64,000 nt of DNA from an archaeon (GTDB lineage Archaea > EX4484-52 > WAPT01). The number at the start of each line of letters is the position of its first letter. The first letter of the stretch is position 1. Of this stretch, positions 1 to 64,000 are shown one piece after another. The stretch covers positions 80,043 to 144,042 of the forward strand of contig JAPDKB010000008.1 of the NCBI GenBank assembly GCA_029258795.1, in the 5' to 3' direction. The translations under genes and the position numbers were made by a program. The notes beneath the pieces are model-generated. The model saw only the letters and a list, made by a program, of their open reading frames with translations. It did not search any database and was not told the origin of the DNA.

Positions 1-192
1 GCAAAAGAATATGCAGGAAAGCTCAAGTTCGTGAAGGTGAATGTGGATGACAACCCTGTGTTGGCAGCCAGATATGGAGTGCAGGGAATACCCACACTGG
101 TCATCTTCAGAAATGGTAAAGAAGTTGAAAGGGTTGTTGGGGCTTATCCAAAAGCCGTGCTCAATGAGATTCTGGATAGAGTGTTGGGATGA
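1..192 (+). CDS. trxA: Thioredoxin, C-terminal part (5' end outside window)
   Basis: Frame 1 reads [48 protein letters not shown]..., the typical thioredoxin C-half; stop TGA at 190-192. Not in the ORF track. Confidence 0.9.
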
Positions 193-198
193 TGGAGC

Positions 199-642
199 AT
201 GAGCAGCGGTAAAAAAGGCAGAGTGCTTAGCGATGACAAATTTGAAAGCGTGCTCTCCAAAGCGAAGAGGGTGGTGGTGATCGGTCTTTCCAGAAATGAA
301 TACAAGGCATCAAATATCATAGCTAGGCAACTGGCAGAAAAGTACGAGGTAGTGGGAGTTAATCCTGCAGGAGATGTTGAGGGCTTTAAAACCTATTCTG
401 ATATTGAGGAGATGGCAGGAGAGGTTGGCGAAGCGGACATAGTTGTTGTGTTCCGCCCTTCCGAAGAGGTTGGAGAGATAGCAGAAAAGCTCCTCAAATC
501 CGGGTTGAAGTTTCAGGTGCTATGGATGCAGGAAGGAATTGAGAACGAGGGGGCTGCGAAGCTTTTGATTGAGCAAGGAATTGATGTTGTCATGAACAGA
601 TGTATGGGGAAAGCGCTTCACATGCTGGAGAAAAATTTTTAA
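199..642 (+). CDS. CoA-binding protein (YccU-like)
   Basis: VVVIGLS, VNP, DIVVVFRPS, LWMQEGI and VVMNRC motifs. Confidence 0.88.
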   Translation: MSSGKKGRVLSDDKFESVLSKAKRVVVIGLSRNEYKASNIIARQLAEKYEVVGVNPAGDVEGFKTYSDIEEMAGEVGEADIVVVFRPSEEVGEIAEKLLKSGLKFQVLWMQEGIENEGAAKLLIEQGIDVVMNRCMGKALHMLEKNF

Positions 643-679
643 ACGAGATGTATATAACTCAATATATTAGTGTTGCAAT

Positions 680-1273
680 ATGATGCCCGTCTACAGGGAT
701 AGTGGCGGGGCGCACTATTTAGTTCAGCTGCGTTTGCCACCCCAGGAGCTCGATCTCAGCCCCCTGAATGACTATACAAGGGATGCTATTCTTGTCAATG
801 ATGTTGCTTATATGGTGGCTAAAAAGAAGGAGGAGTATCAGACAGGCGGCCATTCGGAGAATGAACATTCACTAGTGTTCTATCCTTCGAGCATTTACGT
901 CAGCGGGAAGGATCCAAAAGATGTGTCAATTTTTGATGAGATTGCTGTTGTGAGGTATTTTACTCTTCCAGGCAACTACTCGAATATAAGTGGAGGAACC
1001 GATGTGACTAAATGGTTCTGGAGAACCTTTATTGCTTTCTATGGCGATAAAAATCTGGAATATGCAAAAATAACTTGTGGAGGTATACCTGCTCTCCCGA
1101 ATTATAGAGTTATCAAAAAATTGAAAGATATAGATATCAACCTTAAAAACCTCGAAAAGGAAGGAAAGTGTGTGTGGCTTGAGGGAACATTACGTATGGT
1201 TGAAATGAAAGAGCCTGACGAATTTCTGGAAGACGGATTTTATTCCTTTCCTCATTCCCACAAATACATATAA
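680..1273 (+). CDS. Hypothetical protein (probably leaderless)
   Basis: 197-aa ORF filling the gap, with an AT-rich TATA-like upstream region; no motif recognised. Confidence 0.65.
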   Translation: MMPVYRDSGGAHYLVQLRLPPQELDLSPLNDYTRDAILVNDVAYMVAKKKEEYQTGGHSENEHSLVFYPSSIYVSGKDPKDVSIFDEIAVVRYFTLPGNYSNISGGTDVTKWFWRTFIAFYGDKNLEYAKITCGGIPALPNYRVIKKLKDIDINLKNLEKEGKCVWLEGTLRMVEMKEPDEFLEDGFYSFPHSHKYI

Positions 1274-1333
1274 AAACCAAAAACAACAAACAGATCTTGC
1301 CGTTCAGAATTTCATGAATTATGAATGTTGATT

Positions 1334-1567
1334 TCATTCCATCAATGTGTCCAGCGCTTTCTTCACCTCTTCAACAACACCTTTATCGTAAGGCAGGGCT
1401 ATGCTTCTCTTGAAGCGCTTCTCGTTCTCCCTCGTGATGAAACCTCTAGAAAGAGAGATGAATTCGTTCTCTCCCTCGCTCGTTATGGCTTTCTTGTGCG
1501 CAACTTCCAGAAAGTTGTTTCCACCAAGCTGCACATCCATACTCTTTATGGTTTCAAACTTCACCAC
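1334..1567 (-). CDS. Small conserved archaeal protein, possibly PC4-like nucleic-acid-binding fold
   Basis: VKFETIK..GGNNFLEVAHKKAI..ENEFISLSRGF..KRFKRSIALP; GGGGTGA RBS before the GTG at 1567. The fold call is inference. Confidence 0.6.
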   Translation of the reverse strand: MVKFETIKSMDVQLGGNNFLEVAHKKAITSEGENEFISLSRGFITRENEKRFKRSIALPYDKGVVEEVKKALDTLME

Positions 1568-1688
1568 GTTCTTCACCCCTTTGCAAGTTTGTCCATCCTT
1601 AACCTTTCTCTGGAAGATTTATATAGCTATGCAGACATGCGTGCCGATAGAGAAGAAAAATTTTGGTTTTGCTCCATCCGATTGAGCT

Positions 1689-3521
1689 TTAATCAACCAG
1701 CACCCTCAGATTGCCAAGTGCAACGGCCTGCAGTACTTTCTTGCCGGCATCGCTCTTCTTTTTGACCCTTATCTGCCCTCTCTTGCCTACAGTTGCAGAA
1801 AAGAGAAACTCCTCGCCCTTGTAAACATCAACGTTCTTGCCGACCAGCTTTCTGTCCACCTCGATGATAACCGAGCCGGAAGCTTCCCTCACCCTGAAGG
1901 GTATGGCTTTTTTCAACGTGTCAACTATCGGCTCGACAGAAAGCCTTATGCCAACGAGCTCCTCCAGCTTGGCTATGTTCCTGCCCTCCTTACCAATAAC
2001 TTTCGGCACATCCTCCTTCTTCACCCTCAGTACAGCTCTGTTCGGTCCGACTATCTCAACGCTGAAGTCCTTTATGTAGCGCTTCAGAATTTGAGTGAGC
2101 CGCTCCTCAGCAAGCTTGGCTATGGTCGATTCCTTAGCTTCCCGGACCTTCATCACCACCGTCTGCTCTCCGTAGGTGTAAATCTCGTACTCAAGCTTGC
2201 CCGTCTCAAAATCTATGACCTCCACTATTGGCCTCGCAAGGTCCTCAGCGGTCATGCCAGAAGGCACGCGCACATTCAAGTCAAGCACGTAAACCTTCTC
2301 TATCCTTCCGTTCTTCACGAAAATTATCGTGTCCACTATATGCGGAATCAAGCCCAGCTCAACTCTTTGGATGAAACGCTGCACCGCATCTATTGGCTGG
2401 GTGGCATGAACCACACCCACCATCCCAACTCCCGCTAATCTCATATCCGCAAAAACCTTGAAATCGTGGGTGGTGCGCAGCTCATCATAAATGGTGTAGT
2501 CGGGCCTCACAAGCAGAAGTATGTCTGAGGTTTTGGCCATGTCTCCTTCAAGGGGAGCGTATTGAGTTATCTCTGCGCTGACCTGCAAATCTCTCGGCTG
2601 CTCCATGGTTTTGACTATCTTGCCCTTGGACGCGTAGAATTCAGCGAGAGCCTGAGCAAGCGTGGTTTTTCCATGACCGGGAGGGCCGGCTATCAGTATG
2701 CCCTCAGCCCTCTCTTCCAGCCTTTTCTTCAGCTTGTCCGAGAGCTTGTAGTCCTCAAGCGTGACCTTCAGAATCGGCCTAACCAGCGTTATCTCCATCG
2801 CTTCAGAGAATGGTGGGCGTGTTATCGCTATCCTGTAGGAGCCAAGCTGCACAACGGTTGCGCCCTTCCTGCTTATCTCCACCATGGCCTTTTCGTCCAT
2901 TCTAGCGCGTTCCATTATCTCTCTCGCAAACTCCTCCAGCATCTCTCTGGTCAAGACCACATCATCCACATCCACCAGCTTGAAAGCTCCAGGCTTTCCT
3001 CTCTTTGCCTTTGGTCTGCACCCTTCCTTGAGGTGAAGAGACATCGTGTCCTTCGTGATCCACCTCTCTATTGATAGCTTTTCCGGCATCTCGTGCTCCA
3101 CATATATGATCTCTATACCCAGAGCTTCAGCACCCTTGGCTTGGATCATATCGCATGTTATGAGCACACCACCCATCTCTTTGGCAACGTCTCTTATGAG
3201 CGCGTCTATCCTCCCGCTCCTCGCAAGCTGAATCTCCTCAAGCGTGGGCTTTCTTCCTGCCTCTTTAAACTCGATCCCCCTCTTTTCACATTCCTCCCTT
3301 ATCATCTTGAGCTCCTCAAGCCCCTCTATCCCTATCTCTCTTCCCCTGTTGGCCTGATTTTCAAGCTCAGAAATCACGAATTCAGGAACAACTATGATGT
3401 CGTTCTTCTTTATTCTTCCTTCTTCCATCAACCTTCTTACCACTCCAGCGATTATGGCTGAAGTGTCAGGTACATACACTTTTCCTTTTGTTTTGCTTTT
3501 CGTTTTGCTTCCCATTTTCAA
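1689..3521 (-). CDS. PIN domain/ATPase/KH protein (PINA, Holliday-junction branch-migration ATPase family)
   Basis: N-terminal PIN (VPDTSAII), Walker A GPPGHGKTT, DELR, C-terminal KH motif VIGKEG. Confidence 0.9.
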   Translation of the reverse strand: MKMGSKTKSKTKGKVYVPDTSAIIAGVVRRLMEEGRIKKNDIIVVPEFVISELENQANRGREIGIEGLEELKMIREECEKRGIEFKEAGRKPTLEEIQLARSGRIDALIRDVAKEMGGVLITCDMIQAKGAEALGIEIIYVEHEMPEKLSIERWITKDTMSLHLKEGCRPKAKRGKPGAFKLVDVDDVVLTREMLEEFAREIMERARMDEKAMVEISRKGATVVQLGSYRIAITRPPFSEAMEITLVRPILKVTLEDYKLSDKLKKRLEERAEGILIAGPPGHGKTTLAQALAEFYASKGKIVKTMEQPRDLQVSAEITQYAPLEGDMAKTSDILLLVRPDYTIYDELRTTHDFKVFADMRLAGVGMVGVVHATQPIDAVQRFIQRVELGLIPHIVDTIIFVKNGRIEKVYVLDLNVRVPSGMTAEDLARPIVEVIDFETGKLEYEIYTYGEQTVVMKVREAKESTIAKLAEERLTQILKRYIKDFSVEIVGPNRAVLRVKKEDVPKVIGKEGRNIAKLEELVGIRLSVEPIVDTLKKAIPFRVREASGSVIIEVDRKLVGKNVDVYKGEEFLFSATVGKRGQIRVKKKSDAGKKVLQAVALGNLRVLVD

Positions 3522-3615
3522 TTCACCAGAACATTCAATTCTCTACCACTTTTAAAAAAGTTGTGGGAAAAAGAAAAAAAGCTCCCTGCTGCTGCGCTTC
3601 TTCTTTCAAGCTGGC

Positions 3616-3954
3616 TCATGCGATGTTCTCCGCTATGTTGCCCACGATGGGCAGCTTGAAATCCTCGTGCTTTATCGCTTTGATCATGCACACTATCCAG
3701 AGCACAAATCCAAGAAGTCCGAGCAGCACTCCTGTAATCCAGCCCAGTATTGGAATGAAGCCGAGCACGAACTTGATCACGAAAAGTCCGAGAAACAGCA
3801 CCGTTGATTGTGCTGCATGAAACCTTACATACCTGCTCTTCTTTTCGACCAGCAGAAATATTATTCCAGTCACAAATCCGAGCAGGTATGCAAGAAACGC
3901 TTCCACGTTCTCGGCCATACCAAGGCTTGTATCTCCACCTTTTTTCTCAGCCAT
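3616..3954 (-). CDS. DUF4870/Tic20-like small membrane protein
   Basis: LAYLLGFVTGIIFLLVEK..VRFHAAQS..FKLPIVG signature. Confidence 0.8.
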   Translation of the reverse strand: MAEKKGGDTSLGMAENVEAFLAYLLGFVTGIIFLLVEKKSRYVRFHAAQSTVLFLGLFVIKFVLGFIPILGWITGVLLGLLGFVLWIVCMIKAIKHEDFKLPIVGNIAENIA

Positions 3955-3990
3955 TTCTTTTCACCTCTGTTGATTTAAATGATCAGAACC

Positions 3991-4908
3991 TCAGCTCACC
4001 ACCGCCATGTAAGATATCTCCACAACCTGTGAACCGATGGTGGATGAGATTCCATAAGTTACGCCTTCCTTAACCACCACTCCGCTTATCTCATCCCCGC
4101 TGACTTGCACACCACTTGCCTGATACCCTTCCTTTGAAAGCTCGTTCACAAGCTCTTGTATATCCTCACTGCTAACTGCGCGTGGCACAGCATAGGATAG
4201 CACAACATAATTTGCTGTGCCGGTGCTCACCGTACCTACATCTGCCAGCTTTGCCCCTCCAAAGATGGAGATCAAAACAGGCCTTATGTCCTCATCCAGC
4301 TGTTGCGCGTATCCTGAAGGAGGTGTGACGTCAGCTGCTGACTCGTAGTAATCTTCCTGTGTGCTCTCACCTTGTGATGTCTCACCGGTTTCACCACAGG
4401 GTTTGGACAAATCGAGATTGATAAGTGTGTATTCTTTATCGCCGATCTTTACCAGTCCAACATCCACGTACAATATGTTGTTACCTTTTGAGAAAGTGAG
4501 TGACGTTCCCTCAACATAATGCATCGTGCCCACCCCCGGCACCACAATTCCGGCTCCTGCGGAAGAGCTCTTGCTTTCAAGATTCCAGCCATCGTTCTCC
4601 AGCTCGGAAGTGTAAAACTCAACCGCACCATCCATCTTGTTACCCTTAAGGTAGTATGAAGCGCTCTCAGAACATTCATCGAAAGAGTAGCTCACTCTTG
4701 TGGTGTCCGGATAGCGGGGCACACCATCTATATCTTTATCTCCAACATCATGCTTGGGAAGAAGCAGCTGAGCTGCATTTTCGACAACGCTCGTTGATGG
4801 CTTCCCACCACCTATGCAACCGCTTGCCAGAACAACGACAAAAACCAGAGACAAGACCGCAAATGCGCTTTTAATCGAAATTTTTTCTTTTATCATCAAG
4901 TTCACCAC
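3991..4908 (-). CDS. Secreted lipoprotein-like surface protein
   Basis: Hydrophobic leader ending in LASGCIGGG (archaeal lipobox-like), followed by two acidic Ser/Gly-rich domains. Confidence 0.7.
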   Translation of the reverse strand: MVNLMIKEKISIKSAFAVLSLVFVVVLASGCIGGGKPSTSVVENAAQLLLPKHDVGDKDIDGVPRYPDTTRVSYSFDECSESASYYLKGNKMDGAVEFYTSELENDGWNLESKSSSAGAGIVVPGVGTMHYVEGTSLTFSKGNNILYVDVGLVKIGDKEYTLINLDLSKPCGETGETSQGESTQEDYYESAADVTPPSGYAQQLDEDIRPVLISIFGGAKLADVGTVSTGTANYVVLSYAVPRAVSSEDIQELVNELSKEGYQASGVQVSGDEISGVVVKEGVTYGISSTIGSQVVEISYMAVVS

Positions 4909-5061
4909 AATTTTTTGTTTTAATTCACTTTGTTCAAAAAATTTATATAAGTATCTGGTTGTTCTGAAAAGAGACGAAATTCGAACTTTTTATTTGTTTA
5001 AATTTTGATGTTTCTGGTTAAACCGCAATCTTTTTATGATGATTTGAACAAAAACTGATTC

Positions 5062-5325
5062 ATGGGATTGCATGGAGTGTGCACACGTCCAGACCACAAA
5101 TTCGATATGGACTCTGTGGAGATGATATATGATCCGGAGACCAATACAGAATACTTGTGGGGGAAGTGTCTTGTCTGCGGAGCACCGAGAATAGAAAAGA
5201 GGCATCCCGGTTGTTCTGAGAAACAGCAGGTAAGCGCGAGAGAAATTTACAATACATTACTCGCGCTTAAAGAACATGAGAAATACCCCACCATCATCCC
5301 TGTTACCACCTACACTTCCCACTAG
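5062..5325 (+). CDS. Small hypothetical protein, possible Zn ligands (CxxxxH..CxxC)
   Basis: 87-aa ORF with CTRPDH and CLVC; converges on pyrF. Confidence 0.55.
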   Translation: MGLHGVCTRPDHKFDMDSVEMIYDPETNTEYLWGKCLVCGAPRIEKRHPGCSEKQQVSAREIYNTLLALKEHEKYPTIIPVTTYTSH

Positions 5326-6247
5326 CTTTCAACGCGCTGATTATATCATCGATCATCTCAAGCGCGGCCTGTCTGGCCGCCTCCTCAAACCTGTCTTCAC
5401 CCGCCTCATATTTCTCTGATCTGTACGCTGCTATAACACCTCTCGCTGAGTGGATTATGGCTCCGAGTCCATCCTCATTGAAGTTGTGCACAACGTCCTT
5501 TGCTTTTGCACCCTGCGCTCCGTAGCCCGGCACGAGCACCACAGCTCTTGGAACAAGCTTCCTGCACACCTTTGCCTGCTCGGGATAGGTTGCGCCAACA
5601 ACCATACCAACGGAAGAGTAGCCGTACTCCGTGCCGATCAGCTCGGCACCCCATTCATCCACCTTCCTTGCAACCATCTGGAAGAGCGTTGAACTATCGT
5701 TGTCCATTTTCACGTCCTGAAACTCGTGGCTGGAAGGATTGGAGGTCTTCACGAGCACAAAGATGCCTTTGCCGAAATTCCCGCACGCATCAAGGAACGG
5801 CTTTATCCCATCCGTGCCGAGGTACGGGTTGACTGTTATTGCGTCAGCATCAAAATAGCTACTTGCCTTTGTTCCGTCACACAGTTCAACTCTGCCCAAA
5901 TAAGCGTTAGCGTAAGCTTCTGCTGTGCTTCCGATGTCGTTGCGCTTCACATCCAAAATCACAATTCTGTCCCTCTTTTTCACATGCTCTACGGTCTTTT
6001 TCAGCGCTTTTATGCCGTGCTTCCCGTAAAGTTCGTAGAACGCTGAATTGATTTTGTAGCACGGCACTAAATCGTATGTAGCATCCACAATTTTCCTGTT
6101 AAACTCAAGTATGGCTTCTGCTGTGGCTTCAAACACGTTATCCTCCTTTTCCACGGCTTGCTGCTTTATGAACGAGGGCACGAAGCTTATTCTTGTGTCA
6201 AGCCCTATGCAGCACGGATTTTGTAGTTTATCCATTAGGTTTAACAA
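5303..6247 (-). CDS. pyrF: Orotidine-5'-phosphate decarboxylase (subfamily 2)
   Basis: CIGLD, DVKRNDIGST, TVNPYLG, VKTSNP, VVGAT and LVPGYGAQG; the true start may lie further upstream (see findings). Confidence 0.95.
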   Translation of the reverse strand: MLNLMDKLQNPCCIGLDTRISFVPSFIKQQAVEKEDNVFEATAEAILEFNRKIVDATYDLVPCYKINSAFYELYGKHGIKALKKTVEHVKKRDRIVILDVKRNDIGSTAEAYANAYLGRVELCDGTKASSYFDADAITVNPYLGTDGIKPFLDACGNFGKGIFVLVKTSNPSSHEFQDVKMDNDSSTLFQMVARKVDEWGAELIGTEYGYSSVGMVVGATYPEQAKVCRKLVPRAVVLVPGYGAQGAKAKDVVHNFNEDGLGAIIHSARGVIAAYRSEKYEAGEDRFEEAARQAALEMIDDIISALKASGKCRW

Positions 6248-6280
6248 GCAGTCAGCGAAATTTTTCTTGATGATATCGCA

Positions 6281-6691
6281 TCACCAAGACAATAAAGTTA
6301 TGGCAGCTATAGCAAGCAATACTCCCATAGCTTTGATGAGCGTTATCTTCTCCTCCAGCACCAGTATGCCTAGCAGCACTGTCACAGCAGTACTCATACC
6401 AACTATCGGCTTGACTATACTTATCTTACCTGAGCTTATTGCACGAATGTAAAAGAAGAATGCTATGCTTGCTATAAAGCCAGCGGTGCTTACATAAGGC
6501 ACAACTTGCTTGTTGATGGATTTTGACGGAGCTTGATAAACCCACATCAGAGCAAGAAAGAGGAGCATGAAGCCTGTGGTGAGGAAAGTCACGGTTAAAG
6601 AGTCTGCATAGTTTGATGCGAGCTTATAAAGCAGAGGCGTGATACCATAAAGGAGCATGGCGACCAGAGCAAAAATTACGTAAGCTTCCAT
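6281..6691 (-). CDS. EamA/DMT-family small transporter
   Basis: About five TM segments, GKISIVKPI and LGILVLEEKIT; ATG at 6691 chosen as the start. Confidence 0.85.
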   Translation of the reverse strand: MEAYVIFALVAMLLYGITPLLYKLASNYADSLTVTFLTTGFMLLFLALMWVYQAPSKSINKQVVPYVSTAGFIASIAFFFYIRAISSGKISIVKPIVGMSTAVTVLLGILVLEEKITLIKAMGVLLAIAAITLLSW

Positions 6692-6752
6692 GAAACTTCG
6701 ATGAAGTTTAAAAACTTTAAATTTCTGTCGCTGCATATCTGTCCTTGTATCG

Positions 6753-7133
6753 TTAAAGTTGTACCACAAAACCCAGCTCTTCCAGAGCTTCCTTTGCATT
6801 TTTCAAGTCATTCTCCTTCACCAGAATGTGATCAGTCGAGTAGGAAGAGATAACAAAGATAGATACGCTTTTTTTGGCGAGTGCACTAGCTACTTTTGCG
6901 AGAAATCCGACAAGGTTGAAAGGCAGCACCATGTCAAAAGTAAGAAGCTTCCATCCCGGCTCCATCTCCAGTGTGTCCACTTCATCAATCTTTGCTTCAT
7001 CGATTATGACCGTTATTTCCTTCCCATCCATTATGTTGGCAAAAGCTTCAGGGTGTGGTTTCTTGGCTTTGACTATCGCAAATCTCTCTTTCCACACGTA
7101 TACTCTTCCATCAGAACGAACATCTTGTTCCAT
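6753..7133 (-). CDS. ACT-domain protein (ACT_7/CASTOR-like)
   Basis: EITVI, WKLLTFD.LPF.LVGFLA and ISSYSTDHILVK. Confidence 0.85.
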   Translation of the reverse strand: MEQDVRSDGRVYVWKERFAIVKAKKPHPEAFANIMDGKEITVIIDEAKIDEVDTLEMEPGWKLLTFDMVLPFNLVGFLAKVASALAKKSVSIFVISSYSTDHILVKENDLKNAKEALEELGFVVQL

Positions 7134-7158
7134 GGTTTGATGATGCTCAAGAACATAT

Positions 7159-8001
7159 TTATTTGTAGGGCTCCAATCCCTCAAAAAACTCCACCGCAAG
7201 CTTCCCTATGTCTTGACTGTAACCTCCTTCAAGAACAGCAAAACATCTTGCTTTGCATTCTTTAACTGTGTTTGCTATGGGTTTAGCAATTTTTTGGTAG
7301 CTTTCTTTTTTGAGCAGAAAACCCGTAAGAGGATCCTTCTCGTAAGTGTCGAAACCCAACGAGATTGCAAGCACATCCGGCATGAATTGCTGTATTCTTG
7401 TCAGAGCTTTTTCCAGCGTTTTAAGGTAAGCTTTCTCATCCGTTCCGGCTGGGAGCGGGAAGTTTATGCAGTTATCAGTGCTTTCCGTTCCTGTGCCGGG
7501 ATAAAATGGATACTGATGAATGGAAACGTAAAGCACGTTGTCATCATGCAAGAAGATGTCCTGAGTGCCGTTTCCGTGATGCACATCGATATCAAGAATG
7601 GCTACTCTTTCTCCAGAATAAACCTTCCTCACCGCTACGGCTATGTTGTTGAAGTAGCAAAATCCTCCGAGAAAGTTCTTGCCAGCGTGATGGCCCGGCG
7701 GTCTTGTCAGGGCAAAGCCCTCAAGCTCGGCAGCCTTTATTGCGCATCCTGCTGCAAGAATCGGGTACTTAACGTCTATGGGCGGTGTGTCAGCATCAAA
7801 ATAGTTCATACTCTCCACGCGTTTCACATGCTCTTCTGTGTGCACCACCAGCAGATCTTCAAGCTTTGCAGGCCTTGCATCCACAAAATCATGGTCAGTC
7901 TTTTCAAGCGCCTCCGCAATCCTTTTTACCCTTTCCGGAGTTTCCGGATGAAAGTCATCATGTCTGTATTCCAAACAGAGCGGGTTGTAGATGACGAGCA
8001 T
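7159..8001 (-). CDS. Zn-dependent deacetylase (HDAC/AcuC family)
   Basis: HPETPER, RPPGHHA, GFCYFNN, DIDVHHGNGTQ and LEGGY. Confidence 0.93.
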   Translation of the reverse strand: MLVIYNPLCLEYRHDDFHPETPERVKRIAEALEKTDHDFVDARPAKLEDLLVVHTEEHVKRVESMNYFDADTPPIDVKYPILAAGCAIKAAELEGFALTRPPGHHAGKNFLGGFCYFNNIAVAVRKVYSGERVAILDIDVHHGNGTQDIFLHDDNVLYVSIHQYPFYPGTGTESTDNCINFPLPAGTDEKAYLKTLEKALTRIQQFMPDVLAISLGFDTYEKDPLTGFLLKKESYQKIAKPIANTVKECKARCFAVLEGGYSQDIGKLAVEFFEGLEPYK

Positions 8002-8044
8002 ACTTTTCAATTGAAAAAAGAAGAAAGTTTAAGGCGCTTTTTCA

Positions 8045-8707
8045 TCACTTCTTTCTCAACGTGTGTGCTGCCACAAGCACGGCAAGGAAGAGAAATACTG
8101 CACCAATCATGGACGATGCTGTGCCGACAGCCATCCCCGAAATGCTTCTTTCAGCCAGAGATGCCATGTTGAAAGCGGCTGTGGCAAGGAGTAATATCGG
8201 TGTGATGAGCAGAGCAAGCTCCAAGCCGTGGGATGTCGATTGACTTGTTTCTTCCCTCACAGGGGCCTGTGGAACTTGCTCTTGCTCTTCTTCTTTCTGG
8301 AATTTATCTTCGAAAGCATGCCACCTATGTAGTTCATAAGCTATGGACTCCCTTATTATGTTTCTTATCCTCTCAAGCCGGTGGCCCTCCTTCCTTTTAG
8401 CAAAGCGGTATGAATGCCCATCAGTGTGCAGGAAATCCTTCACAGCTCTTGCATTCAGGATTACATGTTCCTTTTCATGGTCTATGTGCACCAGCTTATC
8501 GGGTGGTGTGGGCTCAACATAGAATCTAAATCTTCTGAGCATATCGTGATAAACAACATCCGGGCTCAAATTTGGGTGGTGCGCGACTATTCTCTCTGCC
8601 GCAAGCCTGACAGCTTCCGGGAATATGCTTCCGAACACTCCTTTTATATCCTTTCTAACAACTGACTTGTAAGCATCCTTCATTGCATCAAGGTATCTCT
8701 TTGTCAT
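8045..8707 (-). CDS. Hypothetical protein with two C-terminal TM helices
   Basis: Soluble N-domain containing ESIAYELHRWH, then TM-ISGMAVG-TM-RKK. Confidence 0.7.
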   Translation of the reverse strand: MTKRYLDAMKDAYKSVVRKDIKGVFGSIFPEAVRLAAERIVAHHPNLSPDVVYHDMLRRFRFYVEPTPPDKLVHIDHEKEHVILNARAVKDFLHTDGHSYRFAKRKEGHRLERIRNIIRESIAYELHRWHAFEDKFQKEEEQEQVPQAPVREETSQSTSHGLELALLITPILLLATAAFNMASLAERSISGMAVGTASSMIGAVFLFLAVLVAAHTLRKK

Positions 8708-8867
8708 GTTAGAAAGGAAGAAAATAACCTAAATATATTGATTTGTATAGTGTAATATACATTATACGGAATGTAATTTTGATTCAGAGCTATGTTCGGT
8801 TACGACACATTATTGAAAAATCAATTTTTCTCGTGAAATAAACCCTTTTAAAACTCCACCCGAAATT

Positions 8868-11531
8868 TTGTTTATGGCTTCTGCGGAGCAGGGTGAAGCT
8901 TCAGCCGGAAGAATCGTCTGGATGGATAAGCCCTACAGCAGGGAGGAGATAGAGAGCATACTAGACCCGCTGGTTAGAGAGTGGTTCTTCTCCCGCTTTA
9001 AAGATTTTTCTCCACCCCAGCGCTTCGCCATCATGGAGATACACAGGCAGAACAACGTGCTCGTTTCAAGCCCAACTGGAAGCGGGAAGACGCTTGCTGC
9101 CTTCCTTGCAATCATAAACGAGCTTGTGATCCTTGCAAGGAACAACATGCTTGAAGATAAGATTTACTGCATCTACATCTCTCCTTTGAGGGCTTTGAGC
9201 AACGACATAGAAAGAAATCTGCAAGTACCCCTTGCTGAGATCTACGAGCTCGCGAAGAAAAAAGGAATAAAATTGCAAAGGATACGCGTGGCAAAGCGCA
9301 CCGGAGACACCACCGCAAGTCAAAAATCCAGCCAGCTGAAGAAGCCGCCACACATACTCATCACCACACCCGAAAGCTTCACCATAGCTCTGTCTTCCCC
9401 AAAATTCTCGCAGCTGATGGCTCAGGCAAGGTATGTTGTGGTGGATGAAATACACAGCATAGCCGAAAATAAGCGCGGCTCCCTGCTGTCTCTGGCTTTG
9501 GAAAGGCTCGAAGCCAAAGCTCAGAACAGCTTTGTCAGAATTGGTCTTTCAGCCACGATCCACCCGCTGGAAGAGGTGGCTAAATTCCTCGTTGGATTTG
9601 AGGAAGAGGGGTTGCCAAGGCACTGTAAAATTGTGGATGTCTCGTTTGAAAAAAGGATCGATGTTGAGGTGCTTTCTCCAGTGGAGGATCTGATCTACAC
9701 ACCAACAGAAGTTATGCATGAAAAGCTTTACCAGCTGCTGGACAAGCTGATAGAAAAGCACACCACCACCCTCATCTTCACCAATACGAGATCGGGCACG
9801 GAAAGGGTTGTGCACCATCTCAAAACCAAGTTCAAGGATAAGTACGCTGAGCTTGTTGAAGCGCACCACGGTTCTCTCTCAAGAGAGATAAGGTTGGACG
9901 TGGAGAGAAAGCTGAAGGAGGGCAAGCTGAAGTGCGTGGTGTCATCCACTTCCCTTGAGCTTGGAATAGACATAGGTTATATCGATCTTGTGGTGCTCAT
10001 AGGCAGCCCGAAGTCGGTAACGAGAGCTATCCAGCGCATAGGGAGAAGTGGTCATAGGCTGGAGGATGTGGCCAAAGGCAAGATAGTCGTGCTTGACAGG
10101 GATGATCTTGTTGAATGTGTGGTGATGGCGAAGAACATAAGGGAGAGGAAACTCGACAAGATTCACATACCCACAAACACGCTCGATGTGTTATGTCAGC
10201 ATCTGGTCGGCATGAGCATAGAGAGGGGGTGGAAAGTTGAGGAAGCTTTCAGCATGATAAAAAGGAGCTATACCTTTCACAATCTCAGCTGGGAAGATTA
10301 CATGGCGGTGCTGCGCTATCTGAATGGAGAGTACGTGCAGCTGGAAGAGAGAAACGTGTACGCGAAGCTCTGGTTTGATGAGGAGACGATGGAGTTTGGA
10401 AGGCGTGGCAAGATGATAAGACCCATCTACTATTTAAACGTGGGGACGATACCTGAGGAGAGCTACGCCAAGATCTATTCAGCTGACAAGAAGTCCTTCA
10501 TCGGGATGGTGGAGGAGGAGTTTATGGAGAAGCTGACAAAAGGAGATAGGTTTGTTCTTGGTGGTAAGGTTTACGAGTTTCTTTATTCGAGGGGGAATAA
10601 GGGCTATGTCAAGCTGGTGGAGGATGCCAAGCCAACCGTGCCGTCATGGTTTTCCGAGCAGCTCCCTCTGACATATGAACTCGCTCAGGACATCGGCCGC
10701 TTCAGGTTCGAGATGAGGAGCCTGCTGGAGAGCGGGGCCGATAAACCTTACATAATAAGACATTTGATGGAGAAGTACAAGGTGAATAGAGTCACAGCTG
10801 AAGCCATCTACAACTACTTCAGGGAGCAGTATGACTATCTCTTCGTGCCAACGCATGCTGAGGTGCTTGTTGAGAACTACATGGATGAGCTGGGCAGGCA
10901 GAACATAATATTCCACACTCTTGTGGGAAGGAGAGCTAATGAAGCTTTGAGCAGAGCTTATGCTTATGCTCTTTCCCGCTACAAAAGGTGCAACGTCAGG
11001 ATAATGCTCAATGATAACGGCTTTGCATTGATTCTGCCGAGGGATGTACGGGTTGACCCTCATCTCGTGGTTGAGCTTGTAACATCTGACAATCTGGAAG
11101 AAATGCTCAGACATGCGCTCGAAGGCACGGAAATTCTGAAGCGCAGATTCAGGCATGTGGCGACGAGAAGCTTCCTGATACTCAGGCGTTACGGAAAGCG
11201 TGAGAAAAGTGTGGCAAGGCAGCAGGTGAATGCCGAGATGCTTCTCAAGCTTATAAAGCGCATCGATCCGAACTTCCCTCTTCTCAAGGAGACGTACCGC
11301 GAGATAATGGAGGATGCCATGGACATAAAGAATGCGAAGCTCTTCCTGAAGGACATCGAGGCGGGAAGAAAGAGGTTCGTGATAAAGGACAGCGTAGAGC
11401 TCCCATCTCCGTTTGCGCTGAATCTCGTGGTGCTCGGATCAACGGATGCCGTGCTCATGGAGGACAGGAGGGAGCTGATAAAGCTCTTCCATCACCAGCT
11501 CATGAAACGGCTTGGAGGTGAGGTGTCTTGA
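8868..11531 (+). CDS. lhr: Lhr-family ATP-dependent helicase (SF2)
   Basis: SPTGSGKT, VDEIH, GLSAT, HHGSL, SLELGID, QRIGRSGH and PSWFSE. Confidence 0.95.
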   Translation: MFMASAEQGEASAGRIVWMDKPYSREEIESILDPLVREWFFSRFKDFSPPQRFAIMEIHRQNNVLVSSPTGSGKTLAAFLAIINELVILARNNMLEDKIYCIYISPLRALSNDIERNLQVPLAEIYELAKKKGIKLQRIRVAKRTGDTTASQKSSQLKKPPHILITTPESFTIALSSPKFSQLMAQARYVVVDEIHSIAENKRGSLLSLALERLEAKAQNSFVRIGLSATIHPLEEVAKFLVGFEEEGLPRHCKIVDVSFEKRIDVEVLSPVEDLIYTPTEVMHEKLYQLLDKLIEKHTTTLIFTNTRSGTERVVHHLKTKFKDKYAELVEAHHGSLSREIRLDVERKLKEGKLKCVVSSTSLELGIDIGYIDLVVLIGSPKSVTRAIQRIGRSGHRLEDVAKGKIVVLDRDDLVECVVMAKNIRERKLDKIHIPTNTLDVLCQHLVGMSIERGWKVEEAFSMIKRSYTFHNLSWEDYMAVLRYLNGEYVQLEERNVYAKLWFDEETMEFGRRGKMIRPIYYLNVGTIPEESYAKIYSADKKSFIGMVEEEFMEKLTKGDRFVLGGKVYEFLYSRGNKGYVKLVEDAKPTVPSWFSEQLPLTYELAQDIGRFRFEMRSLLESGADKPYIIRHLMEKYKVNRVTAEAIYNYFREQYDYLFVPTHAEVLVENYMDELGRQNIIFHTLVGRRANEALSRAYAYALSRYKRCNVRIMLNDNGFALILPRDVRVDPHLVVELVTSDNLEEMLRHALEGTEILKRRFRHVATRSFLILRRYGKREKSVARQQVNAEMLLKLIKRIDPNFPLLKETYREIMEDAMDIKNAKLFLKDIEAGRKRFVIKDSVELPSPFALNLVVLGSTDAVLMEDRRELIKLFHHQLMKRLGGEVS

Positions 11532-11860
11532 AGGGAATTGATTTTTTCAGGCTGAATGAGGAGGGATTGAAGAGAAGAAAGGAGAAGGAAATGGAAGAAG
11601 AGAAGATGATTTACGATGCTCTCCGCAAGTATGTGAAAGATGGAGAGGGGCTTGTGCTTCTCTATACTATCGGGCCGGGGGCTGAGAGGGAAGAGTACAG
11701 GGTCGTGATGGACAGATTCAACGTCAAGGAGGTTAGGAAGGCTCTGGAGTACATGGGAGGTAAGCTTGAAATCTCCGTGCCATCCGAAGGCTTGTGCCTC
11801 GTGCTGAAAAAGGATGATACCCTCCAAGAATTTTACGTGGAAGTGAAAAATGATGAGTGA
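11528..11860 (+). CDS. Hypothetical protein translationally coupled to lhr and the phosphoesterase
   Basis: Overlaps both neighbours; GAGGTG RBS upstream. Confidence 0.65.
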   Translation: MKGIDFFRLNEEGLKRRKEKEMEEEKMIYDALRKYVKDGEGLVLLYTIGPGAEREEYRVVMDRFNVKEVRKALEYMGGKLEISVPSEGLCLVLKKDDTLQEFYVEVKNDE

Positions 11861-12620
11861 TGATATTATACCAAAGGAAGTTTTGGTGGACAGCAAGATT
11901 AAGTTATTGCCGGAAGGGGGAGCGGTCATTGACGACAAAATTCTTGTTATAGCGGATCTCCACCTTGGTTTTGAAGGTGTGATGGCCACAAGCGGGCTAT
12001 TCATGCCGCGCATCATGCTTGAGGACGTAAAAGCTCTGCTTTCCCGAATTGTGGATAAGCACAAAAAACTTGAGGAGCTCGTTGTTGCTGGAGACATGAA
12101 GCATGAATTTGCGGAGATGCACGGGTTTGAGTGGAAGGATGTGCATGCCTTCATGGAGTTCGCGCTTGAAAAATTCAAAAGGGTCGTGGTGGTGAGGGGA
12201 AATCATGACAACTATCTCAAAGTTGCACTCAAGAGGTATGAGAGAGTGGTGTTTGAGGAAGCTGCCTATGTTAAAGATGATTTTGTGGTGGTGCATGGCG
12301 ATAAGGATAATGTTGCGGCTTTTTCCAGACCCTTCCTGATAATGGGGCACGAGCATCCAGCCATCGTTGTGAAGGATGATGTTGGTGCCGTTGTGAGAAC
12401 AAGATGTTTCATGGTTGGCAAGTATGGGAGGACTAGGATTGTTGTGCTTCCGGCATTCTCTCCGATTTTTATGGGTACCGACATCCTTTCAATGCCGGAC
12501 AGCGAGCTCCTCTCGCCGATTCTAAGAAGGATTGGCATAGAGGATTTCAAGCTTTACGCCTGCCTTGAAGATGAGGTTCTCGAATTTCCCACCATAGCTG
12601 AGATAAGAGCTCACATGTGA
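11850..12620 (+). CDS. Metallophosphoesterase (Lhr-associated, ICC-like)
   Basis: ADLHLG, GDMKH, RGNHD, HGD, GHEHP and LPAFSP. Confidence 0.92.
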   Translation: MMSDDIIPKEVLVDSKIKLLPEGGAVIDDKILVIADLHLGFEGVMATSGLFMPRIMLEDVKALLSRIVDKHKKLEELVVAGDMKHEFAEMHGFEWKDVHAFMEFALEKFKRVVVVRGNHDNYLKVALKRYERVVFEEAAYVKDDFVVVHGDKDNVAAFSRPFLIMGHEHPAIVVKDDVGAVVRTRCFMVGKYGRTRIVVLPAFSPIFMGTDILSMPDSELLSPILRRIGIEDFKLYACLEDEVLEFPTIAEIRAHM

Positions 12621-12626
12621 TGCGCG

Positions 12627-13796
12627 ATGGATGCTGAAAAGCTGAAAAAAAGGGTGGTGGATGCTTACCACTTGGGCAGATTTGCCGGGTGGGAAGGGAA
12701 TAAAAACCTTGCTGTATATCGTTGGTTTCCTTACAAGGAAGCGTTTTCAAAGCAGCTGATGGATGAGATTCTCAGCGCTCATTCCACCAAAAATGTGGAA
12801 AGAGTCCTCGACCCTTTCTGTGGGACAGGCACAACAATACTTGCGTGTCTTGAGCGCGGGATAAGCGCTGTTGGGGTTGAGGCAAGCAGGATGATGGTTG
12901 CAGTTGCGAAAACAAAAACCACACGCTATAACGCTTTCGAGCTCAGGAACAAGCTTGCGCTTTTGGTGAAAGAAGCTAAAAAGATGGATGTGGATGAGGA
13001 GGAAGTAAGAGAAGCTCTCAACAACCCTCTGCTCGCAAGAGCATTCTCTCCAAGAAAAATGAAGGAGTTGCTCGCCCTCAAGAAAGCAATAAACAACGTT
13101 TGTGAAGATGGAAATGAAGCCCGGTTTTTTAGGCTTGCGCTTGCAACCGCTGCTTATGAAGCATCCGCACTCCTCAGAGATGGAGCGGTTTTCAAGCAAA
13201 GGAAACGGGTTAAACCCGCGCTCCTTGAAGAATTTGAAAGGCAGGCAAGCAGGATGATTCAAGATGTTGCAAGTTTCTGGCAAAAACATGCAAAAACTCA
13301 TGCAGAGACAGGCGTTGTTCATGGAGATGCGAGAAACCTTCCTTTTCATAATGAAAGCTTTGACCTTCTCATTACCTCTCCACCCTATCTTAAAAAAGAG
13401 GAGTACGTGAAGGTGTACGGAATAGAGAGGTTCTGCATGCTCAACGAAACCATGGAAAATGCGAGCAGGTTTCTCGGCACATCCTACAGGAAGGGCGGTA
13501 AGGAGGGGGATGAAAGTGTTGAAGAAATGGTCGAATCTTATTTTAATGATCTGGGGAAGTTTCTGGTTGAGGCATTCAGGTGTTTAAGGGGGGGTGGAAG
13601 CGCGTACATCATTATTGGGGATGCGTGCATAGATGGAAAAGCATACGACTGCTGCTTTAGAACGGCTGAGATAGCAAGCAAAACCGGGTTTGAAGTGAAG
13701 CGAATATACATGTTAAATGAGAGGTGGTGTGTGAGGCAGCGCGTCTTCAAAACATCCAAAGTTTATGAGGCTGCTGTATGGATTAGAAAGCCGTAA
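12627..13796 (+). CDS. Amino-type DNA methyltransferase (probably N4-cytosine)
   Basis: Motif I DPFCGTGTT precedes motif IV TSPPY; also RWFPYKEAFS. Confidence 0.85.
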   Translation: MDAEKLKKRVVDAYHLGRFAGWEGNKNLAVYRWFPYKEAFSKQLMDEILSAHSTKNVERVLDPFCGTGTTILACLERGISAVGVEASRMMVAVAKTKTTRYNAFELRNKLALLVKEAKKMDVDEEEVREALNNPLLARAFSPRKMKELLALKKAINNVCEDGNEARFFRLALATAAYEASALLRDGAVFKQRKRVKPALLEEFERQASRMIQDVASFWQKHAKTHAETGVVHGDARNLPFHNESFDLLITSPPYLKKEEYVKVYGIERFCMLNETMENASRFLGTSYRKGGKEGDESVEEMVESYFNDLGKFLVEAFRCLRGGGSAYIIIGDACIDGKAYDCCFRTAEIASKTGFEVKRIYMLNERWCVRQRVFKTSKVYEAAVWIRKP

Positions 13797-13856
13797 ACAG
13801 CAAGTTTTTACCTGAAAGAGGTAAAAATTAAAATTTTTTGAACAATCAGAACAACC

Positions 13857-14639
13857 ATGATAAAATTTATTCACCTTCCTGAATTCGGGATGGTTCGCTT
13901 TACATCTAAAGATGAAAGCCGCGACTACAAATTCACTCCCGAAACAACGCCACGGCTTGAATTGGGGTTGCCCTATTCTTACCTCTCCTCGCTTCCTGAT
14001 GTGAAGCTGGGCGACGAGTATTATGTAAAATGTGTGGATAGTGGTTTTCGGATTCATTCCATCTACAAAAATGTTGTGAGAAAGGAGAGTGACGATTATA
14101 GGGAGGTGGGATTTGAAGAGCGCGGCAAGGTGGAAATAGGAGGTCATGAATTGTTTTTTAGGAGGAGGATGTCTCGGGTGGAGAAGGAAGAGGAGGTTGT
14201 TGAGGACGGAGTTCCTGCTTCAAAGATGGTTGGAGGTTTTGAGAGTATAATGAGGATTGGTAAAGCGAGGGAGCTGGTGGAATGTGATTACGAGAGCGAG
14301 AATGGGCTTTACCGCTTTTACACCAGAGTTAGAGGGATGGAGGCTAATGGTCCTGCAAAGGATGCAACCTACTGGCACATGTTTCCCTCCAGGAGATGGG
14401 TGCCCGAGCTCAACCTTTCAGAATACGATGTTGAGTTCTGCGGGTTTGTGAGAGAGCTCTCCCATCCCTCCTCCAAAATCAGGACAAAGGAATGGTGGAT
14501 ATTTCAGATGGGAGAGAATGCTGAAAAGCTACGCGCTCTTCAAGTGGTGTCAAACTTCGAAAGGGATTACGGGGAAGTGGAGACAGTGTACAGAAGCATG
14601 AAGGATAGGTTAGCAGAAACAATGGCACAGCTGGTTTGA
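13857..14639 (+). CDS. Hypothetical protein
   Basis: 260-aa ORF with genome-like codon usage; no recognisable motif. Confidence 0.7.
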   Translation: MIKFIHLPEFGMVRFTSKDESRDYKFTPETTPRLELGLPYSYLSSLPDVKLGDEYYVKCVDSGFRIHSIYKNVVRKESDDYREVGFEERGKVEIGGHELFFRRRMSRVEKEEEVVEDGVPASKMVGGFESIMRIGKARELVECDYESENGLYRFYTRVRGMEANGPAKDATYWHMFPSRRWVPELNLSEYDVEFCGFVRELSHPSSKIRTKEWWIFQMGENAEKLRALQVVSNFERDYGEVETVYRSMKDRLAETMAQLV

Positions 14640-14694
14640 TTTGGGAGTGATATCAGAAAAATTTATATGTAAGTTCTCAACCTTAATTACCTTT

Positions 14695-14850
14695 ATGGCG
14701 AAATGTCCTATCTGCGGGGAAAAGATAAGTCTTTCCGGTCACAGACACGTTCTTTGTAAGCATCACAAATGGTTTGTGCATCTGGAATGCTGCAAGAAAA
14801 AGTGTAGCATGCATGGCGAGCCATGCGAGCATGCTTTCAAAATCTACTGA
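14695..14850 (+). CDS. Small Cys/His-rich metal-binding protein
   Basis: MAKCPICG..LCKHH..HLECCKKKCSMHGEPCEH; TTTATA box just upstream (leaderless). Confidence 0.65.
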   Translation: MAKCPICGEKISLSGHRHVLCKHHKWFVHLECCKKKCSMHGEPCEHAFKIY

Positions 14851-15206
14851 ACGCTTATTCTTTTGCTCATCCACGTGCCGTGAAGATTGCACCTCGCTTT
14901 TGCAAAGATTGTTGAGCTGGGCGTTGCGTGCACAAGAACTTCCACAGAAGGATGGGCAAGAGATGCCGTGAAATCAACTCTTACTGCAGGAGTGTCATCC
15001 ACACAAAGCTCAATCCACTGTATAAAATGTGAGGGTTCATTGGGATGTTTGAGGTATTTTCCCACCTCAACCCTCACTCTGGCAAGCTGCTTTTCCTCAT
15101 CAAAACTCAGCACATCAACATCAACATGATGTTTCTTCTCGGCATCGCTCATCTCAACCGGATCCCAGCTTCTGGGTCTGTTCACACCGTATAGCAAGGC
15201 ATTCAT
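14844..15206 (-). CDS. sor: Superoxide reductase / desulfoferrodoxin ferrous domain
   Basis: EKKH, HPNEPSHFIQWIEL and CNLHGTW; GGAGGTGG RBS before the ATG at 15206. Confidence 0.88.
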   Translation of the reverse strand: MNALLYGVNRPRSWDPVEMSDAEKKHHVDVDVLSFDEEKQLARVRVEVGKYLKHPNEPSHFIQWIELCVDDTPAVRVDFTASLAHPSVEVLVHATPSSTIFAKARCNLHGTWMSKRISVQ

Positions 15207-15278
15207 ACCCACCACCTCCGATATGAATGGTGAGCAGGAATTTTTAAAATAAAAATCTAAGCCACCAAGCTGAAAAAC

Positions 15279-16640
15279 ATGGACCTCCCTAAGGTTGAAA
15301 AGCCAACTCCTGTTCAAATTAGGAACTACTATTCCCAGCCAGAACTCATGGAGTTCATGTTTGAAGTTGCAAAGCAGAGGGAGTTCGTGCCCGTGTATGA
15401 CGGAAAATATGGCAAGAGGCCTGACATGCTGAACATGCCCGGAGATCTTAAAACCATGATTCTAAGTGGCGCTACATCCTTCCACATGTCTGTGGAGAGG
15501 TGGCACAACCCTCTTAACCTCAGCAACGAGATGAGGCCGGATGAGATTGAGAAGCTGCGTGCCGGCTGGGACCTGATTCTTGATATTGACTGCAATGAGG
15601 GCTACATTTATGCGAGAGAAGCTGCGTTGATTCTTGTTAAGGCGTTGAAAGCGCACGGAATAAAGAATGTTTTCGTTAAGTTCTCGGGCAGCAGGGGTTT
15701 TCATGTTGCCGTGCCGTTCGAGTCCCTTCCAAAAGAGGTGGAGGGCAAGCCCATCCAGTCGTTTTATCCGGAACTGCTGCAAGGAATAGCAGCTTATCTC
15801 AAACACCTGATAAAGGAAAAGCTTGGCCAGGAGCTTTTGCGCAAGTATCCGGAGCTTTACGAAAAGATTGCTGTTGATGATGAGAGGGTTGATCCTTACA
15901 AAATCATGGAGATAGAGGAAAACTGGTCGGTCAGGCATCTGTTCAGGGCTCCTTACTCCTTAAACGAGAAGACGTGGTTGGTTAGCACCCCCCTAAGAGT
16001 TGAGGAAATTCCATCGTTTAAAGCCGAGATGGCAGCAATTGAAAGAGTTAAGGTTGGAAGCGCGGGATTTCTGACGAGATGGGAGGAGGGTGAAGCGGAA
16101 AACCTTATATTTGAGGTGCTGGATTTCATGAGCAGGAGGGTGGATGAAAAAAGATTGAGTGTTTCCTCCGAGGTTGAGAGAGGTGCTGGCTTCAGAGAGG
16201 TGAGGAGTGACGCTTACCTTAAAAACAGAGTTGATGAAAGGTTTTTCCCTCCATGCATAAAGAAAGGGCTTGAAGGGCTTGAGGATGGTAGAAAGAGGTT
16301 TCTGTTCGTGCTGATTAACTTTCTAAAATTGATGAGGTGGAAGCCAGAGGAGATAAAGAGTTTGGTGTGGGAGTGGAACAAAAGGAACAAGGAGCCGCTC
16401 CGCGATTCATATGTCAGGGGTCAGCTAAAATATGCTTTCAAGAAGCAGATGGCTTACATCCCTCCGAACTGCGATAACAAGGATTATTATCCAGACATAA
16501 AAATTTGCGAGAAGGACTCATTGTGTGAGAAGATAAGAAATCCCTTATCCTATACTCTCACCAGATACACGCTCTACCTCAAGAAGTCGGGAAAAAAGAG
16601 AGGGAGGAAAATCGGAACTAGAACAGGTAAAAGAAAATGA
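15279..16640 (+). CDS. priSL: Fused DNA primase PriS-PriL (DPANN type)
   Basis: AEP motifs LILDID, KFSGSRGFH and RAPYS, followed by the PriL-CTD Fe-S motifs PPCI and PPNC..C..C..NP in one chain. Confidence 0.9.
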   Translation: MDLPKVEKPTPVQIRNYYSQPELMEFMFEVAKQREFVPVYDGKYGKRPDMLNMPGDLKTMILSGATSFHMSVERWHNPLNLSNEMRPDEIEKLRAGWDLILDIDCNEGYIYAREAALILVKALKAHGIKNVFVKFSGSRGFHVAVPFESLPKEVEGKPIQSFYPELLQGIAAYLKHLIKEKLGQELLRKYPELYEKIAVDDERVDPYKIMEIEENWSVRHLFRAPYSLNEKTWLVSTPLRVEEIPSFKAEMAAIERVKVGSAGFLTRWEEGEAENLIFEVLDFMSRRVDEKRLSVSSEVERGAGFREVRSDAYLKNRVDERFFPPCIKKGLEGLEDGRKRFLFVLINFLKLMRWKPEEIKSLVWEWNKRNKEPLRDSYVRGQLKYAFKKQMAYIPPNCDNKDYYPDIKICEKDSLCEKIRNPLSYTLTRYTLYLKKSGKKRGRKIGTRTGKRK

Positions 16641-17556
16641 ACCCGTATTTTGCCGTTACCAGCAATGATAAAAAGAAGGTTGGAGCGTAGCGCACACCTT
16701 CCTTTATCTTGATTTTACCCTTTCGCTCCGTCTTCAGCTTTCCGGATTTCCATGCTTTCTTTATGAAGTCCACATCCTGTTTTGTCAGACCCACGAAAAG
16801 CTTTGAGCTGAACCTTTTCGTTGGAGTTTTGACATCTTCAGCGAGCACATCCCCCTCCTTCAACTTTTGGATGCTTATGTATCTCATAAAAACGTTTCTA
16901 TCAGCATGTCTGGCGAAGTTAAGCAGGATGAAGAGCAGGAACATGATCGCGGTGTATTTAGCTCCCACTAAAACCATCTCCATTGCGATGCTCTCGTTGA
17001 GTGGAGAGAGGTAAAGATACGCTGTGCAGCCCATCACCAGAGGTATGGAAGCCACCACACCTTTAATCCGCATCCCTTCAAAGCTGGCTTTCAGCAGCTC
17101 ACTTTTCTTCTCAGCATATAAAAGCGCGTAAATCAGGGTAAAGAGGATAGCATATATTGCTCCTACCACAAAACAGTTTATGAGAAATGCGACGGGGTAG
17201 AAAAGTAAGTGATTGACAGCCATCAAATTCGGGTGGAAGAAGCTCAGCGGTTTTGGTACTGCAAATCCTATCGATGCTAAAATCAATACGTCAGCTTCAC
17301 CCCACTGTCCTGTGGAGAAAAGCGCGTATCCCAGCACGAGGAAAATTGTGGCTGTGGCAAAAGCTATGAATATGTCATCCCACTGGGAGAAAACCACACC
17401 CCTGCCAAGATAAATCAGAAGTGCTCCCACAAAACCCCCAAGCGGAACAAAATCTGGGATTTCGGTGGTTTTGATATCATATATTGCTCCTGCAAGGGAT
17501 GTTAGACATGCTATCAGGAAAAGCGTGTGGTCTGAGAGGATGAGCGAGACATCCAT
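16618..17556 (-). CDS. Prepilin/preflagellin peptidase (A24)
   Basis: YDIKTTEIPD, WGEAD, many TM segments and C-terminal RYAPTF. Confidence 0.85.
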   Translation of the reverse strand: MDVSLILSDHTLFLIACLTSLAGAIYDIKTTEIPDFVPLGGFVGALLIYLGRGVVFSQWDDIFIAFATATIFLVLGYALFSTGQWGEADVLILASIGFAVPKPLSFFHPNLMAVNHLLFYPVAFLINCFVVGAIYAILFTLIYALLYAEKKSELLKASFEGMRIKGVVASIPLVMGCTAYLYLSPLNESIAMEMVLVGAKYTAIMFLLFILLNFARHADRNVFMRYISIQKLKEGDVLAEDVKTPTKRFSSKLFVGLTKQDVDFIKKAWKSGKLKTERKGKIKIKEGVRYAPTFFLSLLVTAKYGFIFFYLF

Positions 17557-17576
17557 GCAAATACACCGGATTTAGT

Positions 17577-18158
17577 TCACTTCTTTTTGGTTTTTCTTGT
17601 GGACTTGGCCTTTTCCTTCTTTTTGGTGCTGCTTTTCTTTCTGGTTGAAAGCAGGATTTCCGCTGCCTCTGTTAAGCTTGAAACTTCATGTTTTGGCATT
17701 TCTTCCTCAAACTCCGCATCCCTGTCAGCATATTTTCCTCTTCTCACTCTTATCGTCTTTATTCCCGCAAGGTTGCCGAGCAAGATGTCTCTATCTGGTC
17801 TGTCACCCACCATCCAGAAGTTGCGCAAGTCAAACTTCCTCTCAAATTTATCGTAGAGTAGGGTGCGTATCACTCCAATAATTCGGGGGTCCGGTTTTCT
17901 CATATCATAATCGGTTGCGCTCACCACAAGATCAAAGTAAGGGTAAAGGAGGTGCGAGCTTAATATTTCCTTTATCTTGGCTTCTGTGTGGTTGCTTAAT
18001 AGGACAACCACATATTCTTTTCTGACCTTTTCGAGGAATTTTAGCGCATCTTCCACAAGCTCATTACCGCTAACCAGCGTTTCCTCTAAGTCAACTATCA
18101 GTACCTTCCTTCTGCTGTCTTTTTCCTTCTTATCACTCTCTTTTTTAATAGCCGCCAT
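17577..18158 (-). CDS. HAD-superfamily hydrolase
   Basis: VDLEETL, LSN, RKPDP and MVGDRPDRDI; Lys-rich termini. Confidence 0.85.
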   Translation of the reverse strand: MAAIKKESDKKEKDSRRKVLIVDLEETLVSGNELVEDALKFLEKVRKEYVVVLLSNHTEAKIKEILSSHLLYPYFDLVVSATDYDMRKPDPRIIGVIRTLLYDKFERKFDLRNFWMVGDRPDRDILLGNLAGIKTIRVRRGKYADRDAEFEEEMPKHEVSSLTEAAEILLSTRKKSSTKKKEKAKSTRKTKKK

Positions 18159-18177
18159 TTTCCATCCCGTTCTGCTT

Positions 18178-18678
18178 TCACTCCCTTAATCTCCTGAAAG
18201 TATCTTCCATGACTGCTGGAGGAATGTCGAGGGTTGGCAGCGCTGCCAGAAGATTCATGTCCACCTTCTTGCTGGAATAGGTTGGGATGATGTGCGTTAC
18301 AAAATGCCCTGTCATCTGGCCGCTGGAAAATCCGTTCTGTGAAACAACTGTGTATCCGGTTATGTAGAGCTTCCTCCTCATCTTCCTTACCACGCTCTTG
18401 ATGGTGTGCGCGTACTCCGCCATCTCCTTCATATCCATCTCTTCAAAGTGTGCTATGTGTCTCTTGGGGAACACCAGCACATGCCCTATGGCTTTAGGGT
18501 TTATCTCCAGCACCGCCATGAAGCTGCTGTTCTCTTCCACCACCATTGCGGGCAGCTGCTTTGCAAGTATCTTGCAAAACACACACTCCTGAAATTCCTG
18601 AGGTACATGCTTCTCCTGCTCCTCTCCTTTCTCTGCCCTTACCTCTCCTTCAATTTGAGTTGCTTCATTCTCCATCAT
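18178..18678 (-). CDS. HIT-family protein
   Basis: CVFCKI, INP..GHVLVFPKRH; histidine triad reads HFVTH, so the middle His is missing. Confidence 0.85.
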   Translation of the reverse strand: MMENEATQIEGEVRAEKGEEQEKHVPQEFQECVFCKILAKQLPAMVVEENSSFMAVLEINPKAIGHVLVFPKRHIAHFEEMDMKEMAEYAHTIKSVVRKMRRKLYITGYTVVSQNGFSSGQMTGHFVTHIIPTYSSKKVDMNLLAALPTLDIPPAVMEDTFRRLRE

Positions 18679-18692
18679 GAAATCACACCTTT

Positions 18693-19289
18693 TTATTCAG
18701 CGGGCTTAACCACAAACCTACACACCTTATCTCCCTTAGCCACACATTCCGTCTCAATGCAATCGAGCTTTCTTCCTCCTATTGCCTCGGCAGCCCCTGC
18801 TATAAATCCGCGCAGCAACGAGCAAACGGGTTTGTCCGTTTTTATGTTGTTTCTAACGTACCAAGTTGCCACAAATGAGTTTTCAACCACAATCACTGAC
18901 TCGCCCTCCCAGTCCAGCTTTTCAAGCGTGCCTTTTCCATAACCGTATGCTGACAGGAGGTCCACAACCTTATTAGCTACTGCATCCCTGCCCTTCTTGG
19001 TTTTGGCAAGTAGCTTAAGTGGCGGGAAGTGATTCATGTAATACAATACCACTGCCTTCACATGCTCTTTTGCGACATCATAGATTATCGCGTCAGCTGC
19101 ATTACCTATAACCTCTCTCATTCTCTCGCGCATGTCCGAGTAGAAGCCGTTGAAAACTATTGCGTGTCTCCTGCCACCAATGGTTAACTCTCCCTTTTCC
19201 GGATCAAATTTCGCTGCTTTTATCCATTCCATCACTCCCTTTTCTTTCTCCTTATCTTCCTTCTTTTTACCAAGTATTTTTGCGGACAT
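18693..19289 (-). CDS. V4R-domain protein
   Basis: GYG, VENSF, PVC..RGFIAG and ETECVAKGDKVCRF. Confidence 0.85.
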   Translation of the reverse strand: MSAKILGKKKEDKEKEKGVMEWIKAAKFDPEKGELTIGGRRHAIVFNGFYSDMRERMREVIGNAADAIIYDVAKEHVKAVVLYYMNHFPPLKLLAKTKKGRDAVANKVVDLLSAYGYGKGTLEKLDWEGESVIVVENSFVATWYVRNNIKTDKPVCSLLRGFIAGAAEAIGGRKLDCIETECVAKGDKVCRFVVKPAE

Positions 19290-19405
19290 ATAATACTCAC
19301 CTGGTTTTCTTTTTTTGAATTTTAATTATCCAGACAAACTTTCTGTATGGATCAACTACCTTATATAATTTTTTGTTTTGTTCGTCAATAGTTATGATTG
19401 ATGGA

Positions 19406-19502
19406 TTTTGTATACTGACATGAACATAAAATATTTAAAGTTTGTATCCACACTTTTGTATACCGACATGAACATAAACATCGTTTTGGTTCTGAACCAA
19501 AA
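19406..19502 (+). promoter_or_regulatory. Thermosome promoter: two 25-bp direct repeats flanking the TATA box, plus a palindrome
   Basis: TTTTGTATAC(T/C)GACATGAACATAAA at 19406-19430 and 19454-19478 around TTTAAA; TTTTGGTTC-T-GAACCAAAA at 19484-19502. Confidence 0.75.
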
Positions 19503-19526
19503 ATTATGGTATGGAGGTGATGTGAG

Positions 19527-21164
19527 ATGTATGGAGGTGGAGGAGCGGCTCAACCAATTTTGATACTACCCGAAAATGTGATAAGGCAGACAGGTAGAAC
19601 CGCTCAAAAAAACAACATCGCTGCAGCAATAGCAATAGCGGAAACTGTAAAAACGACTTTGGGTCCAAGAGGAATGGACAAGATGCTGGTGGACAGCATA
19701 GGAGATATAGTGATAACAAACGACGGTGTGACTATTCTGGAGGAAATGGAGATAGAACACCCAGCAGCAAAGATGCTGGTGGAGGTGGCTAAAGCGCAGA
19801 ATGAAGAGGTGGGAGATGGAACAACCACTGCAGTGGTTATAGCTGGAGAGTTGTTGAAGGAAGCTGAAGACCTTCTTGACAAGAACATCCACCCGACAAT
19901 AATCGCTCATGGATACAGGATGGCGAAGGATAAAGCCATAGAGGTGCTGGAGAAAATATCCAAACCTGTCACCCTGAAAGACAAGGATGTTCTCAAGAAA
20001 ATTGCAATGACATCCATGACTGGAAAGAATGCGGAAGTGGCAAGGGATAATCTTGCAGAGCTTGTTGTTGAAGCCGTGCTGACCGTTGCGGAAGAGGATA
20101 AGGGCAGGGTTGTTGTGGACCTTGACAGGATAAAGGTGGAGAAGAAGGAGGGAGCCTCAACCTCAGAGTCCGAACTCATTAAGGGTATTGTGCTGGACAA
20201 GGAGAAGGTCCATCCAGCGATGCCAACAAGAGTGGAGAATGCAAAGATTGCTCTTGTGGATATGGCACTTGAAGTAAAGGGTCCTGAGACCGATGCACAG
20301 ATCAGGATAACGGATCCGAGCCAGCTCCAGGCGTTCATAGAACAGGAGGAAAAGATGCTCAGAGAGATGGTTGAGAAAATAGCGGCAACAGGAGCAAACG
20401 TCGTGTTCTGCCAGAAGGGTATAGATGACCTGGCACAGCACTTCCTTGCTAAGAAAGGCATTCTTGCTGTCAGGAGAGTGAAGAAATCCGATATGGAAGC
20501 GCTGGCAAGGGCAACCGGAGGTAAGATAGTGACCACACTCGATGATCTTAGCAAAGAGGATTTGGGACATGCAGGAGTGGTGGAAGAGAAGAAGGTTGCA
20601 GGAGAGGCAATGATATTTGTGCGTGATTGCAAGGATCCGAAGTCAGTGACTCTGCTTGTGAGAGGAGGCACAGAACACGTGGTGGAAGAGGTTTACAGGG
20701 CTGTTGAGGATGCTCTCGGAGCTGTGGCCTCAGCACTTGAAAGCGGAAAGGTCGTTGCGGGAGGTGGAGCTGCGGAGGCAGAAGTGGCAAGGGAGCTCAG
20801 GAGGTATGCTGAAAAAGTTGGTGGTAGAGAGCAGCTGGCTATAAACGCTTTTGCCAACGCTGTTGAAGCAATATCGAAGGCGCTTGCAGAAAATGCCGGA
20901 ATGGATCCAATAGACACGCTCGTGGAGCTCAGGGCAAGGCACGACAAGGGTGAGGTTTCAGCGGGAGTTGATGTAATAGAGGGTAAGGTCGATGACATGG
21001 AGAAGCTCGGCGTTATTGAGCCACTGAAGGTCAAGACGCAAGCAATAAAGAGCGCTGCAGAAGCTGCAGAGATGATACTGCGCATAGATGACGTGATAGC
21101 AGCTAAGAAGACCGGTGGAGGCAAGGAGAGTGGTGGAGAGAACTTCGGCGCTGATTTCGAGTGA
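19527..21164 (+). CDS. ths: Thermosome (group II chaperonin) subunit
   Basis: [24 protein letters not shown] and ILRIDDVI. Confidence 0.98.
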
Positions 21165-21171
21165 ATGTGAG

Positions 21172-21196
21172 GAAAGGGCTTCGGCCCTTTCTTTTT
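21172..21196 (+). terminator. Hairpin plus U-tract terminator after thermosome
   Basis: GAAAGGGC-TTCG-GCCCTTTC-TTTTT. Confidence 0.8.
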
Positions 21197-21256
21197 AGAA
21201 TTTTTCTGAACAGTATTGAAAACCTTTAAATATTTTTATCACTATATAGTAGTTAC

Positions 21257-22081
21257 ATGAAGATTGAAGAAATTGTTAGAGAAATTAAAGACAAATATTA
21301 TGCTTGCAGAAGATTAAAATCATCTTCCATCGATTCTCTTTGGAGTGAGGCAGTATATTTTTTGCTCGTGATGGACTGGGAAGACATGATAAGGGTCGTT
21401 GAGTGGCCGGAGAAGCTTGTGGGCGATCTCGCGGCAAGATATGAAAAAAGCAAAGAAGAATTTTATGACCACATTCGTGAGAAATACAGAGAGAAATACG
21501 GAGTCCTTCTATCTGAAGAACCACAAAAGAGCACAACATGGCATTTCTTAGGTGACGAAAAAACTCATCGAAAGGCAATTAGAGGTAGGGATGGTGGGAT
21601 TTACCTTCCAAAAATTTACATTAAGGTTGGTAGCAATCATCTTGCGGAAGAAGGTGGAATGGAAAGATACTTCAATATGCTTGGGAAAGTGACAGAATTA
21701 CTTTTGAACAAAGATTGGTTTTGCAAGTTAAAGATGCCGAAAGATTTCGGGAAGTATGTTGTAAGGAAGGACGGCTGTATTTTTTATCTAAAAGATCATG
21801 ATGCTGTGGGATTGAGCGAATCTTTGAACGACATCTATAGAGTCGTACGTAATACTTTCGGAAAAGATGCACGGCTCGTGCTAGGCTACGACAGAATAAA
21901 AGATGGAGGAGAAGACAGCTATTCAGAGGTTCTCGCCAACACTATCGTGGAACTGAGTAGAAGCAACAACTACAGAAATATGGGTGAGGCGCTTAGAGAT
22001 GCGATCTTGCAAATTGAGAAAAACATTGGTGGTGTTTACGGGCATCTAGCTAGAGATTTCGGCCCGTTCACCAACATTTAA
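21257..22081 (+). CDS. Hypothetical protein with HopA1-like (phospho-Ser/Thr lyase fold) motif pattern
   Basis: Motifs in order: W(HF), KIYI, KLK, VRKDGCIFY, LGYD and SYSEVLA. Recognised by eye only. Confidence 0.5.
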   Translation: MKIEEIVREIKDKYYACRRLKSSSIDSLWSEAVYFLLVMDWEDMIRVVEWPEKLVGDLAARYEKSKEEFYDHIREKYREKYGVLLSEEPQKSTTWHFLGDEKTHRKAIRGRDGGIYLPKIYIKVGSNHLAEEGGMERYFNMLGKVTELLLNKDWFCKLKMPKDFGKYVVRKDGCIFYLKDHDAVGLSESLNDIYRVVRNTFGKDARLVLGYDRIKDGGEDSYSEVLANTIVELSRSNNYRNMGEALRDAILQIEKNIGGVYGHLARDFGPFTNI

Positions 22082-22114
22082 AAGTTTTAGAAACCCATTT
22101 TACTGAGGGTTCTC

Positions 22115-23038
22115 TTGCATGCAAAAAGTGTGGTGAGCGCAAAGGACTTCACAAAGAGCTGGCTGGTTGATTTCTTTTCCTTGGTTTCGCGTGTGAAGAA
22201 CAACATGGATGCGTTCAGAAACAAGCTTGATGGGAAGCTCGCTGCCCTTCTGTTCTTCGAGCCATCAACCAGAACTCACGAAAGTTTTAGAGTGGCTGCA
22301 TTGAATTTGGGTATGGACATATGCGGGTTTGCCGATCCCAAAGCGAGTTCTGTGGCAAAGGGCGAGTCCTTGATGGACACTGTGAAAATGTTCGTTGGAT
22401 ATGGAGTTGATGTAATAATAATGAGACACGGGAAGGCAGGAGCAGTAAGATATATAGCTGAGAGAGTCAACATTCCTGTGATAAACGCTGGAGATGACAG
22501 TAATGAGCATCCCACACAGGCGTTGCTCGATACCTACACCATTCATGAAGCTTTCGGCAAAATCGACGGGCTTAAGGTCGGGATGATAGGTGACCTCCGC
22601 TACGGAAGGACGGTGCCTTCATTGGCTTACGCTCTGTCCAATTTCGATGTGGAGATGCATTTCATAGCTCCTCCAGCCCTGATGCTCAGGGAGCACGTGC
22701 GCATGTTTCTGGAGGAGAGAGGCGCAGATTTTCACGAGCATGATGTTTCATCTCTTTCCTCCATTCTGCCAGAGCTTGATGTGCTTTATGTAACGAGAAT
22801 TCAGAAGGAGAGGATACCTGATGAGATGGAATACGAGAAGGTAAGGAGGAGTTACACTGTAACGCGGGAACTGCTGAAAAATGCCAAGGAGAGCTTGATT
22901 GTTATGCACCCATTGCCCAGAGTTGATGAGATAAGGTCAGAGGTTGATGGGACAAAGCACGCTCTTTACTTCAGGCAGGCATCCAACGGCATGTATGTCA
23001 GGATGGCTCTCCTGTATTCCATCCTAAAGGAGGGATAG
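22115..23038 (+). CDS. pyrB: Aspartate carbamoyltransferase catalytic subunit
   Basis: FFEPSTRT, INAGD..EHPTQ, YVTRIQKER and MHPLPR. Confidence 0.97.
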   Translation: MHAKSVVSAKDFTKSWLVDFFSLVSRVKNNMDAFRNKLDGKLAALLFFEPSTRTHESFRVAALNLGMDICGFADPKASSVAKGESLMDTVKMFVGYGVDVIIMRHGKAGAVRYIAERVNIPVINAGDDSNEHPTQALLDTYTIHEAFGKIDGLKVGMIGDLRYGRTVPSLAYALSNFDVEMHFIAPPALMLREHVRMFLEERGADFHEHDVSSLSSILPELDVLYVTRIQKERIPDEMEYEKVRRSYTVTRELLKNAKESLIVMHPLPRVDEIRSEVDGTKHALYFRQASNGMYVRMALLYSILKEG

Positions 23039-23039
23039 G

Positions 23040-23522
23040 ATGAAGGATGGTGAGTTACTTGTAAGGAAGATAAATGAGGGTGTGGTGATAGACCACATAA
23101 GAGTGGGGAGAGGTAAGATTATTTTGAGCATGCTCGGCGTGGATGAGAAGTACAGGTTCGTGCTGGTTTCGAATGTTGAAAGCAGGAAGCTCGGCAGAAA
23201 AGATCTCATAAAGGTGGAGGGCTGGTTTCCGAAAAAGGAGGAGATGGAGATAATAGCCCTGGTTTCGGGAGAGGTCACCATAAACATAGTGAAGAATAAT
23301 GAAGTTGTGGAAAAGTTCAAGGTGAGTCCTCCTTCAAGGGTGGAGGGCTTTGTCAAATGCAGGAACCCTAGATGCATAACCAACGATGAGAGGGAAAAGG
23401 AGTTTGTGAAACCTTTACTGGAGAAGGTAAGTGGCTCGCCCCTCATTTATTCATGTCATTATTGCGACGTCAGGATGGATGAGAGTGAGATTCTGCGCAA
23501 CCTCACAGTTTCAGGGAGGTGA
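23040..23522 (+). CDS. pyrI: Aspartate carbamoyltransferase regulatory subunit
   Basis: GVVIDHI, KDLIKVE, CRNPRCIT and CHYC. Confidence 0.95.
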   Translation: MKDGELLVRKINEGVVIDHIRVGRGKIILSMLGVDEKYRFVLVSNVESRKLGRKDLIKVEGWFPKKEEMEIIALVSGEVTINIVKNNEVVEKFKVSPPSRVEGFVKCRNPRCITNDEREKEFVKPLLEKVSGSPLIYSCHYCDVRMDESEILRNLTVSGR

Positions 23523-24360
23523 GCAGTTTTCTTGCTTCACCCCACCTCCTCGCTTTTCCGAAAGCGGAAAGGTAAGCGGTCACATATTTCCATGGTGTGC
23601 AATCGAAGGCAGGATTCAAAATTTCCACATTCTTTCCTAACTCCTTCGGGTTTATTATTTCGGCAGGAGACCTCATCTCTATCTCCAGCTTCTCAATCCT
23701 TTTGTCAACCTTCAGAACATCTCCCACAAAGTAACATGGCTTCCTTATCTCTTTTGCAAAGACCGCCATCATGCACGTGCCCACCTTGTTATATATCCCC
23801 TCCCTCCTTACGGCATCACACCCGAACATGAACTTGGTGATCTCATCCTTAAAATGACTCAAAGCTGTGTCCACCACGTAAATCACTTTGATGCCTGCTT
23901 CGCTCAACTCTCTCGCTGTTATGATGCCCTGCATTTTGGGTCGGGTTTCCGTCACGATGACGGTAAATTCCTTGCCCTGCTTTCTCGCCTCCTTGAGAAG
24001 GGCTACGAGTTCGCTTGAATGGCAGTGTGTAGCAATAACCTCTCCATTTTTTATTATGTGGTGCCACTCCTTCCCAATGTTTTGTGCTACGTTTTTCAGG
24101 TAGGAAATCAGCTTTTCAACATCCTCCAGCTTTTCTGCTTTTTTTGCCAGCTTCATCGCGTTGTAAAGCACGGATTGTGTGGGTCTCAATGCTGCAAGTT
24201 CATCCGCAAGTTTGGAAAAACCTTCATCAAAGCTATGGATGGAAGCGTAGTCCCTGAGAAGCTGGAGGCATGCAATTGTTATGTTTCTCGCGCCCTGAAT
24301 CTTCAGCTCTTTGATGTCGTGCACCACCACTCTTACCTTTTTTCTGAGCTTCTCGTCCAT
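23503..24360 (-). CDS. Ribose-1,5-bisphosphate isomerase / eIF2B-like protein
   Basis: KIQGA, RPT, THCHSS, TETRP, NKVGT and NPAFD. Confidence 0.85.
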   Translation of the reverse strand: MDEKLRKKVRVVVHDIKELKIQGARNITIACLQLLRDYASIHSFDEGFSKLADELAALRPTQSVLYNAMKLAKKAEKLEDVEKLISYLKNVAQNIGKEWHHIIKNGEVIATHCHSSELVALLKEARKQGKEFTVIVTETRPKMQGIITARELSEAGIKVIYVVDTALSHFKDEITKFMFGCDAVRREGIYNKVGTCMMAVFAKEIRKPCYFVGDVLKVDKRIEKLEIEMRSPAEIINPKELGKNVEILNPAFDCTPWKYVTAYLSAFGKARRWGEARKLLTSLKL

Positions 24361-24405
24361 GTTTTTTCATTGTGGTGAAATCAAAATATAAAGAATTGCG
24401 GTAAA

Positions 24406-25056
24406 ATGATGATTATGGTTATATTCAAGGACAGGGCGGAAGCGGGGAGGATGCTTGCTGAGAAGCTTTCGGAGTATAAGGGTAGGGAGGACGCTGTTGT
24501 CTGCGGGATAACGAGAGGGGGTGTCGTTGTGGCTGCTGAAGTAGCAAGAATTCTTTCTCTTCCGCTTTTGCCCGTGGTAATGAAAAAGATAGGAGCACCC
24601 TTTAACAAAGAATTTGCGATAGGTAGTGTGGATGCTGATGGAAACGTTTATCTGAGCGATGAAGCTATGATGATCACCTCTTCCAACTACATTGAGGAGG
24701 AAGCGGAGAGGTTGAGGGATGAGATCAAGGAAAAGCTGGAGTATTATGGTGTGAAGGGGGAGGTTGTGGAAAGGATGGCGAAGGGGAAGGTCTGTATAGT
24801 GGTGGATGACGGTGTTGCCACCGGCCTCACAACGGTTGGTGCATCCAATTATCTCAAAAGAAAAGGCGCCAAAAAAGTTGTTCTTGCGGTGCCGGTTGCT
24901 CCTGCGGAAAGTGCGGACAAGCTGAAAGAGCATTTTGATGAGGTTGTTGTGGTGCATGCGCCCCAACAATTCTATGCAGTCAGCCAGTTTTACAGGAACT
25001 TCGAGCAGGTGAGTGATGAAGAAGTTAGAAGGATTCTTGAGGAACTGAAGTCATGA
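24406..25056 (+). CDS. Phosphoribosyltransferase-family protein
   Basis: [24 protein letters not shown] and FEQVSDEEV. Confidence 0.9.
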
Positions 25057-26073
25057 GAACGAAAATAGGGTTTTCTGTGCTTTTGCCTTCTCAGCTTCCT
25101 CAAGCTTGGCGAGAGCATTCTCTACCCTTTCCTGCGAGAACTCGTGCTCATCAACCAGAATCTTGATTATCTTTTCTTTATCAAGCTGTGGAAACTCTAT
25201 CTCAACATCCTCTACCGGAGGGTTCATGAAAAATTCAAAGATTGCGTGGGGGTCAACATCATGCTCCCATTTAACATGGATGAGGATGCGATCCAGCGTT
25301 CTGTAGGTTTTCACAAGCTGCAATGCTTTTTTCGGTCCTATGCCTTTCACGCCTTCAGGATTGTAGTCCGTTCCGATAAGAATTCCCATTATTATGAGCT
25401 CTTCCCTGCTTATTTTCAACGTGTTGAGCACCTCCTCCAGCTCTATGAGCTCGGGATGCACCTCCTTGTAGTAAGGCTTGCCCGGAACCTTCCTCTTACC
25501 CGTTATGTTCAGATTTCTGACAAGCCTCGGAGAGCCAAAAAGCAAGGAATCCATGTCTTGGCTCACGGAAGCGTATGCCTGACCCTTCCTCACGAGGTGT
25601 GCGGCTTGCGCTTCCCCCTCAGACGGGGCCTGCACAACCGCTATGCCCATGGCCTGCAGAAGCTCCTTCGATTCCTTCACCATCTCTTCATCCAAACTTA
25701 CGGCTGCCTGCGCGTATTTCCTAGCTTCCTCCAGATCTCCTGCTTCCAGAGCTTCCTTCCATTTCTGTGCGGCTTCCTGCCTTATTCTCTCCCTCTCCTC
25801 TATCGTTTTTTCCTTGAAGGTTGGTTTCTCTCCGTCGAACACATAAACCAGCTTCAAACCCTTCTCAAGCAAATTAACATTTCTGTAGAACAGGCCGGAA
25901 AGATGGGATGTTATGCGCCCTTTAGAATCTTTTAGTGGTGTGCCGTCAGCCTGCCTTATTATGCTGAGAAATTGATAGATTGCGTTGAAGGCATCAACAG
26001 CCAGAACCTTGTGGGCAAGATCCTCGATCTTTATCTCTCTCTTCGGCACGATCTCGCTTATTTTGACGCCCAT
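25051..26073 (-). CDS. fen: Flap endonuclease 1
   Basis: [27 protein letters not shown] and C-terminal PIP box QKTLFSF. Confidence 0.97.
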
Positions 26074-26116
26074 GAATTAAGTGTGGGAAGGAAAGATTTA
26101 AATGAGAATTCTCATT

Positions 26117-27361
26117 TCAGGCGGGACAGGAATAGGCAAGAGCAACATAGTCCCCTGTGGTCACAGGCTGGTTATTTGAATCTGCAAAGGTTATGTCGGT
26201 AAAGGCTGATTCTAATGTTGCGGATAGGGTTGCGCAGTTTCCAACTTTAGTGGTAGAATATATTGCCTCACGTATGCAGTGTTTTGTTGTGGCATCGTAT
26301 ATTGGATGGTCAGCAGGACAGTAAACACAAACATTATCCACATCGTCTTCCTGAATGAAAACTTCTCCAGCTTCAGTGGGTGGGCAGCGGGGTGTTTTGT
26401 AGCACACTTTATCTTCTTTGTCGAATTTCGGATAATCAGATGGGCATTTATAACATTTTCCATTAAGTGCTACATACCCATTTGGGCAGCACCAATATCT
26501 CTCTCCTATGTTCGTGGTAAAACTTCCGTCACAATAATATCCGGACGGACAATAAATATAGAGATAACCAAAAAATGATGGGTCTTCTATTTTAAAACAT
26601 ATTTCCGCACCACTCGGTACACAACCTGGTGCACCACAGGAAGGTGATCGTAAGGCATTTACAATATCAGAAGGGTTCATGTCGTTCCTAGATTTCGTGA
26701 TCCTCGGTACGGGATCTGCCCCTATAATTAGTTTTGTGGGAGGATTGGCTCCAAAATCGCACACCGTTATCTTCACATTACAACCTGCCTTTGGAAGAGA
26801 AAGAGGTATAGTCGATATTCCCGCATTTGAGCCATCATCCTTGAAAATTATCACACCCTGCAACGGCATGCTTCCGCCTGTTGTTCCTCCTGCGGCAAGT
26901 AGATCAGCCGCATCATAACCATCAAGCTTATCGGCATTCAATCCAGTAGATACATCCCCGCTCGCGTCAATTGTCACAGTGCCACCGTTCAAAATCAGGT
27001 TTCCGCTCGAGTCTTCTCGGACGGATGAAGAGGTGAGAGTGTCCGGATCATCCCACTTGGCGAGGAAGTTTGATGTGCCAGAACCATCGATACCGGAGGT
27101 GCCTGCGGGTATTGACGAGCACACCTTACCTGACGCGTCAAAACCAGAAACAAAGCTACCTGTGGGGCACGCGCCCAGTGAGCTCCAGTTGATCACGTTC
27201 GCTGCTATTTTTTCGCCATCAGGGGAGATTGGTTGGCCGTTTCTTGTGAGTATTTCATCTAGGTAGTGGTATACTTGGGAATGAGAAGCGTTTACGATCA
27301 CAACAACGACTGAAAGAATTACGATACTAGAAATGAACAACAAACGATCATATCTCATCAT
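26117..27361 (-). CDS. Secreted fibre/adhesin-like protein with Cys-rich C-terminal repeats
   Basis: Signal peptide; GSGTSNFLAKW and LNADKLDG fibre-like motifs; repeated CPxxY...C units. Confidence 0.7.
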   Translation of the reverse strand: MMRYDRLLFISSIVILSVVVVIVNASHSQVYHYLDEILTRNGQPISPDGEKIAANVINWSSLGACPTGSFVSGFDASGKVCSSIPAGTSGIDGSGTSNFLAKWDDPDTLTSSSVREDSSGNLILNGGTVTIDASGDVSTGLNADKLDGYDAADLLAAGGTTGGSMPLQGVIIFKDDGSNAGISTIPLSLPKAGCNVKITVCDFGANPPTKLIIGADPVPRITKSRNDMNPSDIVNALRSPSCGAPGCVPSGAEICFKIEDPSFFGYLYIYCPSGYYCDGSFTTNIGERYWCCPNGYVALNGKCYKCPSDYPKFDKEDKVCYKTPRCPPTEAGEVFIQEDDVDNVCVYCPADHPIYDATTKHCIREAIYSTTKVGNCATLSATLESAFTDITFADSNNQPVTTGDYVALAYSCPA

Positions 27362-27386
27362 GTTGGTTTAATCTTGCTCTGTGAAA

Positions 27387-27974
27387 TTATATATGTTTTT
27401 TCATCTCCCTCCATTCTTCAAAAGTCAGGACTTTCCCCACAATGTGCCCTCTGCTTATGTAGCCAAAGAAGCGGGAATCGAAGGAATCCTCTTCATTCAC
27501 CTCTTCTCCAAGCACCAGAAAGCTGTTGGCAGGAATTTTTCCGTTCTGTAAAGGAATGCTCAAAATCTTCTTTGCTCTCTCCGAGAACACATATGGCTGG
27601 TTGTTGCTGTTCCGGAGCAGGTTTCCGTTCAGGAACAGGTGAACTCCCTCGAATCTCACTTCATCTCCCGGCAAGCCGACAATCCTCTTAACGAAAATCT
27701 CAGTTCTTGTCTTGAACTTTATGGCCACGATATCCCCTCTCCTTACAGGATTGCAGTCATAATAACCACGCAGCAAAACCACTTCCTGTCCGTTCATTAA
27801 AACTGGTTGCAGGGATGTTCCTCTCACCCTGTGTTCCTCAGCCGTCACACAACTCATATTGATGCTTGTCCAGCTATCCGCACTATTTTGTGGCTTTCCG
27901 TGCAGGACGTAAGTAAAGGTAAACCACGCAGTCATAACCAGCAGCAAAATTGCAACGATAATTTTCAATCTCAT
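27387..27974 (-). CDS. lepB: Signal peptidase I, bacterial (Ser-Lys) type
   Basis: GTSLQP, RGDIV, FVKRIVGLPGD and DSRFFG. Confidence 0.88.
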   Translation of the reverse strand: MRLKIIVAILLLVMTAWFTFTYVLHGKPQNSADSWTSINMSCVTAEEHRVRGTSLQPVLMNGQEVVLLRGYYDCNPVRRGDIVAIKFKTRTEIFVKRIVGLPGDEVRFEGVHLFLNGNLLRNSNNQPYVFSERAKKILSIPLQNGKIPANSFLVLGEEVNEEDSFDSRFFGYISRGHIVGKVLTFEEWREMKKHI

Positions 27975-28019
27975 TGTTTTGAAATAGCGGGTTAAAACGA
28001 TAAAAAAGTTGTCAACCAG

Positions 28020-28460
28020 ATGAGTTCCATGATGGATGTTAAAAGGAAAAAGCGGTATGAGCAGAAACTCGACGAGCTTATCGACAGGCTGGAGTTCATA
28101 CAGGAAAACCTGCCAGCCAAGAGAGAATTTCTGGAAAACAGGATAATCAGGAAAGCACTCTACAAAGAGTTTCAGGAAGCCGTGGAGATCGTTTCTGATA
28201 TAGCAGCCATGATGGTGAAGGATAACGGGAAACTTGTGAAGGATGACTACTCAAACCTGGAAGCTTCGGCCAAAATTTTGGGACTGAAGGGAACAACGGT
28301 TGAACTCCTGAAGCGTGCTCACGGCTTGAGAAATGTGCTCGTGCACGAGTACAACGGTATAGTGGATGAGATGGCCTATGATGCTATAAGGGAAGTTTTA
28401 CCTGCAATTGAGACATTTTTCAAAAGGGTGGAAGAATGGTTGAGGAGCTGGAAAAGCTGA
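28020..28460 (+). CDS. HEPN (DUF86/HepT-like) RNase toxin
   Basis: GLRNVLVHEY (RX4H motif). Confidence 0.88.
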   Translation: MSSMMDVKRKKRYEQKLDELIDRLEFIQENLPAKREFLENRIIRKALYKEFQEAVEIVSDIAAMMVKDNGKLVKDDYSNLEASAKILGLKGTTVELLKRAHGLRNVLVHEYNGIVDEMAYDAIREVLPAIETFFKRVEEWLRSWKS

Positions 28461-28825
28461 AGGAGAAAATTGCAAATGACTTCTCGTTCCTGCTGAACGA
28501 TGTGCTGGGCGTAATCCTTTTCGGTTCGGTCGTGATGAACAAGAGCACACCCCGCTCCGATATAGATGTGTGTGTGGTCGTCGGCACAACATCCAAAAGT
28601 GAGGTCAAGAGGATATTCGATAACATTCTCAGCTCTGGTGTCACGCAGCGATACGATGTGAAAATATTTGAAATGCTTCCGCTCCACCTGAAAGGAGAAG
28701 TGCTGGAGAATGGAGTAATTGTTGCAAGCAAGGATGAGAGAGAACTGAGCTACTACCTCCATAAGTACAGAAAGATGTGGCAGGATCATGAAATCAAGAT
28801 GAAGAAGCTCGGAATAAAACCATGA
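28436..28825 (+). CDS. Minimal nucleotidyltransferase (MNT) antitoxin
   Basis: LFGS..SDIDVCVV and LPLHLK; overlaps the HEPN gene. Confidence 0.88.
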   Translation: MVEELEKLKEKIANDFSFLLNDVLGVILFGSVVMNKSTPRSDIDVCVVVGTTSKSEVKRIFDNILSSGVTQRYDVKIFEMLPLHLKGEVLENGVIVASKDERELSYYLHKYRKMWQDHEIKMKKLGIKP

Positions 28826-28849
28826 AAGAAATCCCACATGATAATTTTT

Positions 28850-29750
28850 TTAGCGATACCAGCAATACACTGTATGATACACACTTTCTGTTGCTGCACT
28901 AGAACACGACCGCTGAAATTCTATGTTTCTGGTGCTCGGATCCACAAAAAGTGTGAACACGTAAAAACCCCAGCCGTAACAATATTCCTGTGTGTCCACT
29001 TTATTCACATAAGTGAATCCGTTACCTGAAAAAGTAATCAGATCAGTAGCCGAAAAGATAACGTATTTCCCACACTTGATGTGAAGAGTACAACTGCTAC
29101 CATCATTAGCCGTTGTAGTATAAATGAACAATCCCGTTCCAGCACCAGGGTTAATACAGCAAATTAGTTGTTTTGCAGCCGAAGGTAACGCCCCAATGAC
29201 CTTTGTTCCTGTTTCAGTTCCGCTAAAACTTGCACTCCCAAGAAGTTTCCATGGAGTCGATACATCGGCAAATGGATGATCGTAACAGGAGGTTGCTGGA
29301 GTTCCAGCAGCAAGCAAGTCACTTGCCTCATACCCATCAAGCTTGTCGGCATTTAAGCCAGAAGAAATCCCTCCGCTTGAATTTATTGTTACAGTGCCGC
29401 CGTTTAAAATCAGGTTTCCTTCTGAGTCCTCTCGAACGGATGAAGATATCAGCGTATCTGAATCACTCCATTTAGCCATGAAGTTTGAAGTGCCTGAGCC
29501 ATCAACCGGTGGGAGGGAGCCATATTTTGCCCTGCGAATTAAATCCGGATACGAAGCTTCCGGAGGGGCATGTGCCTAAAGAGCTCCAGTTGATCACGCT
29601 TGAAGTTATTGTTTCTCCGTTGGCGGAGATGGGTTTTCCGCTTTTTGTTATTATTTCGTCGAGGTAGTGGTAGACTTAGGGGTGGGAGAAGTTTGTGACA
29701 GCCATGACAGTAAGTGCTGTAGCTAATATCCACATTAACGTTTTTTTCAT
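28850..29750 (-). pseudogene. Disrupted paralog of the 26117-27361 fibre gene with a different C-terminal domain
   Basis: Reads MKKTLMW..SHP*VYHYLDEII..VINWSSLGTCPSGSFVSGF. In-frame TAA at 29676-29678 where the paralog has Gln, and a frameshift near 29520; the 28850-29479 part remains open. Confidence 0.85.
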
Positions 29751-29808
29751 GATCTTTTTCCTGAGTTAGAAAGTTATATAATTTACGTCCCGGGTACGAT
29801 GCAAAATT

Positions 29809-31362
29809 TCACTTTTCCTTCAACCCCTCCTCCGTTACCTCTCCCACCACATCATCCTCCAGCTTTTTGCCTGTTTTCTTCTCCCACTCCTCCACGCTCA
29901 TACCGTACTGTTCGTTTATCTTATCCCTGTAAACCTCGGGGAACACGTTGTAAGTACAGAATGGGATTATCCTGCCGTCGGGAGTGGCATAATGAATGCA
30001 GCACCTCTTGACACGCTCTATATCATAGTTGTAGGGATCCTGAAAGTGCATCATACCTATGAAAAGGGCTTTCCAGTGGAACTCTCCCAAGCTGGAGTAG
30101 TCAGCGTTCCTGAAAATATCGGTCAGTATCTTCTTTATATCCATCCCTTTCGGCGCTTTCTCCTGATCAACAACTTTATTCAGCCCCGCTATCAGCTTGG
30201 CAAGAGCTTTGGCTTTTCCTATCTTACTCTGCAAATTCTCCTGAGCCATTGAGTTGAGCAGGGTGATGAAGCCCGGCACATCTATGAAATCAGTTATGGG
30301 TATAATGCCACGTGAATCATCAAGGAAAATGTATGTAGCCATACCGCAGTGTGGATGGGTGGTGAACTCAACCTGAGGCGCTCCTTTCACAGCTTCGACA
30401 AATCTTGAGACGGGCACTACCGTTGGTACGGGATAGAAGGCATTGGCTGGAATCTTTCCGTTTGTTTGTTCTTCAATCCCATGAATGACATCGGGAATTG
30501 TGATGCGCATCTTCTCCCTCATCTTTGCGGGCATGCTCCCCACGAACGAAACGGGCTGGAAGTTCACACCTCTAACTATGTCTATGTTCTTAACGGCAAA
30601 CTCGATTATCGCCCCGAGCTCGTGATCGTTAACTCCTTTTATCACAGTTGGTACAAGCACCACAGGCATCTTCGCATCTCTCAGAGCATCAAGAATGGCG
30701 GGAATGTATTTGTGGTTTTTGGGGTTTGTCTTTTCAGTCACACCGTCAAAGCTCAGATAAACCACGTTAACTCCAGCCTTCCTGAACTCTTTTGCAAGTT
30801 CTGGTTCTCTCGCAAATCTCAAGCCATTCGTGTTTAGCTGGATGTGAGAAAAGCCAAGCTTTTTGGCTTCCTTAACGATCTCTATCATATCATCTCTCAT
30901 CAAAGGTTCTCCGCCCGTGAACTGAACAGCTGGAGTTGGCACTGGTTTGTTTGACCTCAGAACCTTCAGCATGTCCACTATAACCTCAAAATCGGGCTCG
31001 TAAACATAGCCCTGCGCTCCTGCATTTGCGAAACAGTACCAGCATCTCAGGTCACAGCGGTTGGTCACGAACACATTCGCAAGTACCGTGTGGCTTTTGT
31101 GGAAGTTGCACAGTCCGCACGCCCAGGGGCATGCATCCTCACTCGAAGCTTTTATCTTCGGATTTTCCACTCCTCTTCCATCGTTAGCATACTTCTTTGC
31201 CTGCAGGTACATGTAGTAGTCGCTCCAGTAAACTTCCTTGAACTCGCCGTGTTCCTCACATCTCTTTATTATGTAAACTTTACCCCCTTCCTCAACTATA
31301 TCGGCTGAAAGAACACGTTTGCATTCCGGACATACCGACTTGGTCTTGCCTATAATCCGCAT
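29809..31362 (-). CDS. tes: Radical SAM tetraether lipid synthase (Tes/GDGT-MAS, MJ0619-like)
   Basis: SVCPEC..CEEHG, CPWACGLCNFH, TNRCDLRCWYCFA, RGVNFQPVS, HPHCG and RCCIHYATPDGRIIPFC. Confidence 0.85.
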   Translation of the reverse strand: MRIIGKTKSVCPECKRVLSADIVEEGGKVYIIKRCEEHGEFKEVYWSDYYMYLQAKKYANDGRGVENPKIKASSEDACPWACGLCNFHKSHTVLANVFVTNRCDLRCWYCFANAGAQGYVYEPDFEVIVDMLKVLRSNKPVPTPAVQFTGGEPLMRDDMIEIVKEAKKLGFSHIQLNTNGLRFAREPELAKEFRKAGVNVVYLSFDGVTEKTNPKNHKYIPAILDALRDAKMPVVLVPTVIKGVNDHELGAIIEFAVKNIDIVRGVNFQPVSFVGSMPAKMREKMRITIPDVIHGIEEQTNGKIPANAFYPVPTVVPVSRFVEAVKGAPQVEFTTHPHCGMATYIFLDDSRGIIPITDFIDVPGFITLLNSMAQENLQSKIGKAKALAKLIAGLNKVVDQEKAPKGMDIKKILTDIFRNADYSSLGEFHWKALFIGMMHFQDPYNYDIERVKRCCIHYATPDGRIIPFCTYNVFPEVYRDKINEQYGMSVEEWEKKTGKKLEDDVVGEVTEEGLKEK

Positions 31363-31426
31363 GGTATCACAGCGTTATTTAATGTGCAGGAAATCTTTAA
31401 GTAATTTCCGATAAAGGCAAAAGCCG

Positions 31427-31687
31427 TTATATAAGGGTCACACTTATGGTTTCCACATCACCCGCTCCTTCTATGGATTTCAGCTTTTCCTCGAGTTTTT
31501 CCACCACGCCACCCTCATCAGCAACCAAAAACACAGCTTCTATGGCTTTCAAACCAAACGCGACAGGCACGACTTTTATGTCCTTAAGTTCAAGACCCAT
31601 CCCCTCGATTTCATTCTTTATTTTGTCAACATCCACCTCGACGCTCTCCGGCATTATCCTCATACTCACTGCCACTTTCCTGCCCAT
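31427..31687 (-). CDS. ef1b: Translation elongation factor aEF-1beta
   Basis: RIMPESVEVD and PVAFGLKA. Confidence 0.93.
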   Translation of the reverse strand: MGRKVAVSMRIMPESVEVDVDKIKNEIEGMGLELKDIKVVPVAFGLKAIEAVFLVADEGGVVEKLEEKLKSIEGAGDVETISVTLI

Positions 31688-31712
31688 ATCTCACACCTCT
31701 ACCCTGTTTAAT

Positions 31713-31892
31713 TCACGGCCCCACAAAACCGCACGCGGGACATTTATATTCGTTAACAAGAACCTTGCACTTCTCGCATCTGATTATCTTTGCCTCTCCG
31801 CAGGACGGACATGGAAATTCCACAAAATTTTCACCTGCTCCTATAACACCATTACACGATGTGCAGCGCTTTATCGTCATTTCCTTCGCCAT
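31713..31892 (-). CDS. Zn-ribbon protein (DUF1610/HVO_2753-like), missed by the ORF track
   Basis: Translated by hand: MAKEMTIKRCTSCNG..FPCPSCGE..IRCEKCK..YKCPACGFVGP*. GAGGTGA RBS; usual position upstream of aEF-1beta. Confidence 0.92.
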   Translation of the reverse strand: MAKEMTIKRCTSCNGVIGAGENFVEFPCPSCGEAKIIRCEKCKVLVNEYKCPACGFVGP

Positions 31893-32003
31893 TTCGATTC
31901 ACCTCGCTAAGCATGATGCGAAAAAGGACAACTAATTTAACAGGGGGAAAATTTATAAACATTTTTAGCTTTTCTCCAAAAAGAAGTTGTAAGAGAAATT
32001 GGT

Positions 32004-32106
32004 GGACCCGTAGTTTAGCCTGGACAGAATGGAGGCTTGCGGAGCCTCTGACCCGGGTTCAAAAGAACTGTGTTATCTCGTTCTGAAAATCCCGGCGGGT
32101 CCGCCA
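32004..32106 (+). tRNA. tRNA-Arg(GCG) with a 26-nt intron at 59/60 (32064-32089)
   Basis: Acceptor stem GGACCCG/CGGGTCC, anticodon GCG at 32039-32041, encoded CCA, and a strict BHB (TTCA/TGAA) in the T-loop. Confidence 0.93.
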
Positions 32107-32188
32107 CCGCGCTTTTTTCAAAATTGTGCCATTGGGAGCCATCACTTATATATATTTTTAAGAACTCAAACAATAATGAGGTGATGGC

Positions 32189-32908
32189 TTGCCCGAAAAA
32201 AACAAGCTTGATGATGTTGAGATCAACAGATTGAAAGCCATCGTTGGAATGGGGGATAAATCTTCTTCTCAAGACGATGCCGGAAAGCTCGCTGAAGCAC
32301 TTGAGAAGCTCGAGGGAGAGAAGAAAAAGCTTGAAGAGTTGAGGAAAAGTGTTGTGGCTACAAATGCTCCTCCCAAACCCCAGCGGGAAGTAAAAGAGAG
32401 TGCAGCTAGAATAGAGAGTGCTGCCAAAAAAGAGGAAAGTGCGGAGAAAAAAGTAAGGAGGGACGATGTTAAGCTGAGAGAGAGTGCAAAGAAGCTCGTG
32501 GAAAAGCTCAAAGAAAGTGGGAAAGTTGCTGAAAGAATTCAAACATCTGATGCTGGGCTGAGGATCGGTGGGGTGAAAAAATCCAATAAGGATCTTTTTG
32601 TCAAGATAGATGAGCATAGGGAAATAGCGGAGCAGCTTATCCTTGCAAAGGAAGCGATAAAGGAAATAGCGGAAACAGTGGAGCTTCTTGCCAAAGCCGA
32701 GTCGATAAAGGAGGAAGCGATAAAGAGGTTGGAGGAAAGCTTGGATAAGATAGATCATGCCTGGAAAAGGGCGCTTGAGCTTCTGGAGGAGGGAGACAAA
32801 ACCTACCCCGAATATTATGATGAGAGCAGCACGATTAAGGGAGATGAGTACTACCAGCTCAAGGTGGAGCTGGAAAGGTTAAGGAAAATCCTGGAAAAGA
32901 TAAAGTGA
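32189..32908 (+). CDS. Coiled-coil hypothetical protein
   Basis: Highly K/E-rich helical ORF with a GAGGTGA RBS; contains LFVKIDEH. Confidence 0.75.
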   Translation: MPEKNKLDDVEINRLKAIVGMGDKSSSQDDAGKLAEALEKLEGEKKKLEELRKSVVATNAPPKPQREVKESAARIESAAKKEESAEKKVRRDDVKLRESAKKLVEKLKESGKVAERIQTSDAGLRIGGVKKSNKDLFVKIDEHREIAEQLILAKEAIKEIAETVELLAKAESIKEEAIKRLEESLDKIDHAWKRALELLEEGDKTYPEYYDESSTIKGDEYYQLKVELERLRKILEKIK

Positions 32909-32997
32909 AATTAAAGATGGTGAGTAAGGATTGTTGTTCCTTCTGTGCTTTTCATCAAAACTTTAAAAATTAAGCCATGAAAATAATTCTGTTCTGT

Positions 32998-33188
32998 GCG
33001 GGGGTTGCCGAGCCTGGTCAAAGGCGCGGGACTCAAGGGCGCAGGGCTCTTGAGTGATGAGCCAACACGGCAATGATATGATGTGCTGAGTTATCCCGTG
33101 GCTCAGTGCCTTCGTGGGTTCGAATGCTGCGGAGAAAGCTGAATAATTGCTGGAGGCTTCGCAGCTGAAAGTCCCACCCCCCGCACCA
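32998..33188 (+). tRNA. tRNA-Leu(CAA) with two introns: 37/38 (33038-33092) and 59/60 (33125-33171)
   Basis: Acceptor stem GCGGGGG/CCCCCGC, anticodon CAA at 33034-33036, long variable arm, BHB helices CTCA/TGAG and TTCG/TGAA, encoded CCA. Confidence 0.92.
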
Positions 33189-33276
33189 CACCTTATCTCC
33201 GCTTTTTCTTATGTTTGGATTTTTGGACTCTCGAGATACCCACAGTCATTTAAAGCTTACTACCTCAACAATCCTC

Positions 33277-33906
33277 GTGCGGTTGCAGGTTGCGCTTGAT
33301 TTTGTGAAGCTGGAAGATGCTTTGAAAGTTGCCAGTGCTGTTTCTCCATACGTGGATATCCTGGAGGCGGGTACTCCCCTTATAAAAGCTGAGGGGATGA
33401 AGGCGGTAAGAGAGCTATCACAGCTTGGTCTGCCTGTCATGGCGGACATGAAAACAATGGACACTGGCTATCTGGAAGTTGAGCTTGCAGCAGTCAATGA
33501 TGCCAAAATAGTTAGCGTTATGGGCTTAGCGGATGATGCCACCATAGCTTCGGCAATGGAAGCCGCAAGGGATTACGGTGTTGAAATCATGGTGGATATG
33601 ATGAATGCAATAAGTGAGGAAAACATAAAACGCGTCGCAGGTTTCAGACCGAATTATTTGCTGGTGCATGTTGGGATAGACCAGCAGGAAGCCGGAAAGA
33701 GCACGCTTGAACAGTTTGAGAAGATGGTGATGCTAGCTGGTAAGGATGTTAATTTTGCTGTTGCCGGCGGGCTGGATGAAGATGAGATAAAGAAACTTCC
33801 GAAAACCGAGAGGCTGGAAATTGTGGTGGTTGGCGGAGCGATAATAAGGAGGGAAAACCCCGCAGAGAGGGCAAAGATAATCTCGGATGTGGTGAAAAGC
33901 ATATGA
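33277..33906 (+). CDS. hps: 3-hexulose-6-phosphate synthase
   Basis: RLQVALD, EAGTPLIK, ADMKTMDTG, HVGID and VAGG; GTG start at 33277 after TTTAAA. Confidence 0.92.
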   Translation: MRLQVALDFVKLEDALKVASAVSPYVDILEAGTPLIKAEGMKAVRELSQLGLPVMADMKTMDTGYLEVELAAVNDAKIVSVMGLADDATIASAMEAARDYGVEIMVDMMNAISEENIKRVAGFRPNYLLVHVGIDQQEAGKSTLEQFEKMVMLAGKDVNFAVAGGLDEDEIKKLPKTERLEIVVVGGAIIRRENPAERAKIISDVVKSI

Positions 33907-34502
33907 AGGTTTATAGGGTGGCTAGGGATTACCTTCTCAAGAGCATAGAGAAAAATCTGCGCAATGTGGATGAGGGCGCTGTCAACAAGTTTATAGAGCT
34001 GCTTGAGAAGGCGAAGACGGAGGGGAGGCGTGTCTTTCTCATCGGAGCTGGGAGAAGCGGTCTGGTGGCAAAGGCAGTGGGGATGAGACTGGTGCATCTG
34101 GATATTGAGGCTTATGTTGTTGGGGAGACCATCACAAGACCCCTGCACAAAGGAGATATCGTCATTGCGATATCGGGATCAGGGGAGACGACTTCTGTTG
34201 CTTCAGTTGTTAAGAAGGCAAGGGAGCTTGGGGGTGTTGTGGTTGCGATAACCTCAAAGCCATCATCCACCATAGGAAAACTTGCGGACATCATGATAAA
34301 GCTTGAAAGTAAAAGGCCGGAGGATGATGAATCCAACTATCTTGTGAGGCAGATAGAGGAAAGGAAAGCTCCGATCTCACCGCTTGGAACTCTTTTTGAG
34401 CTTTCAGCACTCATTTTCCTTGACAGCATGATAAGCGAGCTTGGGGCCAGACTTGAGATGGATGAGGAGGATATGAGAAAGAGGCACACGAACATAGAGT
34501 AA
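33903..34502 (+). CDS. phi: 6-phospho-3-hexuloisomerase
   Basis: GAGRSGL, VVGET, ISGSGET, PLGTLFE and RHTNIE. Confidence 0.93.
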   Translation: MKVYRVARDYLLKSIEKNLRNVDEGAVNKFIELLEKAKTEGRRVFLIGAGRSGLVAKAVGMRLVHLDIEAYVVGETITRPLHKGDIVIAISGSGETTSVASVVKKARELGGVVVAITSKPSSTIGKLADIMIKLESKRPEDDESNYLVRQIEERKAPISPLGTLFELSALIFLDSMISELGARLEMDEEDMRKRHTNIE

Positions 34503-34551
34503 CGGTTTAAGCTTTTACCCTAGTCAGTTCTGTAAATTTAATTGTTGGTAA

Positions 34552-34851
34552 AAACATCAAAAAAGCTTAGGTAAAAAGAAGGTAACTGTTCCTTCTGCAG
34601 ATATTGATTGGGTTGAAGAATTTTATTTGAAAAATGGTTATAAACCTGTCCAATTCTTAGTAAAAGTAAAAAAGGAAAAGCTTTCAAAAGATTATAAAAA
34701 TAAAGGATATAAAATCCTAAATGAAAGAGCAGAAGGAAAATACAAAATATTTTACATAAACATAAGAAAGTATGATCCAAAATTAAGAGAAAGATTAAAG
34801 ATATTATTTAATGCTGATGAAGTAATTTATATAATGGAAAAGAAGTTATAA
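34552..34851 (+). pseudogene. 5'-truncated GNAT acetyltransferase-like fragment (AT-rich)
   Basis: Open frame from 34552 reads ..KSLGKKKVTVPSA..VEEFYLKNGY, the GNAT C-terminal FYxKxGY pattern; the N-terminal part is absent. Confidence 0.55.
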
Positions 34852-34924
34852 AATGTTCCTTCCACCAGAGCATCTGCAACTCTGCGCAAAATCAAAGATT
34901 TTGCTTGCCTCACTCCGTTCGGTC

Positions 34925-35019
34925 GTTGAACAAGCGTTATCAGGTTCGCCGGACGCTCACGCTGGCTCACCCAAATTTGTGCCAAAGGCACAAACTTCTG
35001 ATAACGCTATATGTTAAGT
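34925..35019 (+). mobile_element. attC-like recombination site (integron cassette type)
   Basis: AAC-A-AGCGTTATCAG ... CTGATAACGCT-ATAT-GTTAAGT (GTTRRRY), with inner hairpin TTTGTGCC-AAA-GGCACAAA. Confidence 0.65.
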
Positions 35020-35040
35020 CCAATCAGCCTCGGGGCGCAT

Positions 35041-35562
35041 TTAAAGAATGTTGAATTTAAAAAGAACAACAATAATTAAAAAAATTAAATTGAATAACAT
35101 AAAGTAATTTTCTGAAATTCCTTTAATATTTTTGTCTTTAATTCTTTGCATCCATTTCTTTGAGTTTTCAGATTTAATGAATAAATTGTCTGGGATAAAA
35201 ATTCCCAAACCTTCCTTTTTCTTTATCTTCAAAAATAGAGCAAAAGGATAAGTTTCAAAGACACATAAATAATCTAAGAAAATATGACTCGCATATGGAA
35301 TTAAAACTAATATAAAGAAAATCTTATCTATCATACCAAGAATAAACGAAAGAAGTAAGCCAATTATAATCAAACCAAATGGCTCTTGAATCCATGTTCT
35401 TCTATGATACCATGGAGCTTTTTTGTTGAATTTATGATCATAATCTATTAAGATGCCAAATATTAAAGAAAACAAAATTGTGAGCAGTATATTGACTGAA
35501 CTGAATGGAATAAGTAGTAAGCATACACCAATAGCAAAAATGAAATGGTTTAGCCAATTCAT
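35041..35562 (-). CDS. Membrane-bound metal-dependent hydrolase (YdjM-like), very AT-rich
   Basis: N-terminal H, IDYDH, HRRTWIQE and SHIFLD with TM helices. Confidence 0.75.
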   Translation of the reverse strand: MNWLNHFIFAIGVCLLLIPFSSVNILLTILFSLIFGILIDYDHKFNKKAPWYHRRTWIQEPFGLIIIGLLLSFILGMIDKIFFILVLIPYASHIFLDYLCVFETYPFALFLKIKKKEGLGIFIPDNLFIKSENSKKWMQRIKDKNIKGISENYFMLFNLIFLIIVVLFKFNIL

Positions 35563-35659
35563 TAAACATTAGTAAATTTGGATATTATAAACATTTAGTG
35601 CCCATCGGCTGACTTCTCCGAATTGCTTCACAATTCTCGACCGCTTCAAGTATTCGTGG

Positions 35660-35841
35660 GGACTTAACAGCAATTTAACGGAAAATCCCACTTTTTTATA
35701 AAGAAGTCCTGTTTCTATATAGCCTTGCAGGAATTTTCCCAAATTTCCCACGCTTCGCTTCGGTGCTAACGCACTCGGACAACAGGTGGATATGTGGTTC
35801 GCTTCGCTCACACAAATTTGCTCACTTCGTTGGATTTTTCC
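35660..35841 (+). repeat. Second, degenerate attC-like palindromic element
   Basis: ACTTAAC (RYYYAAC) at 35662-35668, GGAAAATCC...GGATTTTTCC arms and internal CGCTTCGCT motifs; the right end is not intact. Confidence 0.5.
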
Positions 35842-35907
35842 CAAGTTCGCCTTTAATGAACTTCATAAAACGAAATAGCCATACCAACGATAAGATTACA
35901 GAATTGC

Positions 35908-36234
35908 CTAGTCCTTCACCAGAATTTCTATCTCCTTCCCTTCAATAATGTCCACAACATCGTTGCAGAAAGGACATCTTATGAAGTGAACGTGAGCAGG
36001 GATGTCCACCTCTCCTTCATACCCGCAAGTCCTGCATCTTATTTTCGGCTTGATTTCGATGAACTCCAGCTTTATTCTCTCAAGCGCTGTGCCTTTAATC
36101 ATGCTTTCTATCGCGAACCTCACAAAATCAACATTACCATTCAGCTTGCTGAGCTTGATGTACACTCTATTAGGGAGCTCTCCCATGTTCAGAAGGGAGT
36201 TGTATATTTTCTCCACAGTATCAAACTCATGCAT
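35908..36234 (-). CDS. hypA: Hydrogenase nickel chaperone HypA
   Basis: N-terminal MHE, CRTCG, CPFC and IIEGKE. Confidence 0.88.
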   Translation of the reverse strand: MHEFDTVEKIYNSLLNMGELPNRVYIKLSKLNGNVDFVRFAIESMIKGTALERIKLEFIEIKPKIRCRTCGYEGEVDIPAHVHFIRCPFCNDVVDIIEGKEIEILVKD

Positions 36235-36293
36235 AGTATCAATTATTATTCTCCATTGCATTATAAAAACTTTTATTCATAGGGAAATATAGC

Positions 36294-36695
36294 ATGAAGA
36301 AAAAAGAAAAAAACAGGAGCTCAATTCTCGTGCTGTGTGTGTATGCCTACGGTGTTGCAAGTGTCGTGTTCCCTTTGTTTGGAGGGATAGTACTCCTTCC
36401 AGTGTTCAATTATTTTTCAGTTGCGTTGCCCTTCCTAAAACACATGGCACAGCTATGGGCGTTTGTCGCGGGGCTCAACGCTTCAGCACTTTATCTGGCG
36501 AGAGAAGGCTATACCGAGCTAGCAAGAAAAATTTTCAATTTTGCAACGATTGCCGGCATAGTTACTTTTGCTGCTTTCGGCATAGCACCGTTCTTATCCA
36601 TACTTGCATCAAGCCACGTCAGCTTTTATGAGAAAGTGGTGCGCCATGAAAAGAAGCGTGATCATGTGCATAGGAAACGAGTTAAGAGGAGATGA
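36294..36695 (+). CDS. Hypothetical membrane protein
   Basis: Three hydrophobic segments; overlaps the protease gene. Confidence 0.55.
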   Translation: MKKKEKNRSSILVLCVYAYGVASVVFPLFGGIVLLPVFNYFSVALPFLKHMAQLWAFVAGLNASALYLAREGYTELARKIFNFATIAGIVTFAAFGIAPFLSILASSHVSFYEKVVRHEKKRDHVHRKRVKRR

Positions 36696-37071
36696 TGGCG
36701 TAGCTCTTCTGTTTTACGACATGCTGAAGAGAGATGAAGAGGTAAGCGGGATTGCAGATGTGGTTAAGATTGGTTCAGCGCTAACAATCAAACCAGCAGA
36801 AAATGCTGAGAAAATCATTGTGATTGATGCTGTGGATTTTGGTGGAGAGGTGGGAGAGGTGAAGGTGTTAGAGCTGGATGATTTGGATGAGGTAGCGGGC
36901 TTCACCCACAAACCCTCCCTAAGGATAATGTTGGGCTCGTTGAACACGAGAGATGTGTATATAGTAGGGATTCAGCCGAAGAATTTAGGGATTGGAGAGG
37001 AAATAAGTGAGGAATGTCTGAGCGCTTATGATAAGGTAAGGAGTGTCATCCTCCAAATTCTTTCATCCTGA
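36646..37071 (+). CDS. Hydrogenase maturation protease (HycI-like)
   Basis: IGNELRGDDG, IVIDAVD, TH and GIQP. Confidence 0.9.
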   Translation: MKRSVIMCIGNELRGDDGVALLFYDMLKRDEEVSGIADVVKIGSALTIKPAENAEKIIVIDAVDFGGEVGEVKVLELDDLDEVAGFTHKPSLRIMLGSLNTRDVYIVGIQPKNLGIGEEISEECLSAYDKVRSVILQILSS

Positions 37072-37383
37072 CGCGTATTTTTTTCTGAGTTCCTCGATCA
37101 TGGATACAAGGGGCTTCACGTCCTCCATGACCTCGGGGTGTGTGTTCTCAAGCTCCTTCAGCGCGTTTTCGTAAACCATCCGCGGGAGCTCGCCATCTCT
37201 CTTCATCTCCATTAGATAGGAGGCGTAGCTCCTCACAGCGTACATGAACTCGCGCAAACTCTCAACTCTTATCTCATCCACCAGCGGCATCCAGGCCTCA
37301 AGCACAAAATTGTTGAGTTCTGCAAGCGTTATCAGCTTCCTTATCGTTCTCCTATCCTCTTCACTTACCTTCAGCTTTACCAC
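37063..37383 (-). CDS. Hypothetical protein at the end of the hydrogenase operon
   Basis: Helical ORF overlapping the NuoI-like gene; start uncertain. Confidence 0.6.
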   Translation of the reverse strand: MVKLKVSEEDRRTIRKLITLAELNNFVLEAWMPLVDEIRVESLREFMYAVRSYASYLMEMKRDGELPRMVYENALKELENTHPEVMEDVKPLVSMIEELRKKYASG

Positions 37384-37735
37384 CTCCTGCCTTGAAATGC
37401 ACCACCCTCGGCATCTCGGTTAATCTGGGGTGCACCATACTGAAGTGTTTTGTGAGGTGGATTGCATTTGCCTTTATCACCTCGCTGCACACTTCTTGGC
37501 ATGCTCCACAATATATGCATTTTTTCATATCATAGCTCCAGCTTTTGTTGGGCTCGACCTTTATTGCTCCTGTGGGACATACGCGCTGGCATGCTCCACA
37601 ATATATGCATTTTTCAGGTAGATGGTAGAGCTTGCCCCTGAACCCATCCGGCACCCTAGCTCCTTCGTAAGGATAAAGCCGGGTGGCATATTTCCTGAGC
37701 ATTGAAGTGAAAACGTGCCTGAAGAGTTTAAACAT
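37361..37735 (-). CDS. mbhN: 2x[4Fe-4S] subunit (MbhN/NuoI-like)
   Basis: CIYCGACQRVCP, CIYCGACQEVC and TRLYP..GFRG. Confidence 0.88.
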   Translation of the reverse strand: MFKLFRHVFTSMLRKYATRLYPYEGARVPDGFRGKLYHLPEKCIYCGACQRVCPTGAIKVEPNKSWSYDMKKCIYCGACQEVCSEVIKANAIHLTKHFSMVHPRLTEMPRVVHFKAGGGKAEGK

Positions 37736-38600
37736 AAACCCTCACCAAAATGACCATTGCTACTAATATTGTCAGGAGTGCATATATTTTTAGCGTGTTC
37801 TTTATCCTCGTTCTTGCGAGAGATGCCCTCACTGCAGAAAGGAAAAGAACAATTGCTATGGATGCGAGTAAAAATTGAAGAAAGGGGAGGGGTCCGTTGA
37901 GATATAGTAAGATGAAGAGAGATATGAGAGTGTAGAGCTTCAGATAGGTCACCATCTCCGTAATTGCGTAAGGCACAGAGGAGAATTCTGTTGCGTATCC
38001 AGTCACTATCTCCTGATGCGCGTTAGGAATGTTGAAGGGCTGAAGGTTGAGCTGTGGAAGGATGGTGAGGAGGTACACCACACCCAAAAACGGAAACACA
38101 GTGATCAGATTTTCGTTGATAGCTAAAGGAATGGTCATATCCCTTGCCACATAATATGCTGGCCAGAGTGTTGTAAGGAGAAACGCCCCTTCAAAAGACA
38201 GGAATTGTACAAGAGCCCGCATCCCTCCTATCTCGCTGAACGCGCTAAAGCTACCCAACCCCGCAAAGGTAACGAAAAGGTAAGCTGCAGAGAGGAGCAG
38301 CACAACAAGTATGATATTTGTTTGTGCGGAATAAATGCTGTTTTTGAAGGGCACCACCATCAAACATGCAAGCGCTGCTGACAATAAAGCAAAACTCAGC
38401 CAGATTTCGTGGTTTGATGCCCTGTAGGACAGGTTTTCCTTTCCCATCAGCTTTATCAGGTCATATAACGGCTGGAGGAGTGGTGGGCCCTTTCGATTCT
38501 GCATCCTCGCAACGAGCTTTCTGTGCAGTCCAAACAAAAACGTGCTGTACAATAAGGCAAAGAGCAGGTAAAGTAAAGCGCTTGCAACCTCAGCGAGCAT
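37728..38600 (-). CDS. mbhM: Membrane subunit (MbhM/NuoH-like)
   Basis: RKLVARMQNRKGPP..QP.YD..KL and PFNIPNAHQEIVTG..TE. Confidence 0.9.
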   Translation of the reverse strand: MLAEVASALLYLLFALLYSTFLFGLHRKLVARMQNRKGPPLLQPLYDLIKLMGKENLSYRASNHEIWLSFALLSAALACLMVVPFKNSIYSAQTNIILVVLLLSAAYLFVTFAGLGSFSAFSEIGGMRALVQFLSFEGAFLLTTLWPAYYVARDMTIPLAINENLITVFPFLGVVYLLTILPQLNLQPFNIPNAHQEIVTGYATEFSSVPYAITEMVTYLKLYTLISLFILLYLNGPLPFLQFLLASIAIVLFLSAVRASLARTRIKNTLKIYALLTILVAMVILVRVYV

Positions 38601-40227
38601 CCTTACTCAACCTCCTGAGATCATCCATGGTCAGCACATCCTTGCTATCACGCCTGACATCAACAACCATCACTCTCTCGCAGCACGAAAAGCAGGGATC
38701 TATGGAAGCTATTATTACGGGCACGTCCGCAAGGTGCTGGTTTTTAAGCATGAAGGACAACAACTGAAAGTTTGTAAGGGTGGGGGTTCTCACCTTTATC
38801 CTGTGGGGTTTATCAGTACCATTACCCTTAATGTAGTAGAAGAGCTCACCTCTCGGAGCCTCCGTCCTGTTTGTCTGCTCCACATCCTCCAAGCGGAAGG
38901 CGGGGAGGGGTTTTTCCTTTATCTTTCCCTCCGGCATGCTGGATGCTGCTTCCTCAATTATCCTTGTGCTCTCCACAATCTCCTTTATTCTCACAAGAGT
39001 TGAGGAAAGCACATCACAACCTTTCTCAACAACAACACTCCAGCTTATGGAGTCATAAGCGGCATATCCATCGGACCTGACATCAAATTTTATGCCGCAT
39101 GCTCTCATGTTGGGTCCTGTCGCAAATCTTTCCGCAACCAGTTTGCTTATCTTTCCCACATTCTCCATTCTGCTCAGCAAGCTTTTGTCCGAGCTGAAAA
39201 TGTTGAGGTAGTGTTCTGCTCTATTTCTTATCTTGCGAGCTGTCTCCCTCAACCTTTTCAACTGCTCTTTGTTCACATCTCTCCTCACACCACCTATCGT
39301 GCTCATTCCGTAATTTATCCTGTTACCGCTTATCTCCTCCAATCTGTCCAGCACCATCTCCCTATCCCTAAAAATGTAATTGAAGAGAGTGTCCTGCCCC
39401 ATCTCGTATGCAAATATGCCCAGCCATAACATGTGGGAGTGGATTCTTTCGAGCTCAAGAACCAATGTTCTTATATATTCTGCTCTCTCCGGAGCTTGAA
39501 TTCCTGCAGCCCTCTCCAGACAAGCAGTATAGCATACGGTGTGGACGCCACTACATATCCCGCATATTCTCTCTATGAGAAATATGTCCTGGAGGTAGTT
39601 CTTCTGTTCCGCAAGTTTCTCTATGCCTCTGTGCACATAGCCCAGATTGATTTTGGCGTTGAGCACAACCTCATCCTCCACTTCCAGAACAAAGTTCTCT
39701 GGCTCGAGCAGTGCTGGATGCTGCGGTCCTATTGGAATCAGGCAGGATGTTCTGGAACTCTTTGAGGTTATGATCTCGTGCTCATCCTTCTTTTCCACCT
39801 TTTTCTCGTGGAAAGGGGATTTCACATCGTGGAGTAGGAGACCTTCCTTTTCTTTGGATGTTCTTGTGTCCACCATCCTTATTCCAAACATCTCAGCAAA
39901 CTCTCTCTCAAAAGCATCAGCTTCCGGAAAATAATTTGTTATTGAGTTCATGCTTTCCGGCTTTTCCTCCATCCTGCATTTCAGCGTCAGTATGCAGTAG
40001 GGATTTGAGAAGTGGTAGAGAAGGATAAAGCTTCCATCATTCTCAAAATATCCGTTTACAGCCACAGCCCTGAACTCATCCTCTCTTCCCGCAAGCGTTT
40101 TTATCATCCTTTCCATCTTCTCCGGCTTGACCTCCACGATCATGTCCCTCCCATCGTCTTTCAGCACTGAGCCATTTCTCTTCAACCATCTTAACAATGC
40201 CTGTTTGTTAAACGTCCTGAGCTTCAT
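38590..40227 (-). CDS. Group 4 [NiFe] hydrogenase large subunit with fused NuoC-like domain (MbhK-MbhL)
   Basis: FEREFAEMFGI (NuoC-like), GPQHP, GYVHRGIEK, ERICGICS, EAPRGE and DPCFSC; both Ni-binding CxxC motifs present. Confidence 0.92.
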   Translation of the reverse strand: MKLRTFNKQALLRWLKRNGSVLKDDGRDMIVEVKPEKMERMIKTLAGREDEFRAVAVNGYFENDGSFILLYHFSNPYCILTLKCRMEEKPESMNSITNYFPEADAFEREFAEMFGIRMVDTRTSKEKEGLLLHDVKSPFHEKKVEKKDEHEIITSKSSRTSCLIPIGPQHPALLEPENFVLEVEDEVVLNAKINLGYVHRGIEKLAEQKNYLQDIFLIERICGICSGVHTVCYTACLERAAGIQAPERAEYIRTLVLELERIHSHMLWLGIFAYEMGQDTLFNYIFRDREMVLDRLEEISGNRINYGMSTIGGVRRDVNKEQLKRLRETARKIRNRAEHYLNIFSSDKSLLSRMENVGKISKLVAERFATGPNMRACGIKFDVRSDGYAAYDSISWSVVVEKGCDVLSSTLVRIKEIVESTRIIEEAASSMPEGKIKEKPLPAFRLEDVEQTNRTEAPRGELFYYIKGNGTDKPHRIKVRTPTLTNFQLLSFMLKNQHLADVPVIIASIDPCFSCCERVMVVDVRRDSKDVLTMDDLRRLSKDAR

Positions 40228-40228
40228 A

Positions 40229-40906
40229 TCAACACCCTTTTATTATCGTGCCGACAGGATGATTATCCACAACCCTCAAGAGATTGTTAACGTCCTTTCC
40301 GTTGAATATGATTAGAGGGATGTTGTGTTTTTCCAGCAAATCTATGGCTGAAAGGTCGAAAAGTGCGTATTTGCCTGGGGATTGCTCCTCCTTGCTAAGT
40401 ATTTTCCTCATCTCATCGTAAGTTGCCTCTCGCAGAAGCTCAGCACCCTCTTCCTCTGGATTTTTTGTGTACAGTCCATCAACCTTGGTCGCGTTGAGCA
40501 CGACATCAGCATCAAGCATGGTTGCAATGTCTGCAGCCACCTTATCTGTGCTCTGCCCGGGCTTCATACCACCACATACCACAAACCCCGTCTGTTTTGC
40601 CGCTTCCACGACCTCCTCACAGCTTTCAGGCACTCTTGAACTCAAGTTCAGCAGCATGGAAAGCAGGAGAGCGTTCACTCTCGTTACCGCTATCCCCATT
40701 ATATCCTGTTTTTCCTCATCAAGCCCGCAGTTCCTTGCCATTTCTATGTAATCTCTCGCATAACTCCCGCCTCCAGCCACCGCAACAAGCACCTCCACCT
40801 TATTTTTCAGGGTGGAAAGCGCTTCAGCATATTTTTTGAACATGCTTCCATCCTTTTCCATCAACAAAAGTCCACCGCTTATCGACACCACCACTCTCCC
40901 CCACAT
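40229..40906 (-). CDS. pyrH: Uridylate kinase
   Basis: VAGGG..ARDYI, GI..TR.NA, GGMKPGQSTD and VDGLYTKNP; GGTGA RBS before the ATG at 40906. Confidence 0.92.
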   Translation of the reverse strand: MWGRVVVSISGGLLLMEKDGSMFKKYAEALSTLKNKVEVLVAVAGGGSYARDYIEMARNCGLDEEKQDIMGIAVTRVNALLLSMLLNLSSRVPESCEEVVEAAKQTGFVVCGGMKPGQSTDKVAADIATMLDADVVLNATKVDGLYTKNPEEEGAELLREATYDEMRKILSKEEQSPGKYALFDLSAIDLLEKHNIPLIIFNGKDVNNLLRVVDNHPVGTIIKGC

Positions 40907-40911
40907 CCCTA

Positions 40912-41394
40912 TCACCTGCAGCTTGCATCCCTCATTTTCAATCCATCCTTGTTTGTTTCGAAACGCTTTATCCATATTTCGATGGTTTTCATCAATCCGT
41001 CTATTATCGCTTCTGGTTTTGGGGGGCATCCATGAACATAAACATCAACGGGGATGTGCTTGTGCACTGGCCCAACGATGTTGTAAGATCCATTGAACAC
41101 GCCGCAGCTTGTGGTGCAGGTGCCCACCGCAAGCACCGCTTTTGGATGGGGCATCTGGTCATAAATTCTTTTGAGGCGTGGCGCTATCTTTCTGTTCACA
41201 GCACCAGTTACAACCAGTATGTCTCCCTGCCTCGGATTGCCCTTCTCCAGCACACCAAATCTCTCAACATCGTATTTTGCGGAGAGTAGGGTGAATATTT
41301 CCACATCACATCCATTACACCCACCAGTATCAAGATGTATTATCCATGGCGATTTCTTTGCGGCTTTCATCACAATCTTGGCAACGAAATCCAT
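40912..41394 (-). CDS. mbhJ: Hydrogenase small subunit (MbhJ/NuoB-like)
   Basis: GGCNGCDVE, NPRQGD, VGTC and GCPPKPEAI. Confidence 0.93.
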   Translation of the reverse strand: MDFVAKIVMKAAKKSPWIIHLDTGGCNGCDVEIFTLLSAKYDVERFGVLEKGNPRQGDILVVTGAVNRKIAPRLKRIYDQMPHPKAVLAVGTCTTSCGVFNGSYNIVGPVHKHIPVDVYVHGCPPKPEAIIDGLMKTIEIWIKRFETNKDGLKMRDASCR

Positions 41395-41678
41395 ACGAGC
41401 ACCACCATCGTTGCAAGGACAAGCAATATGTATATTATCATCCTGTTCATATTTTCGTTTCCAATCCTTCTATTCTTTATCACGCTGATTCTGTATGCTC
41501 GGTTGTGCACCACCAGTCTTTCCGTCTCTCCGCACAGATACATGGAAGATGCGTCCTCCACAAGATTGGCAGGATTCTTCCTTCTCTCCATCAGAAAGAT
41601 TGCCAGAGTAACTATAAATAGACAAATGATTGCCTGCACTCCGATGTTCTCGAGTGGAATAGCAGTTTCATCCATCAT
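41370..41678 (-). CDS. MbhI-like small membrane subunit
   Basis: TM - YLCGE - TM; position between the MrpD-like and small-subunit genes. Confidence 0.65.
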   Translation of the reverse strand: MMDETAIPLENIGVQAIICLFIVTLAIFLMERRKNPANLVEDASSMYLCGETERLVVHNRAYRISVIKNRRIGNENMNRMIIYILLVLATMVVLVWISLPRL

Positions 41679-41685
41679 TCACACA

Positions 41686-43104
41686 TCACCCGTAAACCAT
41701 TAAGGCGTGAGCCATCATTTTTCCTGCGGTGATTAAGGGCTCATACCATATGCCCAGCAGGAACGTGAGCGCGAAAAAAACGAAGACAATGGAGATGTGT
41801 GGGATTTTGTTCTCCACACTCCTTCTGTAATGGAATTCCTTTCTCAGATTGTAAGCGTTGAGGCCGTAAGCTGCTGACGCCAGGATAAGTGTGATGCTCA
41901 GCAAGAATACTGGAATGGATGCTTGCATAAATCCAATGATGGCAAGATACTTTGATATGAATCCTGAGGTTAGGGGTACACCTATACTTGACACCACTCC
42001 TGTGGAAAACAGGAGCTCTATGAGCTCCTTAACTATGCCTCCTCGAAGCACGAGGCTTCCGAAGATGAGCGTTTCGAATATCATCATGTTGAGCTGGTGT
42101 ATCATCGCATATACAATTAGTTCTCCGTTCAGCACTGAAGCTGTGAGAAGCATGAGGGCTAAAGCGGCTTGCGCCACGCTTCCGTATGCAAGTCCTTCCA
42201 TAAGATTTTTTGCGCGGAACGCCATCACAATGACAACCAAACCAGTCACACCTGAAAGAACGGTCAGGAAAGTGGAAAAGATTTTCATGCTCAGGAGATT
42301 TAAATCAACCATCAGTTTGGAAAGCAGGTAGAAAGAAATTGTGGGCGATAATGCTCCAAGGAAAAATGCAAAGGGCACGTTGGTTGTGCGCATGAGCTTT
42401 GTCTTCCACAGGTAGAATGGAAACACTGCCAGCTTGAAAATCATTGCAAGTATGACCATGGCTGATGCGAACAGTGCTGTGGGAAGCGGGTGGGTGGAAG
42501 CGATTCTTATTTCTTGGAGGTTGAGCGTGCCGTAAGCAGTATAGATAATGAACACGCCAAGAAGGAAGAAGGTTGATGCTAAGGAAGAGGAGAAAGCGTA
42601 ATACAAAGCCGATCTGTATCTACCGCGCTCTTTGGAAATCGCTGCAAGTCCGTATGATGCTATGCTCATCACTTCCATGTAAACGAATAGGTTGAACAGG
42701 TCGTTAGTGTGGAGCATGCCAAAGACGCCTATGAAGAGGAGAATGAACAGCACATGCGCCAAATGAGTTATCCTCTCGGTTTTTAAGCTCAGAAAAACGA
42801 TCAGCATGGAAATCGCTGCGAAAAGCAGCAATATGGAGTTGTAGAAATTAACCGCAACCTCAATACCATAAGGAGGGGGCCACCCACCCACGCTGAGCTC
42901 TAGTAGGGGGGAGCTACCAACAATCTCCAGAAATGTGTATGCCACAAGAACAACAACAATCACTGGCACCACTAGATTCAGATTCTCTATCCAGCTGGAC
43001 TTTTTCCTGGCTATCAGGATGAGATTGAGGATTAGGAAGAGCACAAGTACTGCCATCGTTCCAAAACTCGTGATTTCAAAGCTGCTTGCCCCAAATATTA
43101 TCAT
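41686..43104 (-). CDS. mbhH: MrpD/MbhH antiporter-like subunit
   Basis: GGWPPPYGI, DLFNLFVYME, KLAVFPF.LW and GVPLTSGFISK. Confidence 0.9.
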   Translation of the reverse strand: MIIFGASSFEITSFGTMAVLVLFLILNLILIARKKSSWIENLNLVVPVIVVVLVAYTFLEIVGSSPLLELSVGGWPPPYGIEVAVNFYNSILLLFAAISMLIVFLSLKTERITHLAHVLFILLFIGVFGMLHTNDLFNLFVYMEVMSIASYGLAAISKERGRYRSALYYAFSSSLASTFFLLGVFIIYTAYGTLNLQEIRIASTHPLPTALFASAMVILAMIFKLAVFPFYLWKTKLMRTTNVPFAFFLGALSPTISFYLLSKLMVDLNLLSMKIFSTFLTVLSGVTGLVVIVMAFRAKNLMEGLAYGSVAQAALALMLLTASVLNGELIVYAMIHQLNMMIFETLIFGSLVLRGGIVKELIELLFSTGVVSSIGVPLTSGFISKYLAIIGFMQASIPVFLLSITLILASAAYGLNAYNLRKEFHYRRSVENKIPHISIVFVFFALTFLLGIWYEPLITAGKMMAHALMVYG

Positions 43105-43418
43105 CTTTCACCACACTCTACCTTTCTTATGAATAATGCTAACAACACGGCAGTTATGGAAACGTCTATCACGATGGAAGTGAGTATGAGCGCCTGAGGT
43201 AAAGGGTCAACACTCATCTTTGCAAATGTATCGACGGCTGAAGCACTTGACAAAATCGGCGGGAGGGATGATGGGGAGAAGCCCGCGCTCGCCAGAAAAA
43301 CATGCGTTCCATTCACCATGATGTTCAGACCCATCACTTTCTTTATCATGCTTTTCTCCACCACCACAACAACCATTCCTGTTGTGAAGAGCAACATGGC
43401 GAGTGTGTGTTCAATCAT
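43101..43418 (-). CDS. mbhG: MrpC/MbhG subunit
   Basis: DPLPQALILTSIVI. Confidence 0.9.
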   Translation of the reverse strand: MIEHTLAMLLFTTGMVVVVVEKSMIKKVMGLNIMVNGTHVFLASAGFSPSSLPPILSSASAVDTFAKMSVDPLPQALILTSIVIDVSITAVLLALFIRKVECGER

Positions 43419-43804
43419 CTCACATACCTCCATAGGATTATAACAAGGGCTGTTGTGACCATCATACTTCCTGCAAAGTTCATGAGGAGTGTGTATTCCC
43501 CGCTCCAGAACGACATGATGTGTTGTGATTGGAGTATTTTCGCTCTGAAAGTTGCGCCAATCAGTAAAATAAGCAGGATCACAAAACCTCCGAAAGTTTC
43601 GAGGAATGAAAACTCCTTCTCCACAAATATTTCCCTTGCAACATTTTCTCTCATCGTGAGAAAAACCAGCAAAAACGCCGATGCCATGATGACTCCTCCA
43701 GCAAATCCCCCTCCAGGAGATAGGTGGCCGTGCAGCGCTACAGCCAGCCCTACCATCATGATTATGGGAAACATTATTCTTGTGGATGCTCTGGCTATTT
43801 CATC
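43415..43804 (-). CDS. mbhF: MrpB/MbhF subunit
   Basis: HGHLSPGGGFAGG. Confidence 0.9.
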   Translation of the reverse strand, partial: DEIARASTRIMFPIIMMVGLAVALHGHLSPGGGFAGGVIMASAFLLVFLTMRENVAREIFVEKEFSFLETFGGFVILLILLIGATFRAKILQSQHIMSFWSGEYTLLMNFAGSMMVTTALVIILWRYVR

Positions 43805-44093
43805 CATTTTCAACCACCTTTTTCCCTCTGTGCCTTTCTCTATAAAGCAAAGCAAGGACTGAGATGGATGCTGCTATCAGCACGAGCTCTTCTCCAAGTG
43901 TATCATAGCCCCTGAACTCCCAGACTATCGCATTCACGGCATTAGCGGAAGTTAGAAGGTTTATGCTTTTCTCAGCATAAAATCTTGCAACATTTCCATA
44001 CATCGTGGTTGTTGTGCTCATACCTATGAGTATTAGAATGCATGAGATAATGATCAGAGAGGCTGTTGCTGCAATCATCTCCACCTTATTCAT
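43800..44093 (-). CDS. mbhE: MbhE subunit
   Basis: NAVNAIVWEFRGYDTLGE. Confidence 0.9.
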   Translation of the reverse strand: MNKVEMIAATASLIIISCILILIGMSTTTTMYGNVARFYAEKSINLLTSANAVNAIVWEFRGYDTLGEELVLIAASISVLALLYRERHRGKKVVENG

Positions 44094-44325
44094 ACCTCTC
44101 ACCGCTCCTCTTTATGGCATAGACAAAGATGGCCGTGGATGCAGCGGCATTTACACTTGCCTGCGTTATTGCAAGATCCGGAGCGTTTACCAGATAAAAA
44201 TACAGCGCAACAACGAAGTTCATCACTCCAAGCACTATCGCTGCTTTCAGCATATCCTTTAGCATTAGGACTCTTACGGACAGTATTATGCATATAGTCA
44301 ATAGCAACACGTGAATGAATGACAT
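44086..44325 (-). CDS. mbhD: MbhD (DUF4040) subunit
   Basis: APDLAITQA. Confidence 0.88.
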   Translation of the reverse strand: MSFIHVLLLTICIILSVRVLMLKDMLKAAIVLGVMNFVVALYFYLVNAPDLAITQASVNAAASTAIFVYAIKRSGERYE

Positions 44326-44328
44326 GGG

Positions 44329-44628
44329 TCATCTCCTCTTCCCTTTACCTTCAACAACGTGTATTCGGTAGTGGCATCTTGCTATGAAGTGTGAGGAAAC
44401 CGGAACGGTAAGGAAAGTCAGGAGCAGGAGGAACAGCGTTTTCACCCTGAGCTCGTGGGATGGCGCGTAAATGGAAAATAGCAGCAGGCTGAGCATGACA
44501 CCCCCCACATATATCATGGTTGCGGACTGCATCTTCATCATGAAGCTTCTGAATCTGATCACGCCTACTGTGCCCAGCAGCATGGAGATGGATGGGACGA
44601 GGAAAAGGATGTCATACATGGCCACCAT
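44329..44628 (-). CDS. mbhC: MrpG/MbhC subunit
   Basis: G..GVIRF, PVSSHFIAR and operon position. Confidence 0.85.
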   Translation of the reverse strand: MVAMYDILFLVPSISMLLGTVGVIRFRSFMMKMQSATMIYVGGVMLSLLLFSIYAPSHELRVKTLFLLLLTFLTVPVSSHFIARCHYRIHVVEGKGKRR

Positions 44629-44635
44629 CTATTCG

Positions 44636-44884
44636 TCACCCCCTAACGACGTATTTTGTTATGGCTATCGTGCCGATGAATGAAAGCAAAATCATGACTA
44701 TACTTATGTCAAGATAGTATGCTGTTTCCCTCGAAAAAGCCATTATCACCAAATAGATGGAGATCAGTGCTACTGTAAGATCAGTGTACATCATCAGCTC
44801 GTAAAGTTTTCTCGAGGTTAGCAGCTTCACAAACACCATTATACTGGTTAACAGGAGCACGTAAGTGTAAAGCATGGTCACCAC
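44636..44884 (-). CDS. mbhB: MrpF/MbhB subunit
   Basis: YLDISI..LLSFIGTIAITKY. Confidence 0.85.
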   Translation of the reverse strand: MVTMLYTYVLLLTSIMVFVKLLTSRKLYELMMYTDLTVALISIYLVIMAFSRETAYYLDISIVMILLSFIGTIAITKYVVRG

Positions 44885-45333
44885 CTCAACGCATCAACGT
44901 ATTTTTTTCCAACCTGCTTCTTGAGTTCTGGAGATGCAACATGCACGATAGCACTATCATCATCGCACCTTACAACTATAGTCCCGGGTGTTAGAGTTAT
45001 CCCGTTGTAAACGAGGAGGTTGACAAGCTCATGATGAGTTGGTCGTTTAATTTTGATGAAACTCTCTTTTTCCTCCCCTCTCAGGATTATCAGTGTCATG
45101 CGAGCATGAGCTTTGATTTCTTCCAAAACAAGCCGTACCGAGTACCTTATAAAAGCCACAACACCCTGAAGAACTTTCAGCTCCTCCTTTCTCGGGAACG
45201 TGAAACGTGCCGACATGAAAGTCACTGCTATGGAAGCTCCGACACCAACCACCAGCTCGTCAGGGCTTGTTGCGCCTGTGAACATTATCCAGCATCCTAT
45301 AAGGATGAGGAACACCACAAAATATCTCTTCAT
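44878..45333 (-). CDS. mbhA: MrpE/MbhA subunit
   Basis: NGITLTPGT and IVH. Confidence 0.88.
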   Translation of the reverse strand: MKRYFVVFLILIGCWIMFTGATSPDELVVGVGASIAVTFMSARFTFPRKEELKVLQGVVAFIRYSVRLVLEEIKAHARMTLIILRGEEKESFIKIKRPTHHELVNLLVYNGITLTPGTIVVRCDDDSAIVHVASPELKKQVGKKYVDALRW

Positions 45334-45421
45334 GCTGATATTTTTGTTTCATCCATGATATATAGTTTTGGGTGGACGGTTTCGAAATCTTTATATAGTG
45401 GCGTGAGAAAAAATTAACTTC

Positions 45422-45736
45422 ATGCCCGAGTTCATATTTAGATTACCTGATGGGAAGGAAGTCGGGAGAGCGAAAAACTTGCGGGAATTTTTGAAAAAGC
45501 TCAAAGAAGTCCCCCTTGAGAGTTTGGAGTATCACTTCTACAACAAACACTTTGCACCGTGGTTGAAGGATAATGGACATGGGAAGCTGGTTGCAAGGAT
45601 GAATCTTGTGAAGGTTAAAAGCAGGGAGGAGCTGCGCGACAAGCTCGTTGCGTGCGTTAAAGCGTATATGGATTCAACATCCAAATCAAGGAAAGGAAAG
45701 AGCGGGAGGGGCAGGAAAAATGCTAAAAGGCGTTAA
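45422..45736 (+). CDS. DUF5752-like small protein
   Basis: F.F..G..A.NL.EF...L..VP.ESLEYH...HFAPWL pattern; basic tail. Confidence 0.7.
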   Translation: MPEFIFRLPDGKEVGRAKNLREFLKKLKEVPLESLEYHFYNKHFAPWLKDNGHGKLVARMNLVKVKSREELRDKLVACVKAYMDSTSKSRKGKSGRGRKNAKRR

Positions 45737-46355
45737 GGTTGGATTTGTTATCCTTGCTTTTGCTGTTCTTCTCACGCTCCATTTCTATACTTTTCTGCCC
45801 GGAAGGATAGCGATACACTGGAACGCTGAAGGAGTGCCGGATGGTTATGCATCAAAAGAAGCAGGACTTATGCTCATTCCACTAATTCTTCTCATGGTCC
45901 TGCTTCTCTTCGAGGCGATACCCAGAATAGACCCGCTTTCAAAGAACATAAAGAAGTTCATGAATTTTTATGATGGGTTCGTGATAGCTTTTGCCATATT
46001 CATGGCTTTTGTGCAGGTGCTCCTCTTGCTTTACAATGCGGGGTATGCTTTCAACATGGGCTCACTGATTATTGGAGCGTTGGGCATTTTCCTCGTTTAC
46101 ATCGGAATCGTGCTACCTCACCTCAGAAGAAACTGGTTTATCGGGATAAGGACTCCGTGGACTCTTAGCAGCGAGGCAGTTTGGGAGAAAACTCACAAAT
46201 TGGGCGGGAAGCTGTTCATCTGTGCGGGCATCATCTCCTTGCTTTTCAGTGTGTTTTTCAGCAAGGCCGTTGTTGTGCTTGTCATTCTTCTGATAGCCAT
46301 CAGCGTTATTCTCATCACGTATTCTTACCTGCTCTGGAGGAAGGAAAGGAAGTGA
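45720..46355 (+). CDS. SdpI/DUF1648-family membrane immunity-like protein
   Basis: IAIHWN..G.PDG, RNWFIGIRTPWTL and WEKTHKLGG. Confidence 0.88.
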   Translation: MLKGVKVGFVILAFAVLLTLHFYTFLPGRIAIHWNAEGVPDGYASKEAGLMLIPLILLMVLLLFEAIPRIDPLSKNIKKFMNFYDGFVIAFAIFMAFVQVLLLLYNAGYAFNMGSLIIGALGIFLVYIGIVLPHLRRNWFIGIRTPWTLSSEAVWEKTHKLGGKLFICAGIISLLFSVFFSKAVVVLVILLIAISVILITYSYLLWRKERK

Positions 46356-46833
46356 GCTCTTCCGAGCTGACCACCCTTCTGAAATTCTCTGGATGCCAGG
46401 AGTTGGGATAGTCAACCCATCTCGCATGATTCTGCTCCACAAGCAATCGATTCACGTTGAGAAAATGAGTCCTGTTCGCTTTCACGTAAAGAATGGCAAT
46501 AACCCTTCCGTACCCGTCATAGGTGCTTTTTTCGTCCACATCCAGATACACGGTGGTGTGATTTGAGAGCAATCTTTCCAGAAATTCCTTGGCCTCCTTG
46601 CCTCCTTCCTCTTCCAGCTCAAACGCATCTATGTCAGCAAGCCGCACCTTAAAACTCTGGTTTTCCTTGAAGCCAGCAGTACTTTTAACCCAGAGAGTAT
46701 CGCCGTCCACCACCCTTTCAACGACACAGATAGCGTTGATTTCGGGAGAGGGCGTGCTACCATTCTGAACGCAGAAGAGATTGAGCAATATCGCAATCAG
46801 CAAAAAGAATGGTATTTTGGTTCGCATCTCCAT
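46315..46833 (-). CDS. Secreted thermonuclease (SNase-like)
   Basis: Signal/anchor, VVDGDT, VRLADIDAFE, DGYGR and VN..LV...A. Confidence 0.88.
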   Translation of the reverse strand: MEMRTKIPFFLLIAILLNLFCVQNGSTPSPEINAICVVERVVDGDTLWVKSTAGFKENQSFKVRLADIDAFELEEEGGKEAKEFLERLLSNHTTVYLDVDEKSTYDGYGRVIAILYVKANRTHFLNVNRLLVEQNHARWVDYPNSWHPENFRRVVSSEELTSFPSSRAGKNT

Positions 46834-46887
46834 ATTCCATACTGAAAGATGATTATGAATTTAAATTTAGGGTGAAATTATAGGTTT

Positions 46888-47211
46888 ATGAGAAGCAACG
46901 GGTATCTGAAAAAAGTTGAAGAGAGTATAAGAAACTCTGAGGCGTACAGAGAGCTGATCGATGAGGCGGGTGGATTGAGTAAGAGGTATGTTGAGAAACA
47001 GCTCGATAGATTTCTGAGAATTATCAGAATTGGGCTGGATGAGAACGTGATGGAAATCAGCAGGAGAGAGCTTGATGAGCTCATTGATGCCGGGAAGATG
47101 GGAGATGTGTTCAGAATGTACGTGGATAACGGCATTTATGGTGGTGATCTGACCTCACCACAAACAACCTACAGGATCATTAAAAGATGCATGGAGAAGG
47201 CGAAGCTATAA
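46888..47211 (+). CDS. Hypothetical protein
   Basis: 107-aa ORF, TTTAAA about 25 nt upstream (leaderless). Confidence 0.6.
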   Translation: MRSNGYLKKVEESIRNSEAYRELIDEAGGLSKRYVEKQLDRFLRIIRIGLDENVMEISRRELDELIDAGKMGDVFRMYVDNGIYGGDLTSPQTTYRIIKRCMEKAKL

Positions 47212-47916
47212 TTTTTCAGCGAGTTCTGTGATTACGTTCTTCAGCTTTCCCTGCACCCTTTTCATGAGCTCAAAGACCTCCTCCAGCGTTATCCTGCTCT
47301 GCATACCCGCCGCGTAGTTGGTAACAACGCAAAGCGACGCGTATTCCAAATTCTGTTCTCTGGCGAGGACGGCCTCTGGTACGGAGGTCATGCCAACGAC
47401 ATGAGCTCCGAGCATTCCGTACATTCTTATCTCTGCTGGCGTCTCAAATCTTGGACCTGCGGTACACACGTAGATTTTGTTGGTATGAACGACGAACCTC
47501 GCTTTTTCGCACAGCTCCTTCAGGATTGAAATCAATCTTTCCGAATACGGGTTGGTCATGTCCACATGCACTACCTCATCCTCAAAATACGTCCACACAT
47601 GCTTCGTGAAGTCAAGAAAATCAGATGGCAACACAACGCTTCCAGGTTTGATTTCTTCTGTGAGGGAGCCCACCGAGTTTATTCCTACCACAATTTTAGC
47701 GTTGGAAAGCTTAGCCGCCATTATATTTGCATGATGATTCAGTTTGTGTGGTGGTGCTTCATGCTCCTTTCCATGGCGCGGAATGAAAAGGAATTCCTTG
47801 CTTTCCGTGGATTTAACACGATATGCAACAACCTTTCCGTAAGGTGTGCTTATCTCAACCTCCTCACTATCCTCAAACAGCTTTTCCAGTCCGCTCCCTC
47901 CTATCACGCAGAGCAT
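47206..47916 (-). CDS. mtnP: MTAP-family purine nucleoside phosphorylase
   Basis: IGGSG, PRHG, GPRFETPAE, VGMT and VTNYAAG. Confidence 0.92.
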   Translation of the reverse strand: MLCVIGGSGLEKLFEDSEEVEISTPYGKVVAYRVKSTESKEFLFIPRHGKEHEAPPHKLNHHANIMAAKLSNAKIVVGINSVGSLTEEIKPGSVVLPSDFLDFTKHVWTYFEDEVVHVDMTNPYSERLISILKELCEKARFVVHTNKIYVCTAGPRFETPAEIRMYGMLGAHVVGMTSVPEAVLAREQNLEYASLCVVTNYAAGMQSRITLEEVFELMKRVQGKLKNVITELAEKL

Positions 47917-47949
47917 GAAGAAAAATTGTGGAAGAAAAGATTTTATTGT

Positions 47950-48082
47950 TGGCGCCGGGGGTGGGATTCTCGTTAGGGTGCCATCCTAACCACTCAAGTG
48001 CGGCACCTTCTTTCGAACCCACGCGCCCTTGCGGGCACCAGCTCTCCAGGCTGGCGCACTGGCCTGGCTATGCGACCCCGGC
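47950..48082 (-). tRNA. tRNA-Ser(GGA) with a 45-nt insertion at 59/60 (47967-48011)
   Basis: Acceptor stem GCCGGGG/CCCCGGC, anticodon GGA, long variable arm, TTCG/CGAG central helix, encoded CCA. Confidence 0.92.
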
Positions 48083-48154
48083 AGCACGAGATGTAAATTT
48101 ATGGTTTGGCTGTGGGGTTTAAATTTTTTCTGGTGAGTGAGAAGAAGAAAGAGC

Positions 48155-49369
48155 TCAGTAAACCCTGAACTTCCCCTCTATTATTGCTTTCGTTATTTCT
48201 GTTATTGCTGCGAGCTCCTCATCCACGATCTTCCTTATCTTATCTTCCTCGTAGCCAGAACCCCACACATCCACGCTCGCAACCTTCGGGTAATCTATCC
48301 TCCTCCCTATCTGGCTGAGAATTCTCACAACCACATCATCCACTCCGCTTACTTCTTCAACAATCCTGTTAGCTATTTTAAACGAGAGCACGTTGTAAAT
48401 CTTTCCAACGTGGTTGTACGGGTTCTTACCTGCGGCAGCTTCCATCGACATGGGTCTGTATGGAGTTATGAGGCCCGATACCCTGTTTCCTCTGCCAACG
48501 CTTCCATCGTCACCCATCTCGGCAGATGTTCCAGTTAAGGTGAGGTAGAAATCGCTTGGCTCTGTGCCGTTTTCGTTGTCAGCCGTGTTAAGATAGACAT
48601 TAACCTCGTAATTATCTTTAGTGATGCTTGATGCAAATTCTTTCGCTTCCTCAAGCACGGCTTTTTTAGCATCAAGATACTCCGAAGCGGAGTTTATGTG
48701 TTTGGAAATGAATGCAGCAGCAATTGTGAGGTGAATCCTGTCCTTCATGCGGAGCCCCATCACCTTTATATCCTCTCCCACATACTTGTGCTTGGATTTG
48801 AAGTCAGAGGAGTTTAGGAATCTCTCCATCTCAAGCACAAGCTTCTCAAGCTGGGTGTATGGAGCAAATCCAACTCCAAAAGATGTATCGTTAGCACATG
48901 GCACTTCCTCCTTCCTCTTGAACACGTTGACAAGATCAGCTGACCCGCTCCCCATGACTGAGTCTATAACAACCTCATTATCAACATTAAGGTTTGGCAG
49001 GGATTTCTTGAGGAAGTCTCGCGTTGCTTCAATTGCTACCTCATGCACCGGAATGTAATCATCCTCCACGTTGGCTGTTGCCCTGCCAGAAAGTATTATC
49101 TTGATGGGCTTGAGAATCTCACCCCCGCCAAAATGAACATGCACCTCTCCACCCACAACCTCACACTGATCTGTGTTGTGGTGCATGAGAGTACCATACC
49201 TCTTGAGATATTCTTTACACAGAGCTACACTAACGCTTTCGGCAATTCCATCGGCCATCGTGTCTGGGTGTCCTATTCCCTTCCTTTCCACCATTTCCAC
49301 ATCTCTTTTCCATGAAGGTAAAGCGTCCATCCTTTCTATGACTATGTTCCTCTCCATAGGCCTCACCAA
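48155..49369 (-). CDS. mat: S-adenosylmethionine synthetase, archaeal type
   Basis: [37 protein letters not shown] and AAGKNP..HVGK. Confidence 0.95.
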
Positions 49370-49401
49370 TCTGAGATGTTACAATTAATCAGAGAAAAGC
49401 T

Positions 49402-49698
49402 TTATAAGGATTTACTTCTTTCTTCTTTTGTCCTGATAAGATCAGCGTATATGTCGCAGACCCACCCCTCACCATAGTTTCTTCCCTCACAATTTACCAT
49501 CATATATGATTTAGGGTCTGCTTCACACTTAGGTATATCTTCGCCGGAATCAAGCTTATCCATGAAGAAACAAGGACACTCTCCCGGCTCAGCAACATAA
49601 CCCGTGGCAAGTTTTTTTGCGATGTCAATTCTGGTTTCTTTAATTTTTTCCAGAATTTTTTCCAGTTCTTCTCCTTTAACAGAATAAGCAGGCATCAT
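49402..49698 (-). CDS. Small Cys-containing hypothetical protein
   Basis: MMPAYS... (98 aa, five Cys) with a TTTTTAAA box upstream; the longer ORF-track version runs antisense to archease. Confidence 0.6.
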   Translation of the reverse strand: MMPAYSVKGEELEKILEKIKETRIDIAKKLATGYVAEPGECPCFFMDKLDSGEDIPKCEADPKSYMMVNCEGRNYGEGWVCDIYADLIRTKEERSKSL

Positions 49699-49750
49699 TT
49701 GGTTTATATTTGAAAGATTTAAAAACATTTTCTCAGTATTAGAAAGATTT

Positions 49751-50185
49751 ATGCCGTACGAGTTTTTTGAACACAAGGCAGACATGGGGATAAGAGGACT
49801 TGGCAAAACAGTTGCTGAGGCGTTTGAGGAAGCTGCCAGAGCAATGTTTGATGTTATGTTTGATATAGATGATGTAAGCAGAGAGATTGAAGTTAGCGTT
49901 TCATGTGAGGCCTCGAGCTTGGATGAGCTGCTTGTTGAATGGCTCAATGCTTTGCTTGCTGAAAAGGATATTCATGATGCTGTGTTTGCTCATTTTGAAA
50001 TAAGCAAGATTGAACATGAGAAAGATGGTAGGTGGGTGCTTGAGGGCAAGGCTTATGGTGAGAAACTTAATGTTGAGAAGCACAAGCCGGAGGTGGAGGT
50101 TAAGGCAGCAACTTATTCCCAGCTCAAGGTTTACTTTGATGAGGATAAGAAAGTGTGGGTTGCGCAGTGTGTGGTGGATGTCTGA
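49751..50185 (+). CDS. Archease (RtcB cofactor)
   Basis: YEFFEHKADMGI, EVKAATY and VVDV C-terminus. Confidence 0.93.
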   Translation: MPYEFFEHKADMGIRGLGKTVAEAFEEAARAMFDVMFDIDDVSREIEVSVSCEASSLDELLVEWLNALLAEKDIHDAVFAHFEISKIEHEKDGRWVLEGKAYGEKLNVEKHKPEVEVKAATYSQLKVYFDEDKKVWVAQCVVDV

Positions 50186-50200
50186 GGGGCAATAACAGTC

Positions 50201-50615
50201 TCACCCTGCCCTGTTCCATGGCGGTAGCTCATCGTGCTTATCCTCGTACCCCTTTCTTAACTTCTCCTCCAGCTGTTTGGCTCCCTCTTTGTCTTTCATA
50301 AGCTTAGCTAACCTCGACCGGCGTTACGTTATACTCTCCCTCAAGCAGATAACGGCTGACCCCTCCTGATTGTCTTCTCGCCATAGCTCTTATAATACTC
50401 CCCAAAAAATTGTTCTCCTAATTAGAGCTGTGTCCGATGTAAAGGATATCATATTTTCCTTTCAATCTTCCGAACTCCTTATTGAGACGGAAAACATACA
50501 CTCCCACAGCTTGTTGAAGCTTTTTGCGTGAGTTATCAGATCGAATGACTTCAGAGAATGCAATCCAGTTCTTGAGCCCATACTTGTGCATGTCTTCTGA
50601 CTTCATTTTGTTCAT
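50201..50615 (-). pseudogene. Degenerate GIY-YIG nuclease-like gene
   Basis: GVYVFR..GRLKG..DILYIG, then stops/frameshifts, then LEEKLRKGYEDKHDELPPWNRAG*. Confidence 0.65.
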
Positions 50616-50642
50616 CTTCTAGACATATTCTCTTGAATGGCA

Positions 50643-51833
50643 TCATTTTCTCGCCACTATCTCTATCACATCCCTGTGCTTGAGCTCGTAATCTCTGGAA
50701 AGCGCTTTGTTCGTCCTTATATCTATTGCTTTTATGAAATTGTCTCCAAGCTCCTTGTGAATGGCATATGCAAGATCGAGGGCTGTTGAACCCTTCTCCA
50801 TCAAGAAGCAATCCGGCAGAACGTTGCCTTCCTTGTCAGTCAGTTTGGCGTTGGGCACCGGGAAGACCGCTATCATTTCAAGCAGTTCAAACACAGCTTT
50901 GTCCACGAGCTGCTGAATTCCTGTTGAGCCGTAAACATCGAGCACCTTCTCCCTTATGAACTCCAGCCCCTTTCTCTGCTGTTCATTCAGCTCCCTTTTG
51001 ACAACGAAGTCTTTTTCTCCCGGAACGTAATCTATGTAACCATTTTTTGCTGCCATCTTCAATGCTATTTCAGCATGTGCTGAGCATGGAACAACGATTT
51101 TATCTGGAAACTTTTCCTTCAGCCTCTCAACCATCTCCGGCTTGGCTATATCCACCTTGTTAGCTGCAATTATCATCTTCTTGCTCTCATGAAGAATAGC
51201 TTTTGCAAAGCTTTTTATCTCGTCATCACTCCAGTTAAACAGCTTTTTGTCCTCAAGCCCGCAACTTGCTAAAGCTTTTTTTATCGCTCCCTCCTTCATC
51301 TTGAGGCCGGAGAGCATCTCGTAAAGCAATTCCTCCTTGCTGCGCTGCATTTCTGCTCTTGCCATCTTGCTCCAGCTCCTCTTCAGTATGCCATAAATCC
51401 ACATCACCAGCTCCTCCTCCAGAAACTCAACGTCTCTTGCGGGATCGTAGCTGCCAGCAGGAACTTTCTCCCCCTTTTCGTTGGTTGAGCCGGAAGCATC
51501 CACAACATGGATAAGCACGTCAGCATTCCTCAAATCATCCAGAAACTGGTTACCCAAGCCTTTACCTTCATGCGCTCCCGGAACCAGGCCAGCAACGTCA
51601 ATCAGCTGGATGGGCACGAACCTCCAGCCGTTGAGGCAGAAGCCCTGCTTCGGGTTGCATTTAACGTTGAACTCCTTGCATACACACTCAAGTTTAGCAT
51701 AAGCTATGCCAACGTTGGGTTTTATGGTGGTGAATGGGTATTCGGCTATCTCCACCTCAACAAGCGTTAGAGCTTTGAAAACGCTGCTCTTACCCACACT
51801 TGGCTTGCCCACAAGTCCAATCTTTACTGGCAT
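50643..51833 (-). CDS. OBG-family NTPase (archaeal YchF-like, TGS domain)
   Basis: GKPSVGKS, YPFTT, DVAGL, ANKVD and C-terminal TGS domain. Confidence 0.92.
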   Translation of the reverse strand: MPVKIGLVGKPSVGKSSVFKALTLVEVEIAEYPFTTIKPNVGIAYAKLECVCKEFNVKCNPKQGFCLNGWRFVPIQLIDVAGLVPGAHEGKGLGNQFLDDLRNADVLIHVVDASGSTNEKGEKVPAGSYDPARDVEFLEEELVMWIYGILKRSWSKMARAEMQRSKEELLYEMLSGLKMKEGAIKKALASCGLEDKKLFNWSDDEIKSFAKAILHESKKMIIAANKVDIAKPEMVERLKEKFPDKIVVPCSAHAEIALKMAAKNGYIDYVPGEKDFVVKRELNEQQRKGLEFIREKVLDVYGSTGIQQLVDKAVFELLEMIAVFPVPNAKLTDKEGNVLPDCFLMEKGSTALDLAYAIHKELGDNFIKAIDIRTNKALSRDYELKHRDVIEIVARK

Positions 51834-51895
51834 GAGTTGAAAATGTAACAGGAAAATTTTAATTATGAGCACGGTCCCAACGAGTGAAATATGTG

Positions 51896-52669
51896 CTAGA
51901 CCTCTATCCTACCGTTTATCAAGAGGTAAAATAGTTCTTTCTGAAGTTTTGGGTCACGTCTCAATTTATCATCATCTATCTTTTCTACAGCTCCGCTTTC
52001 TTTCCACACTATAATGAGATCCTCTCCGCTATAGTTGGAAACTCTGCATCCTACTCCCGGAGTAACCTCAATATCGCGTATTATACGTACTGGTTGTTCT
52101 GGCAAAAATTGGTATATTTTACTTACATCGTCCATTATTTTCAAAGACTTTTCGATAGATTCAGGATATACTGCAAAAGCTTTGCCTTGTTGTTCGCTTC
52201 TGTTCAGATCATTCCACTCAGAGTGCGATTTTACAACTTTGTAGACCTGTTCACAACTGTTGAGGTAACCTGTAATACAACACGCAGTTATGGCTGCAAG
52301 TTCTGGATCTTCTGGCAAACTTATGTGAACTTTGAGACCTTGCTTGCCTAGCTCGTATTCCTTATCCATCGTACCATTAACCTGGATCCATGGAGTTCCG
52401 GGTCTAGAAGTAGTTTCGAAATTCTCAGACAGATACCGGCTTAGGTCCTCTAATCCCAAAGAAGAATATTCGCGGAGCAAGTCGTATAAGGCATTTCTTA
52501 AATCTCCAGCACGTGTCATATATTTTGGGTTTCGTTTCGATATTGCATATATTGTTCTGCCGATTAGTTCAGGTTTAGTGTAAGTTCGCCCTTCCGAATT
52601 CGTAATTTTTTCAGGTAAACGCTCAACGAACTCGACAATTTTTCCGGCCAAATAACTATTTGTACTCAT
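51896..52669 (-). CDS. Stand-alone LanL/LanKC-type phospho-Ser/Thr lyase domain protein
   Basis: PWIQV..KQGLKVHISL..YKVV..LN..QQGKAFAVYP..IIRD..GCR matches the order of the W..QGWKxHxS..FK..GKxxxxYP..ILSD..R lyase motifs. Confidence 0.7.
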   Translation of the reverse strand: MSTNSYLAGKIVEFVERLPEKITNSEGRTYTKPELIGRTIYAISKRNPKYMTRAGDLRNALYDLLREYSSLGLEDLSRYLSENFETTSRPGTPWIQVNGTMDKEYELGKQGLKVHISLPEDPELAAITACCITGYLNSCEQVYKVVKSHSEWNDLNRSEQQGKAFAVYPESIEKSLKIMDDVSKIYQFLPEQPVRIIRDIEVTPGVGCRVSNYSGEDLIIVWKESGAVEKIDDDKLRRDPKLQKELFYLLINGRIEV

Positions 52670-52683
52670 ACACCCACCTCATC

Positions 52684-52709
52684 TTGTTACTACTATGTAA
52701 TAGTAACAA
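52684..52709. promoter_or_regulatory. Palindromic operator-like site between TATA box and start of the lyase-like gene
   Basis: TTGTTACTA-N8-TAGTAACAA, a perfect 9-bp inverted repeat. Confidence 0.65.
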
Positions 52710-52863
52710 TGAAAATATTTAAACTTTTCGTTCAGGTATGAGGAGAAGTAAAAATAACTAATCTTTCTATCAAGCTTTTCTTTACTCATTTCAAGAACAT
52801 CTCTATGATTAGACACCCACCATCAATCTTTGGGGAGAAGTGACTTAGATTTTCTTTTTGCTT

Positions 52864-53016
52864 TTATCTCAATCTTACCTTTTTAACAGCCTCTATTTCA
52901 GGTATAGCTTTCAGAAGAACAAGCTTGTGGTACATGCTTCTGGCAAGTTCATCAGCTAAATCGCCAGCGATCATCTCCAGCATTTTTCTATCCATACCAA
53001 GCTGTTTGGTTGCCAT
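52864..53016 (-). pseudogene. Small ORF, possible antitoxin remnant
   Basis: MATKQLGMDRKMLEMIAGDLADELARSMYHKLVLLKAIPEIEAVKKVRLR*; no intact partner downstream. Confidence 0.3.
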
Positions 53017-53126
53017 GTATGAAGTTTGAGACCAGACCAATGCATTTATATTGTAATATTATGTGAGATTTCGCCATATTTATCATCACTAAATCAATAA
53101 ATACAACATCCGCACAAAATTTAAGC

Positions 53127-53678
53127 ATGAGGAAAAACTCTGCGCAGGACTACAGAAAACACGCGCGAATCCATGTTTATACGGGGGATGGGGAAGGTAA
53201 GACAACGACAGCTCTTGGACTGGCTTTGCGTGCTGTGGGTCACAAGCACAGGGTTGTGGTGGTTCAGTTTTTGAAGGGAAGAAAGTACGTTGGAGAGTAC
53301 AAAATAAGGAACATGCTCAAGCCCTACTACGAAATTCACCAGTTCGGAAGGGCTGAGTTTGTTGATATTGATAACCCTAGCAAGGAGGATAAGAGAAGGG
53401 CGAGAAGAGCTTTCGAGTTTGCGAGGAAGGTTGTGGAGGAGAAAAAGCCGGATTTGCTCGTGCTTGATGAAATAAATCTTGCGATGCACGCCAAGCTGAT
53501 TGATGTGGATGAGGTTGTGGAGTGGCTCAACACCTTACCCAAAGATATAACCGTCGTGCTCACAGGCAGGAATGCTCCGCGCAAAATAGTGAGGATGGCT
53601 GATCTTGTAACTGTGATGAAGAAAGTGAAGCATCCGTATGACGAGGGTATGCCCGCTGAGGAGGGTGTGGAGTACTGA
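53127..53678 (+). CDS. cobO: Cob(I)alamin adenosyltransferase (CobO/BtuR)
   Basis: YTGDGEGKTTTALG, QFLKG, LDEIN, LTGR and KHPYD.G. Confidence 0.92.
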   Translation: MRKNSAQDYRKHARIHVYTGDGEGKTTTALGLALRAVGHKHRVVVVQFLKGRKYVGEYKIRNMLKPYYEIHQFGRAEFVDIDNPSKEDKRRARRAFEFARKVVEEKKPDLLVLDEINLAMHAKLIDVDEVVEWLNTLPKDITVVLTGRNAPRKIVRMADLVTVMKKVKHPYDEGMPAEEGVEY

Positions 53679-53695
53679 AAAAATGATTATTTTTT

Positions 53696-53886
53696 AATAA
53701 AGTTCCCCAAAAACCGCGATGAATAACATCAAAAACACCATTAATCCTGCCTTTAAATTGAGAAGTTCTGCTTTTATCCTGAGTCGGAACCAGAAAATAT
53801 ATACCTGCTATTATAAACATTGTGGCAAAGAATGCTGTCAACACACTTTCAAGAGTTGCGTTCCGCAGTGCTATCAAGCGGGACAT
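53696..53886 (-). pseudogene. Probable frameshifted 2-TM paralog of the neighbouring small membrane gene
   Basis: TM1 (ESVLTAFFATMFIIAGIYFLVP) in one frame and TM2 (NLKAGLMVFLMLFIAVFGELY*) in another. Confidence 0.4.
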
Positions 53887-53932
53887 ACTTGTATTACCTT
53901 TTTTGGAGGTTAATAAAGCTTTTGGAAAGTTC

Positions 53933-54193
53933 TTAGTCAGAACTTAACGAATTAATCAGCATGAAGAAAAACAAACCAAGGAAACTTATTGCAAATAAAA
54001 TTAAACCTGTGTTTGAATTTAAGGATCCTGTTCCAACCAAGTCAGGATACATAATCTCAAGTCCCAATATCAGGAGCACTGTCACCAGCGCTGCTATAAA
54101 AAACGCCATTATAGCGCTTAATAATATTGACTTAAAGACCTTTTTCAAACGGGACACAATACCCCTCCTAAATGTAAGGGAGGAGTTTATCAA
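53933..54193 (-). CDS. Small 2-TM membrane protein (AT-rich)
   Basis: Two hydrophobic helices; start uncertain. Confidence 0.55.
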   Translation of the reverse strand: MINSSLTFRRGIVSRLKKVFKSILLSAIMAFFIAALVTVLLILGLEIMYPDLVGTGSLNSNTGLILFAISFLGLFFFMLINSLSSD

Positions 54194-54236
54194 TTTAAAG
54201 CTTCAGACCATACATTAATAAACACAACACGCCAAG

Positions 54237-55679
54237 GTGGTGATTCTAATGGACCTCTCAAAGCTCAAAAAGGTAAGCGATTACGAATGGGAAATTCCGA
54301 AGCATGGAGAGATGAATGTGCCGGGCAGAATTTTTGGAATGAGAAAAGTTGTGGAGGAGATGGATGAAAAGGTTTACGAGCAGTGCAGCAATGTTGCATG
54401 CTTGCCCGGTATAGTCAGAGCTTCAATTGTCATGCCTGATGGCCACTGGGGTTACGGCTTCCCGATTGGTGGAGTTGCAGCGTTTGATCCCGATGAAGGA
54501 GGAGTCGTTTCCGTTGGTGGGGTGGGTTTTGACATAAACTGCGGAGTCAGAACCATGATTTCCAATCTCATGGAGGATGATGTGAAACCAAAAATAAAAG
54601 AGCTTGTGGATGAGCTCTTCAGGACTGTGCCTGCTGGACTTGGTTCGAGAGGGGAGATTGTGCTGAGCAGGGCTCAGGTTAATGAAGTGCTTACAGAAGG
54701 AGCGAGATGGGTTGTGGAGCAGGGTTACGGAATGGAAGAGGATCTGGAATACGTGGAGGAGAACGGAAGAGTTGAGGGAGCGGATCCATCAACAGTTAGC
54801 GAGACGGCCATAAAAAGGGAGAGAGGTCAGGTTGGAACGCTTGGAAGCGGGAACCATTATCTTGAGGTGCAGGTTGTTGATGAGGTTTATGATGAGAAGG
54901 TTGCTAAAGCGTTCGGGCTCTTCAAGGGGCAGGTGGTCATAACATTCCACTGCGGCTCAAGGGCATTGGGACATCAGATAGGTACGGACTATCTTAAAAT
55001 CCTTGCTGAGGCATCGCGCAAGTACGGCATAAAGATAAGGGAGAAAGAGCTGGTTTGCGCTCCAATAAACAGCAAGGAAGGTGAGCGTTACTTCGCTGCT
55101 GTCTGCTGTGGCATCAACTACGCTTTTGCCAACCGCCAAGTTATCGCTCACCTTGCGAGAAAGGCCTTTGAGCGCGTGTTTCCGGGGGAGGAGCTCAAAA
55201 CCCTCTACGATATAGGTCACAACACCTGTAAGGTGGAGGAGCACGAGGTTGACGGGAGGAAAAAGAAGCTCTACGTGCACAGGAAGGGAGCCACACGTGC
55301 CTTTGGCCCTGGCAGAAAGGAGCTTCCAGCCAAATACAGAGATGTCGGTCAGCCGGTTATAATAGGAGGGAGTATGGGCACCTCATCCTACATTCTGGTT
55401 GGTACGGAGGTTAGCATGGTCAAAGCATTTGGCTCAACATGCCACGGAGCGGGCAGGAGAATGTCAAGAACGCAAGCAAAGAAAAAGTTCTGGGGCCAGC
55501 AAGTTATAGAGATGCTTGCAGAGCGCGGCATTTACGTGAGAGCGCATTCCATGCCTGGAGTGGCGGAGGAAGCGCCCGATGCCTACAAGGATGTGAATGA
55601 GGTAATAGAGAGTGTGCATCACGCCATGCTCTCAACCAAAGTTGTGCGCTTGAGGCCGATAGGCAATATAAAGGGCTGA
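54237..55679 (+). CDS. rtcB: tRNA-splicing ligase RtcB
   Basis: MPDGHWGYGFPIG, DINCGVR, GSGNHYLE, HRKGAT, HGAGR and AYKD. Confidence 0.97.
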   Translation: MVILMDLSKLKKVSDYEWEIPKHGEMNVPGRIFGMRKVVEEMDEKVYEQCSNVACLPGIVRASIVMPDGHWGYGFPIGGVAAFDPDEGGVVSVGGVGFDINCGVRTMISNLMEDDVKPKIKELVDELFRTVPAGLGSRGEIVLSRAQVNEVLTEGARWVVEQGYGMEEDLEYVEENGRVEGADPSTVSETAIKRERGQVGTLGSGNHYLEVQVVDEVYDEKVAKAFGLFKGQVVITFHCGSRALGHQIGTDYLKILAEASRKYGIKIREKELVCAPINSKEGERYFAAVCCGINYAFANRQVIAHLARKAFERVFPGEELKTLYDIGHNTCKVEEHEVDGRKKKLYVHRKGATRAFGPGRKELPAKYRDVGQPVIIGGSMGTSSYILVGTEVSMVKAFGSTCHGAGRRMSRTQAKKKFWGQQVIEMLAERGIYVRAHSMPGVAEEAPDAYKDVNEVIESVHHAMLSTKVVRLRPIGNIKG

Positions 55680-55683
55680 TTTC

Positions 55684-56880
55684 ATGTCCAACTATGGAAT
55701 TAAACTTCTGAAGGAGCTGATAAAGTTCAGAACTGAGAGCTTCAGCTACGATAAAAAGCTTGAGGAGGGTAAGGATTGTGCCGATTTCATTAAAAATGAG
55801 CTTGAGTCGCTCGGCTTCAAAACATCCCTTCTCTCCAAGCTTGAGGACAGGCCCGTTGTTGTTGGTGAGCTTGATTCTAATGCTAAAGAAACGTGCATAA
55901 TAGTTACGCATTACGACGTTGTTCCTGCGGGAGATGGTTGGAGTGTGGAGCCGTTCTCTCCTGTGGTCAGATATGGTAAGATATTCGGGAGAGGGGCGAG
56001 CGATGATAAGGGCGGGATAGCTGCTTTCCTGCATGCCATGAAGGAGATTCAGGATGGGAAAGAGGAAATGGAATTCAATGTGAGGTTCATCTGCACTGGT
56101 GATGAGGAGCTAGGCAGCCACGCTGGGCTGAGGTGGATCGCTTCCTCCAGCCATAAAAACCTGCTTGAAGGAGATGTTGCCTACATTCTGGATGTCTCCA
56201 CCTCCTGCATAAGCGTTGGATGTTCGACCAGCGTTACAGGCATGATTGAGGTCAATGGCAAGCAGGGGCATGCCGCCTATCCTTTCAGATGTAAGAACGC
56301 TGCTGAGCACGCCATTCTCCTTGCTTCAAAGCTCATTGATTTTGGGAAGAGGGAAGGAGAGCATGTATCCTCCCGCTTCAAAGCCACTCCAAATCCTGTA
56401 AACAAGATGATATGGAACAGGTTTTCTGTCACAGTCCTCAAAAGCGGGGAAAAGCCGAATGTTATTCCGGGGAGAGCAACAATAAAGTTCAACTGGAGGT
56501 TGATTCCTGAAGAGGATTTTGATGAGAGGAAAAAGGAGCTGGAAAAGGAGTTTGAGGGGTGGAAAGATGAGCTCGGGGTTGATGCCTCTCTCGCTTTTAA
56601 CGAGCCGTTTTTGGGATATGGGGTTGAGGAAGACAACAAATATGTTAAAAGATTGAAGGACGTTGTTGCTGATCTGGATGCATCAAGAGCTCTGTGCGGG
56701 GTTGAGTTTGGTGCGACAGATGGCTCCTTCCTTCACCACATGGCTGGGCTTCCAGCCATAGGTTTTGGTCCAATGGATGAGGACTGTAATTTTCACGGTG
56801 TGGATGAGTTCATGCGAGTGGAAACAATGACTCTCGTGAAACAAGTTCTAAAAAGGTTTCTGGCTAAAGATTTTGAATGA
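55684..56880 (+). CDS. M20 peptidase (DapE/ArgE-like)
   Basis: HYDVVP, GRGASDDKG, DEE, GHAA and H..DE. Confidence 0.9.
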   Translation: MSNYGIKLLKELIKFRTESFSYDKKLEEGKDCADFIKNELESLGFKTSLLSKLEDRPVVVGELDSNAKETCIIVTHYDVVPAGDGWSVEPFSPVVRYGKIFGRGASDDKGGIAAFLHAMKEIQDGKEEMEFNVRFICTGDEELGSHAGLRWIASSSHKNLLEGDVAYILDVSTSCISVGCSTSVTGMIEVNGKQGHAAYPFRCKNAAEHAILLASKLIDFGKREGEHVSSRFKATPNPVNKMIWNRFSVTVLKSGEKPNVIPGRATIKFNWRLIPEEDFDERKKELEKEFEGWKDELGVDASLAFNEPFLGYGVEEDNKYVKRLKDVVADLDASRALCGVEFGATDGSFLHHMAGLPAIGFGPMDEDCNFHGVDEFMRVETMTLVKQVLKRFLAKDFE

Positions 56881-58127
56881 TGATTTCAGATCTCATTTTC
56901 TGGGGAGTGTATGCTCTCCTTACCTACTGTGCCGTCTTCCTGCTTCTCACTCTCCTTTCCAAAGCCAGAAAGATTGAGCTGAAAAAATGGGAGGACTGGC
57001 CAGCAGTAACTGTCATCATCCCCGCTTACAATGAAGAGAAAACGATTGCCAAGACCATAGAATCTGTGCTCAAGCTGGACTATCCGAAGGAAAAGCTGAA
57101 GGTAATCGTTGTGAACGATGGCTCGAAGGACAGAACTCTGGAGATAGCGAGGAGGTATGAGGAGAATGGGGTGTTGGTGCTCAGCCAGAAAAACAGGGGT
57201 AAGGCTGTAGCACTCAACCACGGGCTGAAACATGTTGACAGTGAGTTCTTTGCATGTCTTGATGCGGATTCTTTTGTGAGGAGGGACACGCTGAAGAAGA
57301 TGATGAGATATTTCACAAGTGAGGAAGTGAGTGCTGTCTGCCCCTTAATGAAGGTCAACAACCCCAAGAATCTCCTGCAAAAGCTGCAGTGGCTTGAGTA
57401 CATTCTCTATGCTTTCCTTAAGAAGATCTACGCAGCCATGAATACTGTGCACGTGACTCCCGGTCCGTTCAGCGTGTACAGAACCAAGGTTGTAAAGAAA
57501 CTCGGAGGTTTTGATGAAAACTCCATAGTGGAGGATCAGGAGATTGCGTGGAGAATGCAGAGACACCATTATACCATAAGGCAGAGTATGGATGGAGAAG
57601 TGTTAACAAACGCTCCGAGAACACTGAAGGAACTGTATAGGCAAAGGAGGAGGTGGTATGTTGGCTCCCTCCAGACCATATGGAAGTACAGAGACATGAT
57701 TTTCAACAGGAGGTATGGGGATTTTGGAATGTTTCAGGCGCCAACACTACTGATCGGGGCAGCAATACTCCCTTTTGTTACGGTGCTTATTACCTTCAGA
57801 TACATCGTGTATCCCGCTCTGAGAACATTATGGAATTGGTATCATGTGGGATTCAACATTTTACCTACTCTTCAAAATCTATGGACCAAGACAAAAGCAA
57901 TAAGCTTGCTTCTTGCCTATGATTATGGCAAGATATTTATTATTCTCTTCCTTCTTGTAATCAACATGTACTGGATGTACAAAGCTTACAGGGAAGCTGG
58001 AGAAAAACTTGAGATTTATTTTATCCCTGCTCTTGTGCTGTTTTTCCTTGCGTACTACGTACTGCTCAGCTTCATCTGGGTTGCTTCCATGATAAGCATG
58101 GTCAAAAAGAAGGGAAGATGGTGGTGA
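56877..58127 (+). CDS. Processive GT2 glycosyltransferase (PgaC/cellulose-synthase-like)
   Basis: PAYNEE, NDGSKD, LDAD, VED and QRRRW, plus TM helices. Confidence 0.9.
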   Translation: MMISDLIFWGVYALLTYCAVFLLLTLLSKARKIELKKWEDWPAVTVIIPAYNEEKTIAKTIESVLKLDYPKEKLKVIVVNDGSKDRTLEIARRYEENGVLVLSQKNRGKAVALNHGLKHVDSEFFACLDADSFVRRDTLKKMMRYFTSEEVSAVCPLMKVNNPKNLLQKLQWLEYILYAFLKKIYAAMNTVHVTPGPFSVYRTKVVKKLGGFDENSIVEDQEIAWRMQRHHYTIRQSMDGEVLTNAPRTLKELYRQRRRWYVGSLQTIWKYRDMIFNRRYGDFGMFQAPTLLIGAAILPFVTVLITFRYIVYPALRTLWNWYHVGFNILPTLQNLWTKTKAISLLLAYDYGKIFIILFLLVINMYWMYKAYREAGEKLEIYFIPALVLFFLAYYVLLSFIWVASMISMVKKKGRWW

Positions 58128-58825
58128 GTTTGAGAAAGATTGAGAAGGAGAGGTACATTGCTGCTGGAGTTATAACAGCGTTCATCTTCCTCATGGGGAT
58201 GCTTGTTGGATTGATGGCGGACATTCAAAAGGTGAATTACGCGGAAAGTGTCGTGCAGAGACAGGATGTTGAGTTCGAAAGCCTCCAGCTTCAGTATCTT
58301 TACCTTCAGTACCTTCCAAAGAAGGATGTATGTCCCGTGATAGGGAAGATTCTGGAGAACAATCTGAAGACGCTTCAGCCGATACTTGAGAAGTTGATAG
58401 AGTACGAGGAGAACAACAAGAAAGGGGGAGAGGAATACGATTTGCTAAAGAGAAAGTACATCCTTGCCAACATAAGATATTTCGTACTTGCTGAAAAGAG
58501 CAGGGAGGAATGCGATGCTGATATAGTGACCGTGCTTTATTTTTACGATAAGAACTGCGGTGTTTGTCCGACGCAGGGCTTCATCCTGAGCCATCTAAAG
58601 AGCATCCTGCAGGACAGGTTTCTGGTGTTTCCTTTTGATGCCAGCTATGATAAGGAGCCCATGATAAACGTGCTGGTGACGCAGTACAACGTTACAGTTT
58701 TTCCCACTCTCGTTATCAACGGTAAAGAGCGGGTGGAAGGTTTCAGAACGGAGAAGGAAATACTTGAGCTTGTATGTCCTCTCTATAAGGAAAAACCGGC
58801 AATATGTGAAGGTGTTGAAGAATGA
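58118..58825 (+). CDS. Membrane-anchored thioredoxin-fold protein
   Basis: N-terminal TM, YFY..NCGVC and FPTLVING. Confidence 0.75.
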   Translation: MVVSLRKIEKERYIAAGVITAFIFLMGMLVGLMADIQKVNYAESVVQRQDVEFESLQLQYLYLQYLPKKDVCPVIGKILENNLKTLQPILEKLIEYEENNKKGGEEYDLLKRKYILANIRYFVLAEKSREECDADIVTVLYFYDKNCGVCPTQGFILSHLKSILQDRFLVFPFDASYDKEPMINVLVTQYNVTVFPTLVINGKERVEGFRTEKEILELVCPLYKEKPAICEGVEE

Positions 58826-60189
58826 TAGATAGGTATGGTGCTTTTTTCATCGTTGTTCTTGTGTTTCTGTGCATTTCATGGAAAGCTTATGCCCTTGTGG
58901 GAACACCGTGGTGGGATGAATGTGTTTATATGGGGCTTGCGAAGAACATTGTGGAGAGGCACGCATTCGAGATAAATCTTTTTCATCAGGAAGCTTTCAG
59001 ACCTCCGCTTTATCCTTTCTTGCTTGCAATCCTTTACCTTCTTTTCGGTTTCTCCATAAAGTTGGCATATCTATTCAACCTGCTGATCGTGCTGATGGCA
59101 TCATTCGTCATCTATGAGATTGCAAGAAGATGCTGGAATGATATCGTTGCGCTGCTTTCCCTTTTCCTGTTCTTTTCCTTCAGGGAGCTTCTGTTCTGGA
59201 GCACCAAAGCTCTTGCTGAGCCGCTGGAGATTTTGCTTGTCAGTGTCTTTCTTTTTGTCTGGATGTGCGTGGATGATGAAAAGAAAAAGCTTGTGCTGCT
59301 TCCTGTTTCAACGCTCGCGTTTTTGTCAAAGTACACTCTGGGCTCGCTTTATCCGCTGCTCTTTATCCTGATCATGGTTGAAAATCGTGTCAGAAGCTGG
59401 CTGCTCTCGAGAAAGTTCTGGTACAGCGTGATAATCTCCTTTTTAATTCTTCTGTCCTGGATGTTTCACAGCATCGCGGTTTACGGCAGTCCTGTTGGTT
59501 CTGCAACCTACAATCTCCACATAGTCAATGAGATTACCGAGCAGAAACCCTGGAACTACTATTTTCTCAACTTCTACAACATTTTCTGGATACACGGTCT
59601 GATCTTTCTGGCTGGAGCAGCTTACCTCATCTACAGAAAAGATAGGGAGGTAATTGCTCCGATTTTATGGTTCGTGCTTTACTTCCTGCTGATGAGCTTC
59701 ATTGTGGGTGAGAAGAACTACAGGTACCTGCTTCCTCTTTTGCCTTCTGTGGTGCTGGTGTCAGCTAGGTTTATGGAGAGGATGGGAAGTTCAAATGGGA
59801 TGATGAGGGCGGTGTGCCTTACACTTATTGCCTGTATCTTCGTTTCTTCATTAAGTTATGCTGTGTCCGTGGCCTATACGAACAAAACTGCCCGAAGCGA
59901 GATGCTGGAAATTGCTGAGCTGATCAGAAACGGCAAAGCTGGTAGCGTGATGTCGTCCAACTACCCGATCTATAACCTTCTTACAGGCAGAAAGGTCATC
60001 TATTTTCCACAAGATGACTGGGCGATGGACGAGTTCATAGAGAGATACAACGTGAGCTATGTCGTTGTGGATAGCTGCGAATACAAACCGGATTGGGTTG
60101 AAAGGTATGTGGAGGAGCATCCAGATATTTTTGTGAAGGTTTATGAAAAGGAGGGGTGGTGTAAGGTTGAGCTTTATCAGATAAAGTAA
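58822..60189 (+). CDS. GT-C fold glycosyltransferase (PMT/ArnT-like)
   Basis: WDE..Y, RPPLYP, KY and RYLLP, with many TM helices. Confidence 0.82.
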   Translation: MIDRYGAFFIVVLVFLCISWKAYALVGTPWWDECVYMGLAKNIVERHAFEINLFHQEAFRPPLYPFLLAILYLLFGFSIKLAYLFNLLIVLMASFVIYEIARRCWNDIVALLSLFLFFSFRELLFWSTKALAEPLEILLVSVFLFVWMCVDDEKKKLVLLPVSTLAFLSKYTLGSLYPLLFILIMVENRVRSWLLSRKFWYSVIISFLILLSWMFHSIAVYGSPVGSATYNLHIVNEITEQKPWNYYFLNFYNIFWIHGLIFLAGAAYLIYRKDREVIAPILWFVLYFLLMSFIVGEKNYRYLLPLLPSVVLVSARFMERMGSSNGMMRAVCLTLIACIFVSSLSYAVSVAYTNKTARSEMLEIAELIRNGKAGSVMSSNYPIYNLLTGRKVIYFPQDDWAMDEFIERYNVSYVVVDSCEYKPDWVERYVEEHPDIFVKVYEKEGWCKVELYQIK

Positions 60190-61433
60190 TGCGGTACAAA
60201 AGCCACTTTTGTGCCGTGTATGGTTTTGGTTGTGAACTCTTTATCTGTAAAGATCACACCTCTCTCAGGTCTGTAGGTCTTGATGAAACTCGTGAAGCTT
60301 CTCCCCACACTTGTGGTACGCGTCTTTACCTCGCATGGTACAATCATTCCATTCATGGTAATGATGAAGTCCACCTCCGCCTTGCCGGTGGTGCGCCAGT
60401 ACTTTGTCTCGGCTTCCAGACCTCTGCGTAACTCGTTGTGAATGAAGTTCTCAAGCAGCTTCCCTATATCATCCCTGACATCCATTCCATGAAAATTGTT
60501 GAGCAGAGCATTTCTGAGACCGAGATCAATGAAGTACAGTTTTTTTGATTTTCTTAACTCAGTTTTCATGGATCTTCTGAATGGATTGAGGAGCTCAATC
60601 ACATAGGTGTGATTGAGTATGGAAAGATACTTTTCAGCAGTTCTGTAATCTATATGCAAATCTTTCGACAGTGTAGTTATTTCCAGCAGTTCTGCGATGG
60701 AAGCCGCGAGGTATTTCATCAAGGTTTTGAACTTCTCGAGATGAAACACGTTGAAAAAGAAAAAAACGTCCTTTTCAAGATAGGTGATGAGCAGGTTGTG
60801 CAGAATCTCCGATTTGATAGTTTGTTCTTCTTCTTTAACAACAGCGGGATAACCACCATACACCACGTATTCATTCAGCAGTTCTATGAATTCGTTGTGA
60901 AACACAGGTGTGACGTCAATTTTCTCTGTTTCTCCTGATATGAAGTCAATAAACGCTTTTCTGTACTCTCTGAATATTTTGTGGAGGTCTTTCGCGCGCC
61001 ACATGAGAAATTCCTCAAAATCAAGCGGGTATAGCTCGAAATAGCACGATCTCCCCACCAGATACTTTCCAACCTCCACCTTTATGTCGAACGATCCAGA
61101 GCCTGTGACCACCAGCTTCAACCTTTCCTTATGGAGATCGTAGAGAAGCTTGAGTATTTTTCCTATTTTTTTCGAGTACTGCGCTTCATCGAGAAAAAGG
61201 TATGTTTTTTTCTCATTTTCTAAAAACCTCTCGATGAAGAGCTTTGGATTATTTTCAAGAGAGTTCAGCACTTCCTCATCCTCGAGGGTCAGATAGGTTC
61301 CTCCGTACTTTTCCTTGAGGTGTAACAAAAGAGTGGTCTTTCCGGCCTGCCTCGGACCCTTTATCAGGATCACCTCGCCTCTCTTCATCCACCTATCCAA
61401 TTTTTCTTCTATTTTTCTTGGATACCACTCCAT
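60177..61433 (-). CDS. AAA_14 ATPase with DUF4143 domain
   Basis: GPRQAGKTT, LDEAQ, TGS, YGGYP, KLYFIDLG and EVDF..EVK. Confidence 0.9.
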   Translation of the reverse strand: MEWYPRKIEEKLDRWMKRGEVILIKGPRQAGKTTLLLHLKEKYGGTYLTLEDEEVLNSLENNPKLFIERFLENEKKTYLFLDEAQYSKKIGKILKLLYDLHKERLKLVVTGSGSFDIKVEVGKYLVGRSCYFELYPLDFEEFLMWRAKDLHKIFREYRKAFIDFISGETEKIDVTPVFHNEFIELLNEYVVYGGYPAVVKEEEQTIKSEILHNLLITYLEKDVFFFFNVFHLEKFKTLMKYLAASIAELLEITTLSKDLHIDYRTAEKYLSILNHTYVIELLNPFRRSMKTELRKSKKLYFIDLGLRNALLNNFHGMDVRDDIGKLLENFIHNELRRGLEAETKYWRTTGKAEVDFIITMNGMIVPCEVKTRTTSVGRSFTSFIKTYRPERGVIFTDKEFTTKTIHGTKVAFVPHYFI

Positions 61434-61583
61434 GAATAATAGAATTATTTTTGGAGTTTATAAATGTTTCACACCTTCAGAAGAAATTACATTTTGATGT
61501 AATAACATCTGGAATTTAATTACATCGTAATGCAACAATTTCTTGGAACGTTAGAATCAGAATCATTCTCAAAAACAAAATGT

Positions 61584-61605
61584 AAAAAAGGAGCCGAAGG
61601 CTCCT
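61584..61605 (-). terminator. Hairpin plus U-tract terminator after the S-layer gene
   Basis: Minus strand AGGAGCC-TTC-GGCTCCT-TTTTT. Confidence 0.75.
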
Positions 61606-61623
61606 AAATTCTTTTCTTCAGGT

Positions 61624-64000
61624 TTACTCGCTGGTCTCGCCCTCAGCAGCCTCCTCCTCAGCCGGGAACGGGTACTCAAAGTCCGCTAGTTCTCCGTTCA
61701 CCAGCATCTTGGCAGTGCCGCTGAGCTCCTCAGTAGCGAGCTTGAGGCATGCAGCCCTTGTGTCGTCAGCGCTCCATCCTGCAACCACTATCGCAACCTT
61801 GTCACCGCCGAATGGGTTGTCTATTGCCTGTATTATTGCCTTACCCTGGAGCTTGGCCTGCCATTCCTCGAATGTCGGTGTCTTGCCTGCCTGTGCAAGC
61901 TCTGCCACGAGCTGGTTGGCTGCCGGACCACCAACCAGTATTATGTTCTTTGCACCCTTGTACTGGCTTGCCTCTGTATCAAGAGCTGCTATTCCAGTTC
62001 CAGCCAGTGCTGGGAATGTCATCTCGGCAGCTCCGGTGCTCACAGTTCCACCGAACTGTGGATCAGGTCCTATAGCGACAGTGTAGTACACCTGCTCATC
62101 CGGGTACATTATTGTTACTTCTCCCTGATCTTCAGTGTCAACCTTTATGTAGGTACCCCACCTCGTCAGCCCGCTCTTTATGTCGTCGTCGCTTTCCCAA
62201 GTTTCAAACCCGCCGTTAAGTGGCGGATTGGTTGAGAGCACTGGAGCACCGACAAATGTTTCGTAAACCGGTTCCTGAACTTCGACCTGCTTGTCATCGC
62301 CGTTGTCGTACCATACAGGTACGAGCACTGCTCCCTTGTTCTCGTCGTCGTCCTTCTCCTCTATTATCAGGATTCCTGCCTGTAGGTTGTCCTTGCCCAA
62401 GATTTTGATGGTGCCATCACTATTAACAGTATAAATCACGCTACAGTACGGTGCATTACTGCTTTCATTTTTCCACTCTGTTCCATCATATACGTACTTA
62501 CAGTTTCCTGGAAGCACCACAGTATCTCCATTCTGTGGTGTTCCGCCAACCGTATTATTAAGCTCTATATCCTTCACAAACGCGAGCTCCTCACCCTTCC
62601 TGAGCTTTATCGTCGGGAACACCTTGATCTCGTCTGCATCATTGCGTTTTACGCTTACTTTTTTCTCGCCCTCGTCTATTGTGAAGTTGTACTCGTACCC
62701 GTCGATCACCTTAACCTCCCAGTTGTCATCGCCGTAATCGATTTCATAGGTTGTGCCTGTGAGCACATCCTCAAGCTCCAGTTCGTCATCGCTGGTATCG
62801 ATGTCCTTCACCTTCAGGATGTGTGCGAAATCGCCGTCCTTCTGAGAAATCACGAGGTAACCGTCCTCTGGTATCTCCTCGCCCTCATATGTCATTATTT
62901 GCTCTTTATCGTCGTTGAGAAGGTCCACGTCACTCTCGCCAGATTTGTGGTATGCAAACGTTACGGTCTTCGTGTTTCCTCTCTTGTCTGTGAATTTCAC
63001 TGTTGCTTTATCGTCTCCAGAGGTGCTGACCGCTATCTCATCTGCAGTGGGTAGCACTTCTGCGGTGTTGTCCTTGAACTTGACCTTGAAACCGAACACG
63101 GGATCTACGAACTCACCACCCATCGGGATGTAGTCTTCGTCATCACTTGGTGCAGTGACCTTTATCTCTATTCTGGATACTGGGCTTCCATCGTGTGGCG
63201 TTATTGTCACATGCGTCCCATCCACCGTATCCTCATCCTTTCCGACTTTCACGGCAGAATCGTCCTCCAATATAATCTTCTTTGTACCGACTGTCAGCAC
63301 AACGTTACCTGTCTCCTCTGGAACCTTGTACAGGTTGATCTCCTTGACATGGAACACCACATCCCCTATTGTTATATCGTCTCCTTCTTCCTTTGTATAA
63401 CTCTTGCCGTTTATCACGATGGTTGCTGATGGTGTCTCACTTATACCTGTAACGCTCACGGTGTATTCCTTTCCGTCGATTGTTACTGTTGTTTCCTGCC
63501 CTGCTGCGACTGTTACTTCCTGGGAAGCTTCATACAGGATTATGTGAGTGTTCGTGTTCTCATCATCCTGTGCTATGGTGTATTCCTTGCCGAAGAGTTT
63601 TATGGTATTTCCCTGCACCTCTTCATCGCTGAAGTTTATCTCGTCGTTGAACACAATTTTCAGGGTGTAAAGCGTCTCTGTATCGAAGTCCACATACACA
63701 ATGGGATCCATATCGGACTCGGGCTTTCCTGCAACAACCTGTGCATTACCGATATATATGTACTGGTCATAGTCATAGTCCTCTCCACTATCATCGGTCA
63801 CTGTTCCACTTGCAAGCAGGTTTGGCAGGTCATCACTTGTCAATGCTTCCTTTGCCTTGTCGATTGTGTCGAACAGATACACCTTCTCGCTCTCGGTTTC
63901 GAGAGCGACACCGTTTGTAACTTTTGTCACTTCTCCTCCTCCAGTCACTGTTGCCTCAGCTCCGTGCCTTGCCAGAGCTGCTGCAACGTTTATTGCACCA
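61624..64000 (-). CDS. S-layer protein (5' end outside window)
   Basis: Acidic beta-rich body; GAINVAAALA near the window edge; C-terminal NIILVGGPAAN..IVVAGWSADDT. Confidence 0.88.
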   Translation of the reverse strand, partial: GAINVAAALARHGAEATVTGGGEVTKVTNGVALETESEKVYLFDTIDKAKEALTSDDLPNLLASGTVTDDSGEDYDYDQYIYIGNAQVVAGKPESDMDPIVYVDFDTETLYTLKIVFNDEINFSDEEVQGNTIKLFGKEYTIAQDDENTNTHIILYEASQEVTVAAGQETTVTIDGKEYTVSVTGISETPSATIVINGKSYTKEEGDDITIGDVVFHVKEINLYKVPEETGNVVLTVGTKKIILEDDSAVKVGKDEDTVDGTHVTITPHDGSPVSRIEIKVTAPSDDEDYIPMGGEFVDPVFGFKVKFKDNTAEVLPTADEIAVSTSGDDKATVKFTDKRGNTKTVTFAYHKSGESDVDLLNDDKEQIMTYEGEEIPEDGYLVISQKDGDFAHILKVKDIDTSDDELELEDVLTGTTYEIDYGDDNWEVKVIDGYEYNFTIDEGEKKVSVKRNDADEIKVFPTIKLRKGEELAFVKDIELNNTVGGTPQNGDTVVLPGNCKYVYDGTEWKNESSNAPYCSVIYTVNSDGTIKILGKDNLQAGILIIEEKDDDENKGAVLVPVWYDNGDDKQVEVQEPVYETFVGAPVLSTNPPLNGGFETWESDDDIKSGLTRWGTYIKVDTEDQGEVTIMYPDEQVYYTVAIGPDPQFGGTVSTGAAEMTFPALAGTGIAALDTEASQYKGAKNIILVGGPAANQLVAELAQAGKTPTFEEWQAKLQGKAIIQAIDNPFGGDKVAIVVAGWSADDTRAACLKLATEELSGTAKMLVNGELADFEYPFPAEEEAAEGETSE

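Follow-up and report, generated by a model that had tools for sequence, protein, structure and literature searches.

Two genes of an uncultured archaeon from a hydrothermal vent, designated here as A and B, were found to share one cis-element that is rare in their genome and conserved in related genomes. The evidence came from the ranking of genomic sites with a model derived from foreign promoters and from 233 permuted versions of this model. As the element also stands before other poorly understood accessory genes across the phylum, it probably marks a repressor-controlled gene set that has so far been undescribed. The first-pass annotation of the window (the whole stretch of 64,000 nucleotides that was analysed) had proposed that A and B share a promoter/operator signature and may define an effector regulon, induced for example by host contact; such an effector role would be speculative. 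The common element was confirmed, but it also occurs at many other accessory genes of very diverse kinds and is not restricted to this pair.

The promoters of genes A and B

Re-reading of the sequence reproduced the positions and sequences quoted by the annotation for the regions upstream of both genes. Each gene possesses an archaeal BRE/TATA promoter, followed downstream by ATAGTAGTWACA. Gene A is an ORF of 274 aa (21257-22081, plus strand). The core promoter (21218..21232, plus strand) consists of a BRE-like GAAAACC (21218-21224) and the TATA box TTTAAATA (21225-21232), after which comes a T run. It fits the consensus AAA-nn-TTTAWATA-TTTT of 361 promoters of the genome, and this part is generic, with no specificity for A and B. 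The sequence ATAGTAGTTACA occupies positions 21246-21257 of the plus strand, and its final A is the first base of the ATG. Sequence reading and comparison of the arms placed an operator-like dyad, ATCACTAT-ATA-GTAGTTAC, at 21238..21256 (plus strand), including the 10-bp perfect palindrome ACTATATAGT. The dyad ends one base 5' of the ATG, and a leaderless mRNA is therefore predicted. When compared to the arms GTTACTAT/ATAGTAAC, it matched at 12 of 16 positions with spacer 0 and spacer 3 alike.

Gene B (51896-52669, minus strand) is an ORF of 257 aa. The core promoter, located at 52716..52730 of the minus strand, includes a BRE-like CGAAAAG (52730-52724) and the same octamer TTTAAATA (52723-52716). 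The sequence ATAGTAGTAACA was read at 52696-52685, and an inverted repeat forming the operator-like palindrome TTGTTACTA-N8-TAGTAACAA at 52709-52684 (both minus strand). The palindrome can alternatively be read as GTTACTAT-TAC-ATAGTAGT, with spacer 3 and 2 mismatches, or with a perfect outer arm, TAGTAAC, three bases on. Based on the distance from the TATA box, the transcription start of gene B is predicted to fall within the right arm. The short leader contains a Shine-Dalgarno-like GAGGTGG (52674..52680, minus strand), the position of which is occupied by GGGGTGG and AGGTGA in the gene B homologues of genomes G036 and G019.

The claimed signature was only partly specific. Its downstream, palindromic half stood, whereas the GAAAA-TTTAAATATTTT half equals the genome-wide consensus of ordinary BRE/TATA/T-rich promoters. 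The profile of 361 promoters displayed AAA at −5 to −3, then TTTAWATA and a T-rich stretch at +8 to +12, and its information content at +13 to +45 did not exceed 0.17 bits. The dyad part is not a general promoter feature. An upstream CTGAAC, considered as a further shared signal, was attributed to chance (3 of 361 promoters versus 2.07 expected).

With up to one mismatch, ATAGTAGTWACA was observed 3 times in the window versus 0.16 expected, and none of 100 shuffles reached 3. The whole 1.17-Mb genome contains three exact copies, at A, at B and at C1 247792-247803, the last without an adjoining TATA box. The local alignment of the 45 nt past the TATA octamer in 361 TATA-bearing promoters gave a score of 22 for A and B. 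A total of 235 of the 64,980 promoter pairs (0.36%) scored at least as high, and A and B were mutually only third-best partners; the pair was thus rejected as an outlier. The significance of the match comes not from the pair by itself but from the comparative data, namely the foreign-promoter model and its permutations.

Distribution and conservation of the element

As read from the sequences, the second half of the A/B match is part of a palindromic element, approximately GTTACTAT-N0/3-ATAGTAAC with the core arms TACT...AGTA, which follows the TATA box and precedes the predicted start site at about 9-12 promoters in this genome. By manual measurement of 11 promoters, the dyad centre was 19-26 nt away from the first T of the TATA box, on its downstream side; the distance from the TATA box and the leaderless ATGs, which lie at +29 to +32, served to estimate the start sites. 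The TACT and AGTA inverted repeat was present in gene B, C1:223038, C1:174917 (414 aa) and the orthologue of the latter in G002, as well as in G041, G001, G018, G023 and others; the arms of gene A are CACT...AGTA. The spacing from TACT to AGTA was mainly N4 or N7, with N10 in gene B.

The preferred spacing was evaluated by counting, for each spacer, the matches to the arms GTTACTAT/ATAGTAAC that adjoined a TATA box, at most 4 mismatches being allowed. Spacer 3 gave 9 matches, spacer 0 gave 6 and spacer 6 gave 5, in comparison to a mean of 1.0 for the remaining ten spacers. The genome-wide counts in any context were flat (16-43 per spacer), and the preference was confined to the vicinity of TATA boxes. 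The bare arms TTACT-N4-7-AGTAA were not enriched across 42 genomes (233 versus 442 in the reversed control); only longer arms within promoters carry the signal.

In the window, only A and B matched the family model R1, the next best match reaching 7.5 bits, and about 9 loci of the genome matched at E ≤ 1. A weaker echo that the annotation had seen before the ORF at 680 disappeared in this search, as it did not reach E 10 even when unfiltered. In agreement with the annotation, the motif showed no housekeeping bias: it preceded no ribosomal or other clear housekeeping gene, with one ambiguous weak site in the intergenic region common to a 122-aa gene and TBP. Given this absence and its rarity, the element is not the frequent motif that the annotation had named as the case against its proposal. 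The right arm AGTAACAA occurs, with the left arm absent, near the predicted starts of the genes for ribosomal protein S2 and Alba, and the A/B match may thus partly reflect an initiator or leader preference. As a general initiator AGTAACAA was rejected, and the S2 and Alba copies were treated as half-sites or chance. Rfam and tRNA scans 3' of two sites without an ORF returned no matches.

Homologues of gene B were picked by protein search alone (36-40% identity). The element was located 3-5 nt past TTTAAATA in three of the four other genomes (G036, G025 and G019) and was absent from the promoter of the G011 homologue. The search for further B homologues with promoters returned only two already known ones from genome contigs and none from metagenome and viral contigs. 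The 24-26 nt past the TATA box of the three element-bearing promoters were used as a foreign model, with which the whole 1.17-Mb genome was scanned. The gene A site took the first and second places (9.2 and 8.2 bits) and the gene B site the fifth and sixth among 342 matches; when the TATA box was added to the model, A was first of 88. The E-values for A were weak (3.5 for the TATA-free model and 0.7 with the TATA box included). None of the 233 column-permuted models placed A first or had either A or B in the top 6, and only two attained 9.2 bits.

The pattern TTAAATA-N2-12-ACYAWATARTRRT gave 10 matches in 42 genomes versus 0 in the reversed control. Five of these were new, including a 25-bp perfect palindrome (G019:C93) and a near-copy of the A promoter (G002:C20). 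Together with G023:C9, G002:C20 provides a near-identical counterpart of the gene A element. The same genomes yielded 40 rows at E ≤ 0.01 with R1, of which 16 were training sequences and 24, distributed over 15 genomes, were new; the training set included A and B, and these E-values take no account of the abundance of TATA boxes in real genomes. In 11 of 15 new loci that were read, [TC]ACT-N2-10-AGTA directly followed the TATA box. The 414-aa gene and its G002 orthologue (52% identical) have kept the block from the TATA box to TTACT-N4-AGTAACAAA, and the DNA farther upstream has diverged. Besides the 25-bp case, palindromes were found before the G002 orthologue (14 bp) and in G041 (ATTACTAT-TTA-ATAGTAAT). 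Such palindromy favours a dimeric binder over a directional core element.

Operator reading, alternatives and candidate regulator

We consider it fairly probable that the element serves as operator for a winged-helix repressor, which would act as a dimer at ordinary BRE/TATA promoters and for which a TrmB-family factor would be the best candidate. Genes A and B each combine a strong ordinary promoter with one copy of the palindrome before the predicted transcription start. The repressor would bind between the TATA box and the start site and block the recruitment of RNA polymerase until a signal frees the promoter. Several results count against an operator. A match of the grade seen in A (12 of 16 arm positions) is expected by chance about once per spacer beside TATA boxes, A ranked 17th genome-wide in the matrix scan, below several non-promoter matches, and the arm spacing shifts by 3 (N0/N3/N6 in 8-mer notation), which would be odd for a rigid dimer.

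A chance likeness between two promoter-proximal sequences, both AT-rich and without a common function, would agree with the number of equally similar promoter pairs, the lack of enrichment of the bare arms and the single-site E-values near 1. It does not account for the rank test with foreign promoters and its permutations, the spacing preference beside TATA boxes, the pattern search or the conservation before orthologues; this reading is already disfavoured, and we consider it very improbable. The element occupies the usual place of archaeal proximal and initiator elements, and it could represent a variant core-promoter module made of both, which would render a subset of promoters very strong or be read by the basal factors TBP/TFB/TFE and not by a gene-specific regulator. 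The often TATATA-like centre, the recurrence of AGTAACAA by the predicted S2 and Alba starts and the near-perfect TATA box of every carrier point in this direction. However, a core module is difficult to reconcile with the low information content of the 361-promoter profile at the dyad positions and with the small number of loci that match R1. The symmetric arms are conserved and the centres TAC, TAA and AAAG are not TATA-like, while long perfect palindromes would be unexpected in a directional element. We therefore regard such a module as unlikely.

The carriers are patchy and orphan-like, with no homologue of A in 60 related genomes and none of a 78-aa carrier in 45. Ten of the 15 foreign carriers have no Pfam family, and a gene of the phage integrase family (G023:C9) has a promoter almost identical to that of A. 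These data would also suit common descent, in which accessory cassettes move with the promoter of a mobile element, e.g., an integrating virus or plasmid, the own repressor of which recognises this promoter. Against this stand the scattering of the sites of this genome over three contigs amid housekeeping genes (A comes after the thermosome gene), the unrelated flanks outside the element and its retention before homologues of only 36-52% protein identity. Neutral DNA would be randomised at such identities, and the element is thus under selection, whatever its origin. We judge common descent improbable as the explanation, and it is compatible with a repressor operator rather than opposed to it.

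The operator reading was compared with known systems as they are described in PMC4158304. According to this review, the TrmB operator of P. furiosus and T. litoralis is TACT-N3-AGTA, the site of H. salinarum VNG1451C is TACT-N7-8-GAGTA, and the Thermococcales glycolytic motif, bound by TrmBL1/Tgr, is TATCAC-N5-GTGATA. Where the TrmB family represses, its sites are found at the start site, 3' of BRE/TATA, and interfere with the recruitment of RNA polymerase; A. fulgidus MDR1 and P. furiosus Phr, two archaeal repressors, bind between the TATA box and the start (PMC4158304). The element resembles the TrmB family in its TACT/AGTA inverted repeat and in its location 3' of BRE/TATA, overlapping the predicted start. 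It differs in its longer arms, GTTACTAT and ATAGTAAC, and in its spacings of N4 and N7 (or N10), of which N7 fits the haloarchaeal form and N4 neither of the spacings given there. The carriers are accessory, surface and lyase-like genes, and not genes of sugar transport or central metabolism as in the TrmB family. The gene A site starts with TATCAC followed by 5 bases and lies 3' of the TATA box, as in the repressed glycolytic promoters described there, but its right half is AGTAGT and not GTGATA. Other family members have TTACT or CTACT instead of TATCAC. With only the left half present, identity of the gene A site with the glycolytic motif was rejected. The literature searched on TrmB and archaeal palindromes, Aenigmarchaeota promoters and DPANN transcription yielded no description of the element.

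In the MDR1/Phr type of mechanism, a dimer occupies a palindrome at the start site and occludes the recruitment of RNA polymerase. The element might act by analogy with this mechanism, although its sequence is unrelated to the motifs of both repressors.

Each of the 42 genomes encodes proteins that match PF01978 above its cut-off. This genome has 13 such matches, one of them a conserved TrmB-like protein of 275 aa (G000:C2:116814-117641). The G002 orthologue of its gene has ATTACT-CAAA-AGTAAT immediately 5' of its own TATA box. The link to TrmB is weakened by the degenerate state of this palindrome in the present genome and in G001, by genus g3, in which the orthologue is present and R1 matches are few or none, and by the finding of no sugar-related target among the dyad-bearing genes and the 15 foreign carriers. 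In contrast to known TrmB systems, a consistent autoregulatory site is absent. A PadR-like factor (C1:90785), which has its own palindrome TTTACGATATTGTAAA, was rejected, as its homologues were found in only 7 of 41 other genomes and are absent from the element-carrying G002, G025, G019 and G011.

A broader proposal, which we consider doubtful, is a phylum-wide regulon of this DPANN lineage. One conserved repressor, possibly TrmB-like, would silence a changing set of accessory genes until a signal arrives, possibly by sensing a host-derived or environmental metabolite. The set would comprise stand-alone phospho-Ser/Thr-lyase-like enzymes, surface proteins, small orphan proteins and an integrase, and newcomers would join by bringing or gaining a palindrome between the TATA box and the start site. 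DPANN archaea cannot be cultured alone, and much of their gene content lacks an assigned function; to our knowledge, almost nothing is known about their gene regulation. A conserved operator would offer a cultivation-free handle on it, group such 'dark' genes as a co-controlled set, predict joint responders and supply a short DNA probe with which the regulator could be picked out among recombinant proteins. Should the regulator prove TrmB-like, accessory and surface functions would be added to the sugar metabolism for which this family is known. For now, the putative operator is of modest practical value.

Products of the genes carrying the element

In the 42 genomes that represent the phylum here, the genes preceded by the element are mostly uncharacterised accessory ones. 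Family scanning, which covered 14 proteins in the neighbourhood of the carriers, assigned no family above cut-off to the dyad genes of 78, 78 and 414 aa, nor to the 155-aa C1:212551. The five foreign carriers with a family contained Radical_SAM, NosD/beta-helix, DUF2610, Phage_integrase and CARDB.

The description of both A and B as lyase-like genes held for B, by its predicted fold, and not for A, which shows no sequence or profile likeness to B. Gene A has no Pfam or NCBIfam family. The word-indexed search returned no homologue, and a full scan of 1.84 billion representatives revealed two distant relatives. At the one locus recovered (L087), the gene stands second in an operon and has no promoter of its own, which makes it uninformative on the element. 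The single-sequence AlphaFold model of A was unusable (pLDDT 45). BLASTP indicated no similarity between A and B, and hhalign gave a probability below 1% for A, or its three-member family, against the B family. In a language-model comparison, A weakly resembled clusters of which 11-46% of the members carry HopA1 (score 0.93), with a recognition of 1733, below the 2300 mark. A lyase or HopA1-like assignment of A was not supported, as no sequence or profile likeness was found, the structure model was unusable and the language-model lead stayed below the recognition level. On 19000-24000 of the window, near-identical pieces from the contigs of four other runs covered the flanks, and none lay on or bridged 21338-22005, giving no evidence either way.

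Gene B is modelled with a phospho-Ser/Thr-lyase-like fold (pLDDT 87.7, pTM 0.89). Sub-threshold matches to the RamC_N and LanL N-terminal profiles were obtained for residues 88-185. The top 10 Foldseek matches of the model were class III lanthipeptide synthetase chains throughout, including ThurKC, CuvL and SalKC (E 7e-6 to 3e-4), followed by SpvC/OspF/VirA at about 3e-3; the Foldseek probability was 0.97-1.00 and the TM-scores were modest (0.3-0.5). B differs from the lanthipeptide synthetases as a stand-alone protein of 257 aa with an additional N-terminal helical domain, and no kinase domains, cyclase domains or lanthipeptide genes were seen beside its gene. In its predicted fold, it resembles the lyase domain of the class III/IV synthetases and the SpvC/OspF/VirA group, with which it has in common a conserved K-x-H and, further along, a GK motif. 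K113, H115 and K163 were invariant in an alignment of three sequences, and they may be the counterparts of the catalytic residues of SpvC or LanL.

Promoters and products of genes A and B

The window covers G000:C3:80043-144042, G000 being the archaeal genome studied here (1.17 Mb in 23 contigs). The promoters of gene A (274 aa, 21257-22081, plus strand) and gene B (257 aa, 51896-52669, minus strand) were re-read, and the sequences quoted for them in the first-pass annotation were right base for base. The TATA box of gene A (TTTAAATA, 21225-21232, plus strand) is preceded by GAAAACC and followed by a T run and the dyad ATCACTAT-ATA-GTAGTTAC (21238-21256, plus strand), with the ATG directly next. 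In the case of gene B, CGAAAAG precedes the same box (TTTAAATA, 52723-52716, minus strand), and the dyad TTGTTACTA-N8-TAGTAACAA (52709-52684, minus strand) precedes a ribosome-binding site (GGTG) and the start codon (ATG, 52669). An exact copy of ATAGTAGTWACA was present at both genes; three exact copies were found in the whole genome, and three occurrences with at most one mismatch in the window, versus 0.16 expected. The hexamer CTGAAC upstream of both genes was rejected as a common feature and attributed to chance (3 of 361 promoters versus 2.07 expected). Directly 3' of the thermosome gene, a G+C-rich hairpin with a T run (GGAAAGGGC-TTCG-GCCCTTTC-TTTTT, 21170-21197) looks like a terminator parting this gene from the promoter of A.

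The profile of 361 TATA-bearing promoters of the studied genome revealed AAA at -5 to -3, TTTAWATA and then a T-rich stretch. GAAAA-TTTAAATATTTT is thus no more than a good promoter. The profile carried at most 0.17 bits at positions +13 to +45, and the remainder of the match is therefore not a general promoter feature. When compared directly, the pair was no outlier. The entire upstream regions scored 35-37, which one further locus equalled or exceeded for each gene; for the 45 nt past the TATA octamer the score was 22, reached by 235 of 64,980 promoter pairs, and A and B were each other's third-best partner. The better-scoring partners of B pointed to a palindrome just past the TATA box.

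No homologues of A were found in 60 relatives, and homologues of B were present in four of the relatives searched. Three of the four B-homologue promoters, read without reference to A, contained a related sequence 3-5 nt past TTTAAATA, namely ACTACTATATAATGGTAAC (genome G036), ACTACTATATAATAATTAAC (G019) and ATCACCAAATAGTAGTA (G025); nothing similar was seen in the promoter of the G011 homologue. The whole genome was scanned with a profile made solely from these three foreign promoters. When the profile contained the TATA box, A was the first of 88 matches (11.2 bits, E 0.7) and B the seventh to eighth. With the TATA box omitted, A took ranks 1 and 2 of 342 (9.2 and 8.2 bits) and B ranks 5-6. 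Among 233 column-permuted versions of the latter profile, neither gene was ever in the top six, A was never first, and a score of 9.2 bits was reached anywhere by two. It is mainly these ranks and the permutation control that led us to accept a common functional element in A and B.

The proposed A/B regulon is supported at the level of a common, conserved cis-element; effectors used on host contact are one possible biological reading of it. A weaker echo had also been claimed before the ORF at 680; this upstream region was absent from the matches of R1, our promoter-family model, which when run without filters detected A and B alone in the window (next match, 7.5 bits). The description of both genes as lyase-like was half supported, since it holds for the fold of B, and neither BLASTP nor profile comparison related A to B. 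The predicted structure of B is confident (pLDDT 87.7); it matches class III lanthipeptide synthetases in their lyase domain, and the match to SpvC/OspF is weaker. Sub-threshold RamC_N and LanL profile matches agree with this fold. Of 1.84 billion representatives, two are distant relatives of A. Its structure model was unusable, and the sole lead to its nature was a weak language-model resemblance to HopA1-like clusters. In G011 (L005, C11) and G019 (L006/L031, C132), shorter proteins from open frames of 123-194 aa match B in its N-terminal helical domain only (residues ~9-86); this domain therefore also stands alone, and the G019 copy has kept the dyad.

Distribution of the dyad in the genome and the phylum

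Dyads with GTTACTA/TAGTAAC arms (at most two mismatches) showed no overall excess in the genome, with 25 found versus 15-23 in Markov simulations. Approximately 7 of the 25 abut a TATA box by eye, and a regular-expression count gave 8 near-TATA sites at the same threshold. When 8-mer arms (GTTACTAT/ATAGTAAC, at most four mismatches) were scanned with varied spacers, the genome-wide counts were flat (16-43 per spacer). Close to a TATA box (about 20 nt at most), there were nine matches at spacer 3, six at spacer 0 and five at spacer 6, versus a mean of 1.0 for the other ten spacers. The arms of A match at 12 of 16 positions; judged by this number alone, A would have a false-discovery risk of roughly 20%. 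The spacer 0/3 loci comprised A and B within the window, two 78-aa genes (C1:223038 and C4:63841), a 414-aa gene (C1:174917), a PadR-like gene (C1:90763), sites between a 122-aa gene and TBP (C3:55125) and 128 nt upstream of TFB (C1:242107), two sites with no downstream ORF (C4:89222 and C3:58430), C3:26301 and C17:2362. The proteins of the clear dyad members in this genome matched no Pfam family. The sequence AGTAACAA, lacking the left arm, occurs 35-36 nt past the TATA boxes of the ribosomal protein S2 and Alba genes (G000:C1:186368, G000:C3:78586, both outside the window), and may reflect a preference at the initiator or leader that the right dyad arm shares.

An orthologue of the 414-aa gene (52% identity) is present in G002, and its promoter keeps the block from the TATA box to TTACTATATAGTAACAAA, the DNA further upstream being unrelated. 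In this orthologue, a 13-nt tandem duplication in the operator region (GTAATTACTAAAT / GTAATTACTATAT; L014 2723-2778, G002:C8) gives a second left arm.

A search of 42 genomes for TTAAATA-N2-12-ACYAWATARTRRT returned 10 sites, five of them new, versus none for the reversed control; the new ones included a near-copy of the A promoter upstream of an uncharacterised 170-aa protein (G002:C20) and a perfect 25-bp palindrome (G019:C93). The bare arms, TTACT-N4-7-AGTAA, were not enriched genome-wide (233 sites versus 442 in the control). R1, a sequence-only model of 16 aligned promoters, gave 40 matches over the 42 genomes at E <= 0.01, 16 of them at training loci and 24 new ones in 15 genomes; these E-values are optimistic, as real genomes abound in TATA boxes. 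Few or no matches were obtained in genus g3. Eleven of the 15 new loci read contained [TC]ACT-N2-10-AGTA right past the TATA box, e.g., ATTACTAT-TTA-ATAGTAAT (G041), GTTACTAATTAGTAGTAAT (G001) and AATTACTATATAGTAGTTATG (G023, leaderless like A). Among 15 downstream proteins (11 from R1 loci read, four from TTAAATA-pattern sites), five matched Pfam families (Radical_SAM, NosD/beta-helix, DUF2610, Phage_integrase and CARDB) and ten matched none. No description of the element was found in the literature searched.

Putative operator and candidate regulator

Counted from the first T in the TATA box, the centre of the dyad lies at 19-26 nt and the ATG of leaderless members at +29 to +32. The element thus covers approximately -19 to +4 when numbered from the inferred start site. 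The symmetric arms, some forming long perfect palindromes, would suit a protein that binds DNA as a dimer. In archaea, sites so placed act as repressor sites, and TrmB-family sites read TACT-N3-AGTA, TACT-N7-8-GAGTA and TATCAC-N5-GTGATA, according to the review PMC4158304. TrmB-domain proteins occur in all 42 genomes, with 13 matches in the studied genome, one being a conserved 275-aa protein (G000:C2:116814-117641). The G002 orthologue of its gene carries ATTACT-CAAA-AGTAAT immediately before its own TATA box; the same site is degenerate in G000 and G001. Given the position and symmetry of the dyad, its likeness to TrmB sites and the presence of TrmB proteins in every genome, we somewhat favour a repressor operator, at which a dimeric repressor would bind past the TATA box. 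A TrmB-like factor as the binder within this repressor reading is a tentative suggestion, possible rather than probable overall. The main weaknesses include the 3-bp spacing steps and the fact that no target is related to sugars.

In two relatives of the same genus, G002 (L073 1845-1891, C13) and G001 (L072 1845-1890, C7), the gene divergent from the TrmB-like gene has ATTACC-ATAA-AGTAAAAAATG past its TATA box, a dyad-type site adjoining the candidate regulator gene. In G000, this neighbour is not beside the TrmB-like gene, and a DNA ligase gene lies upstream.

Additional dyad-type loci

The 114-aa PadR-like regulator gene (G000:C1:90763-91129, L032, outside the window) has a perfect inverted repeat, TTTAC-GATATT-GTAAA, between its TATA box and ATG, probably an autoregulatory site; homologues of the regulator were limited to 7 of the 41 other genomes searched in the phylum. 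Two promoter-plus-dyad sites, C3:58408-58454 (L040 ~509-555) and C4:89215-89253 (L010 ~2216-2254), are followed by G+C-rich, hairpin-prone sequence and have no ORF for about 190-300 nt downstream (cut-offs of at least 40 aa at C3:58430 and 45 aa at C4:89222). Rfam and tRNA scans gave no match at either site, which may thus encode small RNAs that escaped annotation, or very small proteins. Between C3:58430 and the C1:174917 promoter, 17 bases (ACTAAAGAGTAACAAAA) are identical.

The best-scoring dyad (L007 1093-2539, G000:C1:221592-223038) precedes four small same-strand genes of 78, 57, 104 and 213 aa, all lacking a Pfam family, the last encoding a membrane segment. A weaker second dyad, CTTACTA-AAAT-TACTAAC, lies upstream of the 57-aa gene. 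Judged by eye, the 78-aa product resembles a winged-helix protein and the 57-aa product a ribbon-helix-helix protein. The other dyad-bearing 78-aa gene (L009 1603-4445, G000:C4:63102-65944) is located between genes for a 670-aa HerA/DUF87-type ATPase and a 108-aa cysteine-rich protein with a hydrophobic, pilin-like N-terminal signal.
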